In this document: piece after piece, positions 1 through 64,000 of the stretch | Numbering within the stretch: position 1 is the stretch's first letter | How the letters are laid out: each line of letters begins with the position of its first letter | Source: an uncultured Coriobacteriales bacterium | Lineage (GTDB): Bacteria; Actinomycetota; Coriobacteriia; Coriobacteriales; UMGS124 | DNA length: 64,000 nucleotides | NCBI GenBank assembly: GCA_902464015.1 | Contig: CABQHM010000010.1 | Coordinates: forward strand, 345-64,344 | Direction: 5' to 3' | Program-made: the position numbers and the translations under genes | The notes under the pieces: generated by a model | Database searches by the model: none | What the model saw: the letters and a program-made list of their open reading frames with translations, nothing else | What the model was told of the DNA's origin: nothing

Positions 1-65
1 CAAGTGCGGTTGCCCATCTCCTCCACTGGTCTCTGCCCTCTTCTCTGCTGTTTCTCGCAATTCTC

Positions 66-1397
66 ATGTTGCTCGCGCACGCACCCTATGCCGCGCCCAT
101 CGTAAGCCCCTCGTCTTTTTATCTTGCCTGCATGCTCGGAGCGCTCCTTGCGCTTGTGACGCTTCCCCTTCGCCCATGGGGCCGCCGCGCTCGACGCGCA
201 TGGTGCGTCGGCGGCGGCATCGCCCTTGAAGCAGCATGGATCATTCTGCTGGTTGCCGAACAGCAACGCTCTGCCGAGCTTTTGCTCCTTGGATCCGCCT
301 TGGCTGGATGTTCATCTGCATGTCTGTTGGTTCTTTGGCTTTGGGTAGATCAGGCAAGCGAGGCATCAGGCGAAATCACCAAACTTGCGGGAACATTCGG
401 CATTGCATATCTGGCGTACACCTTCTTTTCCGTTGTGCCCCATGCCGGCGTCGTGAGCTACTTGTTTCCTTTGCTCACTTGTCCTCCCCTGTTCGTGGAC
501 TTGGGAAACGAGCCGCCCAACGCCGCCGAAAACGCGGACTCTTCTCCTAAAGTGCATCCCCCCGTGCCTCAAGCCATCGCTGTAACGCTTACGCTCGCCT
601 TGTTCGGCGCTGGTTTCTCGGCATTGGGTTTCGGCGGACCTCAGGTCGAGCAGGGAGCCGGCTTACTCGCCATCCTGCTTTTCTGCTGCCTTCTTCCCTT
701 TGGCGGCAACATGCACATCCTTCGCATTGCGGCCGTGCCGCTCGTCGTGTTCTCACTGTGCTTGGGGGCTCTTGCGGGCGTTGGCAATGCTTTTGCTTTC
801 TTCCTCGCAGGATGCGGCTCGCTCGTTATCTGGCTCTTTCTCATGTTCCGTTTTGGATACGGCAGCCCGCGCAGCGCCACAATACGATCCATCACCCTGC
901 GCTTGCTGCATATCGGTGCCTCAGCCGGCGCCGGCATGATGCTGGGAAACGTCGTGTTTGGCGCACTGCCCATAGCCGATGCAAACCACGCCTTCGCTCT
1001 CGTGGCCGCTATCGTCGTGGCGGATTTCTTCTGGCAGGCAAGCAGTCTCACATGCAGGTCGGCCGACCGGAGCGCCGCCTATACCACCGTCGCCGGCGTC
1101 ATGGCACCAGCAGCGCATGTGGCCGACACGCAAGCCCCGACGGCCAGTGACGACTCCCAGCTTGGCTTCGACCCGGAGGAGACGGGGCGCGTCGCATCCA
1201 TGCTGGCCCTTTCTCCGCGCGAGGCCCAAGTTGCCGTGCTTCTTTGTCAGAGCAAGAGCGTGGGCTACATCTCCAAGAAGCTCGGTGTAGCCAACAGTAC
1301 CACCAAGACCCATGTGCGCCACGTCTACGAGAAGGCCAACGTCCACAGCCGCGACGAGCTTCAGCTCGAACTGGAGCGCCTACTTAAGGCGAAGTAA
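66..1397 (+). CDS. Membrane-anchored LuxR/GerE-family transcriptional regulator (polytopic N-terminal region plus C-terminal HTH)
   Basis: 443-aa ORF. The N-terminal two thirds are hydrophobic. The C-terminal LSPREAQVAVLLCQSKSVGYISKKLGVANSTTKTHVRHVYEKANVHSRDEL matches the GerE/LuxR HTH pattern. Confidence 0.8.
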   Translation: MLLAHAPYAAPIVSPSSFYLACMLGALLALVTLPLRPWGRRARRAWCVGGGIALEAAWIILLVAEQQRSAELLLLGSALAGCSSACLLVLWLWVDQASEASGEITKLAGTFGIAYLAYTFFSVVPHAGVVSYLFPLLTCPPLFVDLGNEPPNAAENADSSPKVHPPVPQAIAVTLTLALFGAGFSALGFGGPQVEQGAGLLAILLFCCLLPFGGNMHILRIAAVPLVVFSLCLGALAGVGNAFAFFLAGCGSLVIWLFLMFRFGYGSPRSATIRSITLRLLHIGASAGAGMMLGNVVFGALPIADANHAFALVAAIVVADFFWQASSLTCRSADRSAAYTTVAGVMAPAAHVADTQAPTASDDSQLGFDPEETGRVASMLALSPREAQVAVLLCQSKSVGYISKKLGVANSTTKTHVRHVYEKANVHSRDELQLELERLLKAK

Positions 1398-1631
1398 CGG
1401 GGGCCTCATTGCGACTGCTCGTACCCGCGCTTTTCGAGGGGACAGACAAGCGCCCTGCGCCTCATCTACAAAGAGCATCCCTTGCTCACAGGCGGCCTCA
1501 TGCAGATGCGAAATGGAAGGGTCAAACCCAAACGCTAGATTCTAGGCCGCATACGTCACCCACGCCAAACGTTAAAGCACAAATCGCAGCCATCGCCCGT
1601 CCCGAGCGCCATCAACCAGATCGATTACAAC

Positions 1632-1666
1632 AAAGCCCCGCAGGTTTCAATCTGCGGGGCTTTTGA
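1632..1666. terminator. Hairpin terminator between convergent genes (possibly bidirectional)
   Basis: gccccgcag-N8-ctgcggggc with an A-run on the left and tttt on the right, lying between the stop codons at 1397 (+) and 1753 (-). Confidence 0.7.
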
Positions 1667-1752
1667 CTTACCTATGAGCGGAATGACCCTCGCCATGCAT
1701 CGAGGAAAGCACCAGCACAATAACCGTGCGTCCCATCCAACAGCCACGCACG

Positions 1753-4700
1753 TTATGCGGTCGGCGGGAGCGCTCCAGGGGTGCCGGTGGCACCGGGAAC
1801 CTCGGGCGTCGCAGGCGTGATGGACACCTCGGGGGCTTCGGCGGCCTCGCGAGCCAGACGTGCGGTGCGCTCCTGCAGGTAGGCGGCCGCATCGCCAGGA
1901 TCGTCGTCGATGTTCTCGTCGCCCAGGTCGACCTCCTTGGGTACCTTGCGGTACAAGATGTCGTACATGATGGGCACGATGTAGAGCGTCATGAACGTGG
2001 CGTAGGCCATGCCGCCCACCACGACAAGTGCCATACCGCGCTGCATGGTGCCACCCACATCCTGACTGAGCACGAGCGGCAGCATGGAGAGAATGGTGGT
2101 AAGCGCCGTCATGAGGATGGGGCGCATGCGCGTGACGCCGGTTGCCACAAGCGCATCGCGCTTGTCGAGCCCTCCGCGACGCAGCTGGTTGACGTAATCA
2201 ACAAACACGATACCGTTGTTCACGACCGTACCCATAAGCACGAGGAAGCCCATAAGCGACAGGATGTCAAGCTGCTGGCCGGCGAGCAGCAGCGCCAGAA
2301 AGCCACCCGTAAAGGCCAGGGGCACCGTGAGCAGCACAATAAAGGGCGACAGCAGACTCTGGAACTGGGCGACCATCACAAGATAGATGAGCACAAGCCC
2401 AAGCAGCGCCATGAGACCCATCTGCCTGAGCATCGTCGAAATGTTGTCGAGCTCGCCGCCAAACACAAGCGTGCATCCGTCGGGCACGTCGTAGTCATCG
2501 AGCTTCTCCTGCAGCTCGCGAGAGAGCAGGGCGTTGTTCTCGCCGTCCTTGACGTCAGCCGTGACCGTCATGGTGCGTTCGGAGTTCTCATGCGAGATGG
2601 ATGTCGAGGCCTTGCCCTGCGTCACCGTGGCGACATCGGACAGCTTGAACGTGATATCCCCGATGCTGATTTCGCGGTTGAGGAGGTTCGCCTTGGTGAC
2701 GGGGTCGGTCTCGTCAACAATCGTCACTGAGACGCTCGTGTTGTTGACCGTGATGTCGGCGGAGGTCGCCTCGGTCTTAATCTGCGACGAAAGCGCCTGG
2801 TAGAGCTGGGCTACCGTCACGCCCTTCTCCGCAAGCTTATTGCGGTCGATGTCAAGCTGGAGCTCGTTGGCCGCGTCCTCCATACCGTTGTCGATGTTCT
2901 CATACCCGTCGACCTCGCCCACGATGTCCATGACGTCCTGGCTCATGTCGAGCAGCGTCTGCTGGTCGGGGCCCTTGAGGGTGATGGACAGGCCCGACCC
3001 CATCATGGAGCTCATCTCGTCAGAAGAAGAGGCACTCGTCAGAACCTCGCAGTCGAGCTTGCGCGTGTTCTTTCCAATCTTGTCCACGATGTTCGAGACC
3101 TGCTGCTCGGTTTCCACCGTATCGTCAAGCTGGACATACAGCGTGAAATGGTTGAACGATTTGTCAGAGCCCGTGGACCCGGCGGCGGAGGACATGACCG
3201 ACAGCATGGCATTGCCGTCCATAGCGCCCACCACATCGACGCCGTCGACATCGAGAACCGCGTCGACCACCTGGTCGGCCGTGGCGCACGCCGTCTCCTT
3301 GTCGGTACCCTCAGGCATGGTCACCTGGGCAACGATGGTCTTGCTCGACATCGAAGGCATCATGTTGATACCCATGCTGAACACGCCTGCGACCGAGAAC
3401 GCCAGCAGGCCCACGGCAACCAACAGCGGCAGGGCCTTGTGGCGCAGGAAGAACTCAAGCGAATTGCCGTAAGCGACGCGCACATGCTCGAACCAGCCCG
3501 GCTTGGCGGGTTTCATGCGCTTGAACATGTACGTGGAAACCGTAGGAACGAGCGTTAGGGCCACAAGCAGCGATGCGGCAAGCACATAGGCGATAGTGAG
3601 CGCAAAAGGCACGAGGAGCTGGCTCACAAGGCCTGAAGTGAAAATGGCAGGCAGAAACACGCACACCGTGGTGAGCGTGGAGGCCACGACGGCGCCCGTA
3701 ATCTGCTTAGCTCCCTGCACGGCGGCACGCGCAGGAGGAATGCCGCGGCCACGCAGACGGTAGATGTTCTCAAGCACCACAATCGAGTTGTCCACGAGCA
3801 TGCCGATGGCCAATGCGATGCCGCCCAGCGTGAGGACGTTGACCGTGAGGCCCGAGAAGTACATGAAAATGAGCGCGCACAGCACCGAGAACGGGATGGA
3901 GAACGCCACGACGAGCGTGGGCTTCACCGACTTGAGGAACAGAGCAAGGACCACGACGGCCAGGCCCGCGCCCATAACCAGCGACTGGAGGATGTTGCTG
4001 ATGAACAGCTCGATGTAGGAGCCCTGGTCGTACAGAGCGTCGATCTCGAGGCTGGAGTTGTCCTTCTCGAGTTCGGCAATGCGCGTGGCGCAAGCCTTCG
4101 ACACGTCGGAGGTTGAGGCGGTCGAGCTCTTGTACACCGAAAGCAGAAGTCCCTTGCCGTCGTTGAGGCGCATGTAGGATTCGCCCGCATTGTCGATAAG
4201 CGTAACGTCGGCCACATCAGAAAGCTTGACCTCGCCCACGCCATCAATGTCGGCAAGAACAAGGTCGGAGAGCTCGTCTGCCGAGGTGAAGCCCTCGCCC
4301 ACGCGCACGAGCCACTGGTCGTCGTTGGCGTCGCTCACATAACCGGCAGGCATAGCGAAGTTCTGGGCAGAGATAACCTGGGCCAGCGTTGACTTGTCAA
4401 CCAGGGCGTCGACGTTAGCCTGGGCAAGCGCCTGGTCGCGCTGCTCGTTGAACTGCTCGCGAGAAGCCTTGAGCTGGGCCGCCTGCTCGTCGAGCTGGGC
4501 CTGGGCGGCATCGATCTGCGCGTAGGCGTCGGGGTTGACGTCGCGTCCGCCTGCCTGATCAAGCTGGTCACGCTGGGTGTTAAGGTCGGACTGGGCTTGC
4601 GCGAGCTGAGCGTCGCCATCGTCGAGCTGTTGCTTGGCATCGGCCAGAGAGTTGTCAACATGTGCTGCAAGCTTGTCGTTGACGGCGTCAATCTTCTTTT

Positions 4701-5265
4701 GGTTGAGGCGCACCTCCACCGACTGCTCCACCGCACCGGAAACCGAAACGTCGGCGACACCGTCGATACGCTCGAACTCGGGAACAATCTTGTCTTCGAC
4801 ATACGAGGTGAGCTCGTAGATGTCCTTGGAGTCATCGCGCACGCCCAAGTAGACCGTGGCCATCATGTCGGAGCTGATCTCCATGTAATTGGGGCTGCCC
4901 GCGTCGTCGGGCAGCTGCGAGGAGACCTCGTTCACCGCCGAGGAAACCTTGACGAGCGCCGAGTCCATGTCGGTGCCGTCCTCAAACTCCAGGAAGATCA
5001 TGGAGTAGTTGTCCGAGCTCTTTGAGGTAACGTTCGACACGCCGTTCACCGTGGCGAGGCTGCCCTCGAGCACATCCGTAATTTCGGACTCCACCTCCTC
5101 GGCGGTCGCACCGGGGTCGGTGGTGATAACCGCCAGATAGGGCAGGTCCATCTCGGGGTACAGGTCGGTCTTCATCTTGGAGAGGGACACGCCGCCCAAA
5201 ATAAGGGAGACGATAACGGCCACAACGATAATGTAGGGCCGCTTGACAGAGAATCGGCTGAGCAT
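1753..5265 (-). CDS. RND-family efflux transporter permease (AcrB/SwrC-like) with coiled-coil insertion
   Basis: About 1170 aa. The N-terminus MLSRFSVKRPYIIVVAVIVSLILGG and two 6-TM-like hydrophobic blocks separated by large loops are typical of ACR_tran proteins. Start chosen at the ATG at 5265; an alternative lies at 5286. Confidence 0.9.
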   Translation of the reverse strand: MLSRFSVKRPYIIVVAVIVSLILGGVSLSKMKTDLYPEMDLPYLAVITTDPGATAEEVESEITDVLEGSLATVNGVSNVTSKSSDNYSMIFLEFEDGTDMDSALVKVSSAVNEVSSQLPDDAGSPNYMEISSDMMATVYLGVRDDSKDIYELTSYVEDKIVPEFERIDGVADVSVSGAVEQSVEVRLNQKKIDAVNDKLAAHVDNSLADAKQQLDDGDAQLAQAQSDLNTQRDQLDQAGGRDVNPDAYAQIDAAQAQLDEQAAQLKASREQFNEQRDQALAQANVDALVDKSTLAQVISAQNFAMPAGYVSDANDDQWLVRVGEGFTSADELSDLVLADIDGVGEVKLSDVADVTLIDNAGESYMRLNDGKGLLLSVYKSSTASTSDVSKACATRIAELEKDNSSLEIDALYDQGSYIELFISNILQSLVMGAGLAVVVLALFLKSVKPTLVVAFSIPFSVLCALIFMYFSGLTVNVLTLGGIALAIGMLVDNSIVVLENIYRLRGRGIPPARAAVQGAKQITGAVVASTLTTVCVFLPAIFTSGLVSQLLVPFALTIAYVLAASLLVALTLVPTVSTYMFKRMKPAKPGWFEHVRVAYGNSLEFFLRHKALPLLVAVGLLAFSVAGVFSMGINMMPSMSSKTIVAQVTMPEGTDKETACATADQVVDAVLDVDGVDVVGAMDGNAMLSVMSSAAGSTGSDKSFNHFTLYVQLDDTVETEQQVSNIVDKIGKNTRKLDCEVLTSASSSDEMSSMMGSGLSITLKGPDQQTLLDMSQDVMDIVGEVDGYENIDNGMEDAANELQLDIDRNKLAEKGVTVAQLYQALSSQIKTEATSADITVNNTSVSVTIVDETDPVTKANLLNREISIGDITFKLSDVATVTQGKASTSISHENSERTMTVTADVKDGENNALLSRELQEKLDDYDVPDGCTLVFGGELDNISTMLRQMGLMALLGLVLIYLVMVAQFQSLLSPFIVLLTVPLAFTGGFLALLLAGQQLDILSLMGFLVLMGTVVNNGIVFVDYVNQLRRGGLDKRDALVATGVTRMRPILMTALTTILSMLPLVLSQDVGGTMQRGMALVVVGGMAYATFMTLYIVPIMYDILYRKVPKEVDLGDENIDDDPGDAAAYLQERTARLAREAAEAPEVSITPATPEVPGATGTPGALPPTA

Positions 5266-5631
5266 GGGCTGGGCTTGTCCTTCCAACGATGCATGTGAGA
5301 GACGCCATGCCGAAGCAGGCGCATTACGCTAAACTACCCCGTTGACACGCGCCTCTGTCGAACGCCTGGAAACATCCCCACAAATTCTCAACTTACTGGC
5401 GGGGCCTCGAAGCGAGCCCTCCTTCTGCAAACATCGCCAAGCATGCCCCCAAGACCCTACTACGCCAACCCATATCGCTGATAGGGACTGTTCTTCTTCT
5501 GAGTGGGCCGGGTTTTGGCAGCGTCTGGGCAGCGTGCAATTTACACGTGCAAGAAGTCGGGCACATCGTTGAAGGCCTTGCCATCGTCAACGGTGGACAA
5601 ACAAGCCGAGCCAGTGCCCGACGAGCATCCT

Positions 5632-6510
5632 TTAATCCTCCACGGCGAAGCTGTTCTTGCCCGTGGCTTTCGCATCGTACATGGCGCGGTCGGCACGCTG
5701 GATAAGAGTCTGCGCGTCCAAGTTCTCGACCTTCTCCTGGTAGTACGCACCGACACTGAGGGTAACCCTCATGCCCCCGTCGACATCGATAGGCGGAATC
5801 GACCGCAGTCGGCACTCAAGCTCTGCCTCGTTTACATTTCGCAATGCGGCAACAAACTCGTCGCCGCCATAGCGTGCCAGAATGTCCTCGGCCGTAGGTG
5901 CCAGGGCCTCACGCAAGGCCTCGGCCACCCGAGAAAGCACTTTGTCGCCCGCAAGATGCCCCAGGCGATCGTTGATATCCTTGAAGTCATCGATGTCGAG
6001 CATCACCACAGAGAGCGGTGTGCCATCGAGAACCGAACGGTTGATGAGGATGTTCAGACGCTCATCAAGATAACGCCTGTTGGAAAGCCCTGTGAGGTCG
6101 TCGGTGTACATCTTGCGATTGAACGTGGTGACGCGATCGACAAACTCGTTGTTGCCGAACGCCGAGAGCAGCACATTATCGTTCGAGGCCATGACGACCT
6201 CCAACACGTATCGCCTGCCGTCAACCTCCACGGGTTGGGCCACCACATGATAGATGTCGTTACCGATGAACTCGAATTTTGAGTACCGTTCGCGCTCCAT
6301 GAAGCACCGCGCCGACAGGCAGTTCTCACAGCGGGCGGTCTTATTCCACACGTGGAAGCATCTGTCAGGCTGAGCACGAAGCTCGCCACCTTCAATGGTG
6401 TATGCCATCATGCTGATGGGGTCAACCAAGCGCACCACGTCGAACAGCTGAGACATCTCAGCCGCAAGCTCCTGGAAATGAGCTTTTTTATACTTCGGCA
6501 CTGCTTCCAT
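5632..6510 (-). CDS. Diguanylate cyclase (GGDEF domain) with Cys-rich N-terminal sensor region
   Basis: RYGGDEFVAAL active-site motif. The N-terminal CFHVWNKTARCENCLSARC carries four Cys. Start taken at MEAVPKYKK, preceded by a GGGGGA RBS. Confidence 0.85.
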   Translation of the reverse strand: MEAVPKYKKAHFQELAAEMSQLFDVVRLVDPISMMAYTIEGGELRAQPDRCFHVWNKTARCENCLSARCFMERERYSKFEFIGNDIYHVVAQPVEVDGRRYVLEVVMASNDNVLLSAFGNNEFVDRVTTFNRKMYTDDLTGLSNRRYLDERLNILINRSVLDGTPLSVVMLDIDDFKDINDRLGHLAGDKVLSRVAEALREALAPTAEDILARYGGDEFVAALRNVNEAELECRLRSIPPIDVDGGMRVTLSVGAYYQEKVENLDAQTLIQRADRAMYDAKATGKNSFAVED

Positions 6511-6638
6511 GAAACATCCCCCGCCCACGGTTTGACAAACGACGTGTATCTTAAACCCAATACCATGTGACAAAGAGGCATACCTGACCTTCCCATAGGG
6601 CTATCATTGCACCAACAAGAGGCGCAGGGAGGGTCAGC

Positions 6639-7424
6639 ATGCGTAGCGAAGACATCGCGGAACTGTCGGCAAGGGTGCTGCTCGCGTACTACAACAACGA
6701 TATCGAACCTTTCCTGGATGCATGCCACCCAAACGTGCTTTGGATTGGCCCCGGCGAAGGTCAAATTATTCAGACGCAGGAGACGCTCAGGAACACCTTC
6801 TATGCCGAGAAAAACAATCTAACGTTTGCGGTTCACGACCTCAGCGTCACCGCGCTTCCCACCGGAAGCCCCTCGGTCCTCGAGGTGGTCATGATGTTCC
6901 TTGTCGACACCTTCTGGCCAAATGGAGCAACCGGCCGCGTGAGCCAGCGAATCCACCTCAGCTGGGTAGGTTGTAAGGAGACGCCGCGCATTCTGCTGTG
7001 CCATATCTCAAACGCCATCGCATATGATGAGCGCGACACCATTTATCCCCTGCATTATGACGAGACCTTTGGGACAGAGATGCACTACGAAGGGGCTCCC
7101 GCCTCAGGCAGGGTCTGCCTGCGCGCAAAAGGGCACACGACGATGTATCTCGACCACGAGTGCATCATCTATGCAGAGAGTCACGACCGCCACACGCTGG
7201 TCCATACCTCCAGCGGTACCTACGAAGCCACCGAGTCGCTTTCGGCAATTGCCAAGCTCTACCAAGACTTGCTCGTGCGCTGCCATGCGAGTTACCTGGT
7301 AAACCCAGCTTTTATCTCAAGTATTTCGCGTTTTCAAGTTGAACTGCACGACGGAACAATCTTGCCAATCCCCGAGAAGAAATACACGACCATCCGAGCG
7401 CTTCTCGAGCAGAGGATGCACTAG
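6639..7424 (+). CDS. NTF2/SnoaL-like domain fused to a LytTR DNA-binding domain
   Basis: C-terminal HRHTLVHTSSGTYEATESLSAIAKLYQDLLVRCHASYLVNPAFISSI is the LytTR pattern. The N-terminal 120 aa are SnoaL/DUF4440-like. GGGAGGG RBS upstream. Confidence 0.8.
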   Translation: MRSEDIAELSARVLLAYYNNDIEPFLDACHPNVLWIGPGEGQIIQTQETLRNTFYAEKNNLTFAVHDLSVTALPTGSPSVLEVVMMFLVDTFWPNGATGRVSQRIHLSWVGCKETPRILLCHISNAIAYDERDTIYPLHYDETFGTEMHYEGAPASGRVCLRAKGHTTMYLDHECIIYAESHDRHTLVHTSSGTYEATESLSAIAKLYQDLLVRCHASYLVNPAFISSISRFQVELHDGTILPIPEKKYTTIRALLEQRMH

Positions 7425-7672
7425 AGAAACGGCAAAACCACTCAAGCAAAGTGGCAAGGATACACTGCGTGCCCTCCATGACGGCTATTTACAGCATCAA
7501 AGCGGGAGGAGCCATGGCAGTCGACGACCCCGATGGTCAAACGGATTGAAAAGCTACCGTGAATTATCCCTAAGCAATGGCCACCACGGCCAAGTATTAT
7601 ATCAAGCAAGTCCCAGCATCAAAGGCGCTGCGGCATCCGGACAGGCATGTCGCAGCGCCCCTCCTGCGATTT

Positions 7673-8683
7673 CTATCCCGCCCTACGCACGGTCGCGACG
7701 CACTTCTCGGGGTCATCAGAGAAGCGAAGGTACGTAGAGAGCTCGGACGTATTGCGAGCCTCGACACCGTCAAAGAGCGTGCGAGCGCCCAGGCCGAAGC
7801 CGAGTGTCTCCGTAGTGCCGGCTGCCACAAGTACCTCGTAGAGGCTCTCGTGACCAGGCAGGGCCCAGCGTCCGGGGAGATACTCGCCGAAGCCGGCCAT
7901 AGCAAGGGCCTCCCGCATGGCTGCACGTACCTGCTCCGCCTCCTCGGCGCTAGGGGTGCAGGCCGTGGCTGATACAGGTACGGCAAGGTTCGCCGCAGGC
8001 CTGTAATCCCCCAGGCGCACCTCGCTCGCGCCATAGGCCAAGACCACCTCCACACTCGCACGTGCCGAGGCGGGCGTCTGCCCCGGAATGCCCACGAGCA
8101 GCTCAAACGCAAGGTCCGCCTCGCGATCGGCCAGGCGCACACCATGGCCACACTCTGGCAGGGCACCAAGCACCATACGCGTCACGTCCATAGCGCTCGG
8201 ATCGAGCGCACGACCCAGAGCTCGCCACTCCTTGAGCGAACTCGTGGCGTAATCCATCACAATGCGGCTCACATGCCCGATGCGAAAAGCGTCCACCGAG
8301 GCAGCCGCCACCATGCCGGGTCGGGCACGAAGCACGATTTCGGCACCCGGTGCGAGGTTGAAGTTCTGGCACACGTCACGCAGAAGCGCCCCCAGCACGT
8401 CATCGGCCACATGCGCTGCCATGCCGTCGGTAAGCGCCACGGCCTGCACCTGGCAGTCGGCATAATCGGGGGCGCTGGCAAGCACCTCGCGGGCGAGCGC
8501 CCCCACATAGGCATGGCCATCCACCATGCGTGGGTCAAGCATGCCCGGCACGCCGTTGCCACCCGCTTCCGGCGAAAAGGGCATGCGCAGCTCGACTACG
8601 ATGGGACGCAAGCCCGTGTCCCTCGGCATCGTTTCGCAATCCACAACCCGCAAATCACCTTTGCAACCGCCGTTCGCACCCAT
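7673..8683 (-). CDS. HemN/HemW-like protein lacking the radical-SAM CxxxCxxC motif (paralog of 38402-39475)
   Basis: Family-like blocks VGIPGQTPASARASVEVVLAYGASEVRL and GFGEYLPGRWALPGH (HemN_C-like). The cluster-binding position reads VELRMPFSPEAGGNG with no Cys. The start is ambiguous: 8683, 8629 or further upstream. Confidence 0.6.
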   Translation of the reverse strand: MGANGGCKGDLRVVDCETMPRDTGLRPIVVELRMPFSPEAGGNGVPGMLDPRMVDGHAYVGALAREVLASAPDYADCQVQAVALTDGMAAHVADDVLGALLRDVCQNFNLAPGAEIVLRARPGMVAAASVDAFRIGHVSRIVMDYATSSLKEWRALGRALDPSAMDVTRMVLGALPECGHGVRLADREADLAFELLVGIPGQTPASARASVEVVLAYGASEVRLGDYRPAANLAVPVSATACTPSAEEAEQVRAAMREALAMAGFGEYLPGRWALPGHESLYEVLVAAGTTETLGFGLGARTLFDGVEARNTSELSTYLRFSDDPEKCVATVRRAG

Positions 8684-8744
8684 GCCCTCGCGCACTCCCC
8701 TCGAATCCACGCCCGTTTGCGACCGATGCCGTACAAAAAACCGA

Positions 8745-8865
8745 CACGTTTGCGTTTTGTTGAAAAAGTAGGAGGTACAGCCAAAGGCCGCACCCCATCT
8801 ACCTGCGATGATGCAATCACCCATTGAACGGATAGTCACCTCGCCGCAATTAAAACGCAAACATG
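8745..8865. repeat. 121-bp element with 14-bp terminal inverted repeats (copy A)
   Basis: cacgtttgcgtttt ... aaaacgcaaacatg. It has the same length and the same ends as 50193-50313. In-register internal matches: aggta, tctacctg.ga.gatg, gata. Confidence 0.7.
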
Positions 8866-8985
8866 CGGGATTTTAGAGCATTGGCGTGCCGGCTGCCCCG
8901 CCAATATCCGACGAAAGGGGTGCGGGCAGCGCGCATATGCACCGCCCGCACCCCTCATTAGCTGCTGTCTTACCCAGAGAATGCC

Positions 8986-10812
8986 TTACTCCGCCAGGCT
9001 GCCGAAGTGCTCGCCGAGCAGCGCGCCGAACACGGTGGCGAAGCCGATGGAAATGCCGTTCATCGGTGCGGTGTACTGCAGCGGGAAACGGCCGCCCGAG
9101 CAGTTGCCCGTGGCGAAGAGGCCCTCGATGGGCTCGAAGCGCTGGTCGAGCACCTGCTGGTTGCCATCGACGAACAGGCCGGAGAGCGTCACCAGCACGA
9201 TGTTGGCGTTGCGGGTGTTCTTCTCGGCGTAGAAAGGACCCTCGTTAATGGGCCACATCATGTCTGCGGGCTTGGCGTAATCCTCATCGCGGCCGGCCTC
9301 GGCGTAACCGGAGTAGGTTTGGACGCTCTCGACGAAGTTGGCCGCAGCCTCGCCCTCGAGACCAAGGTAACCCGCAAGAGTCTCAAGGTCGTCAGCAGCA
9401 AAGATACCGTTGACACCCTCGGCGCCGGCCTCGTAGGCCTCCTTCAGCTTGGCCTCATACTCGTCCATCTTGGCATCGGAAATGTCGGCGCAGTTGAAGT
9501 GACCCAGGGCCTGGTTCTGAGCAAACTGGCGCCAGTGGCCGTTGTCCCACACCTGGATAATGTCAGAGTCGATGGGCTGGCGGGCGCTCTGGCAACCGGC
9601 GACGAACGGCACGCCGAAGGCCTCGTTGCAGAAACGCTTACCGTACTTGTTGATCCAGCAACCGGCCGCAGCGCCGAAGAAGCCCATGGGAAGGGCACTC
9701 GTGGCACCGCCCATGGCGGCACGCGGGCCGATCTCCATCACGCCGCCGGCCCAAATGCCCATCTTGATGCCGTATCCGTCGCGGCCCGAGCCTGCAAGCT
9801 GGGTGTAGGGGTTGCACTCCTGGACCTCGGTGCACAGGGCGTTGTACATGTCGGAGTTGGCGGAGAAATCGCCCAGAGCCAGCACCACGCCGTACTTGGC
9901 GTTGAGTTGCTTGTAGGCACCGGTCTCATTGTCCTGCACGATGGCGCCGCAGACCTTGCCATCCTGCTTGAGGAGGACGACGGCCGAGGTGCCAAAGAGT
10001 GCCTGCGAGCTGGGGCTTGCCTCGATGCCCTTGTCGACAGAGGCAGTGCAGAAAGCACCAGAGGTTTCAAAAACACCGGAGCCAAGCTTCAGCGTGGCTG
10101 GGTAGGTCCAGAAGTAGCCCTTCTTATAGGCATAGTCGCTACCAGGCTGAATGGTGCACACCGATTCCACGGCAGTGATGTCGGGCTGGAGCTCCATCAT
10201 CCAGTCGACCATCTCGCCATTGCGCTGGGCAAACTGCTTGATAAGGTCGGGCTGGGCGCGGCCGGCGCTCTGAAGCTGGTACGAATCAATGAAGTCCCAC
10301 GGGTCAAAGATGTCCTTGGGCACGCCGAGGACCTTCTCCTGCCACTCGGAGTTGAAATGGCCCAGCTCGCCGCCGTACATGGTGAAGCCGTCCTTGTCCT
10401 GGGTATCGACGCCCACGACGGTCAGGCCTTTCTCAGCCGCCATACGGAAGCACTGCGAACCAGAGTAGCCCAAGCCGAGCACCACGACGTCGGCCTCGAT
10501 GGTCTCGGTGATGTCGGCCTCGTCGATGACGGGGGCCTCGCCCACCCAGTTGCGACGCATGGAGTAGTAGACGGTGTCGCCGTTTGCGTCAACACGGGCA
10601 ACGTCGTCCTCGCCGGAATAGGGAGGCGTGGTGGGCGCAGCGCTCATCGGGCCACCGGCGGGAGCGCCGCCCTCGGGACCGCCGGCAGGCGCACCTCCAT
10701 CGGAACCGCCGGCAGGCGCATCGGCCAGAGCCGCACTGGCGGCCACGGTCATCGCGGCGGCACCGGCCGCTGCAAGGAAGGAGCGACGGGAAACACGGGA
10801 AGCCTGGGACAT
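8986..10812 (-). CDS. Tat-signal FAD-dependent reductase (fumarate reductase/FAD_binding_2 family) with Gly/Pro-rich linker
   Basis: N-terminal SRVSRRSFLAAAGAAAMTVAASAALA, dinucleotide fold VVVLGLGYSGS, C-terminal GLFATGNCSGG. GAGGAGG RBS. Confidence 0.85.
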   Translation of the reverse strand: MSQASRVSRRSFLAAAGAAAMTVAASAALADAPAGGSDGGAPAGGPEGGAPAGGPMSAAPTTPPYSGEDDVARVDANGDTVYYSMRRNWVGEAPVIDEADITETIEADVVVLGLGYSGSQCFRMAAEKGLTVVGVDTQDKDGFTMYGGELGHFNSEWQEKVLGVPKDIFDPWDFIDSYQLQSAGRAQPDLIKQFAQRNGEMVDWMMELQPDITAVESVCTIQPGSDYAYKKGYFWTYPATLKLGSGVFETSGAFCTASVDKGIEASPSSQALFGTSAVVLLKQDGKVCGAIVQDNETGAYKQLNAKYGVVLALGDFSANSDMYNALCTEVQECNPYTQLAGSGRDGYGIKMGIWAGGVMEIGPRAAMGGATSALPMGFFGAAAGCWINKYGKRFCNEAFGVPFVAGCQSARQPIDSDIIQVWDNGHWRQFAQNQALGHFNCADISDAKMDEYEAKLKEAYEAGAEGVNGIFAADDLETLAGYLGLEGEAAANFVESVQTYSGYAEAGRDEDYAKPADMMWPINEGPFYAEKNTRNANIVLVTLSGLFVDGNQQVLDQRFEPIEGLFATGNCSGGRFPLQYTAPMNGISIGFATVFGALLGEHFGSLAE

Positions 10813-11118
10813 GCAGGTACCTCCTCTTCAGGGCCGAGGCGACAAGCCCGCGGCCGTATGACAGACCGCAGGCGCCGCACCGCTCGCAGTGCGCCGCCTG
10901 CACTGGACTTAAGAGTAGGCAAACCCGTCTGCAAGGCCATACCAAATTGTTATGAGCTATCTACCAGGTAAAATGTTTTACAACTCAAACGCGCCACACA
11001 ACATCTGCCACCCGTATCGCAGGTTTTGGAGTATGCGATGGTCGCTCTATCGCGCTCTACCAAATTGTTTTGAGAGGCCTTGGTCGCCCACAGCCGACGC
11101 CATCTTCGTCTGCCGCAC

Positions 11119-11160
11119 AAAAAAAGCGCACCTGCGGGTCTTAAACCCTGACAGGTGCGC
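11119..11160 (-). terminator. Rho-independent terminator after the SufBD-like gene
   Basis: On the minus strand: gcgcacctg-N17-caggtgcgc followed by ttttttt. Confidence 0.75.
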
Positions 11161-11196
11161 CTTGAGACAGAACGCAATCTTGTTTGCGGCGTTCTC

Positions 11197-12177
11197 TTAG
11201 CTCAAGAAGTCCTGGATAATCTGCTCCTCGGCCTCTTCCTCGGTGAGACCCAGGGTCATGAGCTTGATAATCTCCTCGCCGGCAATCTTGCCGATGGCAG
11301 CTTCGTGCACGAGCTGGGCATCCTCGGAGTCAGCCTCGATACCGGGGATGGCGCGGACCTTGGCCTTGCCCATGAGGATGGCGTCGCACTGCACGTGGCC
11401 GCGGCAGTCGGCGGCGCCGATGACCAGCGGGTTGAAGATCTGCTGCGAGTTGTCCTTGGCAACCGAGCGGCTGATGACCTGCACGGAGGAGCCGTCGCCT
11501 TCCATGACGACCTTCATGTTGGAGGTCGCGGTCTGGTCGCCTGTGGTCATGAGCTTCTCGGTGAGGGTGAGCTTGCAGTTGGAGCCCAGGTAGCAGTCGG
11601 TGTCGCGCACGGTGCTCGAGACGCCCTCGATCTGCACGGTGAGCATCTCCATGGTGGAGCCGTCCTCCATGTGGACCTCGGTCACCGGGTTGAGGATGCG
11701 CGCGCCCTCACCCGAGCCCTCGCCGTAGTGCTTCTCGAGGTAGACGACGCGGCTGTTCTTGCCCAGGAAGAAACGGTGGATGCCGTCGTGCTGGGAGTCC
11801 TCGCAGCCGTCGTTGTGCACGCCGCAGCCAGCGACGATGTACACGTCGGCACCCTCGCCGATGAAGAAGTCGTTGTACACCTTGTCGGTGAGGCCGCTCT
11901 CGGTGAGCACCACGGGGATGTGGAGCTGCTCGCCCTGCGTGCCAGGGGCGACGTTGATATCGATGCCCGGCAGGTCCTCCTTCGTCGTGATGACGATGTT
12001 CTCGGAGTTCTGACGCGCCGCAAGGTGGCCGTCCTTGCGAATGTTGATGGCGCCCGTGGTCTCGCCGGCCTTCATGTCGGCGATAATCTGAAGCATGTCG
12101 GAGGTGATGGAGTCGATCTCGCTCGCATCAAGGGCGCCCGCCTGGGCGGCCGTGGCCGTGTTCTGCTCTTCGCTCAT
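11197..12177 (-). CDS. SufB/SufD-family (UPF0051) Fe-S assembly-like protein
   Basis: 326 aa. The beta-helix-like C-terminal region (DAILMGKAKVRAIPGIEADSEDAQLVHEAAIGKI) is typical of SufBD. The start lies 2 nt after the upstream ABC ATPase stop. Confidence 0.75.
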   Translation of the reverse strand: MSEEQNTATAAQAGALDASEIDSITSDMLQIIADMKAGETTGAINIRKDGHLAARQNSENIVITTKEDLPGIDINVAPGTQGEQLHIPVVLTESGLTDKVYNDFFIGEGADVYIVAGCGVHNDGCEDSQHDGIHRFFLGKNSRVVYLEKHYGEGSGEGARILNPVTEVHMEDGSTMEMLTVQIEGVSSTVRDTDCYLGSNCKLTLTEKLMTTGDQTATSNMKVVMEGDGSSVQVISRSVAKDNSQQIFNPLVIGAADCRGHVQCDAILMGKAKVRAIPGIEADSEDAQLVHEAAIGKIAGEEIIKLMTLGLTEEEAEEQIIQDFLS

Positions 12178-12179
12178 CT

Positions 12180-12974
12180 CTAATCCTCCGGATTCAGGGA
12201 CCACTGGCCCAGCTCGGTGTCAACAGTACCCAGGCCGCACGAGACGTTGGCGGCATGGCGACGAATCATGAGGGTGGGGAACATCTCCTCGCGCGTGCCC
12301 TGGCGGTCGACGCGGCCGTCCTTGATGACCACGATGTTGTCGGCGATGTCCATGATGCGCTCCTGGTGCGAGATGATGACCAGGGCGTGGTCGGGCTGGT
12401 CGGCATGGAACTTCTGGAAGGTGCCGATAAGCCTGTCGAAGCTCCACAGGTCGATGCCGGCCTCGGGCTCGTCGAAGATGGCCAGGCGCGGGTTGCGCGC
12501 GAGCACCGTGGCAATCTCGATGCGCTTGAGCTCGCCACCGGAGAGGCTCTTATCCACGTCGCGCATAAGGTAGTTGCTCGAGCACAGGCCCACGGCGCTC
12601 AGATACTCATTGCACTCCTGGGCCGAGATCTTCTTGCCCGAGGCGAGCTTGAGAAGCTTGCGTACCTTCATGCCCTTGAAGCGGGCCGGCGCCTGGAAAC
12701 CGTAGCCGATGCCCATGCGAGCGCGCTCGTCGATGGTAGCTGCGGTGATGTCCTTGCCCTCAAAGACAATGCTACCCGACGTGGGCTTCTCGATGCCCAT
12801 GATGAGGCGTGCGAGCGTGGACTTGCCGCCGCCGTTGGGGCCGGTGATGACCGTGATCCTGCCGGCTTCGATGTTCAGCGACAGGTCATCGATGATGCGC
12901 CTGCCGGGAACGGGCTTTCCTGCGGCGTCGACGCCCGCCGGTGCCTCAAACGCGATGTTCTCGAGTGTGAGCAT
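12180..12974 (-). CDS. SufC-like ABC ATPase
   Basis: Walker A GPNGGGKST, signature LSGGELKR, Walker B AIFDEPEAGID. Translationally coupled to the SufBD-like gene. Confidence 0.85.
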   Translation of the reverse strand: MLTLENIAFEAPAGVDAAGKPVPGRRIIDDLSLNIEAGRITVITGPNGGGKSTLARLIMGIEKPTSGSIVFEGKDITAATIDERARMGIGYGFQAPARFKGMKVRKLLKLASGKKISAQECNEYLSAVGLCSSNYLMRDVDKSLSGGELKRIEIATVLARNPRLAIFDEPEAGIDLWSFDRLIGTFQKFHADQPDHALVIISHQERIMDIADNIVVIKDGRVDRQGTREEMFPTLMIRRHAANVSCGLGTVDTELGQWSLNPED

Positions 12975-13307
12975 CGCTCCTCCTTCTCCCTGATACTCCC
13001 AATCCCGTCTGCAGCACGTGGCCGCAGATCTTGATGGGGTTCAGTATAGGCGAAAAGGAGTTCAAATACCCGCAAGTCACTAGGATTTGTTTGGCAAATT
13101 TTCCCAGCGGCCCCCAAAAACCGGCCCCATCTGACTTCCGCCCCTCGCCGCAGTATGTCTATCAGACTGTCTACCTGGAAAAACGCTTGCCGTACGAACC
13201 CATTCCCCGGAAAAACCGGGTGCCACGTAACTCGCGCGCCTCACGCAAACCCCGTACTCATGCAGGCCCATCAAGCGGCGCACGGCCTTGAAGGAGCGGC
13301 CGGCGAG

Positions 13308-14411
13308 CTACTTTGACACCTGAGCGGCGCCCGCGGAGGCACGCAGCTTTGCCGCACGCTTGCGCTCATACATCTGGACATCCGCGCGACGCACGCATTC
13401 CCGCATGTCGTCCCCGGGCTCAAAATGAGCATGTCCGATTGACACGGTGGTCATCCAGGAATGCTCCGCGTTCAGATCGACAATCTTTTTGACAAAGGTC
13501 TCCTCAAGGGCGTCCACCCCCGCCATGTTGCGATGTAGGATGACGCAAAACTCGTCACCGCCTATGCGGAAGCAATTGCCGTCACGTCCGTACACGTCGT
13601 AAATGGCCTTGGCAACGGCAACAAGGCACTCGTCGCCCACATCGTGACCATGCTTGTCGTTCACGCTTTTAAAGTCATCGACATCGAAGAAGATTACCTC
13701 CACCGAATCGCAGAGGTTCGAAAGGCGAGCCGTGTAACTTTGCCTGTTAAACAAGCACGTAAGGGCATCAGTCTGCTGGACAAACAAACAGTAAAGCATA
13801 TAGAAGAAGATTCCGCACACGGCGAGAGTGGCCCAAACCATCAAGACAGAGGTATCGATAACGTTCACGATGATTGCAACAGCAACAAAAGCAAGGACAA
13901 GCCAGGGAATATAACGAACACGCATCTCAAGCCGGGTGAGATAATGCATCGTCTCCCGCATGACATAGATTGCAACAACGCCGTACGTGGCGATGTACAG
14001 GGGGTACAGGGGCCCCCTGGAGAAGGCGGCGTTGTCATCAACGACGAAAACGAGCCCCGAAAAGGACAAGGCCAACTGGACGGCCGCATGAACTCCCGCG
14101 ACGATAAACGCTACCCGCACATACTTGCTTTTCTCATTGATAAAGGCGGCAGAGACGGCAATGGGCGCGAACAGGGCACACGCGTAATCGAGCGCCTGCG
14201 CTATGCACATGATGGGGCGAACAAACGCGCCAGCACCATCGAACCACACGGTGAGAAACTCAGAGGTCGAGCCCGCAATAATGTCAGCAAACGCGAGCGT
14301 GAACAGGCGCTGTACACGATGCGGAAGCACAACGTTGGCGCGCACCATGGCAATCGCGATGAGTGATGTAAAAAGCACGAAAGCCTTAACGTACAGATAG
14401 TACTTGTCCAT
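13308..14411 (-). CDS. Integral-membrane diguanylate cyclase (GGDEF)
   Basis: Hydrophobic N-terminal half, RIGGDEFCVIL motif. Start taken at MDKYYLYVKAF (14411) rather than the ORF-track start at 14612. Confidence 0.8.
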   Translation of the reverse strand: MDKYYLYVKAFVLFTSLIAIAMVRANVVLPHRVQRLFTLAFADIIAGSTSEFLTVWFDGAGAFVRPIMCIAQALDYACALFAPIAVSAAFINEKSKYVRVAFIVAGVHAAVQLALSFSGLVFVVDDNAAFSRGPLYPLYIATYGVVAIYVMRETMHYLTRLEMRVRYIPWLVLAFVAVAIIVNVIDTSVLMVWATLAVCGIFFYMLYCLFVQQTDALTCLFNRQSYTARLSNLCDSVEVIFFDVDDFKSVNDKHGHDVGDECLVAVAKAIYDVYGRDGNCFRIGGDEFCVILHRNMAGVDALEETFVKKIVDLNAEHSWMTTVSIGHAHFEPGDDMRECVRRADVQMYERKRAAKLRASAGAAQVSK

Positions 14412-14762
14412 AACTCCCACCGCGATGCCGACAAATTGTCCATCAGTATAGTATGCCGCGCGGCATCGCCCGGTGCGGTCAACGCATTGTAAAAGAATCA
14501 AGGCGCAAAAAGCGGGCACACGTTCTGGCCGGTAGCTACGAATTCTCTCGCTGAGCCATAGGCGTACCCACTCGATGCCGCCGATACCCAAGGTAGTTGC
14601 ATATGGCAACAACCTGTATGAGTAAAACTACATCCAAACGCAGGGCGCCTCCAGACATGCCATGCTACCCATAAGCACAGCCAATCCGTAGGCGCTCGCT
14701 CACATTACGCCAATTAAGGTATGCATGCAAATAGATCAAACCAACTGGTGCCAATCTGTACC

Positions 14763-14793
14763 AAAAAACAGGAGCGTCTTTGCGGCGCTCCCG
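14763..14793 (-). terminator. Rho-independent terminator after the NifX-like gene
   Basis: On the minus strand: ggagcg-N9-cgctcc followed by tgtttttt. Confidence 0.6.
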
Positions 14794-14831
14794 TCCACTT
14801 GCTTGGTATTGGGTTTCGGACTCCCCGCGAC

Positions 14832-15194
14832 TTAGTGCACGCAGGCCTGGTCGAGCCTCATCGGGCGCAGGTCGCCGGCGATGAACTTGTCGATGACGGC
14901 ACCCACCGTGGGGGCCATGGCATCGATGTACACCGAGGCACCGTTCTGCGTGAACGCACGGAACGGGGGCTGACCCATACCGAGAACGACGATGGCGTCG
15001 ATGTCCAGGCTGAGCGCGTACTGGATGACGCCGCCGCAGCCATACTCATCATGGTCGACGTTCTTGAAGACCTCGACCTTCTCCACCTTGCCGTCTTCAA
15101 TCGTGGCGATGGTGAAGTAGGGCGAATGTCCAAAGTGACCGCTGCGCGTGCTCTCGAGGCCCTGGTCAGTATCGCTGGGAACCGCAACCCTCAT
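14832..15194 (-). CDS. NifB/NifX-type dinitrogenase FeMo-cofactor-binding-domain protein
   Basis: MRVAVPSDTDQGLESTRSGHFGHSPYFTIATIEDGKV... is the characteristic N-terminus of this family. About 120 aa. Confidence 0.75.
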   Translation of the reverse strand: MRVAVPSDTDQGLESTRSGHFGHSPYFTIATIEDGKVEKVEVFKNVDHDEYGCGGVIQYALSLDIDAIVVLGMGQPPFRAFTQNGASVYIDAMAPTVGAVIDKFIAGDLRPMRLDQACVH

Positions 15195-15312
15195 GTGAAT
15201 CTCCTTCTCCGTTGTGCGACGGTGAAGTCGCACTCTCTGTATAGAACAGCCCCCGGTCCTTCGCGGGGAACCGGCAGGCTGCAAGAGCCCAATCTACCTC
15301 GGACGACAACCC

Positions 15313-15666
15313 TTACTTGTCCTCGCCGCCCGCCACGCTCGTGCACCGGCAACCCTCGCAGAAGGCGCAACGTGGCTGCCCCTGGCAATCGCATGCCGTA
15401 CGCGTGGAACCGATCCACTCGCCCACCTGGTCACGCACCTGCGCCAACACCGCCTCGTCCACCACGTAGTGCACGTGACGGCAGTGGCGCACGGCAATCA
15501 CAAGCCCGCAGTCTTTAAGCTGCCCCATATGCTGCGACACGGCCGCCTCGCTGATGCCGAGCGCCTGGGCGAGCGAACGGGGACAGTGATGTCGTTCGAG
15601 CAGCAGCAAGAACATTTTGAACCGCGTGGGGTCGCCAAGTGCCTTTGCGACCTTGCACATGTCCAT
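15313..15666 (-). CDS. ArsR/SmtB-family transcriptional regulator with Cys-rich C-terminal tail
   Basis: KALGDPTRFKMFLLLLERHHCPRSLAQALGISEAAVSQHMGQLKDCGLV is an ArsR HTH. The tail reads CDCQGQPRCAFCEGCRC. Confidence 0.8.
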   Translation of the reverse strand: MDMCKVAKALGDPTRFKMFLLLLERHHCPRSLAQALGISEAAVSQHMGQLKDCGLVIAVRHCRHVHYVVDEAVLAQVRDQVGEWIGSTRTACDCQGQPRCAFCEGCRCTSVAGGEDK

Positions 15667-16079
15667 CGAGCTGCCTCCCCTCCCAATGACTCCCGGCGTT
15701 TCACGCGCCAATTAAGCAATCGCTTAACCAACAAGGACAAAGCACACTCTACGCGTGTTTTTGCTTAAGTCAATACTTAATTATTGCAATCTCATCGAAT
15801 GTCGCAAGGGGGTTCGCCAGCGGCAAAGCGCGCGTACGGAGCGCACGGCGGCGGCAATGGGCCCAAAAAGCCCAAAAGTATGCGTTATACCTTCCCAAAA
15901 AGCGTTTCTGCCCGACGCCCAACAAATCATGCCAGCATTACCCCAGGTAGATGAGGCGTGACTCTGCAGGCACAGCGTCCTTGACAACTATATAACGCAT
16001 ACTTATGCCGCTTTCGGGGCATAGAACCCCTTCACGGCGGCAGATCAGCGGCCGAAGGTCACCGCAAGGGCCCAAACGC

Positions 16080-16118
16080 AAAAAGCCGCCGCACCCGGTG
16101 ATTTCCGGGCACGGCGGC
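16080..16118 (-). terminator. Rho-independent terminator after the flavoreductase gene
   Basis: On the minus strand: gccgccg-N20-cggcggc followed by ttttt. Confidence 0.7.
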
Positions 16119-16167
16119 CTGAGCAGAACCTATCGCGATCTAGAACCTGCCTGACACGACACGTTTC

Positions 16168-18183
16168 TTAGAGAGCAGCGCCCTCGAGAGCAGCGTCGAC
16201 GGCGTCCTTGATGGCCTTGGAGGTGATGGTGGCGCCGGAAACGGTGTCAACACCCTCGGTGCCGTTGGCGGCGATGATGGCGCCGGGGATCTCGGCGATA
16301 GCCTTGGTGCCGATGCCGTCGGTCTCGGAGTTGTCGCCAACCTCGACGGCGGTGATGACGCCACCCTCGACGGTCACGGTCACAGGCACGCTGCCGCCGA
16401 TGCCCTTGCCGTCGCCCTCATAGGTGCCGTCGGCCCACTTGGCCTCGGCGTCGGAAGCAACGGAGTCGCGGGCCTTCTCCTCGGAAGAGCCGGCAGCCTG
16501 AGCGGCAGCGGCCTCCTCGGCAGCCTTGGCAGCGGCGATGCTGATGGCCTCGGCGGCCTCATTGTCAGCGGCGATGACGTCGGCAGCCAGCGGCACGTTG
16601 CCGCCCAGGGCAGCCGTGGCGGCGTTGGTGCCGGCGATGCGACCGAACACCGTGTAGCCGCTCATGACGCACCAGTAGTCGCCCTCCATGATACCGCCGG
16701 CAGCGCCGGGCACGGCCCACAGGCCGTCCATGGGACGGTCGTCGTAGCCGATGACCTGGGAGTTGACGTCAATCTTGATGCCGCCGAAGGTGCCCATGAC
16801 GCCGGCAACAACGGGGATGCAGTAGAAGGGCGGGGTGGTCAGGGGCACACCAGACTTCACGGGCACGTCAAGATCGCCGGTCGCACCGTTGGCGATGGCG
16901 TCGTTCCACTCGTTGACCGTGCGCAGGAAGGCGTTGGCGTTGAACTTGTCGCCGGAGACGGTCTCGGTCTGGACCTTAGTGGCCAGTTCCTCGAGGGTGT
17001 CGGCCTGGACGACGGTGGCACCGTGCTCGCGCAGCCACTCGACGCGGTCGCCGCCCACAACGGCAGCGTTGCAGTAGGCGGTCTCAACCATGGTCTGGTG
17101 AGCGGCCTCGTCGAAGAAGAGGTAGGCGCGGGCGTAGAACTGCTGCATGATCTCCTGGTTGACCAGGGAGGAGGTGAGGCCCTCGTTCACGAAGCGCTTG
17201 CCGTCGCAGTTGACGTACACGCCGAGGGTCTGGATGGCGTGAACCGTGGCGCCATAGTAGGCCATGTGCACGTCGTCGATGTTCTCGCACGCCTCGTAGG
17301 CCTCGGGCGTGTCATAGGTGCAGTAGCTGGTCTGGGGCCAGGGCTGGGGGTGACCATAGTAGGAGCCGAAGCTCTTGGAGAGCTTGGCGCCGGCCTTCTC
17401 GGCCATGATGATGCCGGTGCCGTCGAGGTAAGGCACGCACTGGGCCTGGGAGATGTCGGCGTGACGGCCCAGGTAACGGGTCATCATTTCCTTGTTGCAC
17501 TGGAAGCCGCCGGTGGCGATGATGACCTGCTTGGCGCCGATGGTAATCTTGTTGCCCTCAGCGTCGGTGCACACGATGCCGCAAGGCTTGCCGGCCTCGT
17601 CGCAGATGAGGTCGGTGGCGCGGGTCAGGAGCAGCGTGGTGCCGCCCTTGTCGTTGAAAATCTGGCCGAACTGCTGCAGGTACTCGTCGGTGTAGGACTT
17701 GGAGCCCTGCTCGGCGGGACGACGGCCACCCATCCACAGGTAGGAGCTGCCGGGAGCGAGCTGCTCGACGGTGAGGCCCAGGCCGCTGATCCAGTCGACG
17801 GTCTCCTCCCAGTTGACGATCATGGCCTTGCCCAGGTCGGGGTCGGACAGCGGGACCTTGGCGTAGACGGCCTTCCAGTCGATGCCGAAGCGCGGGCCAA
17901 GGGCGCCGGCGGCGAAACGAGAGGTGCCACCCACGTGGCCGGAGGCCTCAACGAGGATGGTCTGGGCGCCGGCCTCAACGGAAGCGACGGCGGCAGCCAG
18001 GCCGCCGATACCGGCGCCGGCGACAACGACGTCGCACGTATAGGTGTAGCCGCCCTCGGGCTCGGCAGCTGCCTCGTCGGCCTGGGCCTGCTTGACGGCG
18101 ACCGTGCCGGCAACGGCGCTGATGCCGGCGACGGCGCCAGCACCCATGAGGAAGTTGCGGCGGGAAGAAGCGGTGTCGATCAT
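16168..18183 (-). CDS. Tat-signal FAD-dependent reductase with C-terminal FMN_bind domain
   Basis: ASSRRNFLMGAGAVAGISAVAG Tat motif, VVVAGAGIGGLAAA. C-terminal FMN_bind with DTVSGATITSKA flavinylation-type motif. AGGAGG RBS. Start at MIDTASS. Confidence 0.9.
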   Translation of the reverse strand: MIDTASSRRNFLMGAGAVAGISAVAGTVAVKQAQADEAAAEPEGGYTYTCDVVVAGAGIGGLAAAVASVEAGAQTILVEASGHVGGTSRFAAGALGPRFGIDWKAVYAKVPLSDPDLGKAMIVNWEETVDWISGLGLTVEQLAPGSSYLWMGGRRPAEQGSKSYTDEYLQQFGQIFNDKGGTTLLLTRATDLICDEAGKPCGIVCTDAEGNKITIGAKQVIIATGGFQCNKEMMTRYLGRHADISQAQCVPYLDGTGIIMAEKAGAKLSKSFGSYYGHPQPWPQTSYCTYDTPEAYEACENIDDVHMAYYGATVHAIQTLGVYVNCDGKRFVNEGLTSSLVNQEIMQQFYARAYLFFDEAAHQTMVETAYCNAAVVGGDRVEWLREHGATVVQADTLEELATKVQTETVSGDKFNANAFLRTVNEWNDAIANGATGDLDVPVKSGVPLTTPPFYCIPVVAGVMGTFGGIKIDVNSQVIGYDDRPMDGLWAVPGAAGGIMEGDYWCVMSGYTVFGRIAGTNAATAALGGNVPLAADVIAADNEAAEAISIAAAKAAEEAAAAQAAGSSEEKARDSVASDAEAKWADGTYEGDGKGIGGSVPVTVTVEGGVITAVEVGDNSETDGIGTKAIAEIPGAIIAANGTEGVDTVSGATITSKAIKDAVDAALEGAAL

Positions 18184-18545
18184 TGTTACCTCCTTGGTCG
18201 TAGTGGCGAGCGCCCACAGGCTCGCGCGCCCCGCCCCGACGGCAACCGCCGGCGCAGCCACGCCTGGTCCAGGCTCTCAGGAAGGGTTTGCCCGCCCTGA
18301 CGCCAGTGCCATATACCTGTAAGCGTTTGTCCCCCGCACGGCCGCCCCTTGCGGCCATGCCTAGGTACAACCATACGCAGCCCAACCTATTTGCACATCA
18401 CCGACGCATTGGTTAGACGCCCTTTTCCAGGCCTTTCAAAGGCAGCCAACCCTACCCCCAAAATGTGTGTTGCCCACCTTTGAGCTGGAATAATGCGGAT
18501 TCCGTGTCAGTTCGTAATGCAGGTCTGCCCGCGGGCAAAAATCTT

Positions 18546-20201
18546 TTAGGCCTCAGGGCGATCGATGACCTCTCGCTCGATATATTCGATAAGCTCCTGC
18601 TTGGAATGGACGTCAAGCTTTACGTAAATGCGCTTGATATGCGCCCACGCGGTGTTTTGAGTGATGCCGAGATCGGCGGCAATGGCGTTTGCGCTCCAGC
18701 CGCGGGCAAGCTGCACGAGAACCTGAGACTCGCGCGCGGTAAGGCCATGCTCGATTGCCCACTCCTCCACGCGAGCGCCCACGCGGCCGCGCACCTCCTG
18801 CTGCTGCTCGAAATCCTGCTCGCCGGCATCTGCAACCGTCACCGCGCCCTCCGGCTGCGCCGCCCCATCAGCGGCGACCGACTCGCCGCTCGCCCCAGGC
18901 GAAACGACCGCGGCCGCACCCTTGTCGCGGCGGCGCAGCAAGACAGCCGGCACCATCGCGAGTAGATATATGCACACAAGGATGAGAATGGTGGCATACG
19001 AGGCGGCAGCTCGCGCCTCGAGTCCGTTGAGCGCCATGCCCAGTGCAAGTCCCACCACAAGCGACAGCTGCGTGCCCACCTGGTACACACCCATGAGCGC
19101 CACGGACGGCACCGACACGCGGCGAGCCGTCTCCACGAGGAACAACACGAACGCCATGCCTACCAGGTCGTAGCACACCACCATGACCATGCCGGCATAG
19201 TGGCCGAACGCCCCCGGAATAAACGGCAGGGTGGAGAGCGCCACAAGCATGAACGGGAACAGCACCCGATACACAGTGGACGTCTCGGGCACGCGGCGCG
19301 AAAGCAGGACCACCGCAGCAAGCAGCACAGCGGCCAAAACAAGCGCCTCAGCCATGGGAACAGCGCCCACCACGGGCTCGAACGTGCTGCCAATAACCGA
19401 GGTATGCAGCAAGCCCACCACGGCCGTCAACACAAATATGCAGAGAAACGAGCTGAAGTAGCCGTGCAACGTCTTTTTTAGCAGGGAAAGCACCTCGCGC
19501 ATCCCGCCGGAAGCAGCACCTCGCCCACCAGCGGCCGAGACATCGCTGCCGGCCACGGCGACAGCTCCCCCATCCTCACGCCCCGCGTCCACCTCCGCGC
19601 TTATCTCACGCACAAGGTACCAATGTACAGCCCCCGAGAGCGCAAGTGCGCCAAACGCCGCCGCAAACAGCGCCCACCCGTCTACGTACGAGAGCGCAAA
19701 ATACCCCGCCGCCTGCATGAGAAAGCCGCAGACAAGGCCGCGCACGGCAACGCGCACGTCGGGTTCGAACACGAACGGCTCGAACCAAGCAAGCGTCATG
19801 ACCGCCGAGCCCACCGCATATATCAGCCCGCACACCAGCGAACCCACGCCGGGATCGAGCGAGGAAAGCAATCCCGACGCGCCAGCGACATACCCCGCGA
19901 GCATGATGACTGCCGAGCACACAAACGAGGCAGGCGGGACATACCCGCCTACAAACGAAAACGGCCGGCGCATATCGTGGGAACCCCCGTGCGCAAACCC
20001 GGCCAGCACGAAAGCGACAAGCACCAGCGTGGCGAAGGCACCAACAATATTGGTAATAAGCGAGAAGGATGTCTGTGCCACAAAACCGTGGCTTGTACCC
20101 GCCTCGGCTCCAAACGCCGTGATGTAGGCGTTGGACGTCACTGCGCGTGCAAGGCCGTAGCCCGCTGCAAGCAGCACCGTTGTGCGCACGCTTTTCGACA
20201 C
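18546..20201 (-). CDS. Membrane-anchored LuxR/GerE-family regulator
   Basis: 551 aa, GTG start. Polytopic hydrophobic N-terminal region. C-terminal LTARESQVLVQLARGWSANAIAADLGITQNTAWAHIKRIYVKLDVHSKQEL. Confidence 0.8.
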   Translation of the reverse strand: MSKSVRTTVLLAAGYGLARAVTSNAYITAFGAEAGTSHGFVAQTSFSLITNIVGAFATLVLVAFVLAGFAHGGSHDMRRPFSFVGGYVPPASFVCSAVIMLAGYVAGASGLLSSLDPGVGSLVCGLIYAVGSAVMTLAWFEPFVFEPDVRVAVRGLVCGFLMQAAGYFALSYVDGWALFAAAFGALALSGAVHWYLVREISAEVDAGREDGGAVAVAGSDVSAAGGRGAASGGMREVLSLLKKTLHGYFSSFLCIFVLTAVVGLLHTSVIGSTFEPVVGAVPMAEALVLAAVLLAAVVLLSRRVPETSTVYRVLFPFMLVALSTLPFIPGAFGHYAGMVMVVCYDLVGMAFVLFLVETARRVSVPSVALMGVYQVGTQLSLVVGLALGMALNGLEARAAASYATILILVCIYLLAMVPAVLLRRRDKGAAAVVSPGASGESVAADGAAQPEGAVTVADAGEQDFEQQQEVRGRVGARVEEWAIEHGLTARESQVLVQLARGWSANAIAADLGITQNTAWAHIKRIYVKLDVHSKQELIEYIEREVIDRPEA

Positions 20202-20537
20202 CCGCGCCCCCTTCGCCCGTCATTCAGTGGTATGCCCATGATACCTGATTCCAGATGGCACATGCCCCGACGTATTTTGAAGCGGGCCACATAGGCCGCC
20301 GACGGCGACCTCGTCGGCGCACAGGTCAGGCGCAGGCGCGCCCGCACTGCCTGGCCCTAGCCTCGGAAAGTCTCGAGCCGAGCACCCCGAAAAAATTTTT
20401 ACCGCTCCCTACCATAGCATCTACCAGTCAAAATACAACCCTAACCGATTATCGGTGATGCATCTGGAGCCGCCAGGTGCCATACCTTGAGATGCAACAG
20501 CGCACCACAGGGTCGCTGAGAAACAAGGAGGAGCACC

Positions 20538-22421
20538 ATGGAAATGAACCGCCGCAACTTCGTGAAGACCACCGCCGGCGTCGCCGCCGCCAGCATGCTT
20601 GCCGCCGTGCCGGCATTCGCTGAGGAGGCCAAGCCCGCCGAGGGCGAGGCTGCTGCCGAGGAGACCGCCGCCCCCGCCGCTGGCGTGCAGGACGGCAAGT
20701 ACGTCACCTCTTGGCTGGGCCACGAGAACTATATCTATGTTGAGACCACCTTCGCCGGCGGCGCCATCGCCAACTGCCGCGTGCTGCGCAACGACGAGAC
20801 CACTGGCGTGGGCACCTACCCCTGCGAGGTCCTGCCCGGCCGCATCGTTGCCGCCCAGAGCGTCGAGGTTGACGCCATGAGCGGTGCAACCCTCACCTCC
20901 ATGGCCATCAAGAGCGCCGTGCGCCAGGCCATCTCCGACGCCGGCGGCGACCCCAAGGTCGACTTCTGCGCTCCCGCCCCCTCCTCGTTCGTCGTTCCTG
21001 AGTTCCCCGAGTCCCAGGACGTCGTCATCGTCGGCGCCGGCACCTCGGGCCTCATCTGCGCCACGCGCCTGCTCGAGATGGGCTACAGCGTGACCCTGCT
21101 CGAGAAGCAGGACATCCCCGGCGGCTCCATGGGCATGACCTACGGCGGCGTCGCCGCTGCCGGCTCGCAGCTCCAGGCCAACTACGCCTGCGGCCGCTTC
21201 GAGGACAGCCCCCTGTACAACGTCGACGCCATGCTTGGCCTGCTCGCCAACTACGTCAACCCCGATCATGACACGCATGACGGCGCCATGCCCTTCCAGA
21301 CCACCATGTACCACACCTCTGGCCAGCTCGTTGACTGGCTGCACTCCATCGGCGTGGGCTTCTACACCATGGGCGTGAACAAGGCCTACGGCATCACCCC
21401 CTACCTGGCCCCCGGCTGCTACGAGGGCGGCTGCGGCTTCGCCATGGAGTTCCTCGTTGACCGCGTGGGCGCTCTGGGCGGCCAGATTTTCTACGGCGTC
21501 AAGGCCACTTCGCTCGTGCAGGACGAGTCCGGTGCGGTGACGGGCGTCAACGCCGAGGGCGAGGACGGCAGCACCTACACCGTGAGCGGCCGCGCAATCG
21601 TGCTCGCCACGGGCGGCTACGGCGCCAACCAGGACATGATTGCCCAGTACAGCCCCAAGTACGCCGGCCACGTGTTCAACTGCTCGCCCTGCTCCACGGG
21701 TGAGGGCATCGAGATGGGCGTGGCTGCCGGCGGCTACGTCGAGTGCATGGACCGCGACCTGGGCGCTTACCTGTCCACCGACGGCTCTGACGGCTCCTTC
21801 TTCGAGCTCGCGTTCCTCTATCAGACCACACCCGGCATCATGGTCAACGCCAACGGCGATCAGTTCGGCAACATCACCTCGAACAACCACGGCATGCAGG
21901 CCGCTGCCCTGCTCGACGAGTCCAATGGCGGCAAGTTCTACCACATCTTCGACGAGTCTGCCGCCGTCACCACCAAGAAGAACGACACGTGGGCATTTGA
22001 CACCTACGAGGCCGTCTTTGACCGTGGCCTCGTCCAGCACTTCGACACCGTTGAGGAGGCCGCCGAGACTCTGAACCTCCCCAACCTGGCCGCCACGATC
22101 GAGAAGAACAACGAGGTCGCCCTCACCGGCGAGCCCGACGAGTGGGGCCGCAAGGTCGTCCCCTTCATCGACACCCGCACGGGCGTCTACGCCATCTCCG
22201 TCATGCCTACCTTCTACCTGACCACGGGCGGCCTTGCCATCGACACGGCCGATCACGTGCTGCGCGAGGACGGAAGCGTCATCCCCAACCTCTACGCTGC
22301 CGGCGACGTCTGCGGCTCCATCGAGGAGAAGGACGGCTGCAACTACAAGATGGGCTTCGACGCCGCGATGACCTTCGGCTACATCATGGCCGACTCCATC
22401 AACACCGACCTGAGCGCCTAA
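20538..22421 (+). CDS. Tat-signal FAD-dependent reductase with N-terminal FMN_bind domain (urocanate/fumarate reductase-like)
   Basis: MEMNRRNFVKTTAGVAAASMLAAVPAFA. FMN_bind with DAMSGATLTSMA, then VVIVGAGTSGL. C-terminal NLYAAGDVCG. AAGGAGGA RBS. Confidence 0.9.
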   Translation: MEMNRRNFVKTTAGVAAASMLAAVPAFAEEAKPAEGEAAAEETAAPAAGVQDGKYVTSWLGHENYIYVETTFAGGAIANCRVLRNDETTGVGTYPCEVLPGRIVAAQSVEVDAMSGATLTSMAIKSAVRQAISDAGGDPKVDFCAPAPSSFVVPEFPESQDVVIVGAGTSGLICATRLLEMGYSVTLLEKQDIPGGSMGMTYGGVAAAGSQLQANYACGRFEDSPLYNVDAMLGLLANYVNPDHDTHDGAMPFQTTMYHTSGQLVDWLHSIGVGFYTMGVNKAYGITPYLAPGCYEGGCGFAMEFLVDRVGALGGQIFYGVKATSLVQDESGAVTGVNAEGEDGSTYTVSGRAIVLATGGYGANQDMIAQYSPKYAGHVFNCSPCSTGEGIEMGVAAGGYVECMDRDLGAYLSTDGSDGSFFELAFLYQTTPGIMVNANGDQFGNITSNNHGMQAAALLDESNGGKFYHIFDESAAVTTKKNDTWAFDTYEAVFDRGLVQHFDTVEEAAETLNLPNLAATIEKNNEVALTGEPDEWGRKVVPFIDTRTGVYAISVMPTFYLTTGGLAIDTADHVLREDGSVIPNLYAAGDVCGSIEEKDGCNYKMGFDAAMTFGYIMADSINTDLSA

Positions 22422-22446
22422 TCCCGCAGCTCAAAGCAGGTATGTA

Positions 22447-22490
22447 AGAAGGGAGCGCCGCGCACTCGCGCGACGCTCCCTTCTCGTTTC
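22447..22490 (+). terminator. Rho-independent terminator
   Basis: agaagggagcg-N15-cgctcccttct followed by cgtttc. Confidence 0.65.
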
Positions 22491-22573
22491 TCCAGGCCTG
22501 TCCAGTTTCCTACGGGCCGCCTCGGGCCCCTTCACGCGAGTTCTCGTTTCCCTCCGTGCGTGCGCCCGTCCCG

Positions 22574-23512
22574 CTACTGGGCGACCCCCATGTGCTCGAC
22601 CGCCCTGTTGATCACGTCGACCGCCAGGGGAACCGCAGGGTTTGCCGTGTCCTCGCGATAATGGGCGTACAGCGCGTACTTTTGGGCATCGTCGTTGCAG
22701 AACTCGACGATCCGGTAATCGGAAAGCGAAAGCGGCGTGATGCGGCGCGCGATGCTTCGATACGTCACGTGCACACCGCTCCTGAAGCGCATCAGATTCG
22801 CGTGATGACCGTGTATGCCCGCCCACGGCATGAGCACGACCTCGGGGTCGCAACCGTTCTTGCACAGCACGCCCTCAAGCTCGCTTGTGTGCCCGCCGGT
22901 CAGGGCCGGGTCATAAGACCAGACCGTGTCGCTTCCCATGTCGGACATCCAGACCTTGCGGTGCTGGGCGAGCCGGTGCGTGTTTCGCACCACGGCCACC
23001 AAAGGATCGGTCACCAGGCGCGCCGAACGCACACCCGCGACGTCGACGCGCGCCGCATCGCTTTGCGGGCACAGACATAGGTCGGCGGTTCCCATCAAGG
23101 GGTGGCGCAGGCTGGCATAAGAGAGAATGTCTTGCACGTCGAGGTCGAGGCTGTAGCCGCACTGCCCCAGCTCCATGTCGACCGAAGAGAGCAGATCGTC
23201 GCTTAAGGCGCAGTCGGACAAGGCGTTCACGCGCAGGTGCAGCGGCTTGGATTCGCGCATCTTCCCCATGTAATCCATCGCGCTGTCGTAGACGCGCAGG
23301 ATATCGTACGCCTTGTCGAGAAACGCCCGTCCCAGCGGCGTGGGCGTGACCCCCATGCTGCTGCGCTGCAGCAGCTCGCCCCCCACGCATTTCTCCAAAG
23401 CCACCATGTGCTTGCTCAGCCCAGGCTGAGAGATGTTAAGCTGGGCGGCAGCTTTGGTCATGCTTCCCTCAGACGCAACCCACACGTACTCGCGTATATA
23501 CTCAGTGTCCAT
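22574..23512 (-). CDS. LysR-family transcriptional regulator
   Basis: N-terminal MDTEYIREYVWVASEGSMTKAAAQLNISQPGLSKHMVALEKCVGGELLQR HTH_1 pattern. About 310 aa, typical LysR length. Confidence 0.85.
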   Translation of the reverse strand: MDTEYIREYVWVASEGSMTKAAAQLNISQPGLSKHMVALEKCVGGELLQRSSMGVTPTPLGRAFLDKAYDILRVYDSAMDYMGKMRESKPLHLRVNALSDCALSDDLLSSVDMELGQCGYSLDLDVQDILSYASLRHPLMGTADLCLCPQSDAARVDVAGVRSARLVTDPLVAVVRNTHRLAQHRKVWMSDMGSDTVWSYDPALTGGHTSELEGVLCKNGCDPEVVLMPWAGIHGHHANLMRFRSGVHVTYRSIARRITPLSLSDYRIVEFCNDDAQKYALYAHYREDTANPAVPLAVDVINRAVEHMGVAQ

Positions 23513-24060
23513 TGCCTTCGACCCCCTTAAACCTGCTGCGACGCTCCTCGCAATCGCATCGCGTGCCTTTGCCAGGCATCGGCGGAATTCATGATGGCAG
23601 AGTGGGGTACTTCTCGGATATCGACCATATTGGTGTTTTCAAATTAGGCTGTTTGCCTGCTGTTTTGTATCTTTCGTCCAAAAATGAAAGCCAGTTCTGT
23701 CAACAAAAATCGCATTGGCGCAGCACACATCGGCCAATCTGGCGATGCCCACTGGGCCATTTTGAACGGCCAAGTCCCTACTCTTGCATCATGTCGCGCG
23801 CCAACAAAACGCTATGGCGGCCCAATCCAAACGCTAGTACCGACCCTTCGGACAGGACGCCCAGCGGAGCGGGCGAAAACTTTTTGCAGAATGTTGTGAC
23901 GTGAGCCGCCCTCAATGCGTCTTTAAGTATTGCAAGGCCTTGGATATGCCGTGTGTGTTCCTCGTTTGCGACACATTGCGGCCACTATACTGGGGCAAAA
24001 GGATGCAAAAGGACCACGCGCCGCGCGGCACCTCGCGGAGCATGACAAGAAGGGGGTCCC

Positions 24061-27000
24061 ATGAACGCCTCTCAAACCACACGCCGGATGCTCGCATCCG
24101 CAGGAGCCGGCGCCATCATCGCGGCCGGAGCACTCGTGGCAGGTATCGCCACCCAACCCTATCCCGCCCTCGCAGAGGACGCAACCTATGACACCGTCGC
24201 CAGCGACGCGTCGTACTCCGACGTAGCCGCCGACGATGACAGCGCATCGGCGGGCGACACAGCCGCCGACGACGCCCAGCAGGCCAACCAGAGCACTGAC
24301 GCGGGCGCGGGCGCACAGGACGCTCCGAAGTTCTCGGCCGCATCCGGCGCCCCCACGGCCACCGCGAGCAAGCCGTGCCTTGCGTTGAGCGTACCCGGCT
24401 CCTTTGACACCACGCAGGCCGAGGCGCTTCTTGGCCGCATCAATGAAATTCGCACCGAGGCCGCCGCAGAAGGCCTCGTAGACTACGAGAGCGGCGTTGC
24501 CGTGACGGGCCAGCCCCTCACCTGGAGCACCGGCCTGGAGCAGCTAGCGCAGGTGCGCGCGGCAGAGGCCTCGTACAGCTTCTCGCACACCCGCCCCGAC
24601 GGCAGCGGCACCGTGCTTGACACCAACGGGCCCCTCGTTGCCGGCGCAAATCCCACCGTTCTGGCCGAGAACCTCGCCCAGGCATCCGACACCGCTTCGG
24701 CTCTTGAACTCTGGTACGCCGAGAAGGACGCTTACGAGCGCTATCTGAACGGCGACACGAGCGTTTCTGAAGGCGACTTCGGCCACTATGCGGCGCTTAT
24801 CAGCGACGACTATACCTACGTTGGACTCGGGTCATTCATTGCCGCCGACGGAGGCACCTACCTGGCCAGCGAGTTCTCCAACGCCGCCAGCGCCTCCGCT
24901 GCCGTGCAGCCCGACGGCGAGTGCGTCGCTCAGATCAACGCCGAGACAGCAGGGCTTACGGCGGGCATCGCCACGCCCCAAGATTGGGACGGCTCCCTCA
25001 CGGCTGGGCAGATGCTCCAGCTGGACCTCAACCTCACGAGCACCCAAGGCGGCACCTACGCTGCGGCGACACAGCTTACCTGGACAAGCAGCGACGAGTC
25101 GGTCGCCACGGTCGACGGCAACGGCCTCGTGAGCACCGTGGGCAGCAGCACGGCCACCATCAGCGTAAGCGCCGCGGCCGATGGGCAGGCCCTCGCCTCG
25201 ATCGACCTTACAGTCGCAGCCCAGCAGGTCGGCGTGCCGAGCGTTGCCGGCATGACGCTTGATGACGCCCGCGACGCGCTTGAGGCGGCTGGCCTGGTGG
25301 TCGGAGACACCATCACCGGGGATGAGGCCTCCGACCCCTCAATGAACGGTGTCGTGTACGACCAGGACCCCGCGGCCAATACCCTGGTGGACGCAGGCAC
25401 GCAGGTAAACCTAACCGCCTACGCCGACTACGTGGCCCCCTGGGCCACGAGCTGCGAGGCAGCCGAGCCCGTGGAGACCGAAGCGGGCGTGGCACCCGAG
25501 CTGCCTGCGACCGTCACCGTCTATTGGAGCAAGGGCGACCCCACGCAGGAGCCCGTGACCTGGGATGATATTGACCCCGCGCTTTATGCCGACGGCGACA
25601 GCTTCCAGGTGAGCGGCACCGTGGGCGACACGGGGCTCACCACGACGGTGGGCGTCACCGTCAAGGCAAAGCCCGCCCCCACAATCGCCTCGCTCGAAGA
25701 CGTCAACGTCACCACACCTTCCGGCACCGCGCCCGAGCTGCCCGAAACAGTGAACGCCACTATGTCCGACGACACCACGACCACGATGAACGTGAGCTGG
25801 AACGCCGTGGACGCCTCGCAGTACAGCTCTCGCGAGGGCGGCACGTTCGACGTGACGGGCACGGTCGAGGGCGCGGCGGGCTATGCCGTGGCACACGTCA
25901 CCGTGACCCCCGCGACCATCACGGCGCTTGAGGACCCCGCGCCCATCACCACCTTCGTCGGCCACGAGCCCACACTCCCTGCGACCGTGAAGGCGACCTG
26001 GAGCAACGGCGACGTCACCGACGAACTGGTTGAGTGGCAGCCCCTGCTCGGCCTCACCCAGGACGGCAAGGGCCCCTGGGACTTCGCCGGTGACGTCGTG
26101 CTCACGGGCACGGTGGAGGGCACCGACAAGACCGCGTCGCTCAAGGTGAGCGTCGTGCAACCCAAGGCGCAGAGCGTAGGCGAGCTCGTCGGCGTGTCGA
26201 CCAAGGCAGGCACGGCGCCCAAGCTGCCCCAAACTGTGCAAGTGACCTGGGAGGATGGCAGTACCACGCAGGAGAGCATCACGTGGGATGCGATCGATCC
26301 CGCCAGCTATGAGAAAGCAGGGATCTTCACCGTCACCGGCACGGTGCCTTCGGCCGACAACGCCCAGGTCGGCGTACAGGTGACCGTGACTGCCGCCGAT
26401 CTCACCATTACCAGCGTCGCCGCCATCGCCGACGTCACCACGCCCTCCGGCACTGCCCCGACACTTCCCAGCCAGGTCGAGGTCACGTGGAGCGACGGCA
26501 GCACGGGCACGGGCACCATTGCCTGGGACGCCGTGGACGAGGCCTCTTACAAGGTGCGCGCAGGCGGAGAGTTCAGCGTGCACGGCACCGTGAGCGCCAC
26601 GCAAGGTTCCGGCGAGGGCGCCGCAGACGGCAAGGCAGACGTCAGCGTGCGCGTCATCGTGAGCGCCGCCACCGCAACGGCCGTCGAGCAGCCTGCCGGC
26701 GTGTCCACGACCGCGAATACCGCCCCTACCCTGCCCGCAACCGCGCGCGTCACCTGGAGCAACGGCGACGTCACCGACGAGGCTGTGACCTGGGATGCCA
26801 TCAATCCCTCGTTCTACGAGAACGCCGGCACGTTCACCGCGAGCGGCAAGGTGAGCTCCACCGGCCAAGGTGTGAGCTGCAAGGTCACCGTGAAGGCCGC
26901 GGCGGCGACCGCAACAGCCGTCTCCGCGAAGGCAGTGGACATTACCACCACGGCAGGCGTTGCCCCCCAGCTCCCCGCCAGCGTCGAGGTCACCTGGAGC

Positions 27001-27492
27001 AACGGCACAACCACAAAGGAAGTCGTCAGTTGGAACGCGGTGTCTGGCAACGCCTATGCGCAGGCCGGGTCGTTTGACGTCACGGGCACCATCGCCACAG
27101 CGACCGGCATCCAGGCAACGGCCCATGTGACCGTCACCGCGCTCACGGCAGTGCGTGCGGTGCTTGACAACAGCGTCATCTCGACCACCGAAGGGGTCGC
27201 GCCCACCCTTCCCGCCACTGCACGGGTGACCTGGAGCAACGGCAAGACTAGCACCGAGACCATCAGCTGGAACGCCGTTGACCCCGCCCTCTACGCCAAG
27301 GCAGGCACCTTCGACGTGAAGGGTACGGCCGCAGGCGTCGCGGTGACTGCGCACGTGAACGTCACCGGTGCCGAGGTCGCGAAGACCGCCGACCCCTCGC
27401 CGAGTCTCGCCCTCGCCGCCATGCTCGCCAGCGGCGGCGTCCTAGCCGTGGCGGCCGGCGTCGTCCTCAAGCTGCGCGCCAAGCGCGGGTAA
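24061..27492 (+). CDS. Large secreted/cell-surface protein: signal peptide, CAP/SCP domain, Big_2, PASTA, 8 Big_4-like repeats, C-terminal TM anchor
   Basis: Signal MNASQTTRRMLASAGAGAIIAAGALVAGIATQPYPALA. CAP-like GHYAALISDDYTYVGLGSF. Big_2-like LTWTSSDESVATVDGNGLV. PASTA-like VPSVAGMTLDDARDALEAAGLVVGD...VYDQDPAANTLVDAGTQVNLT. Eight repeats of the form AP.LP.TV.VTWS.G....E.V.W.AVD...Y. The tail is hydrophobic and ends LKLRAKRG. Confidence 0.85.
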   Translation: MNASQTTRRMLASAGAGAIIAAGALVAGIATQPYPALAEDATYDTVASDASYSDVAADDDSASAGDTAADDAQQANQSTDAGAGAQDAPKFSAASGAPTATASKPCLALSVPGSFDTTQAEALLGRINEIRTEAAAEGLVDYESGVAVTGQPLTWSTGLEQLAQVRAAEASYSFSHTRPDGSGTVLDTNGPLVAGANPTVLAENLAQASDTASALELWYAEKDAYERYLNGDTSVSEGDFGHYAALISDDYTYVGLGSFIAADGGTYLASEFSNAASASAAVQPDGECVAQINAETAGLTAGIATPQDWDGSLTAGQMLQLDLNLTSTQGGTYAAATQLTWTSSDESVATVDGNGLVSTVGSSTATISVSAAADGQALASIDLTVAAQQVGVPSVAGMTLDDARDALEAAGLVVGDTITGDEASDPSMNGVVYDQDPAANTLVDAGTQVNLTAYADYVAPWATSCEAAEPVETEAGVAPELPATVTVYWSKGDPTQEPVTWDDIDPALYADGDSFQVSGTVGDTGLTTTVGVTVKAKPAPTIASLEDVNVTTPSGTAPELPETVNATMSDDTTTTMNVSWNAVDASQYSSREGGTFDVTGTVEGAAGYAVAHVTVTPATITALEDPAPITTFVGHEPTLPATVKATWSNGDVTDELVEWQPLLGLTQDGKGPWDFAGDVVLTGTVEGTDKTASLKVSVVQPKAQSVGELVGVSTKAGTAPKLPQTVQVTWEDGSTTQESITWDAIDPASYEKAGIFTVTGTVPSADNAQVGVQVTVTAADLTITSVAAIADVTTPSGTAPTLPSQVEVTWSDGSTGTGTIAWDAVDEASYKVRAGGEFSVHGTVSATQGSGEGAADGKADVSVRVIVSAATATAVEQPAGVSTTANTAPTLPATARVTWSNGDVTDEAVTWDAINPSFYENAGTFTASGKVSSTGQGVSCKVTVKAAAATATAVSAKAVDITTTAGVAPQLPASVEVTWSNGTTTKEVVSWNAVSGNAYAQAGSFDVTGTIATATGIQATAHVTVTALTAVRAVLDNSVISTTEGVAPTLPATARVTWSNGKTSTETISWNAVDPALYAKAGTFDVKGTAAGVAVTAHVNVTGAEVAKTADPSPSLALAAMLASGGVLAVAAGVVLKLRAKRG
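25440..27370 (+). repeat. Intragenic tandem array of about 8 Ig-like (Big_4-type) repeat units
   Basis: Recurring protein unit of about 75-80 aa containing G.AP.LP..V.VTWS.G.....V.W.AV....Y...G.F.V.GT. Confidence 0.8.
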
Positions 27493-27517
27493 GTAAGGCA
27501 GCTGGAAAACGCACAAA

Positions 27518-27572
27518 GAACCGCCCCCTTCCCCAGGCACTGCCCATCGGGGAAGGGGGCGGTTCATGTTTC
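27518..27572. terminator. Strong hairpin between convergent genes
   Basis: gaaccgcccccttcccc-N14-ggggaagggggcggttc, a 17-bp perfect stem, followed by atgttt. Confidence 0.75.
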
Positions 27573-27596
27573 ACATCCTTGATTATAAAATCCCTG

Positions 27597-29201
27597 CTAG
27601 AGTGCCACGGTCTTCGTCGCCGCAAGGTCAACGAGCTGGGCGCGGGTGTTGACGCCCGCCTTCTCGTAGATGTGGGCCGTGTGCGTCTTCACCGTGTTGC
27701 GCGAGATGCCGAGCTTCTCGGCGATGGCGTCGGCGCTCTGGTGCTGCAACAGATACGGCAGGACCTCGGTCTCGCGCGGGGTGAGCGTGCCGAGCTCGGC
27801 GGCGATGGCATCGGCCTGCACCTGCGCAATGCGCGCCATGTCGGCGGGATTGCGCACGATGACGAACTGGTCGCGGGCACGCTGCTGCACGGTCACACCC
27901 AGGCTGAGCAGGGCACCGTAGAGCAGCGACACGGCAACGAGCACGATGGAAGTCGTGCCCAGACCCACCGTGCTCATGAGCACGCCGCCACCCAGGATGC
28001 CCACAAGCAGGGTAAACGAGCAGATGCAGACGACCCAGGCAGGGTTCTTGAGGCCCTCTTCACCCCGCCGGGCAAGCCCCAACAGCTCCACCATCGCACA
28101 CATAGCGAGGGCACTCGTGAGGCTGTCAGTCGCCTTACCGGCGATATGAGCGAGCGTCTGACCCACATCAGAGGGCATCGTTGTGGTGAGGATGAACACG
28201 AGGGCCGAGGTGCCCAACAATATCGGGAGCACCACATACGGCGCGTCGGGGTTGGCGCGCATCGAGAGAAAAAGCAGCGCGCACGCAAGCAGAGTGCCGC
28301 CCACGCCGGTCACAACCTGGCGATACACGTACTCTGCCTGGGCAAGACCGTCGTTGGAAAAGCCAATGAGACCCATGTAGAGCCCCAAGCCCAAAGAGCA
28401 GCACGCGACCTCAGTGAGATGGCTGCGCAACTGAGAAGGCCGCGCCGCGGGCGACTGCGCAGAAGAGGCCGTGCCCGCCGTCACACCAGCGACCACACCA
28501 GACTGCGAGCCGCACACAGCAAGGGCGCGCGCCTCGCACACGACGCCAAGAATCGGCAGGATGCAAACGAGCGCCGCGCACACATCAGCATTGAGCGCCC
28601 CAAAAAGCAGCTTGATGGCAGCACATGCTCCCAAACTTGCGCACGCCAATCCCAAAACCGTGGAACTGCGCGGCTCAACGGGCGCGTTGGCCACAAGTCG
28701 CGGCACCAAAAACCCGAAAGCCAGACCGCCGATGAGGCCACCCACCACCGTGAGCACCAGGCTCGAAGAGCCCAGCTTGACAAGGGCTGGCCCCACAAAA
28801 CAGCCCAGGGCACATGCGAGATTCAATATGTCAGCGTGAAGCGCTCCGCCAAAGGCGGGACGGATGCAACACAGCCCACCTGCCGCAGCTCCCTTACAAG
28901 AGGTGGCATCGCCCCTCGAAGCGCCATTTTCGCAGGCAACGTCTGCAGCAGAACGCCTACCGACAAAGGCAACCGCAAAGGCGGCGAGCGCCGTGCCCGC
29001 AAGGGCAGCAAGCCAACCCGCATCCCCACGCGGGTGGTTCAGGATGGAAATCGGCAGCGTGTAGACAGGACCGGGCGTCATGCGATACGCAAAGTCAAAC
29101 CAAAGAATGATGAGGGCCGCCTCCAGGCAGACCCAAAAAACAGGGAGCAACGGCAAGGTTTTGACCCGAGCCCACCCCTGTGTCTTATCTTTTTCCGCCA
29201 T
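27597..29201 (-). CDS. Membrane-anchored LuxR/GerE-family regulator
   Basis: Polytopic N-terminal region. C-terminal LTPRETEVLPYLLQHQSADAIAEKLGISRNTVKTHTAHIYEKAGVNTRAQL. Start taken at MAEKDKTQ (29201). Confidence 0.8.
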   Translation of the reverse strand: MAEKDKTQGWARVKTLPLLPVFWVCLEAALIILWFDFAYRMTPGPVYTLPISILNHPRGDAGWLAALAGTALAAFAVAFVGRRSAADVACENGASRGDATSCKGAAAGGLCCIRPAFGGALHADILNLACALGCFVGPALVKLGSSSLVLTVVGGLIGGLAFGFLVPRLVANAPVEPRSSTVLGLACASLGACAAIKLLFGALNADVCAALVCILPILGVVCEARALAVCGSQSGVVAGVTAGTASSAQSPAARPSQLRSHLTEVACCSLGLGLYMGLIGFSNDGLAQAEYVYRQVVTGVGGTLLACALLFLSMRANPDAPYVVLPILLGTSALVFILTTTMPSDVGQTLAHIAGKATDSLTSALAMCAMVELLGLARRGEEGLKNPAWVVCICSFTLLVGILGGGVLMSTVGLGTTSIVLVAVSLLYGALLSLGVTVQQRARDQFVIVRNPADMARIAQVQADAIAAELGTLTPRETEVLPYLLQHQSADAIAEKLGISRNTVKTHTAHIYEKAGVNTRAQLVDLAATKTVAL

Positions 29202-29296
29202 GGCGTTTCCCCCGTCGACGTCTGGGCACGTTTCGCACCGCACATCAGCACGCGGGGATGATACCACCGAAGTGAGAGAATCGCAGGTGGGACGCA

Positions 29297-29785
29297 TTAT
29301 GCCTCGGGGGAAACGTCAGGCGCCTCCCCAGCCTTCGCGGCATCGGCCTCACAGCGGGCCAGCGTGTAGGCGTAGTCCTCGCGGAAGCGGTTGAGCTCGT
29401 CTTCCAAGACAAGGGCATCGGCCTCAGACAGACGCGCGCGCGATGCCTCGGGGACACTGGCGAAGGGGCTGTGCTCGAGGTCGCGCTCAAAGCGCGCCTT
29501 CTCACCACGCAGGGCCAGGCGCTTCTCGTTTACCAGCTGCTCATAGAGCTTGGGATCGATGGCGTCGCGGTCGAACGTGCGAGACTCGAGCTGTTCGAGG
29601 TCGCCCTCGAGGTCGTCGACGCATGAGTACTTGGCAAGCACCTGCCCTGCAGCGCGATGCCTCTCCAACTTGGCCTGAATCTCCTGCATGCGCGGCATGC
29701 CGGCAAGCAGCGACTGCAGATGCCGCTCGTTAGCCGATTCCGCCTGGTATGCACCCGTCAGCTGGTCATTTGTCTCGTTACCCAT
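29297..29785 (-). CDS. Hypothetical acidic helical protein (about 163 aa), no recognised domain
   Basis: ORF between the flavoreductase and LuxR genes on the same strand. Start at MGNETNDQ. Glu/Arg/Leu/Ala-rich, no hydrophobic segment. Confidence 0.5.
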   Translation of the reverse strand: MGNETNDQLTGAYQAESANERHLQSLLAGMPRMQEIQAKLERHRAAGQVLAKYSCVDDLEGDLEQLESRTFDRDAIDPKLYEQLVNEKRLALRGEKARFERDLEHSPFASVPEASRARLSEADALVLEDELNRFREDYAYTLARCEADAAKAGEAPDVSPEA

Positions 29786-29916
29786 CGCGTCGCCCTTTCC
29801 CTTCGAACCCCAAAACCCCACAGCCCGCAGCCCATCGGCACGCGGGGATACAGAAAAACCGGCCACCCCGCACACTGTGTGCGACGGGGCGGCCGGCCGG
29901 AACCCAAAACGCTGTC

Positions 29917-32109
29917 TTACTTCGAGATCTCCTGGCCGGAGAGCTCCTTGCCCAGGACGCGGCCCAGGGTGAGGGCCATGCCGAGGCTGACGCCCTGGAT
30001 GGGCGTGGAGTAGTGGGTGCCGAAGCGACCGCCGGAGTTGTTGCCGGAAGCGTAGAGGCCCTCGATCGGGTTGAAGTTCTTGTCAAGGACACGCTGGTTG
30101 GCATCGATGACCAGACCGTTGAGGCTGACGGTGCCCAGGGCGGGCTTCTCCTGCACCTGGATCATACCGAAGAACGGGGGCTCGTCGATGGGGAGCAGGA
30201 CGCGCGGGTCGCGGCCGAAGTCGGTGTCCTTGCCAGCAGCGGCCATCTCGTTGTAACGGTCGATGGAAGCCTTGGCGGCAGCGGCCTCCTCGTCGGAGAG
30301 GCCCATGTACTCGAAGAGCTCCTCCCAAGTGTTGGCCGCGAAGTGGCAGGGCGTACCCGTGGACCACGTGGTCTCGCCAGCGCCACCGGCGGTCTCCTCG
30401 CCCTCGGCGCCGCGCTCGACCCAGTGGGCCAGCGTCTCGTCGAGCGAGTCGTCGCGACCGGCGCAGAAGTGCTCGGGCGCGGAGCGGGAAAGCAGGGTCT
30501 TGTACTTGGAGTCGAAGAAGGCGTAGAAGCGGCCGAACTTCCTGCGCTCCATCTGCTCGATGATGCCGAAGCAGCCCATGAACTCCTCGTCGCAGAAGCG
30601 CTGCATGTCGGAGTCAAGCCACAGGGCGAAGCGGTAGGTGCCCTGACGGATGAGCAGGTTCACGGAGTACTTGTCGGAGATGTACACGACCTCGGGCGAG
30701 ATGAGGGTGCGCTGGATCGGGTCCATGGAGCCGCCGGCCCACATGCCCATCTTGATGCCCGAGCCGTCGCGGCCAAAGCCGGCGGTGCGCATCTTGGAGA
30801 TGTCCAGGCCGTGAGCGTCGAACAGCTCGCGCTGGTTCTGCTGGAGCTCCTTGTACATGGCGTTGTTCGCGCCGTAGTCGCCAGCAGACAGGACGATGCT
30901 CTCGCCGGTGAAGCGGTGGTAGTTGCCGTCGGCGTCCTGAGCGATGACACCGGTCACGCGGGTGTGGGTCTCGGTGCCGTCGGAGATGACATCGACGCCG
31001 TCCTCGCCCACCTGCTCGATCTTGCAGGGAACCTCTTCCTCGGTGGTCTCAAGCACGATGCCCTTGTAGCCCCAGAACCACTGGGCGCCCAGGGACTCGG
31101 ACTTGGCGATGAGGGCCTTGCCGCCGCTCTCCTGAGCCATGTCGCCAGCGCCTGCACCCTCGCCGAAGCTACCGGCGTTCATGGGGTAGGTGATGGTGCC
31201 CTTCCAGCACTTGTAGCCGTTGATGTCGCCGCCGTTGGCGAAGTACTCGTCAGCGCAACCCTCGACAAGCTCAATCTTCGTGGAGGCAACAACGGACTCG
31301 GGGGAGTTCTCCATGAGCCAGTCGACCATCTCGCCGGAGTTGTCGACGAACTTCTTCACCAGGCAGGGGTTGGTGTAGCCAAGGGAGCGGCGCTGCCAGT
31401 CGGCGATGAACTCGGACTTGTCGATCTCGGGGCAGCCGGCGTCCATGCAGAACTTGGAGTTGACGGTACCGATCTGGTGCAGACCGTACCAGAACATGTT
31501 GTCCTCGTCCTGAGCCTCGAGCACAACGACCTTCTTGCCGCCCTCGGCAGCAGTCACGGCGCAGGCCAGGCCCGCGTTGCCGCCGCCAACGATGACGATG
31601 TCAGCCTCGGTGGTGTCGACGATGTCTGCCTCGTCAATCTCGGGTTTGTCGCCGAGCCACTCGGGCGTGGCAACGACATAGGCGGCCTCGGCCGGGAACT
31701 CGTAACCAGCCTGCTCCATGCAGTCCTTCACACCGGCAACGGTGACGTTGGTGCACAGCGTGGCGCCGGAGATGGCGTCGACGTAGGGGCTGTTGGCCTC
31801 GACGATGCGGTTGCACAGGTCGTCGATGTCCTCACGGAAGTTCTCGGAGTAGTCCTTGCGGCTCGTCTGCGTGACAGTGTAGGTCACCGAGGTGATGGCG
31901 TCCTCGGACAGCTCGCAGGTAATGTCCATCTCGGCAAAGCCGGTGGACTGCTTCGACACGTAGGTGCCGGGCGTGAACGCGAAGGGAGCGAGGTCTGCGG
32001 GGGCATCCTCGGCCTGGGCGGTGCTCACGCCGGTGGCGGTGATGCCGAGAGCGGCGCCGGCAAGAGCGGCGGTCTTCAGGAAGTCGCTGCGGGTGATGCT
32101 GGTGGACAT
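29917..32109 (-). CDS. FAD-dependent reductase with N-terminal FMN_bind domain and atypical Tat-like signal
   Basis: MSTSITRSDFLKTAALAGAALGITATGVSTAQA (RS instead of RR). FMN_bind with DAISGATLCTNV. IVIVGGGNAGLACA. C-terminal GLYASGNNSGG. Confidence 0.9.
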   Translation of the reverse strand: MSTSITRSDFLKTAALAGAALGITATGVSTAQAEDAPADLAPFAFTPGTYVSKQSTGFAEMDITCELSEDAITSVTYTVTQTSRKDYSENFREDIDDLCNRIVEANSPYVDAISGATLCTNVTVAGVKDCMEQAGYEFPAEAAYVVATPEWLGDKPEIDEADIVDTTEADIVIVGGGNAGLACAVTAAEGGKKVVVLEAQDEDNMFWYGLHQIGTVNSKFCMDAGCPEIDKSEFIADWQRRSLGYTNPCLVKKFVDNSGEMVDWLMENSPESVVASTKIELVEGCADEYFANGGDINGYKCWKGTITYPMNAGSFGEGAGAGDMAQESGGKALIAKSESLGAQWFWGYKGIVLETTEEEVPCKIEQVGEDGVDVISDGTETHTRVTGVIAQDADGNYHRFTGESIVLSAGDYGANNAMYKELQQNQRELFDAHGLDISKMRTAGFGRDGSGIKMGMWAGGSMDPIQRTLISPEVVYISDKYSVNLLIRQGTYRFALWLDSDMQRFCDEEFMGCFGIIEQMERRKFGRFYAFFDSKYKTLLSRSAPEHFCAGRDDSLDETLAHWVERGAEGEETAGGAGETTWSTGTPCHFAANTWEELFEYMGLSDEEAAAAKASIDRYNEMAAAGKDTDFGRDPRVLLPIDEPPFFGMIQVQEKPALGTVSLNGLVIDANQRVLDKNFNPIEGLYASGNNSGGRFGTHYSTPIQGVSLGMALTLGRVLGKELSGQEISK

Positions 32110-32636
32110 ATGTTTCCTTTCCAACACGGTTGTTTCCGAACCTGCGGGCACGGCCTCCTTGCCGGCTCGCCTTCCGTTCGGGCTGACCCCATCGTGGCCT
32201 GCCAACGTCTTCTTCACCATGCCGCGACGGGTATGAAATTTGCCGCTCCCAGGCTCATACCCAAAGAATGAGAGGGGTCACCTTGACACGTTGAGCTGGG
32301 GAAATGCTGATTTGAGAGAATCCGCCCCCAAAAAACGGGACTGCTAAGAAATCTCTTGCACTCAGTGAAGCGATAGACGAGCGAGCCCTTGGACGTTGCG
32401 CGGGGAATACCTTGGGAGGTGCGAAAAGGGCGCGTCGCGAGCCACCGCTCTTCTCAAACAGCAAGAAGCCTCACAAGCACCCGGGGCACAGGCCTCCAGG
32501 ACGCACAGCTCTCACACCGTCGATGTGCTCCGTGTTTTCCTTGGTGGCCCCGCGCCCATCCTTCCCACAAACACGCCGGGACGTGGTAGCATCATCGCCG
32601 TCGTTGAAGGCTTGAGCATGAGAGGACAGACGCACT

Positions 32637-34118
32637 ATGCGCATTGGATTCGACAGCCAGAAATACGTCGAACTGCAGGCCGCCCACATCCGCGAGCGTA
32701 TCGGCTCGTTCGGCGGCAAGCTCTACCTCGAGTTCGGCGGCAAGCTGTTCGATGACATGCACGCCTCGCGCGTCTTGCCTGGCTTTGCCCCTGACGAGAA
32801 GATCCGCATGCTGCAGAGCTTCAAGGACGATGTGGAGATCATCGTCGCCGTCAACGCCAACGACATCGAGAGCGGAAAGGTCCGCGGCGACCTCGGCATC
32901 ACCTACGACGAGGACGTCCTGCGCCTCATCGACATCTTCCAAGGCATGGGCTTCCTTGTGAGCGCCGTCGTCGTGACGCGCTACGCCGGCCAGCCCGCCG
33001 CCGACGTCTTCCGCGCGCGCCTCGACGCCATGGGCATGCGCTCCTACCGCCACTACCCCATCGCCGGCTACCCTGTGGACGTCGACTACGTGGTGAGCGA
33101 CGAGGGCTTCGGCAAGAACGACTACATCGAGACGACCCGCCCGCTCGTGGTCATGACCGCCCCCGGCCCCGGCTCGGGCAAGATGGCCACGTGCCTGTCG
33201 CAGATCTATCTCGACGCCAAGCACGGCATCAAGGCCGGCTACGCCAAGTACGAGACGTTCCCCGTGTGGAACCTGCCGCTCAAGCACCCCGTGAACCTCG
33301 CCTACGAGGCCGCCACGGCCGACCTGGACGACGCCAACATCATCGACCCCTTCCACCTGGAGGCCTACGGCAAGGTGGCGGTGAACTACAACCGCGACGT
33401 CGAGACGTTCCCCGTGCTCAAAGCCATGATGGAGCGCATCCTGGGCGCAAGCCCCTACCAGTCGCCCACGGACATGGGCGTCAACATGGCAGGCCTTGCC
33501 ATCTGCGACGACGAGGCCGTGTGCGACGCGGCCCGGATGGAGATCGTCCGTCGCTACTTCAGCGCGTGCGTGAACACAAAGCGCACCGGCTGCGGCGCCG
33601 ACCAGATAAGCAAGCTCAAGATGCTCATGAAGCAGGCCGGCGTCACGCCCGACCTCTCTCCCATCCGTGCGGCGGCCCTCGCCAAGGAGGAGGCCACCGG
33701 CAAGCCCGCCGGCGCCCTGATGCTGCCCAACGGCGAGGTCATCAGCGGCCGTACCTCCACGCGCCTCGGCGCCGCCTCGTCGCTTCTGCTCAACGCCCTC
33801 AAGTACCTGGCAGGCATCCCGGAGGAGACCTACATCATCAGCAACGAGGCCATCGACCCCATCTGCCACCTCAAGACCGAGCTGCTGCACAGCAAGAACC
33901 CGCGCCTGCACCCCGACGAGATGCTCATCGCCCTCTCGCTGAGCTCGGCCACCGAGCCCCTGGCCGCCCGCGCCATCGAGGCAGCCGAGCAACTGCGCGG
34001 CTGTGACGCGTTCTTCTCGGTTATCATCTCCTCCGCCGACGAGAAGCTCTACCGCACCCTCGGCATCAACGTGAGCTGCGAGGCCAAGTACGAGCGCACC
34101 AGCTACTACCACAAGTAG
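32637..34118 (+). CDS. DUF1846 (UPF0371) family protein
   Basis: MRIGFDSQKYVELQAAHIRERIGSFGGKLYLEFGGKLFDDMHASRVLPGF... and TAPGPGSGKMATCLSQIY, PVWNLPLKHPVNLAYEAATADL are hallmark blocks of this family. Confidence 0.9.
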   Translation: MRIGFDSQKYVELQAAHIRERIGSFGGKLYLEFGGKLFDDMHASRVLPGFAPDEKIRMLQSFKDDVEIIVAVNANDIESGKVRGDLGITYDEDVLRLIDIFQGMGFLVSAVVVTRYAGQPAADVFRARLDAMGMRSYRHYPIAGYPVDVDYVVSDEGFGKNDYIETTRPLVVMTAPGPGSGKMATCLSQIYLDAKHGIKAGYAKYETFPVWNLPLKHPVNLAYEAATADLDDANIIDPFHLEAYGKVAVNYNRDVETFPVLKAMMERILGASPYQSPTDMGVNMAGLAICDDEAVCDAARMEIVRRYFSACVNTKRTGCGADQISKLKMLMKQAGVTPDLSPIRAAALAKEEATGKPAGALMLPNGEVISGRTSTRLGAASSLLLNALKYLAGIPEETYIISNEAIDPICHLKTELLHSKNPRLHPDEMLIALSLSSATEPLAARAIEAAEQLRGCDAFFSVIISSADEKLYRTLGINVSCEAKYERTSYYHK

Positions 34119-34182
34119 GCACGCGAGTACTTGCCGGGCAAATCGCGCGCAAAGCGCAGGCCAGGCAGCTATAGTTCACCGA

Positions 34183-34219
34183 AAGGCGGGCGTCCCAAAC
34201 AGGGCGCCCGCCTTTTTTG
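34183..34219 (+). terminator. Rho-independent terminator after the DUF1846 gene
   Basis: aggcgggcg-N12-cgcccgcct followed by tttttt. Confidence 0.8.
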
Positions 34220-34259
34220 AGAACCAGCCTGAAGCGGCAGAGCCAAGCGCGCACCTCCT

Positions 34260-34381
34260 TGGTAGCAAGGCAAGCTGGGGGACCGCCTGCGCTGACGTAC
34301 TGGCAATCAAACGAGTTTCGGGACAGTTTTCCCAAACAGCCTGGCTCGAGTCTTACTACTCCCAAACTCAATTTCCTGCCA
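34260..34381. repeat. Compact copy of the 27-bp repeat family (two direct units at 41-bp spacing plus one inverted unit)
   Basis: tggcaatcaaacgagtttcgggacagt (34301-34327). Degenerate unit at 34260-34286. Inverted actactcccaaactcaatttcctgcca (34355-34381) matches 39864-39890 at about 22 of 27 positions. Confidence 0.65.
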
Positions 34382-34429
34382 GCAAGCCCAGTCGCAATGA
34401 AACGCCGCACCCGTCTCTTTTCGTCATTC

Positions 34430-36118
34430 CTACTCACGCACGATGCGCAGGATATCTTCGCGTGAGGTGACGTCGAGTTTGCGATAGATGTTGTGGATGT
34501 GCGTGCGCACCGTGTTGGGCGAAATGACCAGCTCTTCGCCGATGTACACGCCGTTGTGGCCGTGAGCGAGAAAACTCAGGACCTCGCGCTCGCGAGCGGT
34601 GAGGCCGTAGGTGCGCGCGAGCTCATCACAGCGAGCTTCAAGGCTCGCCTCACCGAGCAAGACATCGCTCGCATCGGGGGCAGGGGCATCCTCCAAGGTA
34701 GACACCGTCCTGAAGGCGACGGGGCCCCCGCCTCGACCATACCCGAGGTCTCCCGCACCCACGAACGCCTCATGGTCGGCCCGCAGGCCACGCCACAGGG
34801 CGTATACCACCATCCCGGCAGCATACAAGCCGCTCGTCACCACGATAAGCGTGCGCACCTGGGCTGGATCGGCGCCGATGTTGGCACACGCGACCTGGGT
34901 GAAGACGGTCACAAGGCAAAAGAACGCGACGCCCACGCATACCACGAGGTCGCTGGGGTATTCGGCGGCATGGGCCATGCCCACCAAGGTCGACAGCGTC
35001 AGAAGCGCTGCCACCGTGTACAGCACGAGCACAAAGATGAGTTCAAACGGCGACCCGCCCAAAAGCGACTCGCTGAAGTAGTTGAACACAAGCATCGCAA
35101 CCGAAAGCACGGGAATAAGACCGCGATACACCGCCCTCAGAAGCGGGGTAGACGGCGGAAGCAACATGCAGGCGAGCAGCAGCAGGGCAACAACTACCTG
35201 GATGACGACGTACTCGGAGTAATTCTCGAAGAAAAGTTCCCCGCGCACCGCCATGAGCATGGCGAATAGAGCAAGCCCCACCCCGGGGACGAAGGTCATC
35301 TCTAGAAAACTACGCAGGCGACCTGGAACGGCAGATGCGCCACGGACCCGCTCGGACGACATCGGGGGTTTGGAGGCAAGGGCGTTCTGGACCTGGTCGT
35401 CATACACATCCCGGGCCTGGTCGTCATGCACGCCATCGGTCTGGCCGCCATGCATCCCTTGGGCCTGGTCGTTATGCCTGTCCCGCGCCTTTTTTCCATA
35501 CTCCCCTGCCTCGACGGTAGGCGCGCCCGACTTCGCCCATGCATCGCCAAACGGCGCAAAGACAAACGGCAGAGCCGCGCAGGCAAGCGTACAGAGCACG
35601 AACAGCGCCACGGCGGCTGCCTCACCCACATGAAGCTGGACCCAACCCACAAGCGCCGCGAGCACAGCAGAAGCCGCGATGACACCGGTGGCCTGACGCA
35701 GGTTATAGCGAGCCAGGATGCGCCCCCAAGCAAGCAGCTCCCCCAGGCATCCAGCACCAACGCAGATGCCCACCGGCAAAAATGTCCACTCGGGCCACGC
35801 GCCGCCCAGGGCCATCGCGCAAAAGGACGCGTTGCCCGCCACAAACGCGAACGCAAAGAGCACACGCACGATCACATGGCTCAAAACCCTTCTCAGCCCC
35901 AGGCCCACCACGAGCGTCCCCGCAACGCCAGCAAGAACCCCCGAGCGAAGGGCATATCCCAGAATGCCAACGAAATCAGGCAGGTTCACAAAGCGTTGAA
36001 AGGGCATTGCCGCCGCCGAATAGAGGAGCAGCGTCGCGAGCAGGCAGGCAAAACCCGCCACCGAAACGGCGTCGACCCAACCCATGCGACCCATTGTCGT
36101 TTTGTTCCTCGTGATCAC
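34430..36118 (-). CDS. Membrane-anchored LuxR/GerE-family regulator
   Basis: 562 aa, polytopic. C-terminal LTAREREVLSFLAHGHNGVYIGEELVISPNTVRTHIHNIYRKLDVTSREDI. GTG start at 36118, or the ATG 8 or 11 codons downstream. Confidence 0.8.
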   Translation of the reverse strand: MITRNKTTMGRMGWVDAVSVAGFACLLATLLLYSAAAMPFQRFVNLPDFVGILGYALRSGVLAGVAGTLVVGLGLRRVLSHVIVRVLFAFAFVAGNASFCAMALGGAWPEWTFLPVGICVGAGCLGELLAWGRILARYNLRQATGVIAASAVLAALVGWVQLHVGEAAAVALFVLCTLACAALPFVFAPFGDAWAKSGAPTVEAGEYGKKARDRHNDQAQGMHGGQTDGVHDDQARDVYDDQVQNALASKPPMSSERVRGASAVPGRLRSFLEMTFVPGVGLALFAMLMAVRGELFFENYSEYVVIQVVVALLLLACMLLPPSTPLLRAVYRGLIPVLSVAMLVFNYFSESLLGGSPFELIFVLVLYTVAALLTLSTLVGMAHAAEYPSDLVVCVGVAFFCLVTVFTQVACANIGADPAQVRTLIVVTSGLYAAGMVVYALWRGLRADHEAFVGAGDLGYGRGGGPVAFRTVSTLEDAPAPDASDVLLGEASLEARCDELARTYGLTAREREVLSFLAHGHNGVYIGEELVISPNTVRTHIHNIYRKLDVTSREDILRIVRE

Positions 36119-36180
36119 CCGATACGCCCCCTATGACAAAGCTACCCTTGACAAGACCACTGAGCTGGAAGTTTGACCGT

Positions 36181-36260
36181 CTAAACGCTCTCTAAACGCC
36201 ATCTCAACGTTTTGTCTGATTCAGTTTACACCACGCGATGCCTAAGGTTTTGCCTAAACG
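36181..36260. promoter_or_regulatory. 11-bp-phased CTAAACG(C) repeats in the divergent LuxR/flavoreductase intergenic region
   Basis: ctaaacgc at 36181 and 36192, ctcaacg at 36203 (exact 11-bp period), and a further ctaaacg at 36254. Confidence 0.4.
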
Positions 36261-36328
36261 ACAGGAGAAGGCTGGCAAGGGGCCAGCCGCACTGCCGTTA
36301 CGAGCCGTCCCGAAGAAAGGATGTTCTC

Positions 36329-38290
36329 ATGAGCAAGACCGTTTCGCGTCGCGCCTTCCTGACCAGCGCTGCAACGGCCACTGCGGGCATCGCCGCAGCA
36401 TCCGCCTTTGCAACCTCCGCCTTTGCTGCCGGTGGCCCCGGCGGTGGCCCTGGTGGCCCTGGCGGCCCCGCCAAGGAGGTTGTCTACGCTTCCGCTGAGA
36501 CCACCGACGACGGTCGCGTCAAGGGCTACTGCGGCCCTGGCGACTGGCTGGGCACCAAGCCCGAGATCGCCGAGGACCAGATCACCCAGACCTACGACGT
36601 CGACGTCGTCGTGCTGGGCGGCGGCCACGCCGGCCTCATGGCCACGCTGGGCGCCGTGGACGAGGGCTGCACCGTAGCCACCGTCGAGCAGCAGCCTTGG
36701 AGCGCCTTCGTTGACCTCGACGGCACCGGCGCTAACATGGGCGGCTGGTACGGCGAGGACATCGGCCATGTCAACTCGCAGTTCCTCATCGACCGCGGCT
36801 TTGGTCCCTACAACACCGGCGAGATTGCCGCCGAGTTCTGCAAGCGCGCCGCGGGCCGCGTGAACCCCGACATCATCAAGGCGTTCGTGCAGAATTCCGG
36901 CGCCATGTTCGACCGCTACAAGGAGGTCTACGACTCCTACGAGGAGGAGCGCAAGGCCAACGACTCCAACGTGCATCTCACCGGCACGCTCGTGGTGATT
37001 GACGGCGAGCCCGTGGCCGACGAGGGCGATTTCGACATGTCCAACATGTTCGATTACCCGCTGTGCAACACGCAGGCCGCATGGTCGGGCGCCAACGTGG
37101 AGTACCCCATCGAGTGCGGCGGCTACAAGACCTGGCCTTGCAACGCCCAGTTCTACGGCTACCACGGCAACGACATCGAGTTCGTGCACAAGTACATCAA
37201 GCAGTACACCGAGGAGAACGGCGCCACCTGGTACTTCGAGCACACCGGTGTCGAGCTCGTGCAGAACGAGGCCGGCGACGTGACGGGCCTTATCGCCACC
37301 GATGCCGACGGCAACTATGTGCAGTTCAACGCCGCCAAGGGCGTCATCCTGTGCGCCGGCGACTACATCGGCGACCCCAAGATGTGCTGGGCCCTGCTGA
37401 ACGAGGGCATGGAGTGGGGCGAGCGCTCCGGTGCCACCTCCGAGGACTGGGCGAGCGCCGGCTCGCGCTCCGGTGCCGGCCACAAGATGGGCATCTGGGC
37501 TGGCGGCATGATCGAGCCGACCCCCCGTGGCTGGATGGCCATCGGCGGCGGCGCAAGCGGCCCCTGGGGCACCTGCCCGCTGCTCACGCTCAACTCCGAG
37601 GGCAAGCGTTTCTGCAACGAGGGCGCCATCGCCCAGCTGCAGGCCGTCTGCCTGCGCCAGCCGGCCGGTCTGTCCTGCTACGTGACCGACGCCAACTGGA
37701 AGCAGACCGTGGGTTCGGCTCCCCTCGATCACGGCGCGCCCAACTTCGGCATGGACGACTACATGGTCCAGCTCGAGGCAGGCATGAACGCCGTTGAGGT
37801 GGGCAACCCCGAGGGCGGCTTCGTCGTCGGCGCCAACCTCGCCGAGCGCAAGATGATGGGCGGCACGGTGTACGCTGCCAACACGCTCGAGGAGCTGGCC
37901 GACATGCTCGGCTACGAAGGCGACGCCAAGCAGAACTTCCTCGACAGCATCGCCCATTACAATGAGCTGTGCGCCTCCGAGGACGGCGACACCGACTACG
38001 GCAAGGATAAGGCCTACATGGTGCCGATCGACACGCCTCCCTTCTACGGCGGCACGAGCAGCACCTCTCACTCCACCAGCCCCATGATGGTCACGATGAG
38101 CGGCCTTATGACCGACGCTGCCCAGAACGTCCTCAAGACCGACTGGACGAAGATTAAGGGCCTGTACGCCGCTGGCAACTGCCTGGGCGGCCGCTACGGC
38201 TTCGGCTACTCCACGCCCTTCGCCGGCAACTCGGTGGGCATGGCAATGACGCACGGCTGGCTCGCCGGTCACACCGTCGGCCAGCTGTAA
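36329..38290 (+). CDS. Tat-signal FAD-dependent reductase (FAD_binding_2 family) with Gly/Pro-rich linker
   Basis: MSKTVSRRAFLTSAATATAGIAAASAFATSAFA followed by AGGPGGGPGGPGGP. VVVLGGGHAGL. C-terminal GLYAAGNCLGG. GAAAGGA RBS. Confidence 0.9.
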   Translation: MSKTVSRRAFLTSAATATAGIAAASAFATSAFAAGGPGGGPGGPGGPAKEVVYASAETTDDGRVKGYCGPGDWLGTKPEIAEDQITQTYDVDVVVLGGGHAGLMATLGAVDEGCTVATVEQQPWSAFVDLDGTGANMGGWYGEDIGHVNSQFLIDRGFGPYNTGEIAAEFCKRAAGRVNPDIIKAFVQNSGAMFDRYKEVYDSYEEERKANDSNVHLTGTLVVIDGEPVADEGDFDMSNMFDYPLCNTQAAWSGANVEYPIECGGYKTWPCNAQFYGYHGNDIEFVHKYIKQYTEENGATWYFEHTGVELVQNEAGDVTGLIATDADGNYVQFNAAKGVILCAGDYIGDPKMCWALLNEGMEWGERSGATSEDWASAGSRSGAGHKMGIWAGGMIEPTPRGWMAIGGGASGPWGTCPLLTLNSEGKRFCNEGAIAQLQAVCLRQPAGLSCYVTDANWKQTVGSAPLDHGAPNFGMDDYMVQLEAGMNAVEVGNPEGGFVVGANLAERKMMGGTVYAANTLEELADMLGYEGDAKQNFLDSIAHYNELCASEDGDTDYGKDKAYMVPIDTPPFYGGTSSTSHSTSPMMVTMSGLMTDAAQNVLKTDWTKIKGLYAAGNCLGGRYGFGYSTPFAGNSVGMAMTHGWLAGHTVGQL

Positions 38291-38330
38291 AGGAAGACAC
38301 GGAACCTCGTCCGCTGTTGAATGATCCATG

Positions 38331-38372
38331 GGCCCCGCCCGCGCGGTTTTGGCGGGCGGGGCCTTTCTTCTT
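38331..38372 (+). terminator. Rho-independent terminator (or attenuator) between the flavoreductase and HemN-like genes
   Basis: ggccccgcccgc-N9-gcgggcggggcc followed by tttcttctt. Confidence 0.75.
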
Positions 38373-38401
38373 GATTGCCTCGTTTCGATTGGACGCACAC
38401 C

Positions 38402-39475
38402 ATGGATGCATGCATTGCACCTGCTACCGACAAACTTGTCGTCGACGTGGCGTTTCCCTTCACGCTGTCCACGCCCGCGTACGGTCCCAGTCGCCCGTTC
38501 ATGGGCAACCATGCCGCGAAGGCCGCCTATGTGGACGCGCTGGAGACCGAGCTCGCCTCCCTCGACGACGAAGTGCGGACGCGGCCTGTGTCTGCGGTAC
38601 GTCTCTCGGGCGGAGCAAGCATCATGAGCGCCGACAAGGTATGCCACCTGGTGCGACAGATTAAAAAAACGCTCACCATGGTACCGGGAGCGGAAATTTC
38701 CATCGACGTGGAGCCGCTGACCGTGTGTACGCCCAGCCTTACCGACTGGACGAGTTGCGGCATCACGCGCGTCAACCTTGCGGCCTTGTCCTGCGATGAC
38801 ACCGAACTTAGCGCACTTGGCGCTCACCACGCCCGCGAGCAGCTTCAAAATGCGCTGCTCTTCCTTGAAAAGTTTCACATGGCTAATGTGAACTTCGAGG
38901 TGCTATACGGCGCCCCGGGGCAGACAGAGGCGAGCTGGAAGCGCACGCTTCTCACCCTGGCTGGCGTCGACGCACCCCACATCAGCACGAGACCCCTGGT
39001 AGACGCCGCAAGCGACGCCGCCTGGACCGAGCAGGCCAGCGAGGCAAGCACGACGCAAGAGGGTGTCCCCGCTCCTGCCGCTCCCCTGCCCTCACCCGAA
39101 ACCCGACGTGTCTTCTATGAGCAGGCACAACGTATTCTCAGCGAGCGAGGCTATACCGAGGTTGCACCTGGCGACTTTGCCAAGTCGGGACTCGCTCCGG
39201 CATCGGGCGTGTTTGGGCCGCTCATGCGCGCAGGCGCCGACGTGCTTGGCTTGGGCGCAGGAGCCCGCAGCCGCCTTGACGGTTTCCTGTACGAAAACGC
39301 CTGCGACTACGACCTATATGTGGCCAAGTCCGCCGACTTCGAGGCGATTGTGCGCAACCCCCTGCGCGAGAACGAGCAATCTCTCCGCGCACGCGTCTGT
39401 CCGCCCGTCGAAAACCTCACCGCAGCCCAACGGTTTGAGTTCCTCGAAACCATGGGGGCATCGCTTGCGCGCTAA
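38402..39475 (+). CDS. HemN/HemW-like protein lacking the radical-SAM CxxxCxxC motif (paralog of 7673-8683)
   Basis: The cluster position reads VDVAFPFTLSTPAYG with no Cys. Family-like blocks VLYGAPGQTEASWKRTLLTLAGVDAPHIS and GYTEVAPGDFAKSG (HemN_C-like). Confidence 0.65.
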   Translation: MDACIAPATDKLVVDVAFPFTLSTPAYGPSRPFMGNHAAKAAYVDALETELASLDDEVRTRPVSAVRLSGGASIMSADKVCHLVRQIKKTLTMVPGAEISIDVEPLTVCTPSLTDWTSCGITRVNLAALSCDDTELSALGAHHAREQLQNALLFLEKFHMANVNFEVLYGAPGQTEASWKRTLLTLAGVDAPHISTRPLVDAASDAAWTEQASEASTTQEGVPAPAAPLPSPETRRVFYEQAQRILSERGYTEVAPGDFAKSGLAPASGVFGPLMRAGADVLGLGAGARSRLDGFLYENACDYDLYVAKSADFEAIVRNPLRENEQSLRARVCPPVENLTAAQRFEFLETMGASLAR

Positions 39476-39573
39476 ACAGCACGCCGCGCCCAACCATATC
39501 GCGTGGCCTCGGCGGCGAATGACGAATTGCGCCCGTCCTCTTGCGTCATCCCTTGAGTGCGCCGACTCATTAA

Positions 39574-39890
39574 TGGCAGCGAAACGAGTTTCGGTGCAGT
39601 GCGGGCGCCCCCGGTGGCAAACAAACAGGTTTCGGTGCAGTTTTGGCGGGTGCATTGGCAGCGAAACGGGTTTCGGTGCAGTCTATTCTCTGGCAATCCC
39701 GACGAACAACGAATTTTCCCGAATATTTCGTTGTAAAAACAACGAAAAGACTGATTTGACCTTACTGTTTTGATGCTCAGCCGGCTAAAAACAGGAAATC
39801 CGAACCTCAATCGTCTGCAATCACTGCACCGAAACTCGTTTGCTTGCCATTCGGGACCCCGGGACTACTCCGAAACTCGTTTCGCTGCCA
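39574..39890. repeat. Iteron-like array: three direct and two inverted 27-bp units at a 41-bp period flanking an AT-rich core
   Basis: Direct units start at 39574, 39615 and 39656 (tggcagcgaaacgagtttcggtgcagt and variants). Inverted units lie at 39823 and 39864. Each unit has an internal cgaaac-NN-gtttcg palindrome. The core at about 39690-39815 is visibly AT-rich and carries the hairpin ttcgttg-N6-caacgaa (39727-39746). Confidence 0.8.
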
Positions 39891-40064
39891 AGGGGTCGTC
39901 TTCTATACCCGGCGAATGGCACGTCGCTCCCATTCCTTTGTGTCATTGACCCGCTCGCAGCCATGGAGGCGTCACTAACGCGACAAACGACGCGCCGCAC
40001 CCACCTTCCGGCGCGACTCCCCAAGCAATATAGACACATTGCCCGTGCCTTATTACCCCCTGCG

Positions 40065-40475
40065 CTATTTTGCCTGCCTGCTCTCGAGGCTCTTTCGCTT
40101 GCCACATTCGGGGCAGCCGTAGCCTTGCAAGAGGCTCTTGGGGTAGGGCGACCAGGTATGGCCACACACGCGGCAGCGGCAATCAATGCGTGTGCGGGCG
40201 TTCACGTAGGGGGCGAGAAGCTCGACGTCAGGCGCGATGGATGCGGCCCGCGCGGCAAACGAGTCGGCCGTTACGCGCGCCGTGTCTGCGCATTCGGGAC
40301 ATCCCACACCTCGCAGCAGATGGTTTGGCACCGCATCCCACTCATGCCCACATGCGCGGCATCGGCAGGCAACCTTCGTGCGAGCGTTCACGTACTCCCC
40401 GAGCAGCTCGACGTCGGGCGCAACCTGGGCTAGCTCACAGGCGAACTCCTCAGGCGACTTGGCACGTGCAGACAT
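40065..40475 (-). CDS. Tandem zinc-ribbon protein (two CxxC...CxxC repeats), function unknown
   Basis: 136 aa. Internal duplication: PDVELLGEYVNARTKVACRCRACGHEWDAVPNHLLRGVGCPEC and PDVELLAPYVNARTRIDCRCRVCGHTWSPYPKSLLQGYGCPEC. Start taken at MSARAKSP. Confidence 0.55.
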   Translation of the reverse strand: MSARAKSPEEFACELAQVAPDVELLGEYVNARTKVACRCRACGHEWDAVPNHLLRGVGCPECADTARVTADSFAARAASIAPDVELLAPYVNARTRIDCRCRVCGHTWSPYPKSLLQGYGCPECGKRKSLESRQAK

Positions 40476-40603
40476 GGGCACTCCTTCATACCGAACGCAC
40501 GGGCAGCGAAAGCCAGCCCGCCGTTTTGCAAAGTTTTCCCACTCTCGAGACCCTCTTCTCTGTCTAACCAGCAAGTACAGCCTCGCAGCGGGCATTTTTA
40601 CGA

Positions 40604-41062
40604 TTAGGCCACGCTGACCTGGTGGACAAGGGCATCGAGGCAGTCCTCGAAAGAACCTTGCACCAGCGTGACCGACTCGGCAAGCATAAGATTCATGGGC
40701 AGGTCGAAGTCCTCGACATTGTAGCCGTGCGCGTCGACCCCGCCCATGCGATCGCGCATGGAAGAAACCTCGTCGGCATATGCCCAGACAGGCTTGTCGA
40801 GAGCACAGGCGAAACCCACCTCGAAGGCCGTGCCTGCATCGGGCTCGCAAGGTCCCCGAAATGGGTTGAGGTTCGCGACGACCACATCGGCCTCGCGGAT
40901 GAGCGCGACATTGCCCTCGTAGATGTCCCGCGCCGTCTGGGCCTCGTTGTCGAGCGGGTGCAGGGGCACCAGGCCACGGGCGCGGCAAGCCTCAATCGCC
41001 CGAATACGCCGCACGTCTGCGTCAGCGGCAAACACATCAAACCCCGCGATATACACCTTCAT
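40604..41062 (-). CDS. Nucleoside 2-deoxyribosyltransferase-family protein
   Basis: MKVYIAGFDVF..., NLNPFRG...PDAGTAFEVGFACALDKPVWAY matches the Nuc_deoxyrib_tr pattern, including the conserved acidic residue in DAGTAFEVG. Confidence 0.8.
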   Translation of the reverse strand: MKVYIAGFDVFAADADVRRIRAIEACRARGLVPLHPLDNEAQTARDIYEGNVALIREADVVVANLNPFRGPCEPDAGTAFEVGFACALDKPVWAYADEVSSMRDRMGGVDAHGYNVEDFDLPMNLMLAESVTLVQGSFEDCLDALVHQVSVA

Positions 41063-41089
41063 GGCCACGACCTCGTCTTTCTCGATTGC

Positions 41090-41971
41090 CTACTTATAAT
41101 CCCTGCGCAGGGACCTCATGTAGTCCATGAATTCGACCTCGGCCGGAGTGGACACATGATCGCGTCGATAGCATAGAGAAAAGCCCCATGGCAGAGCCCG
41201 CAGGGGCAAACCGACGGTCTTTTGCGATTCCGAGGTCGCTTCAACATGATTGCGACATGTAAGACCCAGGCCCATACCAGCGCGCGCACACTCATACACG
41301 CGCATCATTTCGCTTGTAAAACGAAACGTCGGCTTAACCCCGGCATCTGCGCAGAGTTTCATGAGATAGCCAGTATTGCGGTAATCGTCATTAACACTGT
41401 AGACCGTGCGTCCATCAAGATCGGCAAGCGTTACCTCACAAGCATCTGCCAGCTTATCGGCTCGATTTACCCAAACGAACTGGTAATCATTGACCAGGGG
41501 TATCGAGGCAAACGAAGGATCCGGAGGATTGACGAGCAACGCGTAGTCGCACTTTCCCTCAGCAAGGCACCGCTCGCACTCACTATCCGGCAACTCGTCA
41601 CTCACATATATCTGACAGTTCTGCGATTGGTTGAACGCATACAGTGCTCCTTCGCCCAGGTAGCCCAATACCCCCATCGAGCAACCCAGGCGAATGACAT
41701 TGGAGGCATGGGCATTGATAGCATCAAGCGCGCAGCGCATGCCCCTCTCTTCGTCCGCAATCGCCTGCCCATGCTCAAGAACGCACTTTCCCTGCTCCGT
41801 CAAATCAGAGGCCCCGAGCGCCCCTTCGTACATGGTGCAGGAAAGCTCTTCCTCCATGCGCCGCACGGCGCGCGCCAAGCCTTGCGGTGTAATACCAAGC
41901 TCTTTAGCTGCACGAGACACGCTGCGAAATCGCTCGATGCTCAGCAGGTATAGGTAGTTTTTCGTGTCCAT
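41090..41971 (-). CDS. LysR-family transcriptional regulator
   Basis: MDTKNYLYLLSIERFRSVSRAAKELGITPQGLARAVRRMEEELSCTMYE HTH. Divergent from the flavoreductase at 42294. Confidence 0.85.
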   Translation of the reverse strand: MDTKNYLYLLSIERFRSVSRAAKELGITPQGLARAVRRMEEELSCTMYEGALGASDLTEQGKCVLEHGQAIADEERGMRCALDAINAHASNVIRLGCSMGVLGYLGEGALYAFNQSQNCQIYVSDELPDSECERCLAEGKCDYALLVNPPDPSFASIPLVNDYQFVWVNRADKLADACEVTLADLDGRTVYSVNDDYRNTGYLMKLCADAGVKPTFRFTSEMMRVYECARAGMGLGLTCRNHVEATSESQKTVGLPLRALPWGFSLCYRRDHVSTPAEVEFMDYMRSLRRDYK

Positions 41972-42293
41972 GCTCCCCCAATCAACTCCCCACAACAGAC
42001 CAATCCGCGCACGAGCAAGGCAGTCGCTGACACATTATATGCGCAGCTCGGCTGCAATGCCTTCTGGGCAAAGACATGGCATCAGGCAAGGCAGCAACCA
42101 AACGGTTCAATTCGGAACCAGACTGTCCATCCGTTCAATATGAGCTTCTCTACCTGGAATTTTGTTAACACGTGCCTACCCGGTTCACATTGGAACCAAA
42201 ACGTTGGCTCCCATCTTCAAATCCCGGCCGTATCTTATGCGACGTCGACCGGGAAAGAGAAGTCCCGGGCAAAAACCACTGAGGAGGAAACAT

Positions 42294-43991
42294 ATGGCTC
42301 TTGAGATGACCAGGCGCAGTGCCATCGCCGCAACCGCAGCCGCAGCCGTGGCGGTCACCGCCACCCCCGCTCTCGCCGAGGAAGAGACGCAGGCTGCCGG
42401 TGGTTTTGTCACCGGCGAGGCCCTCGTCAGCAAGCAGGACTACTTCGGCTATACCTCCGAGGCCCCCTCGTTCATGACCGCCCCCGAGCCCGTGGCCGCC
42501 GATCAGATTGTCGCCACCCTCGACTGTGACGTCCTCGTCATCGGCGCAGGCCTTGCTGGCACCTCTGCCGCCCGTGCCGCCGCTGAGGGAGGCGCCAAGG
42601 TCATCTGCGTTGAAAAGATGCACCAGCCTTCTTGCCGTGGTGCCGGCGCTGGCACCATCAACTCCAAGCTGTCCTGCTCTTTTGAGGACGGTACCGTCAA
42701 AGACATCCCCGCAGCCGAGTTCCGCTGGATGCAGACCTGCGGCAACCGCCTGAACGAGGCTCTCGTTGCCAAGTACATGTACCGTTCCGGTGAGGCCGCC
42801 GACTGGCTGTGCGAGGCCGGCGAGAAGCACAAGTGCTTCATGGGAATCTGGGACGGCTACAGCCGTCATGAACTCCTGCCCGACGAGCCCGGTTACGTCT
42901 GTATGAGCGCCACCGACGACTCCGACATCAACCAGCCCTATGCCTCCTTCGTCGCCGCCGACGTCCAGTCCATCGAGGCAATGGCGGCAGGCGCCGAGTT
43001 CATGTTCGAGTGCCCCGCCCAGTATCTGCTCCAGGACGAATCTGGCGCAGTAACTGGTGCCATCGTCCTTGACGAAGAGGGCTACAAGCAAATCAACGCC
43101 CCGAAGGTCATCATGGCAACCGGTGACATCGGTGGCTCCGAAGAAATGATGCGTTACTACTGCCCCGAAGGCATCTCCATCCCCAGCGTGTACACCCCCG
43201 CCGGTGCCAACACCGGTGACGGCCACAAGATGATTCTGTGGGCCGGCGGTCACATGGGTCGCGCGCCCTTCGCAACCGCACTACACCCCCAGCGCTGGGC
43301 TGACCCGTTCTCCAACCAGCTCGAGGGCCCCTTCCTGTACGTCAACGAGAAGGGCGAGCGCTTCTTCAACGAGGGCACCTGGGTCCAGGCTCGCTCGCTG
43401 CAGATCATGCAGAACACGGCAGATGACTGCGCCTGGTCCATCTTCGACTCCAGCTGGCCCGAGGACCTCATGGCCTCCTTCCCCTACGGCGGCGGCATGT
43501 TCTGGGATATGTTCCGCTACAAGGGCGAGTCGGATTACCAGACCACGATTGACTACTACACGCAGTCGCTCGTCGATGCCGACGGTTCCACCTATGAGAC
43601 AGCCGACACACTCGAGGAGCTCGCCGAGAAGATCGGCGTTCCTGCCGACAAGCTCGTCGAGACCGTAAACCACTACAACGAGGTTTGCGCCTCTGGTGTC
43701 GACACCGACTTCTGCAAGCGCCCCGAGCTGCTCTTCCCCTGCGACACACCTCCGTACCACGCCTCCAAGGTGGGCGCGGTGCTTCTCGTAGTGTGCGGCG
43801 GCGCTGTCATCGACGCCAACTTCCAGTGCCTCGACGTCGACGGCAACCCCATCCCCGGCCTCTATGCCGTGGGCAACACCTCCGGCGGCACGGCCGAGGT
43901 CGACTACCCCATCAACGTGCCTGGCAACAGCCACGGCCAGGCCCTTACCCAGGGCTATCTCGCGGGCCGCATCTGCGCCGGCGTAGAGTAA
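42294..43991 (+). CDS. Tat-signal FAD-dependent reductase (FAD_binding_2 family)
   Basis: MALEMTRRSAIAATAAAAVAVTATPALA. VLVIGAGLAGTSAARAAAEGGAKV. C-terminal GLYAVGNTSGG. GAGGAGGA RBS. Confidence 0.9.
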   Translation: MALEMTRRSAIAATAAAAVAVTATPALAEEETQAAGGFVTGEALVSKQDYFGYTSEAPSFMTAPEPVAADQIVATLDCDVLVIGAGLAGTSAARAAAEGGAKVICVEKMHQPSCRGAGAGTINSKLSCSFEDGTVKDIPAAEFRWMQTCGNRLNEALVAKYMYRSGEAADWLCEAGEKHKCFMGIWDGYSRHELLPDEPGYVCMSATDDSDINQPYASFVAADVQSIEAMAAGAEFMFECPAQYLLQDESGAVTGAIVLDEEGYKQINAPKVIMATGDIGGSEEMMRYYCPEGISIPSVYTPAGANTGDGHKMILWAGGHMGRAPFATALHPQRWADPFSNQLEGPFLYVNEKGERFFNEGTWVQARSLQIMQNTADDCAWSIFDSSWPEDLMASFPYGGGMFWDMFRYKGESDYQTTIDYYTQSLVDADGSTYETADTLEELAEKIGVPADKLVETVNHYNEVCASGVDTDFCKRPELLFPCDTPPYHASKVGAVLLVVCGGAVIDANFQCLDVDGNPIPGLYAVGNTSGGTAEVDYPINVPGNSHGQALTQGYLAGRICAGVE

Positions 43992-44029
43992 ACGCTTAAG
44001 AGTCTCATCCCCCTGAAGGCTCTCTGCAA

Positions 44030-44070
44030 AGGCCCCGCAGGCAAGCCGAACGTCGGCACTCCTGCGGGGC
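44030..44070. terminator. Hairpin terminator between convergent genes
   Basis: ggccccgcagg-N19-cctgcggggcc followed by ttcctgtttg. Confidence 0.7.
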
Positions 44071-44229
44071 CTTCCTGTTTGAAACCGCAACCGGCGGTCC
44101 TGGCTACCCGTGGAACGGCTGGCGTGGGCCACCCTCGCCCGCACCTCCAACCCCATGGGGCTGCCGACTCTGACGCGCGCCTCTATTCTTCGGGCTTTCT
44201 CGCTGGGCCGTCGCCCCTGGTTCGTCCTC

Positions 44230-44829
44230 TTAATACCCCAGCTCTTCGCCGATGAGGACGACGTCCATGCGGGCGATGCCCATGGGCTTGCGGTCGAGGA
44301 TGACGGTGGCACGGCAGATGCGGTCGGCGCAGTTGCAGTCATGGCAGCGCATGGGCTCGCTGAGGACGCAGGGCGTCTGCTTGCCAAACCTGCGCGCGTT
44401 GAGCGGGGAGGCGACGTTCTTGGCCCTGGCGATCGCCGCATGCAAGTTGGGGGCGAGCTTGTTGATGCCGGCGACGAATACAACGCGGTCATGACCGTAG
44501 ATGGTAGAGGCCACACGGTTGCCCATGCCGTCTATGTTCACAATCTCACCCGTCTCGGAGATACCGTTTGCCGAGCTCAGATATGCCTGGGCATGCGCGG
44601 CGCGGTCGCGCTCCTCGGCGGTGGGCTGCTTCCAATGCCAGTACACCTCACCCTGGTCGGTAAGGGTTTCGTAGAGACCCATGATCTCGACGGTCTTGCT
44701 GCCGCCGATGCCCACCGACATACCCCTGAGCTCGCCGGCAACATACTCGGCCGCCTGAGCAGCGGTTTCGAAATACACGGCGTCAAAACCATGGCGCTTC
44801 AGGTTCGCAAGGGCAAGCTCGATGTTCAT
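44230..44829 (-). CDS. LUD-domain (lactate-utilisation YkgG/LutC-like) protein with C-terminal Cys cluster
   Basis: 199 aa from MNIELALANLKRHGFDAVYFETAAQAAEYV. YLSSANGISETGEIVNIDGMGNRVAS is typical of LUD domains. C-terminal CVLSEPMRCHDCNCADRIC. Confidence 0.75.
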   Translation of the reverse strand: MNIELALANLKRHGFDAVYFETAAQAAEYVAGELRGMSVGIGGSKTVEIMGLYETLTDQGEVYWHWKQPTAEERDRAAHAQAYLSSANGISETGEIVNIDGMGNRVASTIYGHDRVVFVAGINKLAPNLHAAIARAKNVASPLNARRFGKQTPCVLSEPMRCHDCNCADRICRATVILDRKPMGIARMDVVLIGEELGY

Positions 44830-44842
44830 AGGCCTCTCCTCG

Positions 44843-44967
44843 GTGTGCGTAGGCAATCGCCTGCGGCGGATTTGGCCATATTCTAGCAAGCGCGCAGGTA
44901 ATCGCCCATAACAGGCCCAGGCATATTCCGGCAAGCGCACGGGTAATCGCCCGCAACAGATTTCGGC
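44843..44967. repeat. About 2.7 copies of a 45-bp tandem repeat directly upstream of the LUD-domain gene
   Basis: The core gg(c/t)aatcgcc recurs at 44852, 44897 and 44942. Units gcaagcgcgcaggtaatcgcccataacag and gcaagcgcacgggtaatcgcccgcaacag. Confidence 0.75.
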
Positions 44968-45025
44968 TAGTCCATCGAGCGTTACAAGCCTTATCGTTGC
45001 GGGCGGAGATGCCTGTCGCCGACTC

Positions 45026-45763
45026 CTACCCCCAGCGTTCGAGGAGGGCCTGAAGACGGGTGGCGAGGCCCCGGTGATGATCGAGCTCGTCGATAACAAT
45101 AACGGGCCTGCGTGTCAAACGTTCCGAGAGGCACGCGACGAGACGGTCGGTATCCTGGCGGATGCCGGCGATGGGCTCGGGATGATCGAGACCCTCGTTG
45201 GCACCGCAAGCCACAACGACACGGGGGTCGCACGCCAGGGACGTCCGGGCGACACGGTTCACGATGCCTGGATACCACGTGCTAGGGCTTGCGAGAAGAT
45301 ACGTTGAGAACACATCGGTGTTAAGCATGGCGAATAGACCGAACAGGCCAGCAAGCGAGTACCCGAACAGACCAATAGGTCCCTCGGTGTGTTCGCGTCG
45401 CAACGCCGTGGCCACAGGCAGCACCGTATCCGCCAAAAACACCTCGGCACCGCCACCGAAATCTGGTGCGCCGGGCTTGTAAGCTGGGTGCGACCAGGGG
45501 GTATATTGCGCAAGGCCGCGGTCGACGGGGTCGGGGTCGATGCCCACCATAAGCGGCAAGCATGCTGGGTCGAGCCTGCCCTCGGCAACCAGGCGATCAA
45601 CACGGCGCAGTACGCGCGTTCCGTCGAGAACCACAAGCGCGCCGGGCGTGGAGGCGTAACCGCTCGGACGCGCAACAACGCAGGAAACGCCCGCAATCAC
45701 CTCACGCGCAATCGCAAGGGACGAGATTTCTTCGCGCTCGTCTTCATTGTCAACAATTGGCAT
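45026..45763 (-). CDS. Alpha/beta-hydrolase, putative esterase family (siderophore-esterase-like)
   Basis: GYSLAG nucleophile elbow (GxSxG). About 245 aa. Lies next to a Fec-type iron-chelate ABC transporter. Confidence 0.65.
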   Translation of the reverse strand: MPIVDNEDEREEISSLAIAREVIAGVSCVVARPSGYASTPGALVVLDGTRVLRRVDRLVAEGRLDPACLPLMVGIDPDPVDRGLAQYTPWSHPAYKPGAPDFGGGAEVFLADTVLPVATALRREHTEGPIGLFGYSLAGLFGLFAMLNTDVFSTYLLASPSTWYPGIVNRVARTSLACDPRVVVACGANEGLDHPEPIAGIRQDTDRLVACLSERLTRRPVIVIDELDHHRGLATRLQALLERWG

Positions 45764-45826
45764 ATCTACCAGCGCTCCTTTTCAAGTCAACCAATCCATC
45801 CGTTTCTGCGGCAAGGCCCGCCCTCA

Positions 45827-46666
45827 TCAGCCGTCGTCCCTCAGCCCTGCGGCCGCGCCCTGCTCGACGTCCCTGCGGGCCTCGCTGGGCGAACAACCGT
45901 AATGCCGTCTGAACAGGCGGCTGAAGTACAGGGGGTCGTCGTAGCCGACAGCGTAAGCCACGTCCTTCACGCGCATGTCGGTCTGAAGCAGGCGCATGGC
46001 TTGCTCAAGCCGCAGCGAGATGAGCAGGTTCATGGGACGCACGCGATGGGCCCGCGCAAAACAATACGAAAAGCGTTGCGCCCCCATGCCGTAGCGGGCA
46101 GCAAGATCATCCAGGCATATCGGCTCGGCGAAGTGCGTCTCGATGTATGCACGGGCCCGCGCCATGCGTTCATCGACCCTCGTGCGAGGCGAGGGGTCGA
46201 ACATCGTGCGCAAAAGATTGGTGGCTCCCACAATCTGATTGAGACGGCTGTCGAGCGTCGCGGCCGCATTGAGCGCCTCGAGGGCCTCGACACGCGCCAT
46301 GAGCTCGTCATAGTTGGCAGGCGCGAAATCAAAAGGGCGCATCATCCAGTGCTGAGGATCACCCGTATCGTCGCCATTTGCCTCGTAGTACACGTTGATG
46401 TGCTCAAACGGCTCGTCGCCCACGGCCTCAAACAGCAGGTCTTCGTGCGGACAGCCGTGCAGGATAACCCCACGGCGGCCCTCCAGGCACTCCCCGCCCA
46501 ACACGAAGCGCGCCGTGCCGCGCACCGGAAAGATCAATGCCGAATGGATGGTGGAGTAACGGGCGCACTCGCCTGGAAACTTGACCTGGCGGCTGACCGC
46601 GAACACGCTGAAGGGCCGCTGGGCGTAGACGCGCCGCAGCTCCAGTGCCGATGGGTGTGCATTCAT
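45827..46666 (-). CDS. AraC-family transcriptional regulator
   Basis: C-terminal double HTH: ICLDDLAARYGMGAQRFSYCFARAHRVRPMNLLISLRLEQAMRLLQTDMRVKDVAYAVGYDDPLYFSRLFRRHYGCSP. Confidence 0.85.
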   Translation of the reverse strand: MNAHPSALELRRVYAQRPFSVFAVSRQVKFPGECARYSTIHSALIFPVRGTARFVLGGECLEGRRGVILHGCPHEDLLFEAVGDEPFEHINVYYEANGDDTGDPQHWMMRPFDFAPANYDELMARVEALEALNAAATLDSRLNQIVGATNLLRTMFDPSPRTRVDERMARARAYIETHFAEPICLDDLAARYGMGAQRFSYCFARAHRVRPMNLLISLRLEQAMRLLQTDMRVKDVAYAVGYDDPLYFSRLFRRHYGCSPSEARRDVEQGAAAGLRDDG

Positions 46667-46866
46667 GAGTAGGCCTTCCATGACAAAGAATCGTAGTTGA
46701 TGAGTTCAGTTTATGGTAGACATCTGAATTGTCCATGTTTTAAAGAGTATGCTATGTTCAACTTTCATAAGTTAGATAAAGATTCCTTTGTCACATCGAG
46801 GCGCGCCTGCCGAGGGATTCCGCCGGAATGCCCACGCAGACCGCGCCCGCCACTACGAAAGGATGG

Positions 46867-47988
46867 ATGAACATGGATCGTCTTTGCGTGAACCGCCGCC
46901 AGTTTGCCGCAGTCGCCGGCCTGGCCCTTGCCCTGCCCGTTTTCGCAGGCGTCGCCGCACGCAACGCCTGGGCCGATGACGCCAAGTCGGGCGACAAGGA
47001 TTCCTCCAAGGTGTCCTCTACCTCCGATGCCCCCGCTGAGCAGGCAACTTCTCCTGAGCCTTATGTGCCCGCTGCAACCGTCTATCCGCTCACCATCTCC
47101 CTTGTGGACGGCGACGGCACGGAGTTCGAGCAGACTTTCGAGGCCGCCCCGACCACGGCCGTCACCCTGACCGACTCGATGGCCGAGATTATGTGCCTGC
47201 TCGGCCTTGCCGATCGCGTCGTGGGCACCGTGACGCCCGAGGCGACGATGCCCGAGACCGTGGCCGATGCTTATGCGCAGATTCCCCAGCTCGGCGACAA
47301 GAAGACCCTCTCCCGCGAGACGATTGTGGGCGTGGGCCCCGAGGTGGTCATGGGCCGCGCCATGACGTTCAACAAGGACGGTCAGACAAGCGCCGCCGAC
47401 TACAACGAGATGGGCATCAACGTCTACATCCAGCCTGCCACCTCGGCAAAGATGAACCCCACACTGCAGGGCATCGTGGACGATATCAAGAACGTCGCCG
47501 AGGTCTTCGACGCCCAGGAAGCTGCATCCGACCTGGTAAACGACCTGCAAGATCGCCTTGCTGCCATTGAATCCCGTGTTGCCGAGGCAGCCGCCGCAGC
47601 CGAGGCCGCACAGAGCGTGCTCATCATGACGAACTTCAAGGAGGGCACGTTCGGCACCTTCGGAGGCAAGACCGGCGCCAGCCTGCAGTTCAACATGATC
47701 GAGGCTATGGGTGCCACCATGGCATCCACCGAGAGTGCCTCAGGCCTCACCTACGAGAACCTCGTCGCCTTCAACCCCGACGTCATTCTCTACATCACGG
47801 CGAACCGCAATGCCGAGACCGATCCGCTCGTACTCGACACCATTTATGGCGAGCCTTCCGTGCAGGAGGTCCCCGCCGTCGCCAACAAGAAGATCGTCGA
47901 GATTCCTTACGCCGAGTTCATGGACGCATCCCCGCGCGTGTTCGACTCGGCCGAGAAGATCCTCGACGTCCTGTACCCGCAGGCCTAA
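46867..47988 (+). CDS. ABC transporter substrate-binding protein, iron-chelate/cobalamin type (Peripla_BP_2-like), Tat-like signal
   Basis: MNMDRLCVNRRQFAAVAGLALALPVFAGVAARNAWA. Followed by a FecCD permease and an ATPase. Confidence 0.8.
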   Translation: MNMDRLCVNRRQFAAVAGLALALPVFAGVAARNAWADDAKSGDKDSSKVSSTSDAPAEQATSPEPYVPAATVYPLTISLVDGDGTEFEQTFEAAPTTAVTLTDSMAEIMCLLGLADRVVGTVTPEATMPETVADAYAQIPQLGDKKTLSRETIVGVGPEVVMGRAMTFNKDGQTSAADYNEMGINVYIQPATSAKMNPTLQGIVDDIKNVAEVFDAQEAASDLVNDLQDRLAAIESRVAEAAAAAEAAQSVLIMTNFKEGTFGTFGGKTGASLQFNMIEAMGATMASTESASGLTYENLVAFNPDVILYITANRNAETDPLVLDTIYGEPSVQEVPAVANKKIVEIPYAEFMDASPRVFDSAEKILDVLYPQA

Positions 47989-47997
47989 GGGGAACCC

Positions 47998-49059
47998 ATG
48001 CTGAGGCGCAGCGGCCCGTTCCGGGCATTCATCTGTGTGCTCGTGTGCGGGCTGCTCGCCAGCATGGTCGCGACGTCATGCATGGGGGCAATCGACGTCT
48101 CGCTTCCAGACGCACTCGCCATTCTGACAAACCACCTGTTCGGTACGCCCCTGCCCGATGACGGACACATCGGTGTGTCCACGGACAACATCATCTGGCG
48201 CCTGCGTTTCCCGCGCATCCTGCTGGGTGCCGCCGTGGGAGCCGGCCTTGCGCTGGCAGGAGTCGTCATGCAGGCCAGCGTGCAAAACACCCTGGCAGAG
48301 CCCTACATCCTGGGCATTTCCTCAGGCGCCAGCTTCGGCGCCACGCTCGCCATCATGTGCGGTGCCGGCTCGATTGCCCTCATAGACGGCGTGGGTTCGG
48401 TCTCGTTCTTCTCGTTTTTGGGCTCGATTGTGGCAACCGTGGGCGTGCTGCTTTTGGCTTCGGCCGGCGGCAAGATGACCACCAGCAAGCTCGTTTTGTC
48501 CGGCATGATACTGAACGCCCTGTTCACAGCCTTGTCCAACTTCATCATCACCGTGGCCGCCGACGCGCAAGGCATGCTCGACCTCAAGTTCTGGACGATG
48601 GGGTCGCTCACGCGGGCCGGTTGGGACAACGTCTGGCTCGTACTGGGCGTGGTGCTGGCCGGCACAGTCTTCTTCCTCACACAGTTTCGTTCGCTTAACA
48701 TCCTGCTCATGGGCGACGAGGCCGCCACGACGCTTGGCTTGAACACGGCACGTCGACGTTGGGTCTATCTTGTCGTATCCGCCCTGCTTGTGGGGTGCAT
48801 GGTGTCCGCCGTGGGCACCATCGGCTTCGTGGGACTCATGATTCCGCACATCGCCCGCTCGCTTGTGGGTTCAGACCATCGACGCCTCATCCCGTCCGCC
48901 GTGCTCATCGGGGCGGTGTTCATGCTGTGGGCCGACGCTGCCGCGCGCACGCTCATCGTCAACTCCGAGGTGCCCATCGGCATCCTCACCGCGCTCATCG
49001 GCGCCCCGTTCTTCGTCTACATCATGGTCGCGCGTAACTACAGCTTCAAAGGCAACTGA
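47998..49059 (+). CDS. FecCD-family iron-chelate ABC transporter permease
   Basis: 353 aa, polytopic. RFPRILLGAAVGAGLALAGVVMQ and IGFVGLMIPHIARSLVGSDHRRLIP are hallmark FecCD blocks. Confidence 0.9.
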   Translation: MLRRSGPFRAFICVLVCGLLASMVATSCMGAIDVSLPDALAILTNHLFGTPLPDDGHIGVSTDNIIWRLRFPRILLGAAVGAGLALAGVVMQASVQNTLAEPYILGISSGASFGATLAIMCGAGSIALIDGVGSVSFFSFLGSIVATVGVLLLASAGGKMTTSKLVLSGMILNALFTALSNFIITVAADAQGMLDLKFWTMGSLTRAGWDNVWLVLGVVLAGTVFFLTQFRSLNILLMGDEAATTLGLNTARRRWVYLVVSALLVGCMVSAVGTIGFVGLMIPHIARSLVGSDHRRLIPSAVLIGAVFMLWADAAARTLIVNSEVPIGILTALIGAPFFVYIMVARNYSFKGN

Positions 49060-49071
49060 GGGGGAGCCGTC

Positions 49072-49863
49072 ATGCATCTCGAGGTGCGCAACCTTTCGGT
49101 GGCCATCCACCGCAGACCCATCGTCTCCGGTGTATCGCTCACCGTGGACAATGGCGAGTTTGTGGGCATGCTCGGCCCCAACGGCTGCGGCAAATCCACA
49201 ACGCTGCGAGCGATATACCGCTTGAACAGGAAGTATTCCGGCCAGATCATGTGGGACGGCCGCGACGAGCGCACAATCACCCAAAAGGAGTTTGCCCGCC
49301 GGGTCGCCGTGGTGAGCCAGTTCAACGACATCGCCTTCGACTTCACCGTCCGCGAGGTGGTGCTTATGGGCCGCGCACCCCACATGGGCATGCTCTCCCG
49401 CGAGACGGATTCCGATCAGGAGATTGTCGCGCAATCACTTGATATGGTAGACATGGCTCACTTTTCCGATCGCTCATTCGCATCGTTGTCGGGCGGGGAG
49501 AAGCAGCGCGTCATCTTGGCGCGTGCGCTGGCGCAAAAGCCCGAGTTCCTCATCTTGGACGAGCCAACGAACCACCTGGATATCAAACACCAGCTGCAGA
49601 CACTCGCCATAGCACGTGACCTGGGCATAAGCTGCCTGGCCGCCCTGCACGACCTCGCCATGGCAAGCAGATTCGTCGACCGCGTGTGCCTCATGAAGGC
49701 AGGGTCCGTGGTGGCCTCGGGACCGGTGGGGGAAGTCGTGACGTCCGAACGTATCCACGAGGTGTACGACGTCGAGGCCCGCGTGACCCCAGCAGGCCCA
49801 GCAGGCGACGACTGGGACGGCGGCCTCACCGTGGCATACCGCTATCCCCAACGGGTGCGCTAG
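49072..49863 (+). CDS. Iron-chelate ABC transporter ATP-binding protein
   Basis: Walker A GPNGCGKST, signature LSGGEKQR, Walker B LILDEPTNHLD. Confidence 0.9.
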   Translation: MHLEVRNLSVAIHRRPIVSGVSLTVDNGEFVGMLGPNGCGKSTTLRAIYRLNRKYSGQIMWDGRDERTITQKEFARRVAVVSQFNDIAFDFTVREVVLMGRAPHMGMLSRETDSDQEIVAQSLDMVDMAHFSDRSFASLSGGEKQRVILARALAQKPEFLILDEPTNHLDIKHQLQTLAIARDLGISCLAALHDLAMASRFVDRVCLMKAGSVVASGPVGEVVTSERIHEVYDVEARVTPAGPAGDDWDGGLTVAYRYPQRVR

Positions 49864-50192
49864 GACGCAACCAGACGATATGACCCGAACCCAACGTAAC
49901 CGCGGGCGGTTCTGGAAAAGGGGCCTCCAGCGGCCTACGATGTCTCTCGCCACAAAAACGGCGGCGGGAGGAAAGCGCTGATTGCCCACGGCTGGTTTCA
50001 TCGAGCACCTTTTCTATCTTTCTACCTGCGCTGTTTCCATAGCGAAATACCGAAGAGCCCGCGTACCCATCGTTTCCCAACGGTACGGTCGCGTCTCCAA
50101 TACGGCAGACCTCCTTCGCCTTGCTACGCGACACTTGGGTGTCTCCGGGAAGAAACTGCCGCCCCCGGCCCCCGGCCCTTCCAAAAAACGCG

Positions 50193-50313
50193 TATGTTTG
50201 CGTTTTAATCTGCGGCCCCAAGGTAGCCGTCAAACAAGCAATTCGTCTACCTGGGACGATGTTAAGGGACTTTACTCAGATACTTTACCTGTCCGATTTA
50301 AAACGCAAACGTG
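50193..50313. repeat. 121-bp element with 14-bp terminal inverted repeats (copy B)
   Basis: tatgtttgcgtttt ... aaaacgcaaacgtg. Identical length to 8745-8865 and shares internal blocks in register. Confidence 0.7.
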
Positions 50314-50471
50314 CGCCATTTTTTCTCGCGTGGCAGGCTCTGTGGACTCGAATCGGCTCCTTCTCGCTCCTCGTACACCCCACCTCCACACGTTTGGGGG
50401 ATATAATGCGCCGTCTGTATACCAAAGCCGCGCGCAGGCACGCGACACATAGCGCAAGGGAGCACGCAACC

Positions 50472-51611
50472 ATGACCAAGACCCGCAAGCAGACGAAGAT
50501 CGCCCTGCTCACCGGCTACCTCGGGGCCGGCAAGACCACGCTTCTCAACCACATCCTTCAAAATGAGGAGGGCATCCGTGCCGCCGTCATCGTCAACGAC
50601 ATCGGCGAGGTCAACGTGGACGCCTCGCTCATCCAGAAGGGCGGGCTCACCCAGGTAGACGGCGACCTCATCCCCATGACGAACGGGTGCCTCTGCTGCA
50701 CGCTCTCCGACGACCTCACCCGCCAGCTCGGCCAGATTGCCGACTCGGGCGACTTCGACTACATCATCATCGAGGCGTCGGGCATCTGCGAGCCTATCCC
50801 GATTGCCTACACCATCTCGAACTTCTGCGACGAGAGCCGCTACGGCGGGCATGCCCCGCTGGCCCTGGACAACATCATCGCCGTGGTGGACTGCGCGCGC
50901 ATGTACGACGAGTTCCATGGCGGACGCGACCTGCTGGCCGACGACATCGACGAGGACGACATCGAGAGCCTGCTCATCCAGCAGATCGAGTTTTGCTCCA
51001 CGCTCGTGCTCAACAAGTGCGACAAGGTGACGCCTGAGCAAATCGCCGAGCTCAAGGCCATTGTGCGCAGCCTGCAGAAGGACGCCAAGATTGTGGAGGC
51101 CACACAGTCCAACGTGCCGCTCAACGAGATCATGAACACGGGGCGCTTCGACTTCGAGCGCGCCTACGATTCGGCCGCCTGGATCGACGCCATGGAGCAC
51201 CCTGAGGAGCATGACGACCCCGAAGTGCTCGAATACGGCATCGAGACGTTCGTGTACGAGCGCCGCAAGCCGTTCGATGCCGACAAGTTCAACGAGCTGG
51301 CACACGCCTGGCCCAGCAGCATCATCCGCACGAAGGGCATGCTGTGGGCCGTCATCAACCCCGACATGTGCTACCTCTTTGAGCAGGCGGGAAAGCAGAT
51401 GAACCTCTCCCCCAACGGCTACTTCGTGGCGAGTGCGCCGGCCGAGGAGCGCTCGCAGATCCTGCTGGAGAACCCCAAGATGCTCGACGACTGGGATCCC
51501 GTTTGCGGCGACCGCATGACCAAGCTCTGCTTCATCGGCCGCAACATGAACCGCGCTTCTATCGAAGCGAGCCTCGACTCCTGCCTCACCGACTGGGCGC
51601 CGCAGGAGTAG
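50472..51611 (+). CDS. COG0523/CobW-family metallochaperone GTPase
   Basis: P-loop GYLGAGKTTLLNHIL, metal-binding GCLCC motif, CobW_C-like C-terminal domain. AAGGGAG RBS. Confidence 0.85.
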   Translation: MTKTRKQTKIALLTGYLGAGKTTLLNHILQNEEGIRAAVIVNDIGEVNVDASLIQKGGLTQVDGDLIPMTNGCLCCTLSDDLTRQLGQIADSGDFDYIIIEASGICEPIPIAYTISNFCDESRYGGHAPLALDNIIAVVDCARMYDEFHGGRDLLADDIDEDDIESLLIQQIEFCSTLVLNKCDKVTPEQIAELKAIVRSLQKDAKIVEATQSNVPLNEIMNTGRFDFERAYDSAAWIDAMEHPEEHDDPEVLEYGIETFVYERRKPFDADKFNELAHAWPSSIIRTKGMLWAVINPDMCYLFEQAGKQMNLSPNGYFVASAPAEERSQILLENPKMLDDWDPVCGDRMTKLCFIGRNMNRASIEASLDSCLTDWAPQE

Positions 51612-52156
51612 GCGGACAAGCACGAGCACGCCCGTACTGGCAAGCACGACAACCAACAAGCCCCGCGTGCCCGCCGGTTGAGCGGCAGGCGCGCGGGGCT
51701 TTCTGGCGGGGCTCGCGCGAGTTCTGGGCAAACTGTCAGTTCTATAAAGCGATATAACCACGCAGCTGGCTTATGCAGACCATAGGCATGGCGTGAGCCC
51801 GAGGCAAGAGGCGGGTGATTGGGCGAATGGACTCTGGGAACTGGGCGAATCAACCGCGTTCTCACGACGTTCGCCTTTGGCTTGTTGTCGGTCGCCTCGA
51901 GGCACAACCAAACTCCTCCAGATTGTGATGTGCCACGCGGATATACCACAAAACCGCAGTCCAGAGCACCGCTGCTGCGCCGTGCGAGAACGCACTCACT
52001 TGTCTGCGGGCTTTCGCTCGAAATGGAGGGCTAGCTTTGCGATTCATGCAAGCCAGCTCTTGAGCGCCGCAAAAACCGGGGGCTTTTCGGCGACGGCGCC
52101 CGCGCTACAATGAGCGTGTTGGATGTACAGCAACAGCATGCCGGGCATGAGGATGC

Positions 52157-53863
52157 TTGGAGAGCCACGTGTCATCAGAGGCGAGGGAGGGGCCGTCGTT
52201 GCAAGCGAATAACGAAGTGCGCCCGGCCGCCGCCTGCTCAATATCCCCGTTCTGCGTAGCAGGTCTTGCCATGGCCATCGTGCTGTACGGACTTGCGGTG
52301 TGGTCGCCTGGCACGATGTTTTCTTTCGCTCGCTCCGAGGTGTTTGTGCAGGCAGGCACCCTAGCCTCCGTCGCCAATGCGCTCGCCCTTATCGGCATGG
52401 GAATACGAGGCGCAATCGCCGCCTCGCGGCACGCCTCATCACACAAGCGTGCGGCAGCGTGTGCGTCCACCCTGTTCGCAGCCCTCCTCATAGCATGCGC
52501 ACTCACGTGGTGCGCATCGTTTGCCCTCGAAAACACGCAGGCAGATACCTGGTTCACTCTTGCGCTCCTCGTCGCCTCGTGTCTTTCGGGTATCTGTCTG
52601 GCAATTGCATTCGTCTTTTGGCTCGATTGCCTTAAAGGCCTGCCTTCACGACAGGTGCATGTCGCCCTCGTCTCGGCGGCGGCCCTTTCGGCCATCCTCA
52701 ACCTCCCCAGTGGCCTTGCCCCCGAACCCGTCCTGCGCGGACTCGTTGTCGCACTGTTTGCCGCACAGGCCGCCCTTGCGCTTGCCACTTCGCACGCACC
52801 CACCCCCTTCGCCCGCAAGAACAAAAACCATCACGCGAACGCCGCGCCCATGGCGGCCCCCAATCTTCATGCATGCCCTGCAAAAACCGCAGCCACCTCA
52901 ATCGAAGATGCCCCCACCCAGGAAGCCCCCGAGGTGCCCGCGTCCACACCTTCGGCGGCGACCCAACCCTCCCCCGACCTGCGCGGAGCCTTAAGCGACC
53001 TTGCCGCCGTACTGGCGGCCGCTGTCGTGCTGACCTTTGTCGCGCCGCTCGTAAACACCGTGCTCATGGTCGACGTCCTCGAGCTACCCGCGCGCTTCAT
53101 CATGAGCGCGACAATGAACCTCGCCACGGCCGCGTTGCTTGCTGTCGTGTGGCTCGTTTGCAAGCGCACCCCTTCAGTCTTCGCCGTGCTGCTGGGATTC
53201 ACCGCACTGCTCTTCGCCGCCGTCCTGGTCGCCTCCGCTCTAGGTCCAGGCGCGCACCTCGTGGCCCTGGCCTTGGGTTCTGCCGGCTTTTTCCTCGTAA
53301 TCTACCTCGTCATGGAAGCCGGAGTCACAACCGCGCAGGAACGGCACCTGGCCATCGAGGCCACATATGGCACCGTGGCCGGCATCGTGATGCTTGCCCG
53401 CGTGCTGGCCGACATGCTCTCGGCAAACCTGCTCAACGCCGACATCGCCGGCGAATCCAAAATGCTCGTAGCAACCTTCTTGCTCGTGTATCTGCTCACC
53501 TGTGCCGCCTTCGCCCTCTATAACGCCATCGCGCGGCGCAAGCGGCGGGTTGCCCCAGAAGGTGTCGTCGCACCCGAAGCGCAAACTCCCGTCACCGCCG
53601 ATACCTCGACAGTCCAACAAGGCCCCGACAGATCACCTGCCGAGCTCGTAAGTGACGCGCACAACCTTTCGCAACGCGAGCGAGAAGTGCTCGTGCTCAT
53701 CATGCGCGGCCGCAACGTGCCTGCCATCGCCGAAGAACTGGTCCTCTCGCGCAATACGGTGCAAACGCACGTGCGCCACATCTACGAGCAGCTCGGCGTT
53801 CACTCTCGCCAGGAGCTCGTTGCCTACGTCGAGGGCTTCTCCAGCCAATCGTCCGATGTATAG
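52157..53863 (+). CDS. Membrane-anchored LuxR/GerE-family regulator
   Basis: 568 aa, TTG start (uncertain). Polytopic. C-terminal LSQREREVLVLIMRGRNVPAIAEELVLSRNTVQTHVRHIYEQLGVHSRQEL. Confidence 0.8.
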   Translation: MESHVSSEAREGPSLQANNEVRPAAACSISPFCVAGLAMAIVLYGLAVWSPGTMFSFARSEVFVQAGTLASVANALALIGMGIRGAIAASRHASSHKRAAACASTLFAALLIACALTWCASFALENTQADTWFTLALLVASCLSGICLAIAFVFWLDCLKGLPSRQVHVALVSAAALSAILNLPSGLAPEPVLRGLVVALFAAQAALALATSHAPTPFARKNKNHHANAAPMAAPNLHACPAKTAATSIEDAPTQEAPEVPASTPSAATQPSPDLRGALSDLAAVLAAAVVLTFVAPLVNTVLMVDVLELPARFIMSATMNLATAALLAVVWLVCKRTPSVFAVLLGFTALLFAAVLVASALGPGAHLVALALGSAGFFLVIYLVMEAGVTTAQERHLAIEATYGTVAGIVMLARVLADMLSANLLNADIAGESKMLVATFLLVYLLTCAAFALYNAIARRKRRVAPEGVVAPEAQTPVTADTSTVQQGPDRSPAELVSDAHNLSQREREVLVLIMRGRNVPAIAEELVLSRNTVQTHVRHIYEQLGVHSRQELVAYVEGFSSQSSDV

Positions 53864-54040
53864 GCAATCTACCAGCGCTTTTAATAACCTCACTGAATTT
53901 CAGTGAAGCGGTTTGCCCCCATCCGCACCACTATGGACACCATGGGAAGGGCCCAGGGAGGGCCTTTCGCCGGCTGGGCATGCGCGACCGATACCGAGCA
54001 TACCCGGCTCGCATCCACCAAGGGAGAGGATGGGACACAT

Positions 54041-56320
54041 ATGAAGCAAGACATCTCGCGCAGGGGCTTCTTCAAGGCCGCCGGCACCGCCGCAGCCGCA
54101 GCCGGCGCACTCAGCGTCACCGGCGCAGCGCTGGCCGAGCCTGCCACGCCCGCCGCAGAGGCCACTGCGCCCGCAGAGGCTGCAGCCCAGGACAAGACCG
54201 CCGTCTATCAGACGCTCGCCCAGCTCAACCCCGACGACACGAGCGACTGGCGCTCCAACTCCATCGAGGACTTCACCAAGACGACGCTCTTCTCGCCCTG
54301 GCACCTCGGCAAGCTCGAGCTCAGCCACCGCATGGTGAAGTCGGCCGCCGGCTCGCTCTACCTGCCCGAAGTCACCGACGAGCGCATCATCGACGAGTAT
54401 GTCGAGTTCATCAAGGGCGGCTGCGACTTCGTGTGGGTCGAGGACTACGCGAGCCTCATGCCCCACTACCCGGCTTCCTACAAGGTGCGCGACGCGAGCA
54501 ACGCCATCCTCGACCAGGTGGCTGCCGCCGTTCACGAGGCGGGCGGCATGTGCGGCTATCAGCTGAGCCTCATGGGCGCCTCCTTCAGCGGCTTCGACGC
54601 CACCACGGCACCCGAGTTCGCCTGCGCCGAGGCCGACGACCTCACGCTCGACGAGGTCAAACAGGTGCAGCAGGACTTCATCGACGTGGCCGTCATGCTC
54701 AAGGATGCTGGTTTCGACGCCGTTGAGCTTAACGCCGCCGGCAACAACATCGGCCAGGCGTTCCTGTCGCGCAACCGCAACCACCGCGAGGACGAGTACG
54801 GCCCGCAGAGCTTTGAGAACCGCGCCCGCTTCGTGTGCGAGATCATCCAGGGCATCAAGAGCGCCTGCGGCGAGGACTTCCCCGTGCAGATCCTCATCAA
54901 CGGCATTGAGGCCAACGACGTGAGCCTGGGCCAGGACGAGGGCTTCACGACCGTCGAGGAGAACGTCGAGCTGTGCAAGCAGTTCGAGGCGGCCGGTGCC
55001 GACTCGCTGCACGTGCGCATCGGGCCTTACGGCTATCACCCCTGCGAGTTCGCCGGCGACCTGTACTTCTCCGGCTACGGCATCAACGGCAACACCCGCT
55101 ACGCCACGCAATTCGACTTCGACCGTCACTGGGAGGGCCTGCTCGATGGCTCGCACTCCGGCTGCGGCCTCATGCTCGATGTTGCCGCAAAGATCAAGGC
55201 AGCCGTGAGCATTCCCGTGGGATCCGTCACCTACATGGATCCGGCCCATGCCCCGGACTTCTTCGAGAAGGCCCTGCAGGACGGTAAGGTCGACTTCTAC
55301 AACATGACCCGCCCGCTCTACGCCGACCCCGACTACATCAACAAACTGCGCGAAGGCAAGGTCGACGAGATCCGCCCGTGCAACCGTTGCCTGCACTGCC
55401 ACTTCGACTTCGACGAGCAGGGCAACTTCTACGAGCACTGCCGCGTCAACGCCACGCGCATGCGCGCCTTCACGCCCGCCATGCCCGATGGCCCCGCCCT
55501 GCCCGCGCTCGACAGCGACCCCAAGAACGTCATGGTCGTGGGCGGCGGCGCGGCCGGCATGGAGGCCGCACGTGTCGCGGCCCTGCGCGGGCACAGCGTC
55601 ACGCTCTACGAGAAGCAGGGCTACCTGGGCGGCAAGCTGCCCTTCGCCGCTGCGGTCAAGGGCCAGCACGAGAACATCGCCGATCTCAACTCCTACCTGC
55701 AGCGCCAGCAGGAGGTTTGCGGCGTAACCGTCGTGACCGGCCAGGAGGTCGACGCCGACTTCGTGCGCGCCCAGGCCCCCGATGTGCTGATTGAAGCAAC
55801 CGGCGGCGTTGTCGTGCCCACCGGCCTTGCCGCAAGCGGCTCGACCAACGTGGTGCCCATCGAGGATATCCTTACTGCTGAGATTGGCAACGAGGTCACC
55901 ATCGTGGGCTACGGTGCCCCGGCCGTGGACGCCGCGTTCTACCTCATCGCCCAGGGCAAGCACGTCACCATCGTCATGGACCAGCCCTCCGCCGTGCTTG
56001 ACAAGGGTCAGTCGGCCCATGTCAAGGAGGTCGTACTCCCGATGCTCTACGTCAAGGGCACTCGTGTGTGGGCCAACGCGACCGTGACCAACGTGGGCGA
56101 GGGTGAGATCACCATCAACGGCGACACTGGCTGCGACATCACCATCGCCTGCGACACCGTGATTGAGGCCTGCGAGCTTGCGGCCAACACCACGCTCGCC
56201 GACGCGCTGGGCGCCGAGATGACGGTCGTCACCGTGGGCGACGCCCTTGTCGACCCCGCCAAGCCCCACAACATCGCCGAGGCCATCGCCACCGGCAACC
56301 TGGCCGCCCGCGCAATCTAA
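54041..56320 (+). CDS. Tat-signal Old-Yellow-Enzyme / 2,4-dienoyl-CoA-reductase-like flavoenzyme (FMN TIM barrel plus 4Fe-4S plus FAD/NAD-type domain)
   Basis: MKQDISRRGFFKAAGTAAAAAGALSVTGAALA. OYE-like LSHRMVKSAAGS. Cys cluster CNRCLHCHFDFDEQGNFYEHC. Rossmann VMVVGGGAAGMEAARVAALRGHSVTLYEK. GGGAGAGGA RBS. Confidence 0.9.
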   Translation: MKQDISRRGFFKAAGTAAAAAGALSVTGAALAEPATPAAEATAPAEAAAQDKTAVYQTLAQLNPDDTSDWRSNSIEDFTKTTLFSPWHLGKLELSHRMVKSAAGSLYLPEVTDERIIDEYVEFIKGGCDFVWVEDYASLMPHYPASYKVRDASNAILDQVAAAVHEAGGMCGYQLSLMGASFSGFDATTAPEFACAEADDLTLDEVKQVQQDFIDVAVMLKDAGFDAVELNAAGNNIGQAFLSRNRNHREDEYGPQSFENRARFVCEIIQGIKSACGEDFPVQILINGIEANDVSLGQDEGFTTVEENVELCKQFEAAGADSLHVRIGPYGYHPCEFAGDLYFSGYGINGNTRYATQFDFDRHWEGLLDGSHSGCGLMLDVAAKIKAAVSIPVGSVTYMDPAHAPDFFEKALQDGKVDFYNMTRPLYADPDYINKLREGKVDEIRPCNRCLHCHFDFDEQGNFYEHCRVNATRMRAFTPAMPDGPALPALDSDPKNVMVVGGGAAGMEAARVAALRGHSVTLYEKQGYLGGKLPFAAAVKGQHENIADLNSYLQRQQEVCGVTVVTGQEVDADFVRAQAPDVLIEATGGVVVPTGLAASGSTNVVPIEDILTAEIGNEVTIVGYGAPAVDAAFYLIAQGKHVTIVMDQPSAVLDKGQSAHVKEVVLPMLYVKGTRVWANATVTNVGEGEITINGDTGCDITIACDTVIEACELAANTTLADALGAEMTVVTVGDALVDPAKPHNIAEAIATGNLAARAI

Positions 56321-56420
56321 CGCTCGCCGCCTAGACAGGCGAGCACGACAACCAACAATCCCCGCGCGTCCGTCGTTCAATCGGCGGGCGCGCGGGGGTT
56401 TACGTTTCGCATCTCCGCGC

Positions 56421-56511
56421 AATCTTGCAAACCTGTCCTGCAAGATTTCTTGAATCTTGCAAAGCAGGACTGCAAGATTTCGAGAATCTTGCCAAATAGC
56501 TTTGCAAGATT
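56421..56511. repeat. Three tandem 27-bp hairpin/palindrome units at an exact 32-bp period
   Basis: aatcttgca-N9-tgcaagatt at 56421-56447 and 56453-56479, with a third, imperfect unit aatcttgcc-N9-tgcaagatt at 56485-56511. They lie in a convergent intergenic region. Confidence 0.8.
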
Positions 56512-56656
56512 TGCGTCACGCTCAGGAGCAGAGCGTCGCTTTTCTCTCATAAAACAATCGTGGAATCCCGTCGCCCCCAGCAACGAAAAACGGCCGGCCC
56601 CAGCGTCATGCTGAAGCCGGCTGTTGGACAAACCAATTTCCGCTATCTAGCAGGGC

Positions 56657-58333
56657 TTACTCGCCCGTTGCGGCAATGCGACCGGCGCGGCGGGCAAACG
56701 TCGCCGAGCGACCGGCAGCAAGGCCGGGAATCTGGTCGGGATAGGTGTGAGCGAAGAAGCAACCCGAGTCATTGCCGCAGACGTACAGGCCCTCGATGGG
56801 CTCGCCGTCGGCGTTGAGGGCGTGCATGGTCTCGTCAATCTTGATGCCGTCCATGGTGCAGAGCAGGCGGCCTGCGTTACGCACACCAAAGAACGGGGCT
56901 GTGTCCACGGGCGACAGACGGAACGCCTCCTTGCCGAAGTCGGGATCCTCGCCGGCGGCAGCGTTGGCATTGTTGCGCTCCACGGTGGCCGCAAACGTGT
57001 CGGCCGGGATGCCGAGCTTCTCGGCGAGCTCTTCCACCGTGTCAGCCTGCTGGATGAAGCCGGCCTGCTTCATACCCTCGAGCATGCCCATACAGGCATC
57101 CATATCGATGGCGGAAACAGGCGCGCCGTTCACGAACGGGAACATGCGCGAGCAGCCCTGGGTCTTGAACTGCATGATGTAGTCCTGGAAGTTGGAGTCC
57201 CAGATGGTGGCATAGGTGTGGCCGGGCTGATCGATGGACGCGTGGAGCACGAAGTCGTACGGTGCGCTCTCGTTGCAGAAGCGCTCGCCCTTGAGGTTCA
57301 CCTTAAGCCAAGGCTGAGAGGCCATCCATACCATGCCGTTAACCATCTCGCCGCCGGCAAGACCATCGGGAGGCAACGGACCGCGATCGAACAACATGGA
57401 AGTATGAACATCGTCGAATGCGGCTCCCACCCAGAGGCAAGCTTTGATGCCATCGCCCTCCGAACCAGCAATACCGGAAATGTATGAACACACCAGTTTA
57501 GACTCAGGCTGAAGCGCAGAAAGCATTCCATCGTTGAGAGCATAGCCGCCGGTGCAAATGCACACGCCCTTAACAGCGTTGATGCGCACGTAGCCGTCGG
57601 TGCCCTGGGCAATGACGCCCGTCACGCGGCCGGACTCGTCCTGCTCAAGCTTGACCATGGGACAACTGTAGCGAAACTCAACGCCATTGTCGGCAGCATA
57701 TGATTCAAGAACTTCTCCTGCATCAGCATCCTGAGTGGTGTGGCCGTCCTTCACAGCAGCATGACCAGTTGCCCAGTGGCGGTACTCCATCTGGTCGGCA
57801 TACTCGTCGAGGTCATGGTCGGAGCAGTACACAAACTCGCGGCCGGCCTTCTCGCACAGGTCGCCGTACCACTCAATCGTCTCGGCCGACTCGTCTGCCC
57901 ATAGGCGGAGGAGCTTGGGATTGACGTTGGAGGCGGCGTACATGGTCATCTCGCGGCAGATGTCGAGCGCCTTGATGTCGGTGTTGTCAGCAAGCTGGTA
58001 CTTGGAGCCGATGGCGCCAAGGGTACCGCGGATACCCGGGCCCACCTCGTTCTTCTCGATGACGAGAACCTTCGCGCCGTTCTCGGCGGCCGAGCAGGCA
58101 GCGAAGAGGCCCGAAGTACCCGCGCCAACAACAAGAACGTCGCAGTCGAGCGTCTCGGCGATGTCGCTTTCAGCGACATCGGGCGCGGCGCCGAGCCATG
58201 CGGGAGCGTCGGCGACCTCGGCCGCAGGGGCCTGGTCGGCAAGCGCAAGAGCAGGCGCGCAGGCAAGGGCGCCAGCAGCGGAGGCCGTGGCGATGAAGCC
58301 GCGGCGAGAGACGCTCGAAGACGAAACAGTCAT
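56657..58333 (-). CDS. Tat-signal FAD-dependent reductase (FAD_binding_2 family)
   Basis: MTVSSSSVSRRGFIATASAAGALACAPALALA. VLVVGAGTSGLFAACSAAENGAKV. C-terminal GLYVCGNDSG. Confidence 0.9.
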   Translation of the reverse strand: MTVSSSSVSRRGFIATASAAGALACAPALALADQAPAAEVADAPAWLGAAPDVAESDIAETLDCDVLVVGAGTSGLFAACSAAENGAKVLVIEKNEVGPGIRGTLGAIGSKYQLADNTDIKALDICREMTMYAASNVNPKLLRLWADESAETIEWYGDLCEKAGREFVYCSDHDLDEYADQMEYRHWATGHAAVKDGHTTQDADAGEVLESYAADNGVEFRYSCPMVKLEQDESGRVTGVIAQGTDGYVRINAVKGVCICTGGYALNDGMLSALQPESKLVCSYISGIAGSEGDGIKACLWVGAAFDDVHTSMLFDRGPLPPDGLAGGEMVNGMVWMASQPWLKVNLKGERFCNESAPYDFVLHASIDQPGHTYATIWDSNFQDYIMQFKTQGCSRMFPFVNGAPVSAIDMDACMGMLEGMKQAGFIQQADTVEELAEKLGIPADTFAATVERNNANAAAGEDPDFGKEAFRLSPVDTAPFFGVRNAGRLLCTMDGIKIDETMHALNADGEPIEGLYVCGNDSGCFFAHTYPDQIPGLAAGRSATFARRAGRIAATGE

Positions 58334-58512
58334 GGTTGCTTCCCTTCTCATGGGTTCCGGGCGGCAAACGACGAAGCACATATGAGACGCAACGTCGCAC
58401 AGCCACCCGTTTGACATCTCGAACCATAGCGCCGACGTTTTCGTCACACCTCACCAACAGTTCACGAAAAACCAGGTATTTGCCGTCGTAACCCTTCTCA
58501 CCCCCTCTTCAT

Positions 58513-58561
58513 GATGACGCACTGACCAGGCTGAATGACGCGTTACAATGCTTGCGTCATC
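58513..58561. promoter_or_regulatory. Perfect 9-bp inverted repeat (GATGACGCA / TGCGTCATC) bracketing a TACAAT hexamer upstream of the LuxR gene
   Basis: gatgacgca at 58513-58521, tgcgtcatc at 58553-58561, a third half-site aatgacgcg at 58534-58542, and tacaat at 58544-58549. The LuxR start is at 58606. Confidence 0.4.
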
Positions 58562-58605
58562 TTTAGGGGGCTAGGCTTGGTCAAGGGGAAGGCAACGGTG
58601 GGTTC

Positions 58606-60047
58606 ATGAGCAATCGCAGCGAGGCACAAGGAAAGCCCGCTCCCTCTCCTGCTGGCAACGCCTTGCCAAAGGAGCCTGCCACAGCATTTGCCGCATTCGG
58701 TGCCTACGTGCTGAGCAACTGGCTACTCACGAGCAAGGTCTTCCCCATCGGCACCGATGTAGCCCCGCTGTGTCGCGACATCGCGACGCTCGTGGAAGCA
58801 GCGGGCTTTCTCGTGATCGCGCTTGTCGCCTCGAGGGTGCCTCGCCTTCTGGGAGCACGCCCGTTCCTTATCGCGCCCCTTGCGCTCTCGTTAGTCGGCG
58901 GCATCAGCCTCTGGGCCTTCGTCCCCACCTCCCCACTCGCCGCAACGTTGGCTCTCTGTTTGCTTTTGCTCTGCGCCGTCTTCGTTATGCTTTCTGCCGG
59001 CTGTTGTTTGGCACGCTTAACTCGTCCGCAAATGGCAAAATGCGTCTTGCTGGGCCTCTTCGCCTCATATCTTCTGCGCTTCCCACTCAGCGTCCTGAGT
59101 CCACAAGCAGCGCTCGTCCTGTTCATCACCCTGCAAATCCTTGCAGTATTCGTGGGCCGCACCGACATGGGCAAGGCACTTGAAATCATCCAATCGGGGC
59201 AGGCGCCCGACGAGCTCACGCTCACAAACCCCTTCTCGTTCCTGCCCCGCTCACACAGGCTCTTCGTATGCCTGGCCCTTTTCCAGACAGCCTACGGAGC
59301 AGCACTTTCCTTCGGCGAGGTTAACAATGCCCCGCTCGCCACATGGGCCGGCATCGTCCCTTTGCTGTTCTTCTTGGCAATTTGGGCGATAAACAGCCGA
59401 CCGCTCCTACTTGACTCGTGCTTCAATCTGGCGCTTCTACTTCTAATGGCGGGCTTTTTATTCGCCCCCATTTCCCAGCAGGCCGTACCTTCGCTGACCT
59501 CAAATCTAATCGAAGCGGGAAAGACTTGTTTTTGGCTCGTCTTTTGGCCGGCGCTGGCGGCGCTTTCCGCCCGCAACCGCGCAGGCACGCTGCCCCTTTT
59601 CGCCTGGAGCGGCTTTCTGCTCTGCGTGGGTGTCACGGGAGGCGCCGAACTGGGCCGGTTGTGCTACGCGGCCATGGCGGGCAGCCTTATTGCGAGCACT
59701 GCCGTGACGGGAGCCGTCGTGCTCTGCCTTGCGGCGTTTGCCCTGTTCGGCATGAGGGGCTCAGCTACGACACGACGGTAGAGGCGCTCACGGCAAGCCC
59801 CGAGGTCGTCGAGCATGAGGCCACCCCCGACCTCGACACCACCGTTGCCCGCCTTATCGACACGACCGGCCTCACTGCGCGCGAGGCCGAGATCTTCGCC
59901 CTGCTCGCCCAGGGCCGCAACGGTGCCTATATCCAACGTCAGCTGGGCGTGAGCTACAACACCGTGAAGACCCACGTGGCCCACATCTACACCAAGCTCG
60001 GCGTCCACTCCCACCAGGAACTGATCGACCTGGTAGAGGTGGCATAG
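58606..60047 (+). pseudogene. Membrane-anchored LuxR/GerE regulator interrupted by a 1-nt frameshift
   Basis: The membrane domain (frame 1) stops at 59781. The HTH (LTAREAEIFALLAQGRNGAYIQRQLGVSYNTVKTHVAHIYTKLGVHSHQEL) continues in another frame to 60047. Adding one G to the G4 run at 59756-59759 restores ...FGMRGLSYDTTVEALTA... Confidence 0.7.
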
Positions 60048-60488
60048 AGGAACAGGCGCAGGCCTTTCCTCGCGGGCGAATGGCAGCGCTCCATCTTGCC
60101 CTAAGACGAGCGCGTGGAATCGAGGGGTCTGCGTTGGTGCAATCGGCGATTCGAGGATTGGGGCAGCAGCGGGCCGGTTGATTGTCACGCTGCCCCTGAT
60201 GATTCCCGGAACCCGAGTGAATTTCAGAGATCGTCCAACAAGGTCCTCGCAGGGGCATTTCGAACGCCCGTACCAAGGATTGCGCCAGCCTTTCGGGACA
60301 CACTCGAGAGCACGCCATACATATTTGATGCCAGCATTCAGAATGACACTTGACGCGGGTGTTCTCGAAAACTGGCTGAGACAAGGTGCGGCAGGAATTC
60401 CGCGAAACTTGCCTCTCTTTCACTCCGCCTATAGTTCCGCGCACATGAGCATGGCTTTCTACTCGCCTCCACACGCGGCGGGCACATG

Positions 60489-60524
60489 AAAAGGCGGTGC
60501 CAGGCAAACCTGCCCAGCACCGCC
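60489..60524 (-). terminator. Rho-independent terminator after the truncated flavoreductase
   Basis: On the minus strand: ggcggtgc-N16-gcaccgcc followed by tttt. Confidence 0.65.
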
Positions 60525-60551
60525 AAAGAAGTCGAGCGATCAATCTCGTGG

Positions 60552-61760
60552 CTACTCAGCGAGAGCCTTGCCGAGCCTATAGCCAGCATTAATGCAGTTC
60601 ATGCCCAGATTGTGGCCGCAAACGGCAAAGTTGTAGCAGTTGCCGTACGAGTCGCCAACCATGATGCCGATGTTGTAGAGGCCCTCGATGGGATTGTCGT
60701 TGGCGTCGCAAACCTGCCATTTCTCGTTGGTGTTCAAGCCACCGGTGACACACAGGAAGTTGGCGGGGCTCATGCTGAGCTTGCAGCCGTAGAAGGGGCC
60801 TTCCTTGATGGGTGCCATGAGAGAGGCGTCCTTGTGGAAGTCGGTGTCGCAGCCGGCCTCGCACAGCTCGTTGTAATGGTCGATAGAGGCGAGCGCCGCC
60901 TCAGCGTCGAGGTCGTCGAGCTGGGCGATGACCTCCTCGAGCATGTCTCCCTTGACAAAGGTGCCGCTCTCGACGTTGGAGTCCCACTGAGCCAGGTAAG
61001 CCTCGCACGACAGGGGGTCCTTGCCCTCGCCGGCGACGATGGTGGCGCCGAAGGTCTCCCACTGGGGGAACCAGTGGGCATAGGCGGTGTCCCAGATGCC
61101 GTAGCGGGTCATGTCGGGCTGCATCATCATGGCATATGTTCCATACGAGAAGATGACGTCCTCGTTAGAGTAGCGCTGGCCGTTCTTGTTGAGCAGCAGA
61201 CCGGAGAAGTCGGCGATGGACTGACGGTAAGGCATGGGTCCAACAGCATCGATCATGGGGGCGTTGGGGATGCTCTTCTGCCACGCGGCGCCGACCCAAA
61301 GGCCCATCTTCTGGCCGTCGCCGCCACCAAGGCCACCGAACTGGAAGGCCGCGTCATAGTCTATCTCGTTGTACTGAAGCAGCGGGGCGACCCAGTCGCA
61401 GTACTTGGCCATCATGTCCTGGTTGGCAGAAAAGTCGCCCGTAGCCATGACGACGGCCTTGCGGCCGACGTACTTGACGTAGTTGCCATCCGGATCGGTG
61501 GCAACTACCGCGCTCACACGGCCTGTATTGCCGTCGTCGCGGACAAGGTAACGGGCGATGGTTTTGTAATGGATGGTGCCTCCCTGCTCGAGAATCTTCG
61601 ACTCCAGGGCGTACATGACGTAGTTCTCGCCCAAACGAGCCCCCGATTCGACGCCGTCGCAAGTCTCAACCCAGTTGTGAGAGCCGGGCTCGGCGGTGAA
61701 GGTGCCGTCAGTGTCGGTGTAACCGATCTCCATGGTTGTGGTGTAGCCCTGGCCTTCCAT
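60552..61760 (-). pseudogene. 5'-truncated FAD_binding_2 flavoreductase (lacks the Tat signal and FAD dinucleotide fold)
   Basis: The 402-aa ORF aligns with the C-terminal two thirds of the paralogs (VVMATGDFSANQDMMAKY, GQKMGLWVGAAW, DTDFHKD, GPFYG, GLYNIGIMVGD). No RR signal or GxGxxG is present. Similarity ends near 61770-61790. Confidence 0.7.
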
Positions 61761-61783
61761 GAAGTCGATCGTCCTCGCGCGAC

Positions 61784-62017
61784 GTGACCACCGAGTACTG
61801 CAGGCGAGTGAAAAGATGCTACGGCCTCACGAACCGCGAGAGCGACGTGCTCGAGCTTATCCTTCGCGGTCAGTTCGTCCCCCAGATGGCCGAGGCGCTC
61901 TGCGTCAGTGAAAACACCGTGCGGTCCCACTGCAAGACTCTCTACAGGAAGCTTGGGGTCCACTCTCGCCAGCAGCTCTTTGATTTGGTCGAGTCTGCCC
62001 AGCAATGGGGCGCCTGA
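61784..62017 (+). pseudogene. Stand-alone C-terminal fragment of a LuxR/GerE regulator (HTH only)
   Basis: 77 aa: ...YGLTNRESDVLELILRGQFVPQMAEALCVSENTVRSHCKTLYRKLGVHSRQQLFDL. It lacks the polytopic N-terminal region found in all seven other paralogs. Confidence 0.65.
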
Positions 62018-62034
62018 TTCGATCCCCGGCCACC

Positions 62035-63489
62035 TCACCCCTGCACGAGGACGTCGAGCTCCTCCTTGCTGTGGACGCCGAGTTTCTTGTATATATGCTG
62101 CATGTGGGCTTTGACCGTGCCGGGCGCGATGCCCAGCTTGTTACCCAGGGCGCGGGGCGTGTCGCCCCGCGCAACAAGCAGCAGTATCTCCCTCTGACGC
62201 CCCGACAGGCCGTGCTCGCGGGCGAGCGTGTCCACGGTCAGCTCGAGCCGCGCGTCCTCCGCCAGACTCGTCCCCGCACGCGTGAGGACGATGCGCCAGC
62301 TCGAGTTGAGCGTGGGCTCCGACACGATGATGAACGTCGCGAACAGGATGCAGATGATGACCGCGCCCACGACGACGAGCGACGGCAGGGCGTTGAAGAG
62401 GAGCGTCCCGGCCCCCAGGAACGCGATGTGGACAACGTTGAGCAGGCCGAACAGCCATGCGGCGCTGATGCCGTAGCGCCGCGACAGGTTGCACAGTACC
62501 ACCGAGATGTATAGGGACACCGACGTGTAGCTCGCCCGCACGAAGACGGTGACGAGGCCCTCGTTGCCGTCCCGGACGAGGAGCAGGGCAAGGAAGCCGG
62601 CGATTGCCGCGGGCAGGATGGTGCGGTAGACCAGGGCGAAGTCGAAGAACCTCGATGCGAACAGGATGGACGCGCAGACGACAAGCGCCGGGAGGACCAT
62701 GCCCAGGCGCATGAAGAGGTCGTCCTGGTAATGGAGCAGCCACGTGCCGCACCCGTAGGCGAACGCGTACAGGGCCACCAGGCTCATCGGCTTCCAGGGG
62801 AACGATGCCGCGCCGTCCCCCGCGCGCGTCACAAGACCGAGGGACGCGCAGCGCCTTTGCGCGGCGTCGAGCATGGCCATGCCGAGCAGCGGGAAAACGA
62901 GCGTCGCCGCGACCAGGTAACCGCCGGAATATCCGGAAAGCGCCGCGATCGCCACCTCGCGGGCGATCCAGGAGCTTGCACAGCAAAACGCCACCTCGAC
63001 CGGGTTGAGGGCGGCACAGACCTCCCACCAGCATAGGATTGCAAGCGAAGAACCGGCGCCCGCCAAGGCAAGGCCGAGCAGGCGCCCGAGCTGGGCTGTG
63101 TCAGACGGCAAAATCGGCATGTCTCCCGGCCCGAGCGGGGCGGCGGGCAGCAGTCCGCCGAAGGCGGCGAGTGCGTTGCCTGCATACATGAGGGCGGCGG
63201 CGCCTGCGAGAACGCCGCGGCGGGCCCCGAGCGGCCCGGCCCCCCGCGCGAGCGCGACGACAAGGAGGAACACGGGCACGGAGCCCAGGTCGACGTAGAG
63301 CGTGACCCGCCCGAAGGCCGTGGAGGGATCGCTTGACGAGGCGGCCTGCACCATGGCCTGCAGCGCCGCGACCCATGCCCGCAAGACGCCCGGGCCCAGA
63401 AAAGCAAGCGACACCGCGGGCACCCGCTCCGCCAAAAGTCCCCTCAACGTCCCAAACACGGATGTCCCCCTCCCTCGTCTGCGTCCCAT
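62035..63489 (-). CDS. Membrane-anchored LuxR/GerE-family regulator
   Basis: 484 aa, polytopic. C-terminal LSGRQREILLLVARGDTPRALGNKLGIAPGTVKAHMQHIYKKLGVHSKEEL. Confidence 0.8.
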   Translation of the reverse strand: MGRRRGRGTSVFGTLRGLLAERVPAVSLAFLGPGVLRAWVAALQAMVQAASSSDPSTAFGRVTLYVDLGSVPVFLLVVALARGAGPLGARRGVLAGAAALMYAGNALAAFGGLLPAAPLGPGDMPILPSDTAQLGRLLGLALAGAGSSLAILCWWEVCAALNPVEVAFCCASSWIAREVAIAALSGYSGGYLVAATLVFPLLGMAMLDAAQRRCASLGLVTRAGDGAASFPWKPMSLVALYAFAYGCGTWLLHYQDDLFMRLGMVLPALVVCASILFASRFFDFALVYRTILPAAIAGFLALLLVRDGNEGLVTVFVRASYTSVSLYISVVLCNLSRRYGISAAWLFGLLNVVHIAFLGAGTLLFNALPSLVVVGAVIICILFATFIIVSEPTLNSSWRIVLTRAGTSLAEDARLELTVDTLAREHGLSGRQREILLLVARGDTPRALGNKLGIAPGTVKAHMQHIYKKLGVHSKEELDVLVQG

Positions 63490-63672
63490 ACCCCCGGGTT
63501 ACGGCGTCGGGTTACGCGTTTACGACGGCGTAACCCGACGCCGGGATTGCGCCGGCCCCCTCGCAAATCATACCTTCGAAACGGCGCGGGCGACACGGGA
63601 ACCCCTCGGCGGGGGCGCGAATCTTCCAAGGCGGCCGCGCGCCTCAAAACAACGATCAGATGGGAGAAGGAC

Positions 63673-64000
63673 ATGGCTGAACTTACGCGTCGCAGTTTCC
63701 TGGCAGGCAGTGGCATGGCAGTCGCCGGGGCAGTGGCCGCAACCGGCATGGCCGCCGCGGGCGGGGCCGACCGCGCCTATGCCGACGAGCAAGCCGCGGA
63801 GGGCCGCGTGTACCAGGTCATCACCGACGAGCTCAACCCGCAGGACTACAACTACCGCCAGAACTCGGGAGACCTGTCCCACGTGCTGTCGCCGTGGAAG
63901 CTGGGGAACATGGAGTTCTCCAACCGCATCGTGAAGTCGGCGGCCGGGTCCAACTACGAGAACGGCGGCTGGGACAAGTTCGTGGAGTACTACCGCCGCC
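63673..64000 (+). CDS. Tat-signal OYE / 2,4-dienoyl-CoA-reductase-like flavoenzyme (5' part, runs off the window)
   Basis: MAELTRRSFLAGSGMAVAGAVAATGMAAAGGA. LSPWKLGNMEFSNRIVKSAAGS parallels FSPWHLGKLELSHRMVKSAAGS of 54041-56320. GGGAGAAGG RBS. Confidence 0.8.
   Translation, partial: MAELTRRSFLAGSGMAVAGAVAATGMAAAGGADRAYADEQAAEGRVYQVITDELNPQDYNYRQNSGDLSHVLSPWKLGNMEFSNRIVKSAAGSNYENGGWDKFVEYYRR

Follow-up and report, generated by a model that had tools for sequence, protein, structure and literature searches.

Dense clustering of predicted exported flavin reductases and membrane-embedded LuxR-type regulators in human-gut Coriobacteriia DNA

The window analysed here, a 64,000-nt stretch of DNA from an uncultured human-gut member of the Coriobacteriia, is dense in putatively exported flavin reductases, most of which adjoin a membrane-embedded LuxR-type sensor-regulator (TM-LuxR); as this design has already been described in Eggerthella lenta, the window represents a further example of it rather than a novel type of system. 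Over its whole length, the window holds eight genes or gene remnants with a GerE helix-turn-helix (HTH) C-terminal to a polytopic membrane domain (R1 to R8), eight FAD_binding_2 genes (F1 to F8; seven intact and one truncated), and two genes for OYE/FadH-type Fe-S flavoenzymes (O1 and O2), and the regulator and reductase genes take up ~48% of it. This census, put forward in a preliminary description, was reproduced nearly to the base by Pfam profile searches, which recovered GerE, FAD_binding_2, FMN_bind, and Oxidored_FMN domains. The gene order is common to several independently assembled metagenome contigs and is thus neither chance nor an assembly artefact, and the paralogs, which are as strongly diverged as had been reported (21-32% identity to each other), must be old. 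A dense reductase arsenal of Tat-exported flavoenzymes, most of them set by an adjacent MFS-fold LuxR regulator, is the favored reading, with a probability of roughly 0.78.

Flavoenzymes with predicted export signals

As anticipated, twin-arginine motifs were found at the start of the reading frames of six FAD_binding_2 (PF00890) reductases, namely F1 (8986..10812, minus strand; 608 aa; E=6e-22; SRRSFL), F2 (16168..18183, minus; 671 aa; 1.8e-31; SRRNFL), F3 (20538..22421, plus; 627 aa; 1.6e-34; NRRNFV), F4 (36329..38290, plus; 653 aa; 2.5e-22; SRRAFL), F5 (42294..43991, plus; 565 aa; 1.3e-50; TRRSAI), and F6 (56657..58333, minus; 558 aa; 1.7e-39; SRRGFI), and the atypical RS variant (T-R-S-D-F-L-K, with a single Arg) at that of F7 (29917..32109, minus; 730 aa; 1.4e-24), where it is conserved in all eight related strain contigs. 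The signals extend beyond the FAD genes, to which they had initially been assigned, since both OYE-type genes carry them too: O1 (54041..56320, plus; 759 aa; Oxidored_FMN 5.8e-24, Pyr_redox_2 1.5e-13; SRRGFF) and O2, the 5' end of which lies in the window (63673..64000, plus; TRRSFL; 46% identical to O1). Eight of the nine intact reductases therefore possess the motif and a subsequent A-x-A site, F7 (T-R-S) being the ninth; each of the eight motifs is preceded by a Shine-Dalgarno sequence and an ATG (with GAGGAGG ahead of the start codon in F1 and F5) and followed by an Ala-rich h-region before the A-x-A. Profile-based prediction of Tat signals was only partly affirmative: F3 alone passed the Pfam TAT_signal cut-off, seven other signals gave weak, sub-threshold matches to TAT_signal or a Rieske Tat-signal model, and F5, with the weakest motif, matched neither profile.

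The OYE-type identity of both genes was upheld by the presence of Oxidored_FMN and Pyr_redox_2 in O1 and in the full 753-aa O2 product on the source contig; the 109-aa portion of O2 inside the window has no Pfam match. O1 displays an Fe-S motif (C447-x2-C-x2-C-x13-C467) and finds its best PDB matches in NCR (6qkg) and FadH (1ps9), and its nearest relatives retain the RR motif in 112/120 cases and the Fe-S motif in 119/120; judged from sequence, the Tat-OYE enzymes are part of a large family with a conserved signal. Among the FAD enzymes, FMN_bind domains (PF04205) occur in F2 (C-terminal, 1.9e-14, with the flavinylation-type motif DTVSGAT), F3 (N-terminal and followed by FAD_binding_2, 2.2e-12, DAMSGAT), and F7 (2.3e-4, DAISGAT). 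F8 (60552..61760, minus) matches profile positions 141-405 only, which marks it as a truncated copy; this 5'-truncated pseudogene is devoid of both a Tat signal and the GxGxxG motif.

The closest solved structures of the FAD enzymes are the Shewanella flavocytochrome c fumarate reductases and UrdA, and flavocytochrome c, UrdA, or VprA reductases are the best matches of every one of them; KstD-type dehydrogenases also appear among the PDB matches and the NCBIfam sub-threshold matches. With respect to the fumarate/urocanate-type character previously ascribed to these enzymes, family membership stands, but the catalytic His/Arg set is shown by no window enzyme in an alignment with Shewanella Fcc (in which the H503 column is well aligned and the remaining two columns less so), and no NCBIfam equivalog cut-off is reached. 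At the level of sequence, the FAD enzymes are superfamily members and not fumarate- or urocanate-type, and, in view of the missing residues and equivalog matches, both the catalytic direction and participation in respiration are assumed by analogy. The substrates, as judged earlier, are not readable from sequence.

Regulators and their pairing with reductases

Pfam GerE (PF00196) is found C-terminally in seven regulator ORFs (E = 3e-10 to 2e-16), and the HTH of the full-length regulators is preceded by 9-15 Kyte-Doolittle hydrophobic segments, versus 0-4 in soluble controls, which bears out the proposed polytopic membrane region. R1 (66..1397, plus; 443 aa; GerE E=2.9e-10 at aa 381-432) has about 9 such segments; its upstream partner lies beyond both the window and the contig. 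R2 (18546..20201, minus; 551 aa; GerE 3.1e-13) forms a tandem with F2 and is transcribed divergently from F3. R3 (27597..29297, minus; 566 aa, or 534 aa from an alternative start at 29201; GerE 6.9e-15; about 11 segments) is the final gene of a string in which it follows F7 and an acidic 162-aa protein (29297..29785, minus; present in all strain contigs and without a Pfam match), its start overlapping the upstream ORF stop by 1 nt. R4 (34430..36118, minus; 562 aa; GerE 6.3e-15; at least 12 segments) is divergent from F4, R5 (52157..53863, plus; up to 568 aa; GerE 1.6e-16) lies in tandem upstream of O1, and R8 (62035..63489, minus; 484 aa; GerE 5.5e-13; about 9 segments; with 24% identity to R2 across 255 aa) is divergent from O2. 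The pseudogene R6 (58606..60047, plus), from which F6 is divergent, comprises two overlapping frames with GerE in 59418-60047. The fragment R7 is real (GerE 1.7e-16), but this orphan HTH, a TM-LuxR remnant, sits on the plus strand at 61772..62017; the minus-strand frame at this position has no Pfam match, and a search upstream of the HTH found no membrane domain.

AF2 models of R2 (pLDDT 77.5, pTM 0.68) and R5 (pLDDT 76.5, pTM 0.67), built on shallow alignments of 25-28 sequences, each contain 12 long helices in a 6+6 layout, and for either model the best 50 PDB matches from Foldseek are all MFS transporters, the matches being moderate (TM-score 0.4-0.65) and derived from predicted models. BLAST detects no similarity between the two membrane domains, and an hhalign comparison of the two families gives an end-to-end alignment. 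Pfam MFS_1 matches none of the window regulators and one R5 homolog (1.2e-5); another homolog is named 'CsgD family regulator/MFS family permease' by JGI. Positively charged residues (K+R) are distributed 11 inside versus 1 outside in R2 and 18 versus 1 in R5, ratios that place the HTH in the cytoplasm. These models point to an MFS-type 12-helix membrane fold, with a cytoplasmic HTH, shared by two unrelated regulator paralogs.

The proposal of a private sensor for each reductase applies to most modules but is overstated for F1, F5, and F2/F3. F1 has no adjacent LuxR gene; F5 is paired with a divergent LysR-type gene (41090..41995, minus; LysR_substrate 9e-19, HTH_1 2.7e-8) rather than a TM-LuxR; and F2 and F3 flank the single regulator R2, with a second LysR-type gene (22574..23512, minus; HTH_1 9.7e-15), truncated in strain contig L003, convergent with F3. 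Cysteine-less HemW-like genes were additionally observed behind two reductases: H1 (7673..8620, minus; HemN/HemW-like) directly downstream of F1 and H2 (38402..39475, plus; HemW/HemN-like) directly downstream of F4, an order repeated in contigs L098, L099, and L102. H1, in which CxxxCxxC is absent, is 26% identical to H2 and has NCBIfam sub-threshold matches to HutW, HemZ, and HemW; H2 has such matches to HemW (5e-20) and the STM4012 radical SAM family (3.8e-21), and 24 of its 25 closest cluster representatives are missing CxxxCxxC. Between the convergent O1 and F6 lie three tandem 32-nt units (56421..56516), each with the palindrome AATCTTGCAA-N7-YTGCAAGATT; six of the eight window matches to this motif fall there, against 1.95 expected, and the membership of the repeat in the reductase system is uncertain.

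Decay and strain turnover

R6 is one gene (58606-59781 plus 59418-60047) whose reading frame is disrupted by the loss of 1 nt after window position 59760, as defined by DNA alignment to an intact 480-aa ortholog, which is found in contigs L092, L093, and L095. An intact 566-aa ortholog of F8 with the motif NRRSFV is carried by L092, and homology breaks off at window position 61774. Three assemblies of separate samples (ENA ERZ1034984, ENA ERZ27289137, and Logan SRR7658668) agree base for base in the frameshift of R6, the truncation of F8, and the orphan HTH R7, and strains ~95.6% identical carry intact copies of the decayed genes. The decay of the two modules described as degenerating is real, and strain comparisons, which show gain, loss, and decay of modules, lend support to the birth-and-death turnover suggested earlier.

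Proposed mechanism, rival readings, and the E. lenta system

In the favored reading, the window would be chromosomal DNA carrying a dense part of the lineage's 'reductase arsenal'. Each intact enzyme would be a cofactor-loaded flavoprotein of the FAD_binding_2 fumarate-reductase superfamily or the OYE/FadH type (the latter with FMN, [4Fe-4S], and FAD). Synthesized with a twin-arginine signal peptide, it would cross the cytoplasmic membrane in the folded state and then be freed by signal peptidase. Its probable task on the outer side is the reduction of one small molecule of dietary, host, or drug origin with electrons from the membrane electron-transport chain; the FMN_bind domains of F2, F3, and F7, with their D-x-x-S-G-A-T flavinylation motif, are the likely electron entry point, and the remaining reductases would need a donor encoded elsewhere. 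Expression of most modules would be set by the adjacent one-component regulator, in which a membrane domain of 12 helices and MFS fold, both termini facing the cytoplasm, is the probable binding site of the cognate compound, a flexible linker passing the switch to the cytoplasmic GerE/LuxR HTH, which would then activate the neighboring promoter. Published work on E. lenta homologs is the basis for proposing that induction is substrate-specific and that the enzymes act in respiration.

The enzymes might instead be non-respiratory oxidoreductases, exported or facing the membrane, that serve catabolism or detoxification without conserving energy, some of them as KstD-like dehydrogenases. The 3-ketosteroid dehydrogenase matches, the missing fumarate-reductase catalytic residues, and the lack of a nearby electron-transport partner in the window speak for this reading, which is nonetheless unlikely, given that flavocytochrome c, UrdA, or VprA reductases remain the best match of every enzyme, that extracytosolic respiratory reductases are typified by signal peptides and flavinylated FMN_bind domains (bioRxiv 10.1101/2022.12.26.521950), and that E. 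lenta reductases of this family sustain formate-dependent respiratory growth and ATP synthesis. It is also unlikely that the 12-TM domain is an active MFS importer, with regulation by sensing in the cytoplasm or by transport flux, instead of a receptor that does not transport: the complete 6+6 fold in both modelled paralogs and the MFS_1 score of one homolog are in its favor, but MFS_1 matches no window protein, and import of the compound is dispensable for regulated enzymes that are themselves exported. The DadR membrane domain of E. lenta is necessary for induction, which fits either model (PMC9734109).

A horizontally acquired genomic island, as opposed to chromosomal paralogs that diversified and decayed in situ, would accord with the sister-strain identity mosaic (88-97%, breaking sharply at module borders) and with the IS/transposase remnants that adjoin a module in related strains; it is quite improbable, however, considering the even G+C over the window (0.57-0.68), the absence of tRNA, integrase, and conjugation genes from it, the housekeeping-type genes (Suf, DUF1846, and ABC transporters) between modules, and the age of the paralogs. 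The coverage of the source metagenome contig, about 8x, could hint at an assembly or sequencing artefact in the decaying modules or in the arrangement as a whole, an explanation rendered exceedingly improbable by the base-identical lesions in three assemblies and the gene order shared by many contigs.

The favored reading of regulated, exported reductases draws on a published precedent. A 10-12-TM LuxR family has been described (Dong 2022), as have E. lenta 'reductase arsenals' adjoining such regulators (Little 2023/24). In E. lenta, 50 of 83 TM-LuxRs lie beside flavin enzymes, and deletion and complementation have established DadR, HcdR, and CadR as 12-TM LuxR activators required for substrate induction of the adjoining reductase (PMC9734109); 64 reductase genes adjoin TM-LuxR regulators and are selectively induced by electron acceptors (bioRxiv 10.1101/2022.12.26.521950). 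The format of the cgr locus, to which the window had been likened, recurs in the Tat flavoenzymes beside LuxR genes, but the analogy is incomplete because the window encodes no Cgr1-like multi-haem cytochrome; other electron-donor genes are absent from it as well. The window lineage belongs to the Coriobacteriia and is not E. lenta itself; R2 and R5, as modelled, are likewise 12-TM LuxR proteins beside reductases. The view of the window as an array of exported reductases, for the most part adjoining a membrane LuxR, fits all tests performed here as well as the published E. lenta experiments.

Module inventory, wiring and export signals

The reading of the window as a series of reductases paired with membrane-bound LuxR sensors, put forward in the preliminary description, is supported with corrections and accords with work on E. 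lenta (PMC9734109; bioRxiv 10.1101/2022.12.26.521950). A joint proposal, to which a probability of roughly 0.35 is assigned, is that the sensors are one-polypeptide MFS-HTH transceptors, that Tat-exported OYE enzymes form a third class of reductases under their control, and that a cysteine-less HemW-like protein serves as a maturation factor.

Profile searches (GerE, FAD_binding_2, FMN_bind, and Oxidored_FMN) bear out the gene inventory on which the original reading was built. ORF listing combined with a screen of G+C by codon position places about 42 genes in the window, the G+C content of which is 57-68% throughout, and the reductase and regulator genes, together with small accessory genes, account for about 48% of its bases. 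GerE (PF00196) is present in all eight regulator genes or remnants (R1-R8; E = 3e-10 to 2e-16; at the C-terminus in seven ORFs), FAD_binding_2 (PF00890) in eight flavoenzyme genes (F1-F8; E = 6e-22 to 1e-50), and FMN_bind (PF04205) additionally in F2, F3, and F7. The remaining genes encode an AcrB-type transporter, two GGDEF proteins, a LytTR regulator, SufBD with an ABC ATPase, ArsR, a large Big_4/PASTA/CAP surface protein, DUF1846, an AraC regulator, a metal-type ABC importer, and a CobW GTPase. On the source contig, the window end is followed by the rest of the OYE-type gene O2 (63673 onward), a FAD_binding_2 gene (590 aa), and a GerE gene (494 aa). Within the window, no match to Rfam at the gathering threshold and no tRNA or tmRNA gene was found.

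Seven of the eight TM-LuxR genes (LuxR/GerE-type HTH behind a polytopic membrane domain) adjoin a reductase gene, the neighbor of R1 (66-1397, + strand) lying off the contig; the nearest genomes are those of Coriobacteriia. R2 (18546-20201, -) sits between F2, downstream on the same strand, and the divergent F3; R3 (27597-29297, -) belongs to a one-strand string comprising F7, a 162-aa acidic protein, and R3 itself; R4 (34430-36118, -) is divergent from F4; R5 (52157-53863, +) lies in tandem with, and upstream of, the OYE-type gene O1 (54041-56320); and R8 (62035-63489, -) is divergent from O2, with GerE C-terminal in each of these as in R1. The frameshifted R6 (GerE in the 59418-60047 frame, +) is divergent from F6. 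R7, an orphan HTH from which the membrane domain is gone (61772-62017, +; GerE E = 1.7e-16), abuts F8; the minus-strand fragment originally read at 61784-62017 gave no GerE match, so this reading is replaced by the plus-strand HTH. One LysR gene lies beside F3 and another is divergent from F5, and no LuxR neighbor of F1 was found in the gene layout or the profile searches. A private sensor for each reductase had been proposed; this holds for six of the ten (F4, F6, F7, F8, O1, and O2), the sensors of two of which are now dead, and fails for F1, F2, F3, and F5, because F2 and F3 flank R2, F1 is without a LuxR gene, and F5 is accompanied by a LysR gene.

Among the modules around the LuxR-less F1 are two GGDEF diguanylate cyclase genes (5632-6573, -; 13308-14612, -), one of them with about six membrane segments, and a gene for a soluble LytTR regulator (6639-7424, +). 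The 162-aa, acidic, probably helical protein between F7 and R3 (29297-29785, -) is present in every related contig and gave no family match in the profile searches; the stop codon of its gene overlaps the start of R3 by 1 nt.

Of the nine intact reductases, eight (among them the two OYE-type enzymes) start at an SD-preceded ATG and have the motif [STN]-R-R-x-[FA]-[LIVF] in their first 15 residues; next come a hydrophobic stretch rich in Ala and an A-x-A site, after which an acidic residue usually stands. Among the seven intact FAD enzymes, the twin arginines, h-region, and A-x-A site occur together in six, F7 has an R-S variant, and F8 has lost its signal. Only F3 passes the cut-off of the Pfam TAT_signal model, seven other signals match this or the Rieske Tat-signal model weakly, and F5 matches neither; the shortness of the Pfam Tat models keeps them from being decisive for eight of the nine signals. 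The motif-based part of the earlier Tat assignment (twin arginines in six intact FAD enzymes, R-S in F7) therefore stands, and strong profile support is confined to F3. In F7 (29917-32109, -), T-R-S-D-F-L-K replaces the twin arginines within an otherwise identical signal layout and is fixed in eight of eight related contigs; the enzyme nonetheless bears an extracytosolic-type flavinylation motif, and its leader may be a natural single-Arg Tat signal.

Flavoenzyme classes and accessory elements

The FAD enzyme paralogs are 21-32% identical to one another. For F1, F3, and F6, the top solved structures are Shewanella flavocytochrome c fumarate reductases (1d4c, 1qjd) and UrdA (6t85), with 3-ketosteroid dehydrogenases ranking next. 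The window enzymes thus resemble Fcc and UrdA in their FAD and capping domains, and F2, F3, and F7 resemble UrdA in their FMN_bind domain and flavinylation motif, whereas they have no haem domain and none of the eight paralogs has counterparts of 1d4c H364, R401, and H503 in a MAFFT alignment with the 1d4c segment, in which the H503 column is well aligned and the R401 and H364 columns fall in a poorly aligned capping region. The flavinylation-type motifs read DTVSGAT in F2, DAMSGAT in F3, and DAISGAT in F7. The pattern D-x-x-[ST]-G-A-[ST] is the covalent-FMN site of ApbE-type flavinylation, which electron-entry domains outside the cytosol, that of UrdA among them, typically carry, and F2, F3, and F7 have the sequence features of a putative ApbE-flavinylated FMN_bind electron-entry domain. 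A Cgr1-like cytochrome partner is ruled out for the window, as no ORF with at least two CxxCH motifs, and hence no multi-haem cytochrome, is encoded in it.

None of the enzymes passes the NCBIfam cut-offs for flavocytochrome c (TIGR01813, PRK06481; best score 164 bits against a cut-off of 285), and no window enzyme approaches any NCBIfam equivalog cut-off. The best sub-threshold NCBIfam model is usually VprA or flavocytochrome c, the top score being that for the vinyl phenol reductase VprA (194 bits against 600). Substrate assignment from equivalog families is ruled out, every enzyme scoring below the cut-off, in agreement with the earlier statement that the substrates are not readable from sequence.

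O1 combines Oxidored_FMN and Pyr_redox_2 domains with the cluster motif C447-x2-C-x2-C-x13-C467, and its best PDB matches are 2-naphthoyl-CoA reductase (6qkg) and FadH (1ps9). The stretch of O2 inside the window shares 46% identity with O1, and the full 753-aa protein on the source contig likewise has Oxidored_FMN and Pyr_redox_2. Judged by the Oxidored_FMN domain, the four-Cys motif of O1, and the FAD/NAD(P)-type Rossmann domain, both belong to the predicted FadH/OYE Fe-S class, and the equivalog cut-offs for BaiCD, the long-form bilirubin reductase (BilR-long), and the mycofactocin-system FadH/OYE proteins were missed (247-257 bits against 750-825). The O1 family is sizeable (956 matches at E<1e-20). 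Its 120 nearest cluster representatives are 53-97% identical to O1, with Denitrobacterium, Raoultibacter, and Arabiibacter among the sources; the Cys motif is retained in 119 and the RR motif in 112, most of the eight exceptions looking like miscalled starts. One relative (P0286) has a fused FMN_bind domain.

To our knowledge, the known gut members of the FadH/BaiCD/BilR class reside in the cytoplasm and are linked to NAD(P)H. O1 and O2 share the TIM barrel, four-Cys motif, and Pyr_redox_2 domain with FadH, NCR, BaiCD, and BilR but, like most of the 120 relatives, carry Tat signals. Such a signal implies an electron donor other than NAD(P)H; because there is no NAD(P)H outside the cell, the enzymes would be fed via the FAD domain. 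Tat-exported OYE/FadH enzymes may accordingly be counted as a third class of extracytoplasmic, TM-LuxR-controlled reductases, alongside the PF00890 and molybdopterin classes. No report of Tat-exported OYE enzymes in Eggerthellaceae was found in the literature searched, which does not prove their absence elsewhere.

The HemW/HemN-like genes H1 (7673-8620, -) and H2 (38402-39475, +), which lie directly downstream of F1 and F4, respectively, encode proteins only 26% identical to each other. Both give sub-threshold matches to HemW, HemN, or HutW radical-SAM models, and the radical-SAM motif CxxxCxxC is absent from both. In a full-library search, this motif is missing in 24 of the 25 closest cluster representatives and present in 81 of the 100 at ranks 51-150. 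In two more distant lineages, homologs 55% and 45% identical (HemW-like genes on contigs L098, 5001-6242, and L102, 2252-3514) again stand directly downstream of a gene of about 650-680 aa, which contains FAD_binding_2 in L102 and has a TM-LuxR gene upstream in L098; for a 35%-identical homolog, the order of reductase followed by HemW-like gene was not found. It is a guess that the cysteine-less protein is a dedicated maturation or chaperone factor for one clade of flavin reductases.

Several noncoding elements accompany the modules. Between the convergent O1 and F6, three tandem 32-nt units (56421-56516), each an inverted repeat AATCTTGCAA-N7-YTGCAAGATT, contain six of the eight half-site matches in the window (expected, 1.95) and are preceded by a G+C-rich hairpin (56357-56400); the repeats may serve a dimeric regulator as an operator array or, alternatively, form a structured RNA or terminator element. 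A promoter or operator motif shared by the upstream regions of nine reductase genes was sought and rejected, since 9-mers with at most one mismatch reached a maximum of six regions, equal to shuffled controls. TGAGCTGGRA is marginally enriched (15 matches against 8.6±3 expected). The pattern TCTACCWG-N1-4-AAWWT occurs at 10960-10974, 20420-20434, and 42149-42162, 104-162 nt upstream of the starts of F1, F3, and F5 and always on the + strand regardless of gene orientation, although its statistics mean little because it was defined post hoc from the sites; a related sequence, TGAGCTGGAA, is found at 18481 and 36161.

Predicted fold of the TM-LuxR membrane domain

Full-length regulators have 9-15 hydrophobic 19-residue Kyte-Doolittle segments N-terminal to the HTH, as against 0-4 in soluble window proteins. 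Alignment between any two regulators is confined to the HTH and linker, where 54-138 residues match at 28-50% identity; the sole exception is R2 with R8 (24% identity over 255 residues), and BLAST detects no similarity between the membrane domains of R2 and R5. This divergence among paralogs agrees with the membrane-domain identities of less than 20% published for E. lenta TM-LuxRs (PMC9734109).

AF2 models of R2 and R5, built from 28 and 25 sequences, respectively, and reasonably confident (pLDDT 77.5 and 76.5; pTM 0.68 and 0.67), each consist of 12 long helices arranged as two six-helix bundles, with a disordered central loop, a disordered linker, and the HTH. When these models were compared with the PDB using Foldseek, the top 50 matches of both were all MFS transporters (E = 3e-5 to 6e-4, probability 1.00, target TM-score 0.42-0.65), including VMAT2, MelB, SLC15A4, LmrP, NorA, OxlT, FLVCR1, GLUT3, and a ferroportin homologue. 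The R2 and R5 families align end to end in hhalign. Loop K+R residues are distributed 11:1 (R2) and 18:1 (R5) between inside and outside, satisfying the positive-inside rule, and this bias places both termini, and hence the HTH, in the cytoplasm. At the sequence level, one of 25 R5-family homologs matches Pfam MFS_1 (PF07690) at 1.2e-5, the window proteins give no match, and another R5-family homolog bears the JGI label 'CsgD family regulator/MFS family permease'. Going by the R2 and R5 models, the TM-LuxR sensor domain is predicted to have an MFS fold. The terms 'MFS', 'transporter', and 'AlphaFold' are absent from the text of Dong et al. (PMC9734109), and no published statement of an MFS fold for TM-LuxRs was found in the literature searched, absence elsewhere not being thereby proven. 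Published descriptions covered by the search include neither the MFS-fold sensor nor the Tat-OYE class.

Mechanistically, a ligand would bind in the central cavity of the transporter-derived sensor and shift its conformation, and the C-terminal linker would relay this shift to the HTH, leading to activation of the neighboring promoter. Transporter-fold signaling has precedents: E. coli UhpC signals via UhpB to the LuxR/FixJ-type regulator UhpA, and the yeast proteins Snf3 and Rgt2 are MFS-type transceptors. With UhpC, Snf3, and Rgt2, the TM-LuxRs would share the use of a transporter-fold membrane protein as a ligand sensor controlling transcription, and with UhpA the class of HTH; unlike the UhpC/UhpB/UhpA system, they join sensor and HTH in one polypeptide, without a kinase or phosphorelay. 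If the MFS fold holds, it points to the position of the ligand pocket and to ways of engineering these sensors, and the TM-LuxR would be a transceptor made of one polypeptide, a type that would have diversified to dozens of ligand specificities in each genome.

Strain variation, significance and comparison with known systems

Exact copies of window proteins occur on human-gut metagenome contigs from ENA, NCBI, and Logan, several of them Hadza and Nepali, and one Logan contig matches the window at 100% identity over 9.8 kb. By the DUF1846 gene, the nearest species representative is 'uncultured Coriobacteriaceae bacterium UMGS1780' (98% aa identity), followed by a Slackia MAG (74%) and then by Eggerthellaceae and Adlercreutzia genomes; these identities identify the source as an uncultured Eggerthellaceae-like member of the Coriobacteriia and not E. 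lenta. In UMGS1780, F7 and the DUF1846 gene are separated by an insertion of about 2.1 kb that carries a 482-aa ATPase-like ORF (contig L009, 2765-4897); in the window, only about 220 nt lie between them.

The preliminary description had taken two modules to be decaying through birth-and-death turnover, and comparison of strains confirms this. Three assemblies from different samples give the same calls for the frameshifted R6, the 402-aa F8, and the 77-aa orphan HTH, and sister-strain contigs about 95.6% identical over window positions 51974-61774 contain an intact 480-aa R6 and an intact 566-aa F8 with an N-R-R-S-F-V signal. The lesion in R6 is one T missing after position 59760, and R6 is independently disrupted in one strain. 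Homology to the sister strains ends abruptly at 61774, inside F8, and the orphan HTH starts at 61772, so that one rearrangement both took away the 5' portion of F8 and introduced the remnant of another regulator. In these other strains, it is the regulator beside the intact F8 that is broken, into a membrane part of 366 aa and an HTH of 77 aa (contigs L092, 2085-3897, and L094 and L095, 2208-2903), with a Transposase_20 remnant between or beside the halves, so that the F8 module has been inactivated independently in different strains. A LysR gene is also truncated in one strain. Identity to the sister strains is mosaic (successive blocks of 88%, 96.7%, 90.5%, and 96.4%), and beyond 39489 the window has a CapR / deoxyribosyltransferase / LysR / F5 block where an AAA_16 / TM-LuxR / FAD_binding_2 block is found in other strains. 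Owing to these mosaic blocks, lesions, and block replacement, birth-and-death turnover is directly visible at module boundaries. The most strain-divergent block (88% identity, compared with 96-97% for its neighbors) is the gene for a 1143-aa surface protein with CAP, PASTA, and eight Big_4 repeats (24061-27492, +), a divergence that suggests diversifying selection or recombination.

Reductases of the Eggerthellaceae make drugs (digoxin, for example) inactive and convert dopamine, polyphenols, bile acids, and immune metabolites, so every module still uncharacterized is a candidate for a transformation that is new and matters to the host. An uncultured gut lineage, found in Hadza and Nepali samples too, has a set of roughly a dozen modules of its own. 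Frameshifts, deletions, and the replacement of modules make this set differ from strain to strain, and it is variation of this kind that renders the metabolism of drugs or diet person-specific. The regulator beside each enzyme offers a practical route to the substrates through reporter fusions and single-module induction.

The cgr locus comprises cgr1-cgr2 and the cac3 LuxR gene, and Cgr2's nearest homologs are less than 28% identical (Koppel et al., 2018; PMC5953540). It shares with the window a Tat-predicted FAD_binding_2 enzyme without canonical fumarate-reductase residues and a LuxR-type regulator, but includes a NapC/NirT multi-haem cytochrome, Cgr1, of a kind that the window does not encode. 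In the family of 10-12-TM LuxR regulators of Dong et al. (2022; PMC9734109), DadR, HcdR, and CadR were established by deletion and complementation as membrane-spanning LuxR activators needed for substrate induction of the adjacent dehydroxylase, the membrane domain and HTH both being required. E. lenta DSM 2243 has 83 TM-LuxRs, 50 of them beside flavin enzymes, and several genera of Coriobacteriia have more than ten per genome (PMC9734109). The published family and the window regulators have in common a PF00196 HTH placed C-terminally after about 12 membrane helices, paralogs whose membrane domains are less than 20-25% identical while their HTHs are conserved, adjacency to a reductase gene, and many copies per Coriobacteriia genome. 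They differ in organism and in partner enzymes, which are molybdopterin catechol dehydroxylases for the characterized members and flavin or OYE enzymes in the window; pairing with flavin enzymes was counted in E. lenta and not genetically tested in that study (PMC9734109).

[quoted passage not shown] Both that arsenal and the window contain signal-peptide PF00890 reductases beside TM regulators, with active sites divergent from the fumarate/urocanate type. The E. lenta and other Eggerthellaceae enzymes, tens per genome, are narrowly specific and selectively induced, and no substrate is transferable from them to the window paralogs; the survey covered PF00890 and molybdopterin enzymes only, so the Tat-signal O1 and O2 fall outside its definition. 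As Dong et al. and Little et al. describe the same format, the interpretation first offered for the window amounts to the published E. lenta model in a new organism, and the points worth passing on are the predicted MFS-fold sensor, the putative exported OYE class, and the HemW-like accessory gene.

Follow-up and report, generated by a model that had tools for sequence, protein, structure and literature searches.

In an uncultured Coriobacteriales bacterium, a gene for a flavin reductase with a predicted Tat signal (R1) is followed by a gene for a HemN-like protein (H1) without the motif for an iron-sulfur cluster. Is this pairing a chance juxtaposition, or does H1 serve R1, and if so, in what capacity? 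Respiratory-type flavin reductases number in the tens to hundreds in gut Coriobacteriia and transform molecules from the diet, the host, and drugs (bioRxiv 10.1101/2022.12.26.521950); that study nowhere uses the words "chaperone," "accessory," "radical SAM," or "coproporphyrinogen." A 2022 review of the HemN-like family distinguishes oxidases, methyltransferases, cyclopropanases, ChuW, HemW, and RSAD1, and contains no reductase-linked or cluster-free class. Our literature searches on Eggerthella with HemN/coproporphyrinogen, and on radical-SAM proteins in connection with Tat and fumarate reductase, found no account of a pairing between such reductases (R) and HemN-like proteins (H). We therefore address the question through the gene pair itself, which resides in a 64-kb stretch of DNA (the window), and through its relatives.

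Genetic Organization of the R1-H1 Module

Module 1 consists of two genes on the minus strand (window positions 7673-10812), with R1 in first position and H1 behind it. Its features are as follows:

8986..10812, minus strand: R1, predicted Tat-exported FAD-dependent reductase of the fumarate-reductase/flavocytochrome-c type (ATG ORF, 608 aa)
10717..10812, minus strand: twin-arginine signal peptide of R1, residues 1-32 (SRRSFL, hydrophobic core, AxA-like ALA-DA end)
8916..8955, minus strand: GC-rich terminator-like hairpin right behind the R1 stop codon, followed by CCCTTTCG (17-nt arms, 6-nt loop)
8736..8874, minus strand: small repeat element between R1 and H1 with inverted-repeat ends (arms 8736-8758 and 8852-8874)
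8695..8702, minus strand: Shine-Dalgarno-like site GAGGGGAG, 11 nt 5' of the ATG at 8683
7673..8683, minus strand: H1, predicted cytoplasmic HemN-fold protein without Fe-S, SAM or heme motif, partner of R1 (336 aa)
8537..8584, minus strand: degenerate cluster-binding loop of H1, residues 34-49 (MPFSPEAGGNGVPGML), standing in alignments for the IPFCPxRCxxC of cluster-bearing relatives

The R1 protein matches PF00890 (FAD_binding_2) with 78.8 bits (cut-off 20.4) over residues 108-575 and possesses an N-terminal dinucleotide fold GxGxxG (GLGYSG at 113-118). The NCBIfam models gave sub-threshold matches only, the best of which was vinyl phenol reductase (115 bits, cut-off 600). The twin-arginine motif SRRSFL occupies residues 8-13, and the N terminus of R1 (SRRSFLAAAGAAAMTVAASAALA) follows the Tat-substrate pattern S/T-R-R-x-F-L-K plus a hydrophobic region, with a top hydropathy of 1.81 at residue 12 (Kyte-Doolittle, 19-residue average); export of R1 is thus predicted. 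The two ORFs, the SRRSFL motif, and the PF00890 match bear out the earlier note, which had described a Tat-signal flavoreductase at 8986-10812 followed on the minus strand by a HemN-like ORF at 7673-8683. That note had also set R1 apart from the other reductases of the window by its missing LuxR or LysR neighbor, and R1 is indeed the sole one of eight reductase-like genes in the window without one.

R1 lies 302 nt upstream of H1 on the same strand. A LytTR gene (6639-7424) was considered as a regulator of module 1; its synteny does not extend beyond the closest relatives (L055, L056). The upstream SufC and SufBD-like genes (11197-12974) were rejected as members of the module: they are syntenic in close relatives only and absent from L057, L001, and L004, and we judge them to be unrelated housekeeping genes.

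H1 Is an Intact Gene for a Protein with a Predicted HemN Fold

The H1 frame ends with its stop at 7673 and is open up to 8860. Both the ATG at 8683 and GAGGGGAG are kept in three orthologous loci (L055, L058, L057), as are the residues that follow this ATG (MGANxGCKG). For these reasons 8683 is the likeliest start; the earlier note had left the choice between 8683, 8629, and an upstream codon, and of these 8629 is a less likely alternative. The dN/dS of H1 versus its orthologs is 0.14-0.21, a signature of purifying selection, and H1 is therefore not a pseudogene. Disabling mutations, which the earlier note had said would count against its reading, do not occur in the H1 ORF, and the frame is intact.

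The AF2 model of H1 (pLDDT 89.8, pTM 0.87) has HemN (1OLT) as its top Foldseek match (E 3e-19, TMq 0.73, 332 aligned columns); H1 is thus modeled with the partial TIM-barrel fold of the HemN type. A profile of the H1 family matches 1OLT with E 9e-35, and NocN (PDB 9p2u) is the second PDB match. Pfam gave no match at E <= 0.01 for H1 or H2 (the H1 paralog of module 2, see below), PF04055 included. The NCBIfam matches of H1 (HutW, HemZ, STM4012, HemW) are weak and sub-threshold, and all of them start past the cluster motif.

The [4Fe-4S]-binding CxxxCxxC motif is absent from H1: the site reads RMPFSPEAGGNG and holds no cysteine, and none of the seven cysteines of the protein (positions 7, 16, 77, 105, 178, 242, 328) falls inside the motif. 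In the model, pLDDT drops to 67 in this loop (residues 41-50). The SAM-binding GGGTP is replaced by TDGMAAH, and the HemN SAM ligands E145, Q172, and R184 are not conserved in the profile alignment to 1OLT. Where canonical sequences have PGHESRHNVKYW at the heme motif HNxxYW, H1 has PGHESLYEVLVA, and the C-terminal HemN_C domain is missing. Since H1 lacks the [4Fe-4S] cysteines, GGGTP, and HNxxYW, its sequence predicts a protein that cannot perform radical chemistry. Sequence and hydropathy revealed no signal peptide, membrane segment, or hydrophobic segment in H1.

The Spacer Between R and H Genes Contains Terminator-Like Hairpins

The arms of the hairpin at 8916-8955 are 88% complementary, and its minimum-free-energy fold has an 18-bp stem. 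It is kept in L055, L058, and L057, the last of which carries a compensatory T-A to C-G change. The 23-nt arms of the repeat element (83% complementary) match the 121-bp TIR element that had previously been placed at 8745-8865 in this spacer. The element harbors another hairpin of terminator-like form (8796-8772, with CTACTTTTTC behind it), is found at the orthologous site in the same three loci, and has a copy of 80% identity in module 3 on contig C14 as well as partial copies on C19 (behind another reductase gene), C61, and C3. The whole R1-H1 spacer has a fold z of -5.5. An Rfam search over 7300-11300 (E <= 1) gave no match, and our scan of the minus strand of the R1-H1 interval found no sigma-70-like promoter.

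Each of the 12 cluster-less modules measured has a strong terminator-like hairpin in its R-H spacer, at the same place behind R, the hairpin sequences being non-homologous. Module 2, L012, L008, and L006 have no space for a promoter after the hairpin. Read-through of the R1-H1 hairpin(s) would yield less H1 than R1, and we infer that H1 is probably made in the lower amount in this way; the hairpins could also be plain terminators, with H transcribed on its own.

The Genome Encodes Three R-H Modules

Two further modules are present in this genome:

36329..38290, plus strand: R2, paralogous Tat flavoreductase of module 2 (PF00890 match; reductase clade B)
38331..38372, plus strand: intrinsic-terminator-like hairpin between R2 and H2, GGCCCCGCCCGC...GCGGGCGGGGCC then TTTCTTCTT (sequence and fold)
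38402..39475, plus strand: H2, paralogous cluster-less HemN-like partner of module 2, in a clade apart from that of H1
C14:17669-20726, separate contig: module 3, the third R plus cluster-less H pair of the genome

Only 29 nt separate the T tract of the R2-H2 hairpin from the ATG at 38402. The earlier note had counted two strongly diverged modules. The pairing holds in both, and protein alignments confirm their divergence: identity is 26% for H1 versus H2 (E 1e-13) and 30% for R1 versus R2 (E 3e-53). Its count, however, was short by one, given module 3. In total, the genome possesses three cluster-less HemN-like genes and one canonical HemW (C20:19800-21128, beside lepA and dnaJ). The genome has about 120 reductase loci, and since each of the three cluster-less genes immediately follows one of them, their adjacency to reductases is not a matter of chance.

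Many close reductase paralogs of the same genome have no HemN-like partner, so that such a helper is not generally needed by this enzyme class. A search beside 13 unpartnered paralogs, run unfiltered and relaxed to E <= 10, detected no remnants of H genes. Among the paralogs of the genome, the partnered reductases do not form a single clade (AU p 6.5e-5), which means that several reductase lineages lost the partner or that it was passed between them.

R-H Pairs Recur in Two Phyla and Share Their Phylogeny

Among the distinct loci with enough flanking sequence, drawn from Coriobacteriia and Oscillospiraceae (two phyla), an R-type reductase adjoins a HemN-like gene in 33 of 33. R precedes H on the same strand in 29 of these; one pair is divergent, one convergent, and two are arranged across a LuxR gene. 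The gene order is H, LuxR, R in two Eggerthellaceae loci. Most modules contain a LuxR or LysR gene; those of Oscillospiraceae have LysR or no visible regulator and keep the R-then-H order. No transporter is consistently shared by the modules. The search for related loci used the clade A alignment, and of 201 genomes covered by a family-level search around an Oscillospiraceae genome, one contained the clade A type, which indicates that the family is sparse in Oscillospiraceae.

The sampled reductase-linked H proteins form one clade separate from HemW (support 100/99). H1 belongs in this reductase-linked HemN-like family, which we define here, by virtue of its position in the clade and the adjoining R-type FAD_binding_2 reductase. 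The reductase clades A, B, and C correspond one-to-one to the H clades (0 of 200 shuffles were as good), the H tree mirrors the R tree (Mantel r 0.83, p 1e-4), and the correlation also holds within clades (r 0.83-0.89). Congruence at both levels, together with the pairing in every locus examined, supports the selection on the pairing that the retained gene order had suggested to the earlier note. H evolves at 3-4 times the rate of R, which would fit an adaptor and equally relaxed constraint. We conclude that the R-H pair represents a module family sparsely distributed among gut anaerobes (Coriobacteriia, Oscillospiraceae), and that H1 is a functional accessory to R1 and is inherited with it.

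R1 and the other partnered reductases also share a residue signature (Q138/Y146/R364/W427 in R1) that is present in 26 of 27 partnered versus 1 of 32 unpartnered reductases; with only 3 phylogenetically independent contrasts, this correlation is not significant on its own. R364 presumably sits at the position of the fumarate-reductase HPT motif in the active site, and the signature may reflect a common substrate class rather than a common interface.

The Cluster Was Lost Repeatedly After the Pairing Had Arisen

Behind the same reductases that precede cluster-less partners, there are also partners with an intact CxxxCxxC (L045, L049, L063, L064, L078, L079, L080), an observation that is new. 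The longer motif IPFCPxRCxxC is retained by L045, L063, L064, L078-L080, and P0172; the context of P0172 is a 1-kb contig only. The partners from L045, L068, and L079 score 32-36 bits against PF04055 (Radical_SAM), above its gathering cut-off of 29.5, and the cluster-bearing partners look like competent radical-SAM enzymes.

The cluster-less clade of H1 is nested among these cluster-bearing partners, 43 of the 44 members of the H2 clade are cluster-less, and well-supported branches force at least 4 changes of the cluster state. From the nested position of the H1 clade it follows that H1 and H2 lost the cluster independently. The degenerate features that the earlier note had seen in both 7673-8683 and 38402-39475 are thus present, but convergent, the products of separate CxxxCxxC losses. 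The original partner was a HemN-like protein with CxxxCxxC, and the cluster disappeared on several occasions, among them one in the H1 lineage and another in that of H2; as the cluster-bearing ancestors were already paired with reductases, the pairing is older than these losses. Since place and selection were kept after the cluster was gone, a role independent of radical chemistry is favored, and since an ancestral SAM-dependent partner had to work in the cytoplasm, it would have acted ahead of reductase export.

Comparison with Known Systems

HemW (YggW/RSAD1 type; TIGR00539) branches as sister to the reductase-linked family in our trees, and it shares with H1 the HemN fold and the lack of coproporphyrinogen oxidase activity. 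It is a HemN-like chaperone or carrier for respiratory reductases whose ligand binding is independent of the cluster, and its HNxxYW motif is implicated in heme binding (PMC10114718). By sequence and context, H1 itself is not a HemW: it scores 17.7 bits against TIGR00539 (cut-off 205.4; H2, 71.9 bits), lacks CxxxCxxC, GGGTP, HNxxYW, and HemN_C, is tied to a flavoprotein instead of a heme protein, and is not the lepA-adjacent housekeeping copy. PsgB (TIGR04419; "HemN-related non-iron pseudo-SAM protein" in NCBIfam) is a curated precedent for a lost iron-sulfur site, for which our literature search found no paper. It represents a different lineage: at E <= 10, TIGR04419 (cut-off 300) detected just two genes in the genome, the canonical HemW (61 bits) and a further radical-SAM gene, and none of H1, H2, or H3; a cluster-bearing relative scored 20.5 bits. 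ChuW/HutW (TIGR04107) is the top-scoring NCBIfam model for H1 and several cluster-bearing partners, yet H1 reaches 39.9 bits and the three cluster-bearing partners with this best model 118-136 bits (cut-off 400), and the cluster and SAM sites are absent from H1. The lack of these two sites also distinguishes H1 from the class C radical-SAM HemN-like enzymes (e.g., NocN), and H1 is therefore no methyltransferase.

The principle that we propose for H1 would be that of TorD/DmsD/NarJ and NapD, cytoplasmic escorts encoded beside a Tat-exported respiratory-type reductase that act until its cofactor is loaded. These proteins are all-helical or ferredoxin-like and serve molybdoenzymes. They have no homology to H1, so that the likeness would be a functional one, and no Tat redox-enzyme maturation family was matched by H1 in Pfam.

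A Candidate Escort for an Exported Reductase

The recurring HemN-fold gene probably encodes a helper that is dedicated to these reductases and has not been described before. We give an even chance to the proposal that H1 is a dedicated cytoplasmic, non-catalytic assembly or escort factor for R1. R1 would fold and take up its cofactor in the cytoplasm and then leave via the Tat pathway; H1, retaining a binding role alone, would hold or mature the precursor ahead of export. This logic is borrowed from HemW, a HemN-like chaperone of respiratory enzymes, and from the Tat redox-enzyme maturation proteins; under it, H1 would bind R1 physically and act as its chaperone. More tentatively, the whole family might be HemN-like radical-SAM proteins devoted to Tat- or lipoprotein-exported flavin reductases, which originally provided maturation in the cytoplasm (a radical-SAM modification of the reductase, or a cofactor step) and repeatedly decayed to iron-free escorts.

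That H1 is a chance neighbor, or a functionless decaying duplicate of HemN/HemW, is hardly credible. Its catalytic motifs are gone, it has no Pfam match, and H outpaces R in evolution, as such a relic would; but an intact frame under purifying selection, a confidently predicted fold, a reductase neighbor at every locus in two phyla, and the congruent trees contradict this reading. The universal adjacency and co-evolution of R and H, and a Tat signal that is present on R1 and missing from H1, would also suit a stoichiometric second subunit that rides through the Tat system with folded R1 and works extracellularly. The Tat system exports pre-assembled heteromers, and DmsB rides with DmsA. We nevertheless regard this as quite unlikely for H1: it has no redox cofactor motif and therefore no role as an electron-transfer subunit, the ancestral cluster/SAM-type partners require cytoplasmic SAM and reductant, and the terminator-like hairpins suggest unequal expression of R and H. 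AF2 modeling of a natural in-frame read-through chain, R2-37 aa-H2 (P0153, stops as Gly), from 5 paired and 34 unpaired alignment rows (pTM 0.57, pLDDT 72) yielded no confident packing, with the reductase part only moderately modeled; this outcome is limited by the shallow alignment and bears on R-H contact in the escort reading as well.

The partner might instead target a small molecule (e.g., a tetrapyrrole-like one) of the pathway of the reductase substrate; in that case, partners without the cluster would serve as binders or carriers, or would have gained a novel non-radical activity. The best NCBIfam relatives (ChuW/HutW, HemW, HemZ) handle heme, the cluster-bearing members appear competent as radical-SAM enzymes, and the probable active-site residues of the signature are common to the partnered reductases. 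This alternative appears unlikely, since reductase and partner are predicted on opposite sides of the cytoplasmic membrane, H1 and H2 have lost the SAM-binding and heme-motif residues, and the modules have no consistent transporter. A ligand sensor or signal relay working with the membrane LuxR-type regulators of reductase loci would explain the H, LuxR, R order in Eggerthellaceae and the frequency of LuxR or LysR genes. We consider such a regulatory H1 very improbable: module 1 has no such neighbor, Oscillospiraceae keep the R-then-H order with LysR or no visible regulator, and H tracks the R clades rather than the type of regulator.

Implications

Heterologous expression of such flavin reductases is often hard, and a dedicated partner would offer a practical candidate for co-expression. 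Together with the Q138/Y146/R364/W427 signature, the H partner would be a genomic marker of a functional reductase subclass, and it would add a functional class to the HemN-like family. The repeated loss of the cluster with the pairing kept is a clean natural experiment on pseudoenzyme evolution. Should the family indeed have descended from radical-SAM maturation factors, it would be the first maturation system known for exported flavoreductases and would provide a natural series from radical-SAM enzyme to chaperone.

Organization of the modules

Directly behind the gene for a Tat-signal flavoreductase (R1) in the window stands that for a HemN-like protein (H1). The 3.41-Mb assembly holds two further modules of this kind, R2/H2 in the window and R3 with a third H gene on another contig.

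Features of the modules (window positions, unless a contig of this genome, C, is named; L-numbers are homologous loci in other genomes or metagenomes)
8986-10812, minus strand: R1, ATG ORF, 608 aa
About 10399, 10375, 9721 and 9532, minus strand: R1 residues Q138, Y146, R364 and W427
8916-8955, minus strand: GC hairpin of 18 bp directly after the R1 stop, with a compensatory change in L057
8736-8874, in the R1-H1 spacer: inverted-repeat-bounded element, containing a second terminator-like hairpin
7673-8683, minus strand: H1, ORF 3' of R1 after a 302-nt spacer, 336 aa from ATG 8683
38402-39475: H2, behind R2 (module 2, 36329-39475)
C14:17669-18634: H of module 3, 65% identical to H1, directly behind reductase C14:18936-20726
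C20, beside lepA and dnaJ: canonical HemW, carrying LYLHVPFCVSRCAYCGF

By tblastn, the genome contains about 120 reductase-like loci of the FAD_binding_2 type, eight of them in the window alone, and only four HemN relatives, namely H1, H2, the C14 copy and canonical HemW. Pairwise identity is 26% between H1 and H2 and 30% between R1 and R2, which marks modules 1 and 2 as old, and the judgement of the earlier note that they are too diverged for a recent duplication holds. Modules 1 and 3 stem from a younger duplication that includes the spacer with its inverted-repeat element (spacer DNA 77% identical). A further reductase-like ORF of 1156 aa (C14:20808-24278) lies directly upstream of module 3 on the same strand.

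R1 possesses a twin-arginine signal (MSQASRVSRRSFLAAAGAAAMTVAASAALA), a PF00890 FAD_binding_2 domain (78.8 bits) and a Gly/Pro/Ala-rich stretch; its NCBIfam matches are all sub-threshold, the top one being vinyl phenol reductase with 115 bits (cut-off 600). Residues Q138, Y146, R364 and W427 co-occur in 26 of 27 partnered reductases (those with an H-type gene alongside), from all clades and both phyla, and in a single one of 32 unpartnered paralogs (C21:19510-21420). With three independent contrasts only, the link between this signature and partner status is suggestive. The position of R364 presumably corresponds to the HPT active-site motif in fumarate reductases. In Oscillospiraceae (L008, L063, L064), partnered reductases have an N-terminal FMN_bind-like domain (YSGATFSS) where those of Coriobacteriia have a Gly/Pro-rich linker; the L063 and L064 enzymes carry a lipoprotein-type signal too (SRREFLKG...LSACG).

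H1 has the HemN fold and lacks its motifs

The H1 reading frame is open as far as 8860. We took 8683 as the start because this ATG, the GAGGGGAG site 11 nt 5' of it and the ensuing MGANxGCKG residues are all kept in the orthologous loci L055, L058 and L057; ATG 8629 may be used instead, and the whole conserved core would still be included. H1 found no match in Pfam and only weak ones in NCBIfam (HutW 39.9, HemZ 23.6, STM4012 22.2 and HemW 17.7 bits; cut-offs 205-400), all of which start past the position of the cluster motif. The AF2 model of H1 (43 sequences) is confident (pLDDT 89.8, pTM 0.87), and E. coli HemN (1OLT) is by far its best match in the PDB (E 3e-19, TMq 0.73, 19% identity). The H family profile likewise matched 1OLT (E 9e-35), as well as NocN, a class C methyltransferase (1.6e-22).

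In alignments, the HIPFCxxxCxYC site of HemN and HemW is replaced by RMPFSPEAGGNG in H1 and AFPFTLSTPAYG in H2, the GGGTP site by TDGMAAH and GGASIM, respectively, and the HNxxYW site of HemW by LYEVLV in H1; the SAM ligands of HemN (E145, Q172, R184) are not retained, and H1 stops short of the HemN_C domain. Neither a hydrophobic segment nor a signal peptide is present in H1. With the fold matched to 1OLT and the motifs lost, the earlier note was correct in describing H1 as a degenerate HemN-like ORF that is cluster-less, i.e., without the CxxxCxxC [4Fe-4S] motif. H1 fails all sequence criteria for radical SAM, HemW, ChuW/HutW and PsgB proteins and agrees with them in fold alone. HemW is the nearest characterised relative. 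Iron-free HemN relatives are already a known kind, since NCBIfam describes PsgB as a 'HemN-related non-iron pseudo-SAM protein'; its lineage, however, differs from that of H1, and a literature search on PsgB found no paper.

The pairing recurs and predates cluster loss

We collected homolog contexts from a 5.8-billion-protein collection, 301 genomes of the class, GTDB species genomes and JGI metagenomes. An R-type reductase adjoins the HemN-like gene in 33 of 33 deduplicated modules with enough flank. R precedes H on one strand in 29 of these; L049 is divergent and L073 convergent, and a LuxR gene lies between R and H in two modules (L044/L053 of genome G084, L047/L054 of G082). The family was found in uncultured gut Coriobacteriaceae and Coriobacteriales, in Eggerthellaceae-like genomes and in MAGs of Oscillospiraceae and Acutalibacteraceae; it is sparse (7/301 genomes of the class; 1/201 genomes of one Oscillospiraceae family). 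Literature searches found no description of the pairing of a reductase with a HemN-like protein. Some modules (L003, L062, L064) are ordered R, H, R or R, R, H, R, with the second reductase directly 3' of H; that of L003 also has the four-residue signature.

Among the best 150 matches of a profile search in 1.84 billion representatives, 141 sequences were new, 76 of them with CxxxCxxC. Canonical HemW forms a separate clade of 51 sequences in a 159-sequence tree, all with GGGTPS; the other 108 constitute one radiation that mixes cluster-bearing with cluster-less members. The motif is present in the H proteins of L045, L049, the Oscillospiraceae loci L063 and L064, and the metagenome loci L078, L079 and L080; three cluster-bearing partners pass the Pfam Radical_SAM threshold. 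Six of the seven are encoded directly behind an R-type reductase gene, and that of L049 is divergent from, yet adjacent to, its reductase gene. In a 41-sequence tree, the eight-member cluster-less clade of H1 (100/100) is nested within a 25-member clade (96/93), the remainder of which is mostly cluster-bearing and reductase-adjacent, and H2 falls into another, nearly all cluster-less clade. This tree requires at least 4-5 changes of cluster state, which we read as independent losses because regaining a three-cysteine site in place is far less likely. Read in this way, the reductase pairing is older than cluster loss, and H1 and H2 are convergent pseudoenzymes.

Reductase and partner diversified as a unit

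We built a tree of 52 reductases from every long paralog in this genome and the partnered enzymes; in it, the partnered reductases form three strongly supported clades, A (with R1 and R3), B (with R2) and C (without window enzymes), plus L049. The sampled reductase-linked H proteins group together to the exclusion of canonical HemW (100/99), and those belonging to reductase clades A, B and C are each monophyletic (94/94, 99/99 and 100/100); an equally good fit to the H tree was not reached in any of 200 label shuffles. Patristic distances of R and H are correlated overall (Mantel r 0.83, p 1e-4) and within clades (r 0.89, 0.83 and 0.85; exact p 0.003, 0.003 and 0.03), where the evolutionary rate of H is 3-4 times that of R. 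Within-clade congruence is expected for any two linked genes; it is the between-clade match that shows that the pair diversified as a unit. The earlier note had taken the retained gene order as a sign of selection on the pairing, and the matching trees uphold it.

Among the paralogs of this genome, a single clade of partnered reductases is rejected (AU p 6.5e-5), and no H remnants were found near 13 unpartnered close paralogs. Hence either the partner disappeared on several occasions or re-assortment took place early; some enzymes of the class do without it.

We checked H1 for disabling mutations and found none: the frame is intact, and dN/dS is 0.15, 0.21 and 0.14 in comparisons with orthologs that are 90, 88 and 72% identical, and 0.19 in that with the in-genome paralog (68%). 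Values for R1 are comparable (0.08-0.20). The module is real and under selection.

Spacers and neighboring genes

The whole R1-H1 spacer has a folding z of -5.5. Its inverted-repeat element belongs to a small repeat family (copies at C14:18681-18831, C19:9336-9487, C61:91-169 and C3:57801-57880); the C19 copy lies just 3' of another reductase gene without a HemN-like gene, and relatives with an H protein of only 72% identity still have the element at the orthologous site. In module 2, a terminator-like hairpin of textbook form, with T run, ends 29 nt 5' of the H2 start. All 12 cluster-less modules measured have R-H gaps of 87-302 nt and hairpins of -20 to -41 kcal/mol, the sequences of which are mutually unrelated; gaps in cluster-bearing modules are 3-103 nt, several without a hairpin. 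These features are compatible with attenuated H expression, which would proceed through read-through of the spacer hairpins. In five modules (window 36329-39475, L008, L012, L063, L064), R and H share one reading frame with 1-3 stop codons between them, an arrangement that may have arisen by chance, the DNA being GC-rich.

R1 is immediately preceded on its strand by a SufC plus SufBD-like gene pair (11197-12974, minus strand) that resembles a minimal SUF Fe-S assembly system and is syntenic in the closest relatives only. Genes for a GGDEF cyclase and a LytTR-domain protein (5632-7424) are convergent to H1, and synteny holds for the two in L055 and L056. The sole candidate for a regulator in the vicinity of module 1 is the LytTR protein, which L057, a more distant ortholog, did not confirm. 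The clade A modules L001 and L004 of other Coriobacteriales stand behind LuxR and PTH2 genes, near a Peptidase_U32-family gene pair; the absence of LuxR at module 1 is therefore a local rearrangement.

Possible function of the partner

The partner was ancestrally a SAM-dependent protein of the cytoplasm, and hence must have acted before the reductase was exported. That position, fold and selection were retained after loss of all catalytic motifs argues for a role based on binding. HemW, a HemN-like non-oxidase, serves as a carrier for respiratory enzymes and does not require its cluster for ligand binding (PMC10114718). Given pre-export action, retention after motif loss and this precedent, we favor, with our confidence about evenly balanced, the view that H1 may be dedicated to the reductase precursor as its assembly or escort factor. 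The natural in-frame R2-H2 read-through chain, folded to look for an interface, gave a pTM of 0.57 from a shallow alignment.

That H acts on a small molecule is unlikely; the SAM ligands are among the residues lost. H might be a co-exported subunit, in keeping with its place beside a Tat-signal enzyme; we deem this similarly unlikely. A regulatory role appears very unlikely. With the pairing recurrent and H1 constrained, chance juxtaposition or a decaying H1 is scarcely credible. The mechanism put forward here for H1, assembly or escort, is a proposal; within the HemN-like family, H1 stands for a new branch that is linked to reductases.

Follow-up and report, generated by a model that had tools for sequence, protein, structure and literature searches.

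Oxygen-independent coproporphyrinogen III dehydrogenase (HemN/CgdH; PDB 1olt) carries its radical-SAM Cys triad at Cys62, Cys66, and Cys69, and its N-terminal GPRYTSYPTA segment and RNFQGYTT region are listed as needed for activity (PMC10320005). HemW, the radical-SAM heme chaperone of the YggW/RSAD1 type (TIGR00539), is a non-CPO member of the family, thought to serve a respiratory enzyme as carrier or chaperone; it binds its ligand without need of the cluster, and its HNxxYW motif is the proposed heme contact (PMC10114718). ChuW/HutW, an anaerobic heme-degrading radical-SAM methyltransferase, is also HemN-like, and its gene is accompanied by one for a reductase, ChuY. ChuY, though, is a small NAD(P)H reductase of the cytoplasm and does not belong to the Tat-exported FAD_binding_2 enzymes. 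PsgB (TIGR04419, ‘HemN-related non-iron pseudo-SAM protein’) is a curated precedent for a HemN relative without the iron-binding Cys residues, so that cluster-less HemN-like proteins are not unheard of; it belongs to a peptide-modification system, not to a flavoreductase. The Tat escort or proofreading chaperones (TorD/DmsD/NarJ and NapD) are small, cytoplasmic, and free of a signal peptide, and each has its gene in the operon of the particular Tat-exported redox enzyme that it serves; client-specific and present at a low level, they evolve faster than their clients.

The stretch of DNA analyzed here (64 kb from an uncultured Coriobacteriales bacterium, hereafter the window) contains two loci, each a two-gene module encoding a Tat-exported FAD_binding_2 flavoreductase, predicted from its sequence to be highly expressed, and a cytoplasmic HemN-fold protein, predicted to be weakly expressed. 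In locus 1, red1 (36329..38290, + strand) encodes a flavoreductase of 653 residues (Pfam FAD_binding_2, E 1.7e-22, above the cut-off), whose N-terminus was read as a signal peptide beginning MSKTVSRRAFL, with the SRRAFL motif (~36329-36427, +), and then the Gly/Pro linker AGGPGGGPGGPGGP (~36428-36469, +). It is followed by a terminator-like hairpin (38330..38372, + strand), with a 13-bp G+C stem GGGCCCCGCCCGC/GCGGGCGGGGCC at 38330-38363 and then TTTCTTCTT running to 38372, and by hem1 (38402..39475, + strand), encoding a cytoplasmic HemN-fold protein of 357 residues without the radical-SAM Cys triad. A LuxR/GerE-type regulator of 562 residues (34430..36118, – strand; Pfam GerE, E 6e-15) is encoded divergently from red1 and is the probable controller of the red1-hem1 unit; a GerE gene holds the equivalent position in L010 and L018. 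The N-terminal half of this regulator is hydrophobic by eye.

In locus 2, red2 (8986..10812, – strand) encodes a Tat-signal flavoreductase of 608 residues (Pfam FAD_binding_2, E 6e-22) with an Ala/Pro/Gly-rich linker, APAGGSDGGAPAGGPEGGAPAGGP, after the signal peptide. About 30 nt past its stop lies a G+C hairpin (8917..8954, – strand; GGGGTGCGGGCGGTGC...GCTGCCCGCACCCC, then TTTCG), and hem2 (7673..8683, – strand) encodes a cluster-less HemN-fold protein of 336 residues that contains VELRMPFSPEAGGNG and is paralogous to hem1 (27% identity, E 1e-11). The ORFs and strings quoted for both loci in an earlier, sequence-only reading were all recovered, including VDVAFPFTLSTPAYG, SGGASIM, VLYGAPGQTEASW, and GYTEVAPGDFAKSG in hem1, as was the hairpin between red1 and hem1. 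Both reductases pass the Pfam gathering score for PF00890 (80.7 bits for red1 and 78.8 for red2, cut-off 20.4), and after both SRRAFL in red1 and SRRSFL in red2 come a hydrophobic stretch and an AxA-type site, as in twin-arginine signals. Among solved structures, flavocytochrome c3 and urocanate reductase come nearest to them, at E values of only 1e-8 to 1e-13, and the FMN_bind domain is missing from red1 and red2.

A HemN fold without the cluster site

The NCBIfam models matched by hem1 are those of HemW, STM4012, HutW, and HemN (E 3.5e-21 to 5e-14), HemW being among the best-scoring named models (E 4.7e-20), and the top match of hem2 is ChuW/HutW (E 1.3e-10). All of these matches lie far under the cut-offs, hem1 and hem2 reaching 72 and 18.4 bits against 205.4 for HemW, 51.9 and 14 bits against 325 for HemN (TIGR00538), and 66.7 and 40.7 bits against 400 for ChuW/HutW (TIGR04107); the PsgB model (cut-off 300) gives no match to hem1 and a chance-level score for hem2 (13.8 bits, E 0.03). 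Pfam reported no domain in hem1, in hem2, or in the hem2 homologue family (P0121-P0148). In both structure and sequence the best match is HemN. The AF2 models (pLDDT 88.8 for hem1 and 90.1 for hem2, pTM 0.87) have 1olt as their best PDB match (TMq 0.73, E 8e-19 and 1e-19, respectively), followed in the Foldseek ranking by BioB, HydE, MiaB, and others, and the family profile aligns with E. coli HemN 1olt at E 1.4e-19. The partial TIM-barrel radical-SAM core fold is thus present in hem1 and hem2, which have it and part of the C-terminal domain in common with HemW.

In the profile alignment with 1olt, HemN C62, C66, and C69 fall on T21, P25, and G28 of hem1, which reads FPFTLSTPAYG where PFCxxxCxYC is expected and SGG-AS in place of GGGTPS, and hem2 reads MPFSPEAGGNG where PFCxxxCxxC is expected. 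CxxxCxxC is absent from all of the ~110 hem1-family and 28 hem2-family homologues. No upstream extension supplies it: the hem1 ORF can be extended only to a TTG at 38375, with no upstream Cys motif, and a possible 59-residue extension of hem2, most of which is left out of most homologue calls, is free of the motif. The N-terminal segment of HemN is also missing, the first β-strand of hem1 beginning at residue 12 in the AF2 model with no GPRYTSYPTA before it, and the RNFQGYTT region is not conserved; hem1 has no signal peptide. Of the SAM-binding motifs tested in the clade, the PGQT Gln (Q217) alone survives; the GxQS Gln is replaced by Leu, the equivalents of E145 and D209 are variable, and hem1 and hem2 lack the LGRxH His and the ExNP Asn. 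As judged from these alignments and models, hem1 and hem2 are HemN-fold proteins predicted to be unable to bind a [4Fe–4S] cluster, with several SAM-contacting residues gone, which agrees with the earlier proposal of a lost Cys triad in a retained fold. C81, C109, and C119 are conserved in the hem1 family but not outside it, whereas Q174, E50, E98, R123, and Y306 are conserved across all classes and ~20 columns across all subgroups.

The further proposal that these proteins derive from HemW did not survive comparison. HNxxYW occurs in 50/50 canonical HemW representatives and is absent from hem1, hem2, and 96/96 other non-HemW representatives, the two groups having been sorted using HNxxYW together with the Cys triad. 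Sequence comparison instead places hem1 and hem2 in a clade of short HemN-like proteins (~290-420 residues) that is large, unnamed, and separate from HemN, HemW, ChuW/HutW, and PsgB. Even its members with CxxxCxxC lack HNxxYW, the Gln of GxQS, and the His of LGRxH. HemW, moreover, is a single housekeeping copy, whereas the hem genes are tied to a specific Tat flavoreductase and duplicated with it.

In at least seven subgroups of this clade, members with the Cys triad stand among members without it; since related members retain the triad, the cluster was lost repeatedly. Cluster loss, seen earlier in both paralogues, is by the same sequence comparison not a defining trait of the module, because the triad is intact in P0155 and P0158, the partners of reductases that share 75-80% identity with red2. 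Like P0174 and P0219 of the same module, these two combine an intact CxxxCxxC with a Pfam Radical_SAM hit. Reading frames are intact in >130 homologue clusters (25-96% identity), and the dN/dS of the partners (0.10-0.33) indicates purifying selection, against the idea of unexpressed relics. As the gene remains under purifying selection after many losses of the Cys triad within the clade, the conserved function would not be radical chemistry.

Pairing with flavoreductases and expression signals

The gene context was read for 12 relatives, each from a sampled partner family (25-95% identity; Coriobacteriales/Coriobacteriia and Clostridia assemblies), and in 12/12 the HemN-like gene adjoins a red1/red2-type reductase; the pairing is likewise present in 7/7 genome loci that include upstream DNA. 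Red1 orthologues (57-98% identity) adjoin every hem1-type gene sampled, the neighbor being 85% identical to red1 for P0094 and P0105, 78% for P0165, 73% for P0156, 69% for P0161, and 57% for P0211. Red2 orthologues (75-88% identity) adjoin hem2-type genes, with 83% identity to red2 for the neighbor of P0141, 80% for P0158, 78% for P0146, and 75% for P0155; the neighbor of P0219, also hem2-type, is 43% identical to red2, and that of P0174 is a third reductase type. The synteny taken earlier as a sign of a functional unit thus extends far outside the window with its two copies, to every locus read. FAD_binding_2 genes are so dense here (8 in 64 kb) that adjacency by itself is weak evidence, and it is the clade-matched pairing that carries weight: the trees of partners and reductases match, with correlated identity matrices for the 12 reductase–partner pairs (r = 0.747; 0/5000 Mantel permutations as high), and the window holds one hem paralogue per reductase, not one shared copy, as a specific protein–protein relationship predicts. 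No paper describing a function for such a pair was found in the literature, as had been anticipated, and the hem proteins are labeled ‘hypothetical’ by NCBI.

The HemN-like gene lies on the same strand, directly 3' of the reductase, in 9/12 families; divergent, convergent, or reversed orders occur in L020, L030, and L027. In L020 it is divergent from a regulator-kinase-reductase operon, and in L029 its stop overlaps the start of a histidine-kinase gene. Every locus carries a dedicated regulator (GerE, or LytTR with HATPase_c_5), the type of which varies among loci between GerE, LytTR two-component, and LysR. Cytochrome genes did not turn up in the modules read, nor heme-uptake genes in the loci read. 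The Gly/Pro-rich tract after the signal peptide, claimed as a mark of partnered reductases, is one within the window, where only red1 and red2 of the eight paralogues have it, but not elsewhere: the partnered reductases of the Clostridia-type loci L020 and L022 have a lipobox and a Ser/Thr/Ala linker, and that of L024 has an FMN_bind domain and the Gly/Pro tract at its C-terminus instead. No sequence feature common to the partnered reductases yet missing from the unpartnered ones was found. As the six other Tat flavoreductases in the window have no partner gene, any need for a partner is clade-specific.

Codon bias is strong in red1 (ENC 29.5, GC3 0.90) and red2 (ENC 35.0), which have the good Shine–Dalgarno (SD) sequences AAAGGA and GAGGAGG, respectively, whereas hem1 (ENC 45.6, GC3 0.72) and hem2 have ENC values of 45-46, equal to that of the LuxR regulator gene, and weak SD sequences. 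A terminator-like hairpin stands ahead of each hem gene, without room for a separate promoter. Between red1 and hem1 only ~30 nt separate the T-tail from the ATG, with no promoter-like site found in them, and comparable G+C hairpins lie 3' of the reductase stop in most orthologous loci, which makes the earlier suggestion of an attenuator a reasonable one. Weak codon bias, weak ribosome-binding sites, and the preceding hairpin together point to low expression of hem1 and hem2. The partner also changes at roughly three times the rate of the reductase (identities of 53% for partners where the reductases have 85%, and of 33% where they have 70%), and rapid evolution relative to the client is common for assembly factors.

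Possible roles of the partner

The pairs very probably represent a real and conserved functional module whose partner protein is not a radical-SAM enzyme, and, to judge from its sequence and setting, the partner is probably a dedicated helper of the exported reductase. Because it has no signal peptide, whereas the reductase has SRRxFL, the two could meet only in the cytoplasm, or else be exported jointly. We tentatively propose, from gene context and at a probability of about 0.45, that the partner acts before Tat export as a low-abundance, reductase-specific, cluster-independent assembly or escort factor. Sub-stoichiometric and specific to its own reductase, it would meet that reductase in the cytoplasm, hold the unfolded or apo form or aid cofactor loading, and then hand the reductase over to the Tat machinery, following the logic of the escort chaperones TorD, DmsD, and NapD and also that of HemW, which binds heme without needing its cluster. 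The likeness to Tat escort chaperones, consisting in a low level predicted from codon bias and in evolution faster than that of the reductase, is a functional analogy only, since their fold is unrelated to the HemN-like fold of the hem proteins, in which Pfam finds no TorD or NapD domain; their clients carry molybdopterin or metal clusters, whereas red1 and red2 carry flavin only. We know of no flavin-only Tat substrate that requires an escort chaperone, and the six Tat flavoreductases in the window that have no partner likewise speak against the proposal. The relatives that have an intact CxxxCxxC, beside reductases sharing 75-80% identity with red2, could be genuine maturases of the radical-SAM kind; the role of the Cys-less forms may then be a different or a diminished one.

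A regulatory role would account just as well for the low expression and for the overlap with the histidine-kinase gene in L029. The pseudo-enzyme would then bind a small molecule (substrate, tetrapyrrole, or adenosyl compound) in the cytoplasm and modulate the LuxR- or LytTR/histidine-kinase-type regulator of the reductase gene, in line with the dedicated regulator in every locus, the codon bias shared with the LuxR gene, and the divergent arrangement in L020. We regard this as unlikely, given that the partner has diverged in step with the reductase clade, whereas the type of regulator switches, that the hem gene usually directly follows the reductase and is not beside the regulator, and that Pfam detects no DNA-binding or signaling domain in the hem proteins. 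It is similarly improbable that the partner is a second reductase subunit, co-folded in the cytoplasm and exported by Tat hitch-hiking to where there is no SAM, so that a radical-SAM site would be useless and decay. Repeated cluster loss is what an extracellular protein would show, hitch-hiker subunits likewise have no signal peptide of their own, and the usual position directly downstream on the same strand and the co-divergence would fit; but the large expression mismatch implied by the ENC values (45 against 30), the weak SD sequences, and the intervening hairpin speak against a subunit, as do the threefold faster evolution and the deviating orders in L020, L030, and L027.

A tetrapyrrole chaperone like HemW, still binding heme and delivering it to some heme protein from which the reductases would draw electrons, is suggested by the nearest named models (HemW, STM4012, and HutW), by the reported cluster independence of heme binding by HemW (PMC10114718), and by the need of red1 and red2, having no FMN_bind, for some external electron donor. 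It becomes quite doubtful in view of the missing HNxxYW throughout the clade, the 72 bits against a HemW cut-off of 205, the absence of cytochrome genes from the modules read, and the L024 reductase, which has its own FMN_bind yet keeps the partner; a general heme supplier, besides, needs no co-diverging paralogue per reductase. A catalytic role has little more to recommend it, whether in post-translational modification of the reductase or on its substrate or product, with Cys-bearing forms acting by radical-SAM chemistry and Cys-less forms by a non-radical reaction or through alternative cluster ligands. Cys-bearing relatives with a Radical_SAM hit do occur in the same module, and both C81, C109, and C119 of the hem1 family and the residues conserved in all classes would be at hand, but even the Cys-bearing members lack the GxQS Gln, the LGRxH His, and the E145 equivalent of the HemN/HemW SAM site, the three Cys residues are not kept outside the hem1 family, and reductases with Cys-less and Cys-bearing partners are still 75-80% identical, which argues against an essential radical modification. 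Strongly disfavored is the reading of the hem genes as non-functional remains of a one-time radical-SAM gene that travel with the reductase: the loss of the catalytic motif, the fast evolution, and the weak expression signals would fit, yet the intact frames, the dN/dS values, the confident AF2 folds, and the ~20 conserved columns would hardly be found in such a remnant.

The interpretation given in the sequence-only reading, a HemW-derived partner dedicated to this reductase subfamily, is thus partly supported. The pairing itself is not a local oddity of this window, recurring as it does in relatives from both Coriobacteriia and Clostridia.

Two reductase–partner gene pairs in the window

All features described in the sequence-only reading are present in this region. 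The Tat-signal flavoreductase gene red1 (36329–38290, + strand) encodes a protein that begins MSKTVSRRAFL and continues with a hydrophobic stretch, then an AFA site and the tract AGGPGGGPGGPGGP; it is followed by its HemN-like partner gene hem1 (38402–39475, +), whose product reads VDVAFPFTLSTPAYG at the position of the PFCxxxCxYC motif of HemN relatives and SGGASIM at the GGGTPS position. The same layout recurs with red2 (8986–10812, −) and hem2 (7673–8683, −), the latter having MPFSPEAGGNG at the cluster-motif position. The two partners are paralogues (27% identity, E 1e-11), and among the eight FAD_binding_2 paralogues in the window only red1 and red2 have their signal peptide followed by a tract rich in Gly and Pro. 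The shared reading frame of red1 and hem1 (38402 − 36329 = 2073 = 3 × 691), with three in-frame stops between them, is probably without meaning.

Several signals bear on the expression of the pair. Codon bias is strong in the reductase genes (red1, ENC 29.5 and GC3 0.90; red2, ENC 35.0 and GC3 0.81), against ENC values of 45.6 (hem1) and 44.9 (hem2) with GC3 0.72 in the partners, and an ENC of 45.7 in the LuxR regulator; Shine–Dalgarno sequences are good in red1 and red2 and poor in hem1 and hem2. At 38330–38372, about 30 nt upstream of the hem1 ATG, there is a hairpin with a 13-bp G+C stem and a TTTCTTCTT tail, and no promoter-like site was seen between the two; a comparable hairpin is found behind red2 (8917–8954), and most orthologous loci likewise have one 3′ of the reductase gene. 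Taken together, they indicate much lower production of the partner, at a small fraction of that of the reductase and probably through read-through. The dN/dS values of hem1 against six orthologues (0.10–0.33) indicate a working gene, and the relic possibility raised earlier is effectively excluded. Between the same genome pairs (36329–39475 versus L001–L018, homologous loci in other assemblies), dS is 0.33–0.41 for the reductase versus 1.2–1.8 for the adjacent hem gene, that is, 3–5-fold lower in the gene with the much stronger codon bias. Horizontal transfer of the reductase alone was considered as the cause and dropped, since this codon bias is the simpler explanation; recombination at the intergenic hairpin may also lie behind the gap.

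The window as a whole is a dense “respiratory reductase arsenal” typical of Eggerthellaceae-like genomes, and the nearest genome among the matches listed is the Coriobacteriaceae MAG HRGM_Genome_3264. It contains at least four large GerE/LuxR regulators (18546–20201, 27597–29297, 34430–36118, and 62035–63489), taken to be membrane-anchored, together with two LysR-type genes, one LytTR gene, and two GGDEF genes. The last of the large regulators (− strand) is located just upstream of a FAD_binding_2 ORF of 402 aa (60552–61760, −), which matches profile positions 141–405 only, has neither a Tat signal nor the N-terminal Rossmann part, and probably represents a reductase that has undergone truncation or become a pseudogene. 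Genes for a SufC-like ABC ATPase (12180–12974, −) and a SufBD-core protein (11197–12204, −) lie directly upstream of red2–hem2 on the same strand, so that Fe–S assembly genes adjoin a module in which the partner no longer has an Fe–S site; this may be a coincidence. The 1143-aa product of 24061–27492 (+), with CAP, PASTA, and eight Big_4 domains, is presumably a cell-surface protein.

A HemN-like fold and a repeatedly lost cluster site

No Pfam domain was reported in hem1 or hem2. NCBIfam models for STM4012, HemW, HutW, and HemN match hem1 with E values from 3.5e-21 to 5e-14, and the best match of hem2 has an E value of 1.3e-10, all scores being a small fraction of the curated cut-offs. The hem1-family profile matches E. 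coli HemN (PDB 1olt; E 1.4e-19), with Cys62, Cys66, and Cys69 of the latter aligned opposite T21, P25, and G28 of hem1. The AF2 models of hem1 and hem2 are confident (pLDDT 88.8 and 90.1, respectively; pTM 0.87), and both match 1olt far better than any other PDB entry (TMq 0.73, E ~1e-19), with other radical-SAM enzymes ranking next. The triad is absent from all of the ~110 hem1-family and 28 hem2-family clusters (43–96% identity), some of which retain a single Cys (FPCTL), and ordinary radical-SAM HemN-like proteins appear in the homologue search only from E ~1e-11 and weaker. No upstream extension carrying a cluster motif, which would have indicated a wrong gene model, was found for either gene. 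The Cys loss with retention of the HemN fold proposed earlier is thus borne out by the family models, profile alignment, and predicted structures, and hem1 and hem2 are HemN-fold proteins without a cluster site.

The origin of the partners appears to differ from that first assumed. When 146 representatives were grouped by UPGMA on p-distances, 50 canonical HemW proteins (with CxxxCxxC, GGGTPS, and HNxxYW) split cleanly from the other 96, none of which has HNxxYW. The CxxxCxxC motif is kept in 27 of these 96 and missing in 69, and Cys-bearing and Cys-less members are intermingled within at least seven subgroups, including that of hem2. Residues invariant in HemW (the Gln of GxQS, the His of LGRxH, the Asn of ExNP, and the equivalent of E145) are gone even in the Cys-bearing members, and therefore the partners are not degenerate HemW, while Y43, E50, E98, R123, Q174, N299, and Y306 are conserved throughout all classes. 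The label “HemW-derived” was therefore wrong; these alignments place the partners in a distinct HemN-like clade with a conserved role independent of the cluster. The triad is indeed gone in hem1 and hem2, but such loss, although frequent in the module, does not define it. Many losses under purifying selection in an unchanged genomic context, independent according to the UPGMA grouping and not by a rooted parsimony count, imply that the scaffold serves a conserved purpose for which the cluster is not needed, a question that arises for HemW/RSAD1 as well.

Tests of membership in HemN, HemW, ChuW/HutW, and PsgB placed the partners in none of these families. PsgB is a previously curated HemN relative without a cluster, so that the phenomenon itself is not new. 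The partners are named “hypothetical” at NCBI and “coproporphyrinogen III oxidase-like Fe-S oxidoreductase” at IMG, the latter name being wrong on both counts.

Matched clades of reductases and partners

Relatives’ loci were searched with the hem1 family alone, giving at least nine loci, among which L009 (Rhodothermales, 24%) was set aside as a true radical-SAM gene. In Coriobacteriales MAG contigs, each hem1 orthologue with upstream DNA (52–95% identity) lies directly 3′ of a red1 orthologue (83–98%) among the matches listed, and context look-ups located hem2 orthologues behind red2 orthologues (78–88%). Distant partners were retrieved by a profile search of 1.84 billion representatives, which gave roughly 22,700 hits, followed by examination of the genomic context. 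The homologues P0165, P0156, P0161, and P0211, 30–35% identical to hem1, adjoin reductases 78, 73, 69, and 57% identical to red1, respectively; the hem2-like P0155 and P0158 follow reductases that share 75 and 80% identity, respectively, with red2; P0219 faces a red2-like reductase (43%) in convergent orientation; and P0174 stands in front of a reductase of a third type. A reductase neighbor was found for all 12 partner families sampled. The module crosses phyla, since P0156 comes from a Clostridia MAG and the L029 locus carries a SpoIIP gene. Adjacency alone is weak evidence because reductase genes are dense in these genomes, and the weight for pairing comes instead from the matched clades: the identity matrices of 12 reductase–partner pairs correlate with r = 0.75, a value reached in 0 of 5000 Mantel permutations. 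The pair is thus a real, conserved two-gene module.

In L029 (3061–5519, Firmicutes-type), a LytTR regulator gene is followed by the genes for the reductase, the hem-like protein, and a histidine kinase, in that order; the last two overlap, stop codon on start codon, suggesting translational coupling with a sensor. In L017, a 668-nt AT-rich spacer (5333–6000), flanked at both ends by the identical hairpin GGTCCGGATCCGCACAGGATCCGG(G/A)CCC, separates the red2-like from the hem2-like gene and has the appearance of DNA inserted into the terminator region between them; the hem2-like gene is followed by a second red2-like gene.

In an alignment comparison, no sequence feature was found that is common to partnered reductases and absent from unpartnered ones. 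The association of the Gly/Pro linker with a partner, noted from red1 and red2, holds within the window, but outside Coriobacteriia linker and partner do not go together: the L020 and L022 reductases combine a lipobox with a Ser/Thr/Ala linker, and L024 (173–2551), a red1 orthologue (69%) with an N-terminal FMN_bind-like domain (DAISGCTLG), has its Gly/Pro-rich tract (GGPGGPGGGPGGPGG) at the C-terminus and not after the signal peptide. The linker was dropped as the pairing determinant in view of these three, as was a missing FMN_bind domain, because several FAD_binding_2 paralogues in the window have neither that segment nor a partner and L024 has both. Insertions peculiar to their clade, with conserved Cys residues, are found in red1-type enzymes but not in those of the red2 type. 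The red1 clade (50–98% identical) extends over Coriobacteriales, Clostridia and Lachnospiraceae MAGs, Anaerolineales, and cultured Raoultibacter, everywhere named only “FAD-binding protein”; the orthologue P0353 from Raoultibacter timonensis is 70% identical to red1. The solved structures nearest to the client reductases are flavocytochrome c3 and urocanate reductase (E 1e-8 to 1e-13).

Proposed role of the partner

The sequences predict a cytoplasmic partner and a Tat-exported client, so that the partner would meet its own reductase in the cytoplasm, ahead of export. We tentatively propose, with a probability of about 0.45, that it acts there as a sub-stoichiometric escort or assembly factor for which the cluster is not needed. 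Such a role would obey the logic of the TorD-, DmsD-, and NapD-type chaperones and that of HemW, which binds its ligand independently of the cluster (PMC10114718); the earlier chaperone idea was a fair inference. A subunit co-exported with the reductase would not readily account for the expression asymmetry between the two or for the variable gene order, and a HemW-like heme carrier is at odds with the missing HNxxYW and the occurrence of one paralogue per reductase. Residual catalysis by the partner is another rival. A regulatory accessory, also a rival, would fit the regulators always present in the loci, the stop/start overlap with the kinase gene in L029, and the regulator-like codon usage of the hem genes.

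Searches of the literature returned no description of the reductase/HemN-like pair, and the two-gene module is apparently undescribed, as also seem to be its connection with Tat flavoreductases, the wide extent of the clade, and the recurrent loss of the cluster. Its parallels are of known kinds: pseudo-enzymes with the HemN fold and, for the proposed function, accessories dedicated to one Tat-enzyme client. Tat-exported reductases of the flavin and molybdopterin types number from tens to hundreds in gut Coriobacteriia and in certain Clostridia; they respire compounds from the diet and the host as well as drugs (bioRxiv 10.1101/2022.12.26.521950), and most are uncharacterised. An accessory gene confined to one widespread reductase superclade means that co-expression may be needed to obtain active enzyme, and the pair marks a functionally coherent reductase subgroup. 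It is rather doubtful, though conceivable, that the partners form a new class of dedicated maturation or escort factors, in which the HemN radical-SAM scaffold has been repurposed to serve respiratory reductases that are exported by Tat and carry only flavin. If so, the class would range over gut Coriobacteriia and Clostridia, possibly also Anaerolineae, its members would be required for active enzymes of the red1/red2 superclade, and its Fe–S cluster would be dispensable and discarded many times, providing a natural series of transitions from radical-SAM protein to pseudo-enzyme in one functional context.
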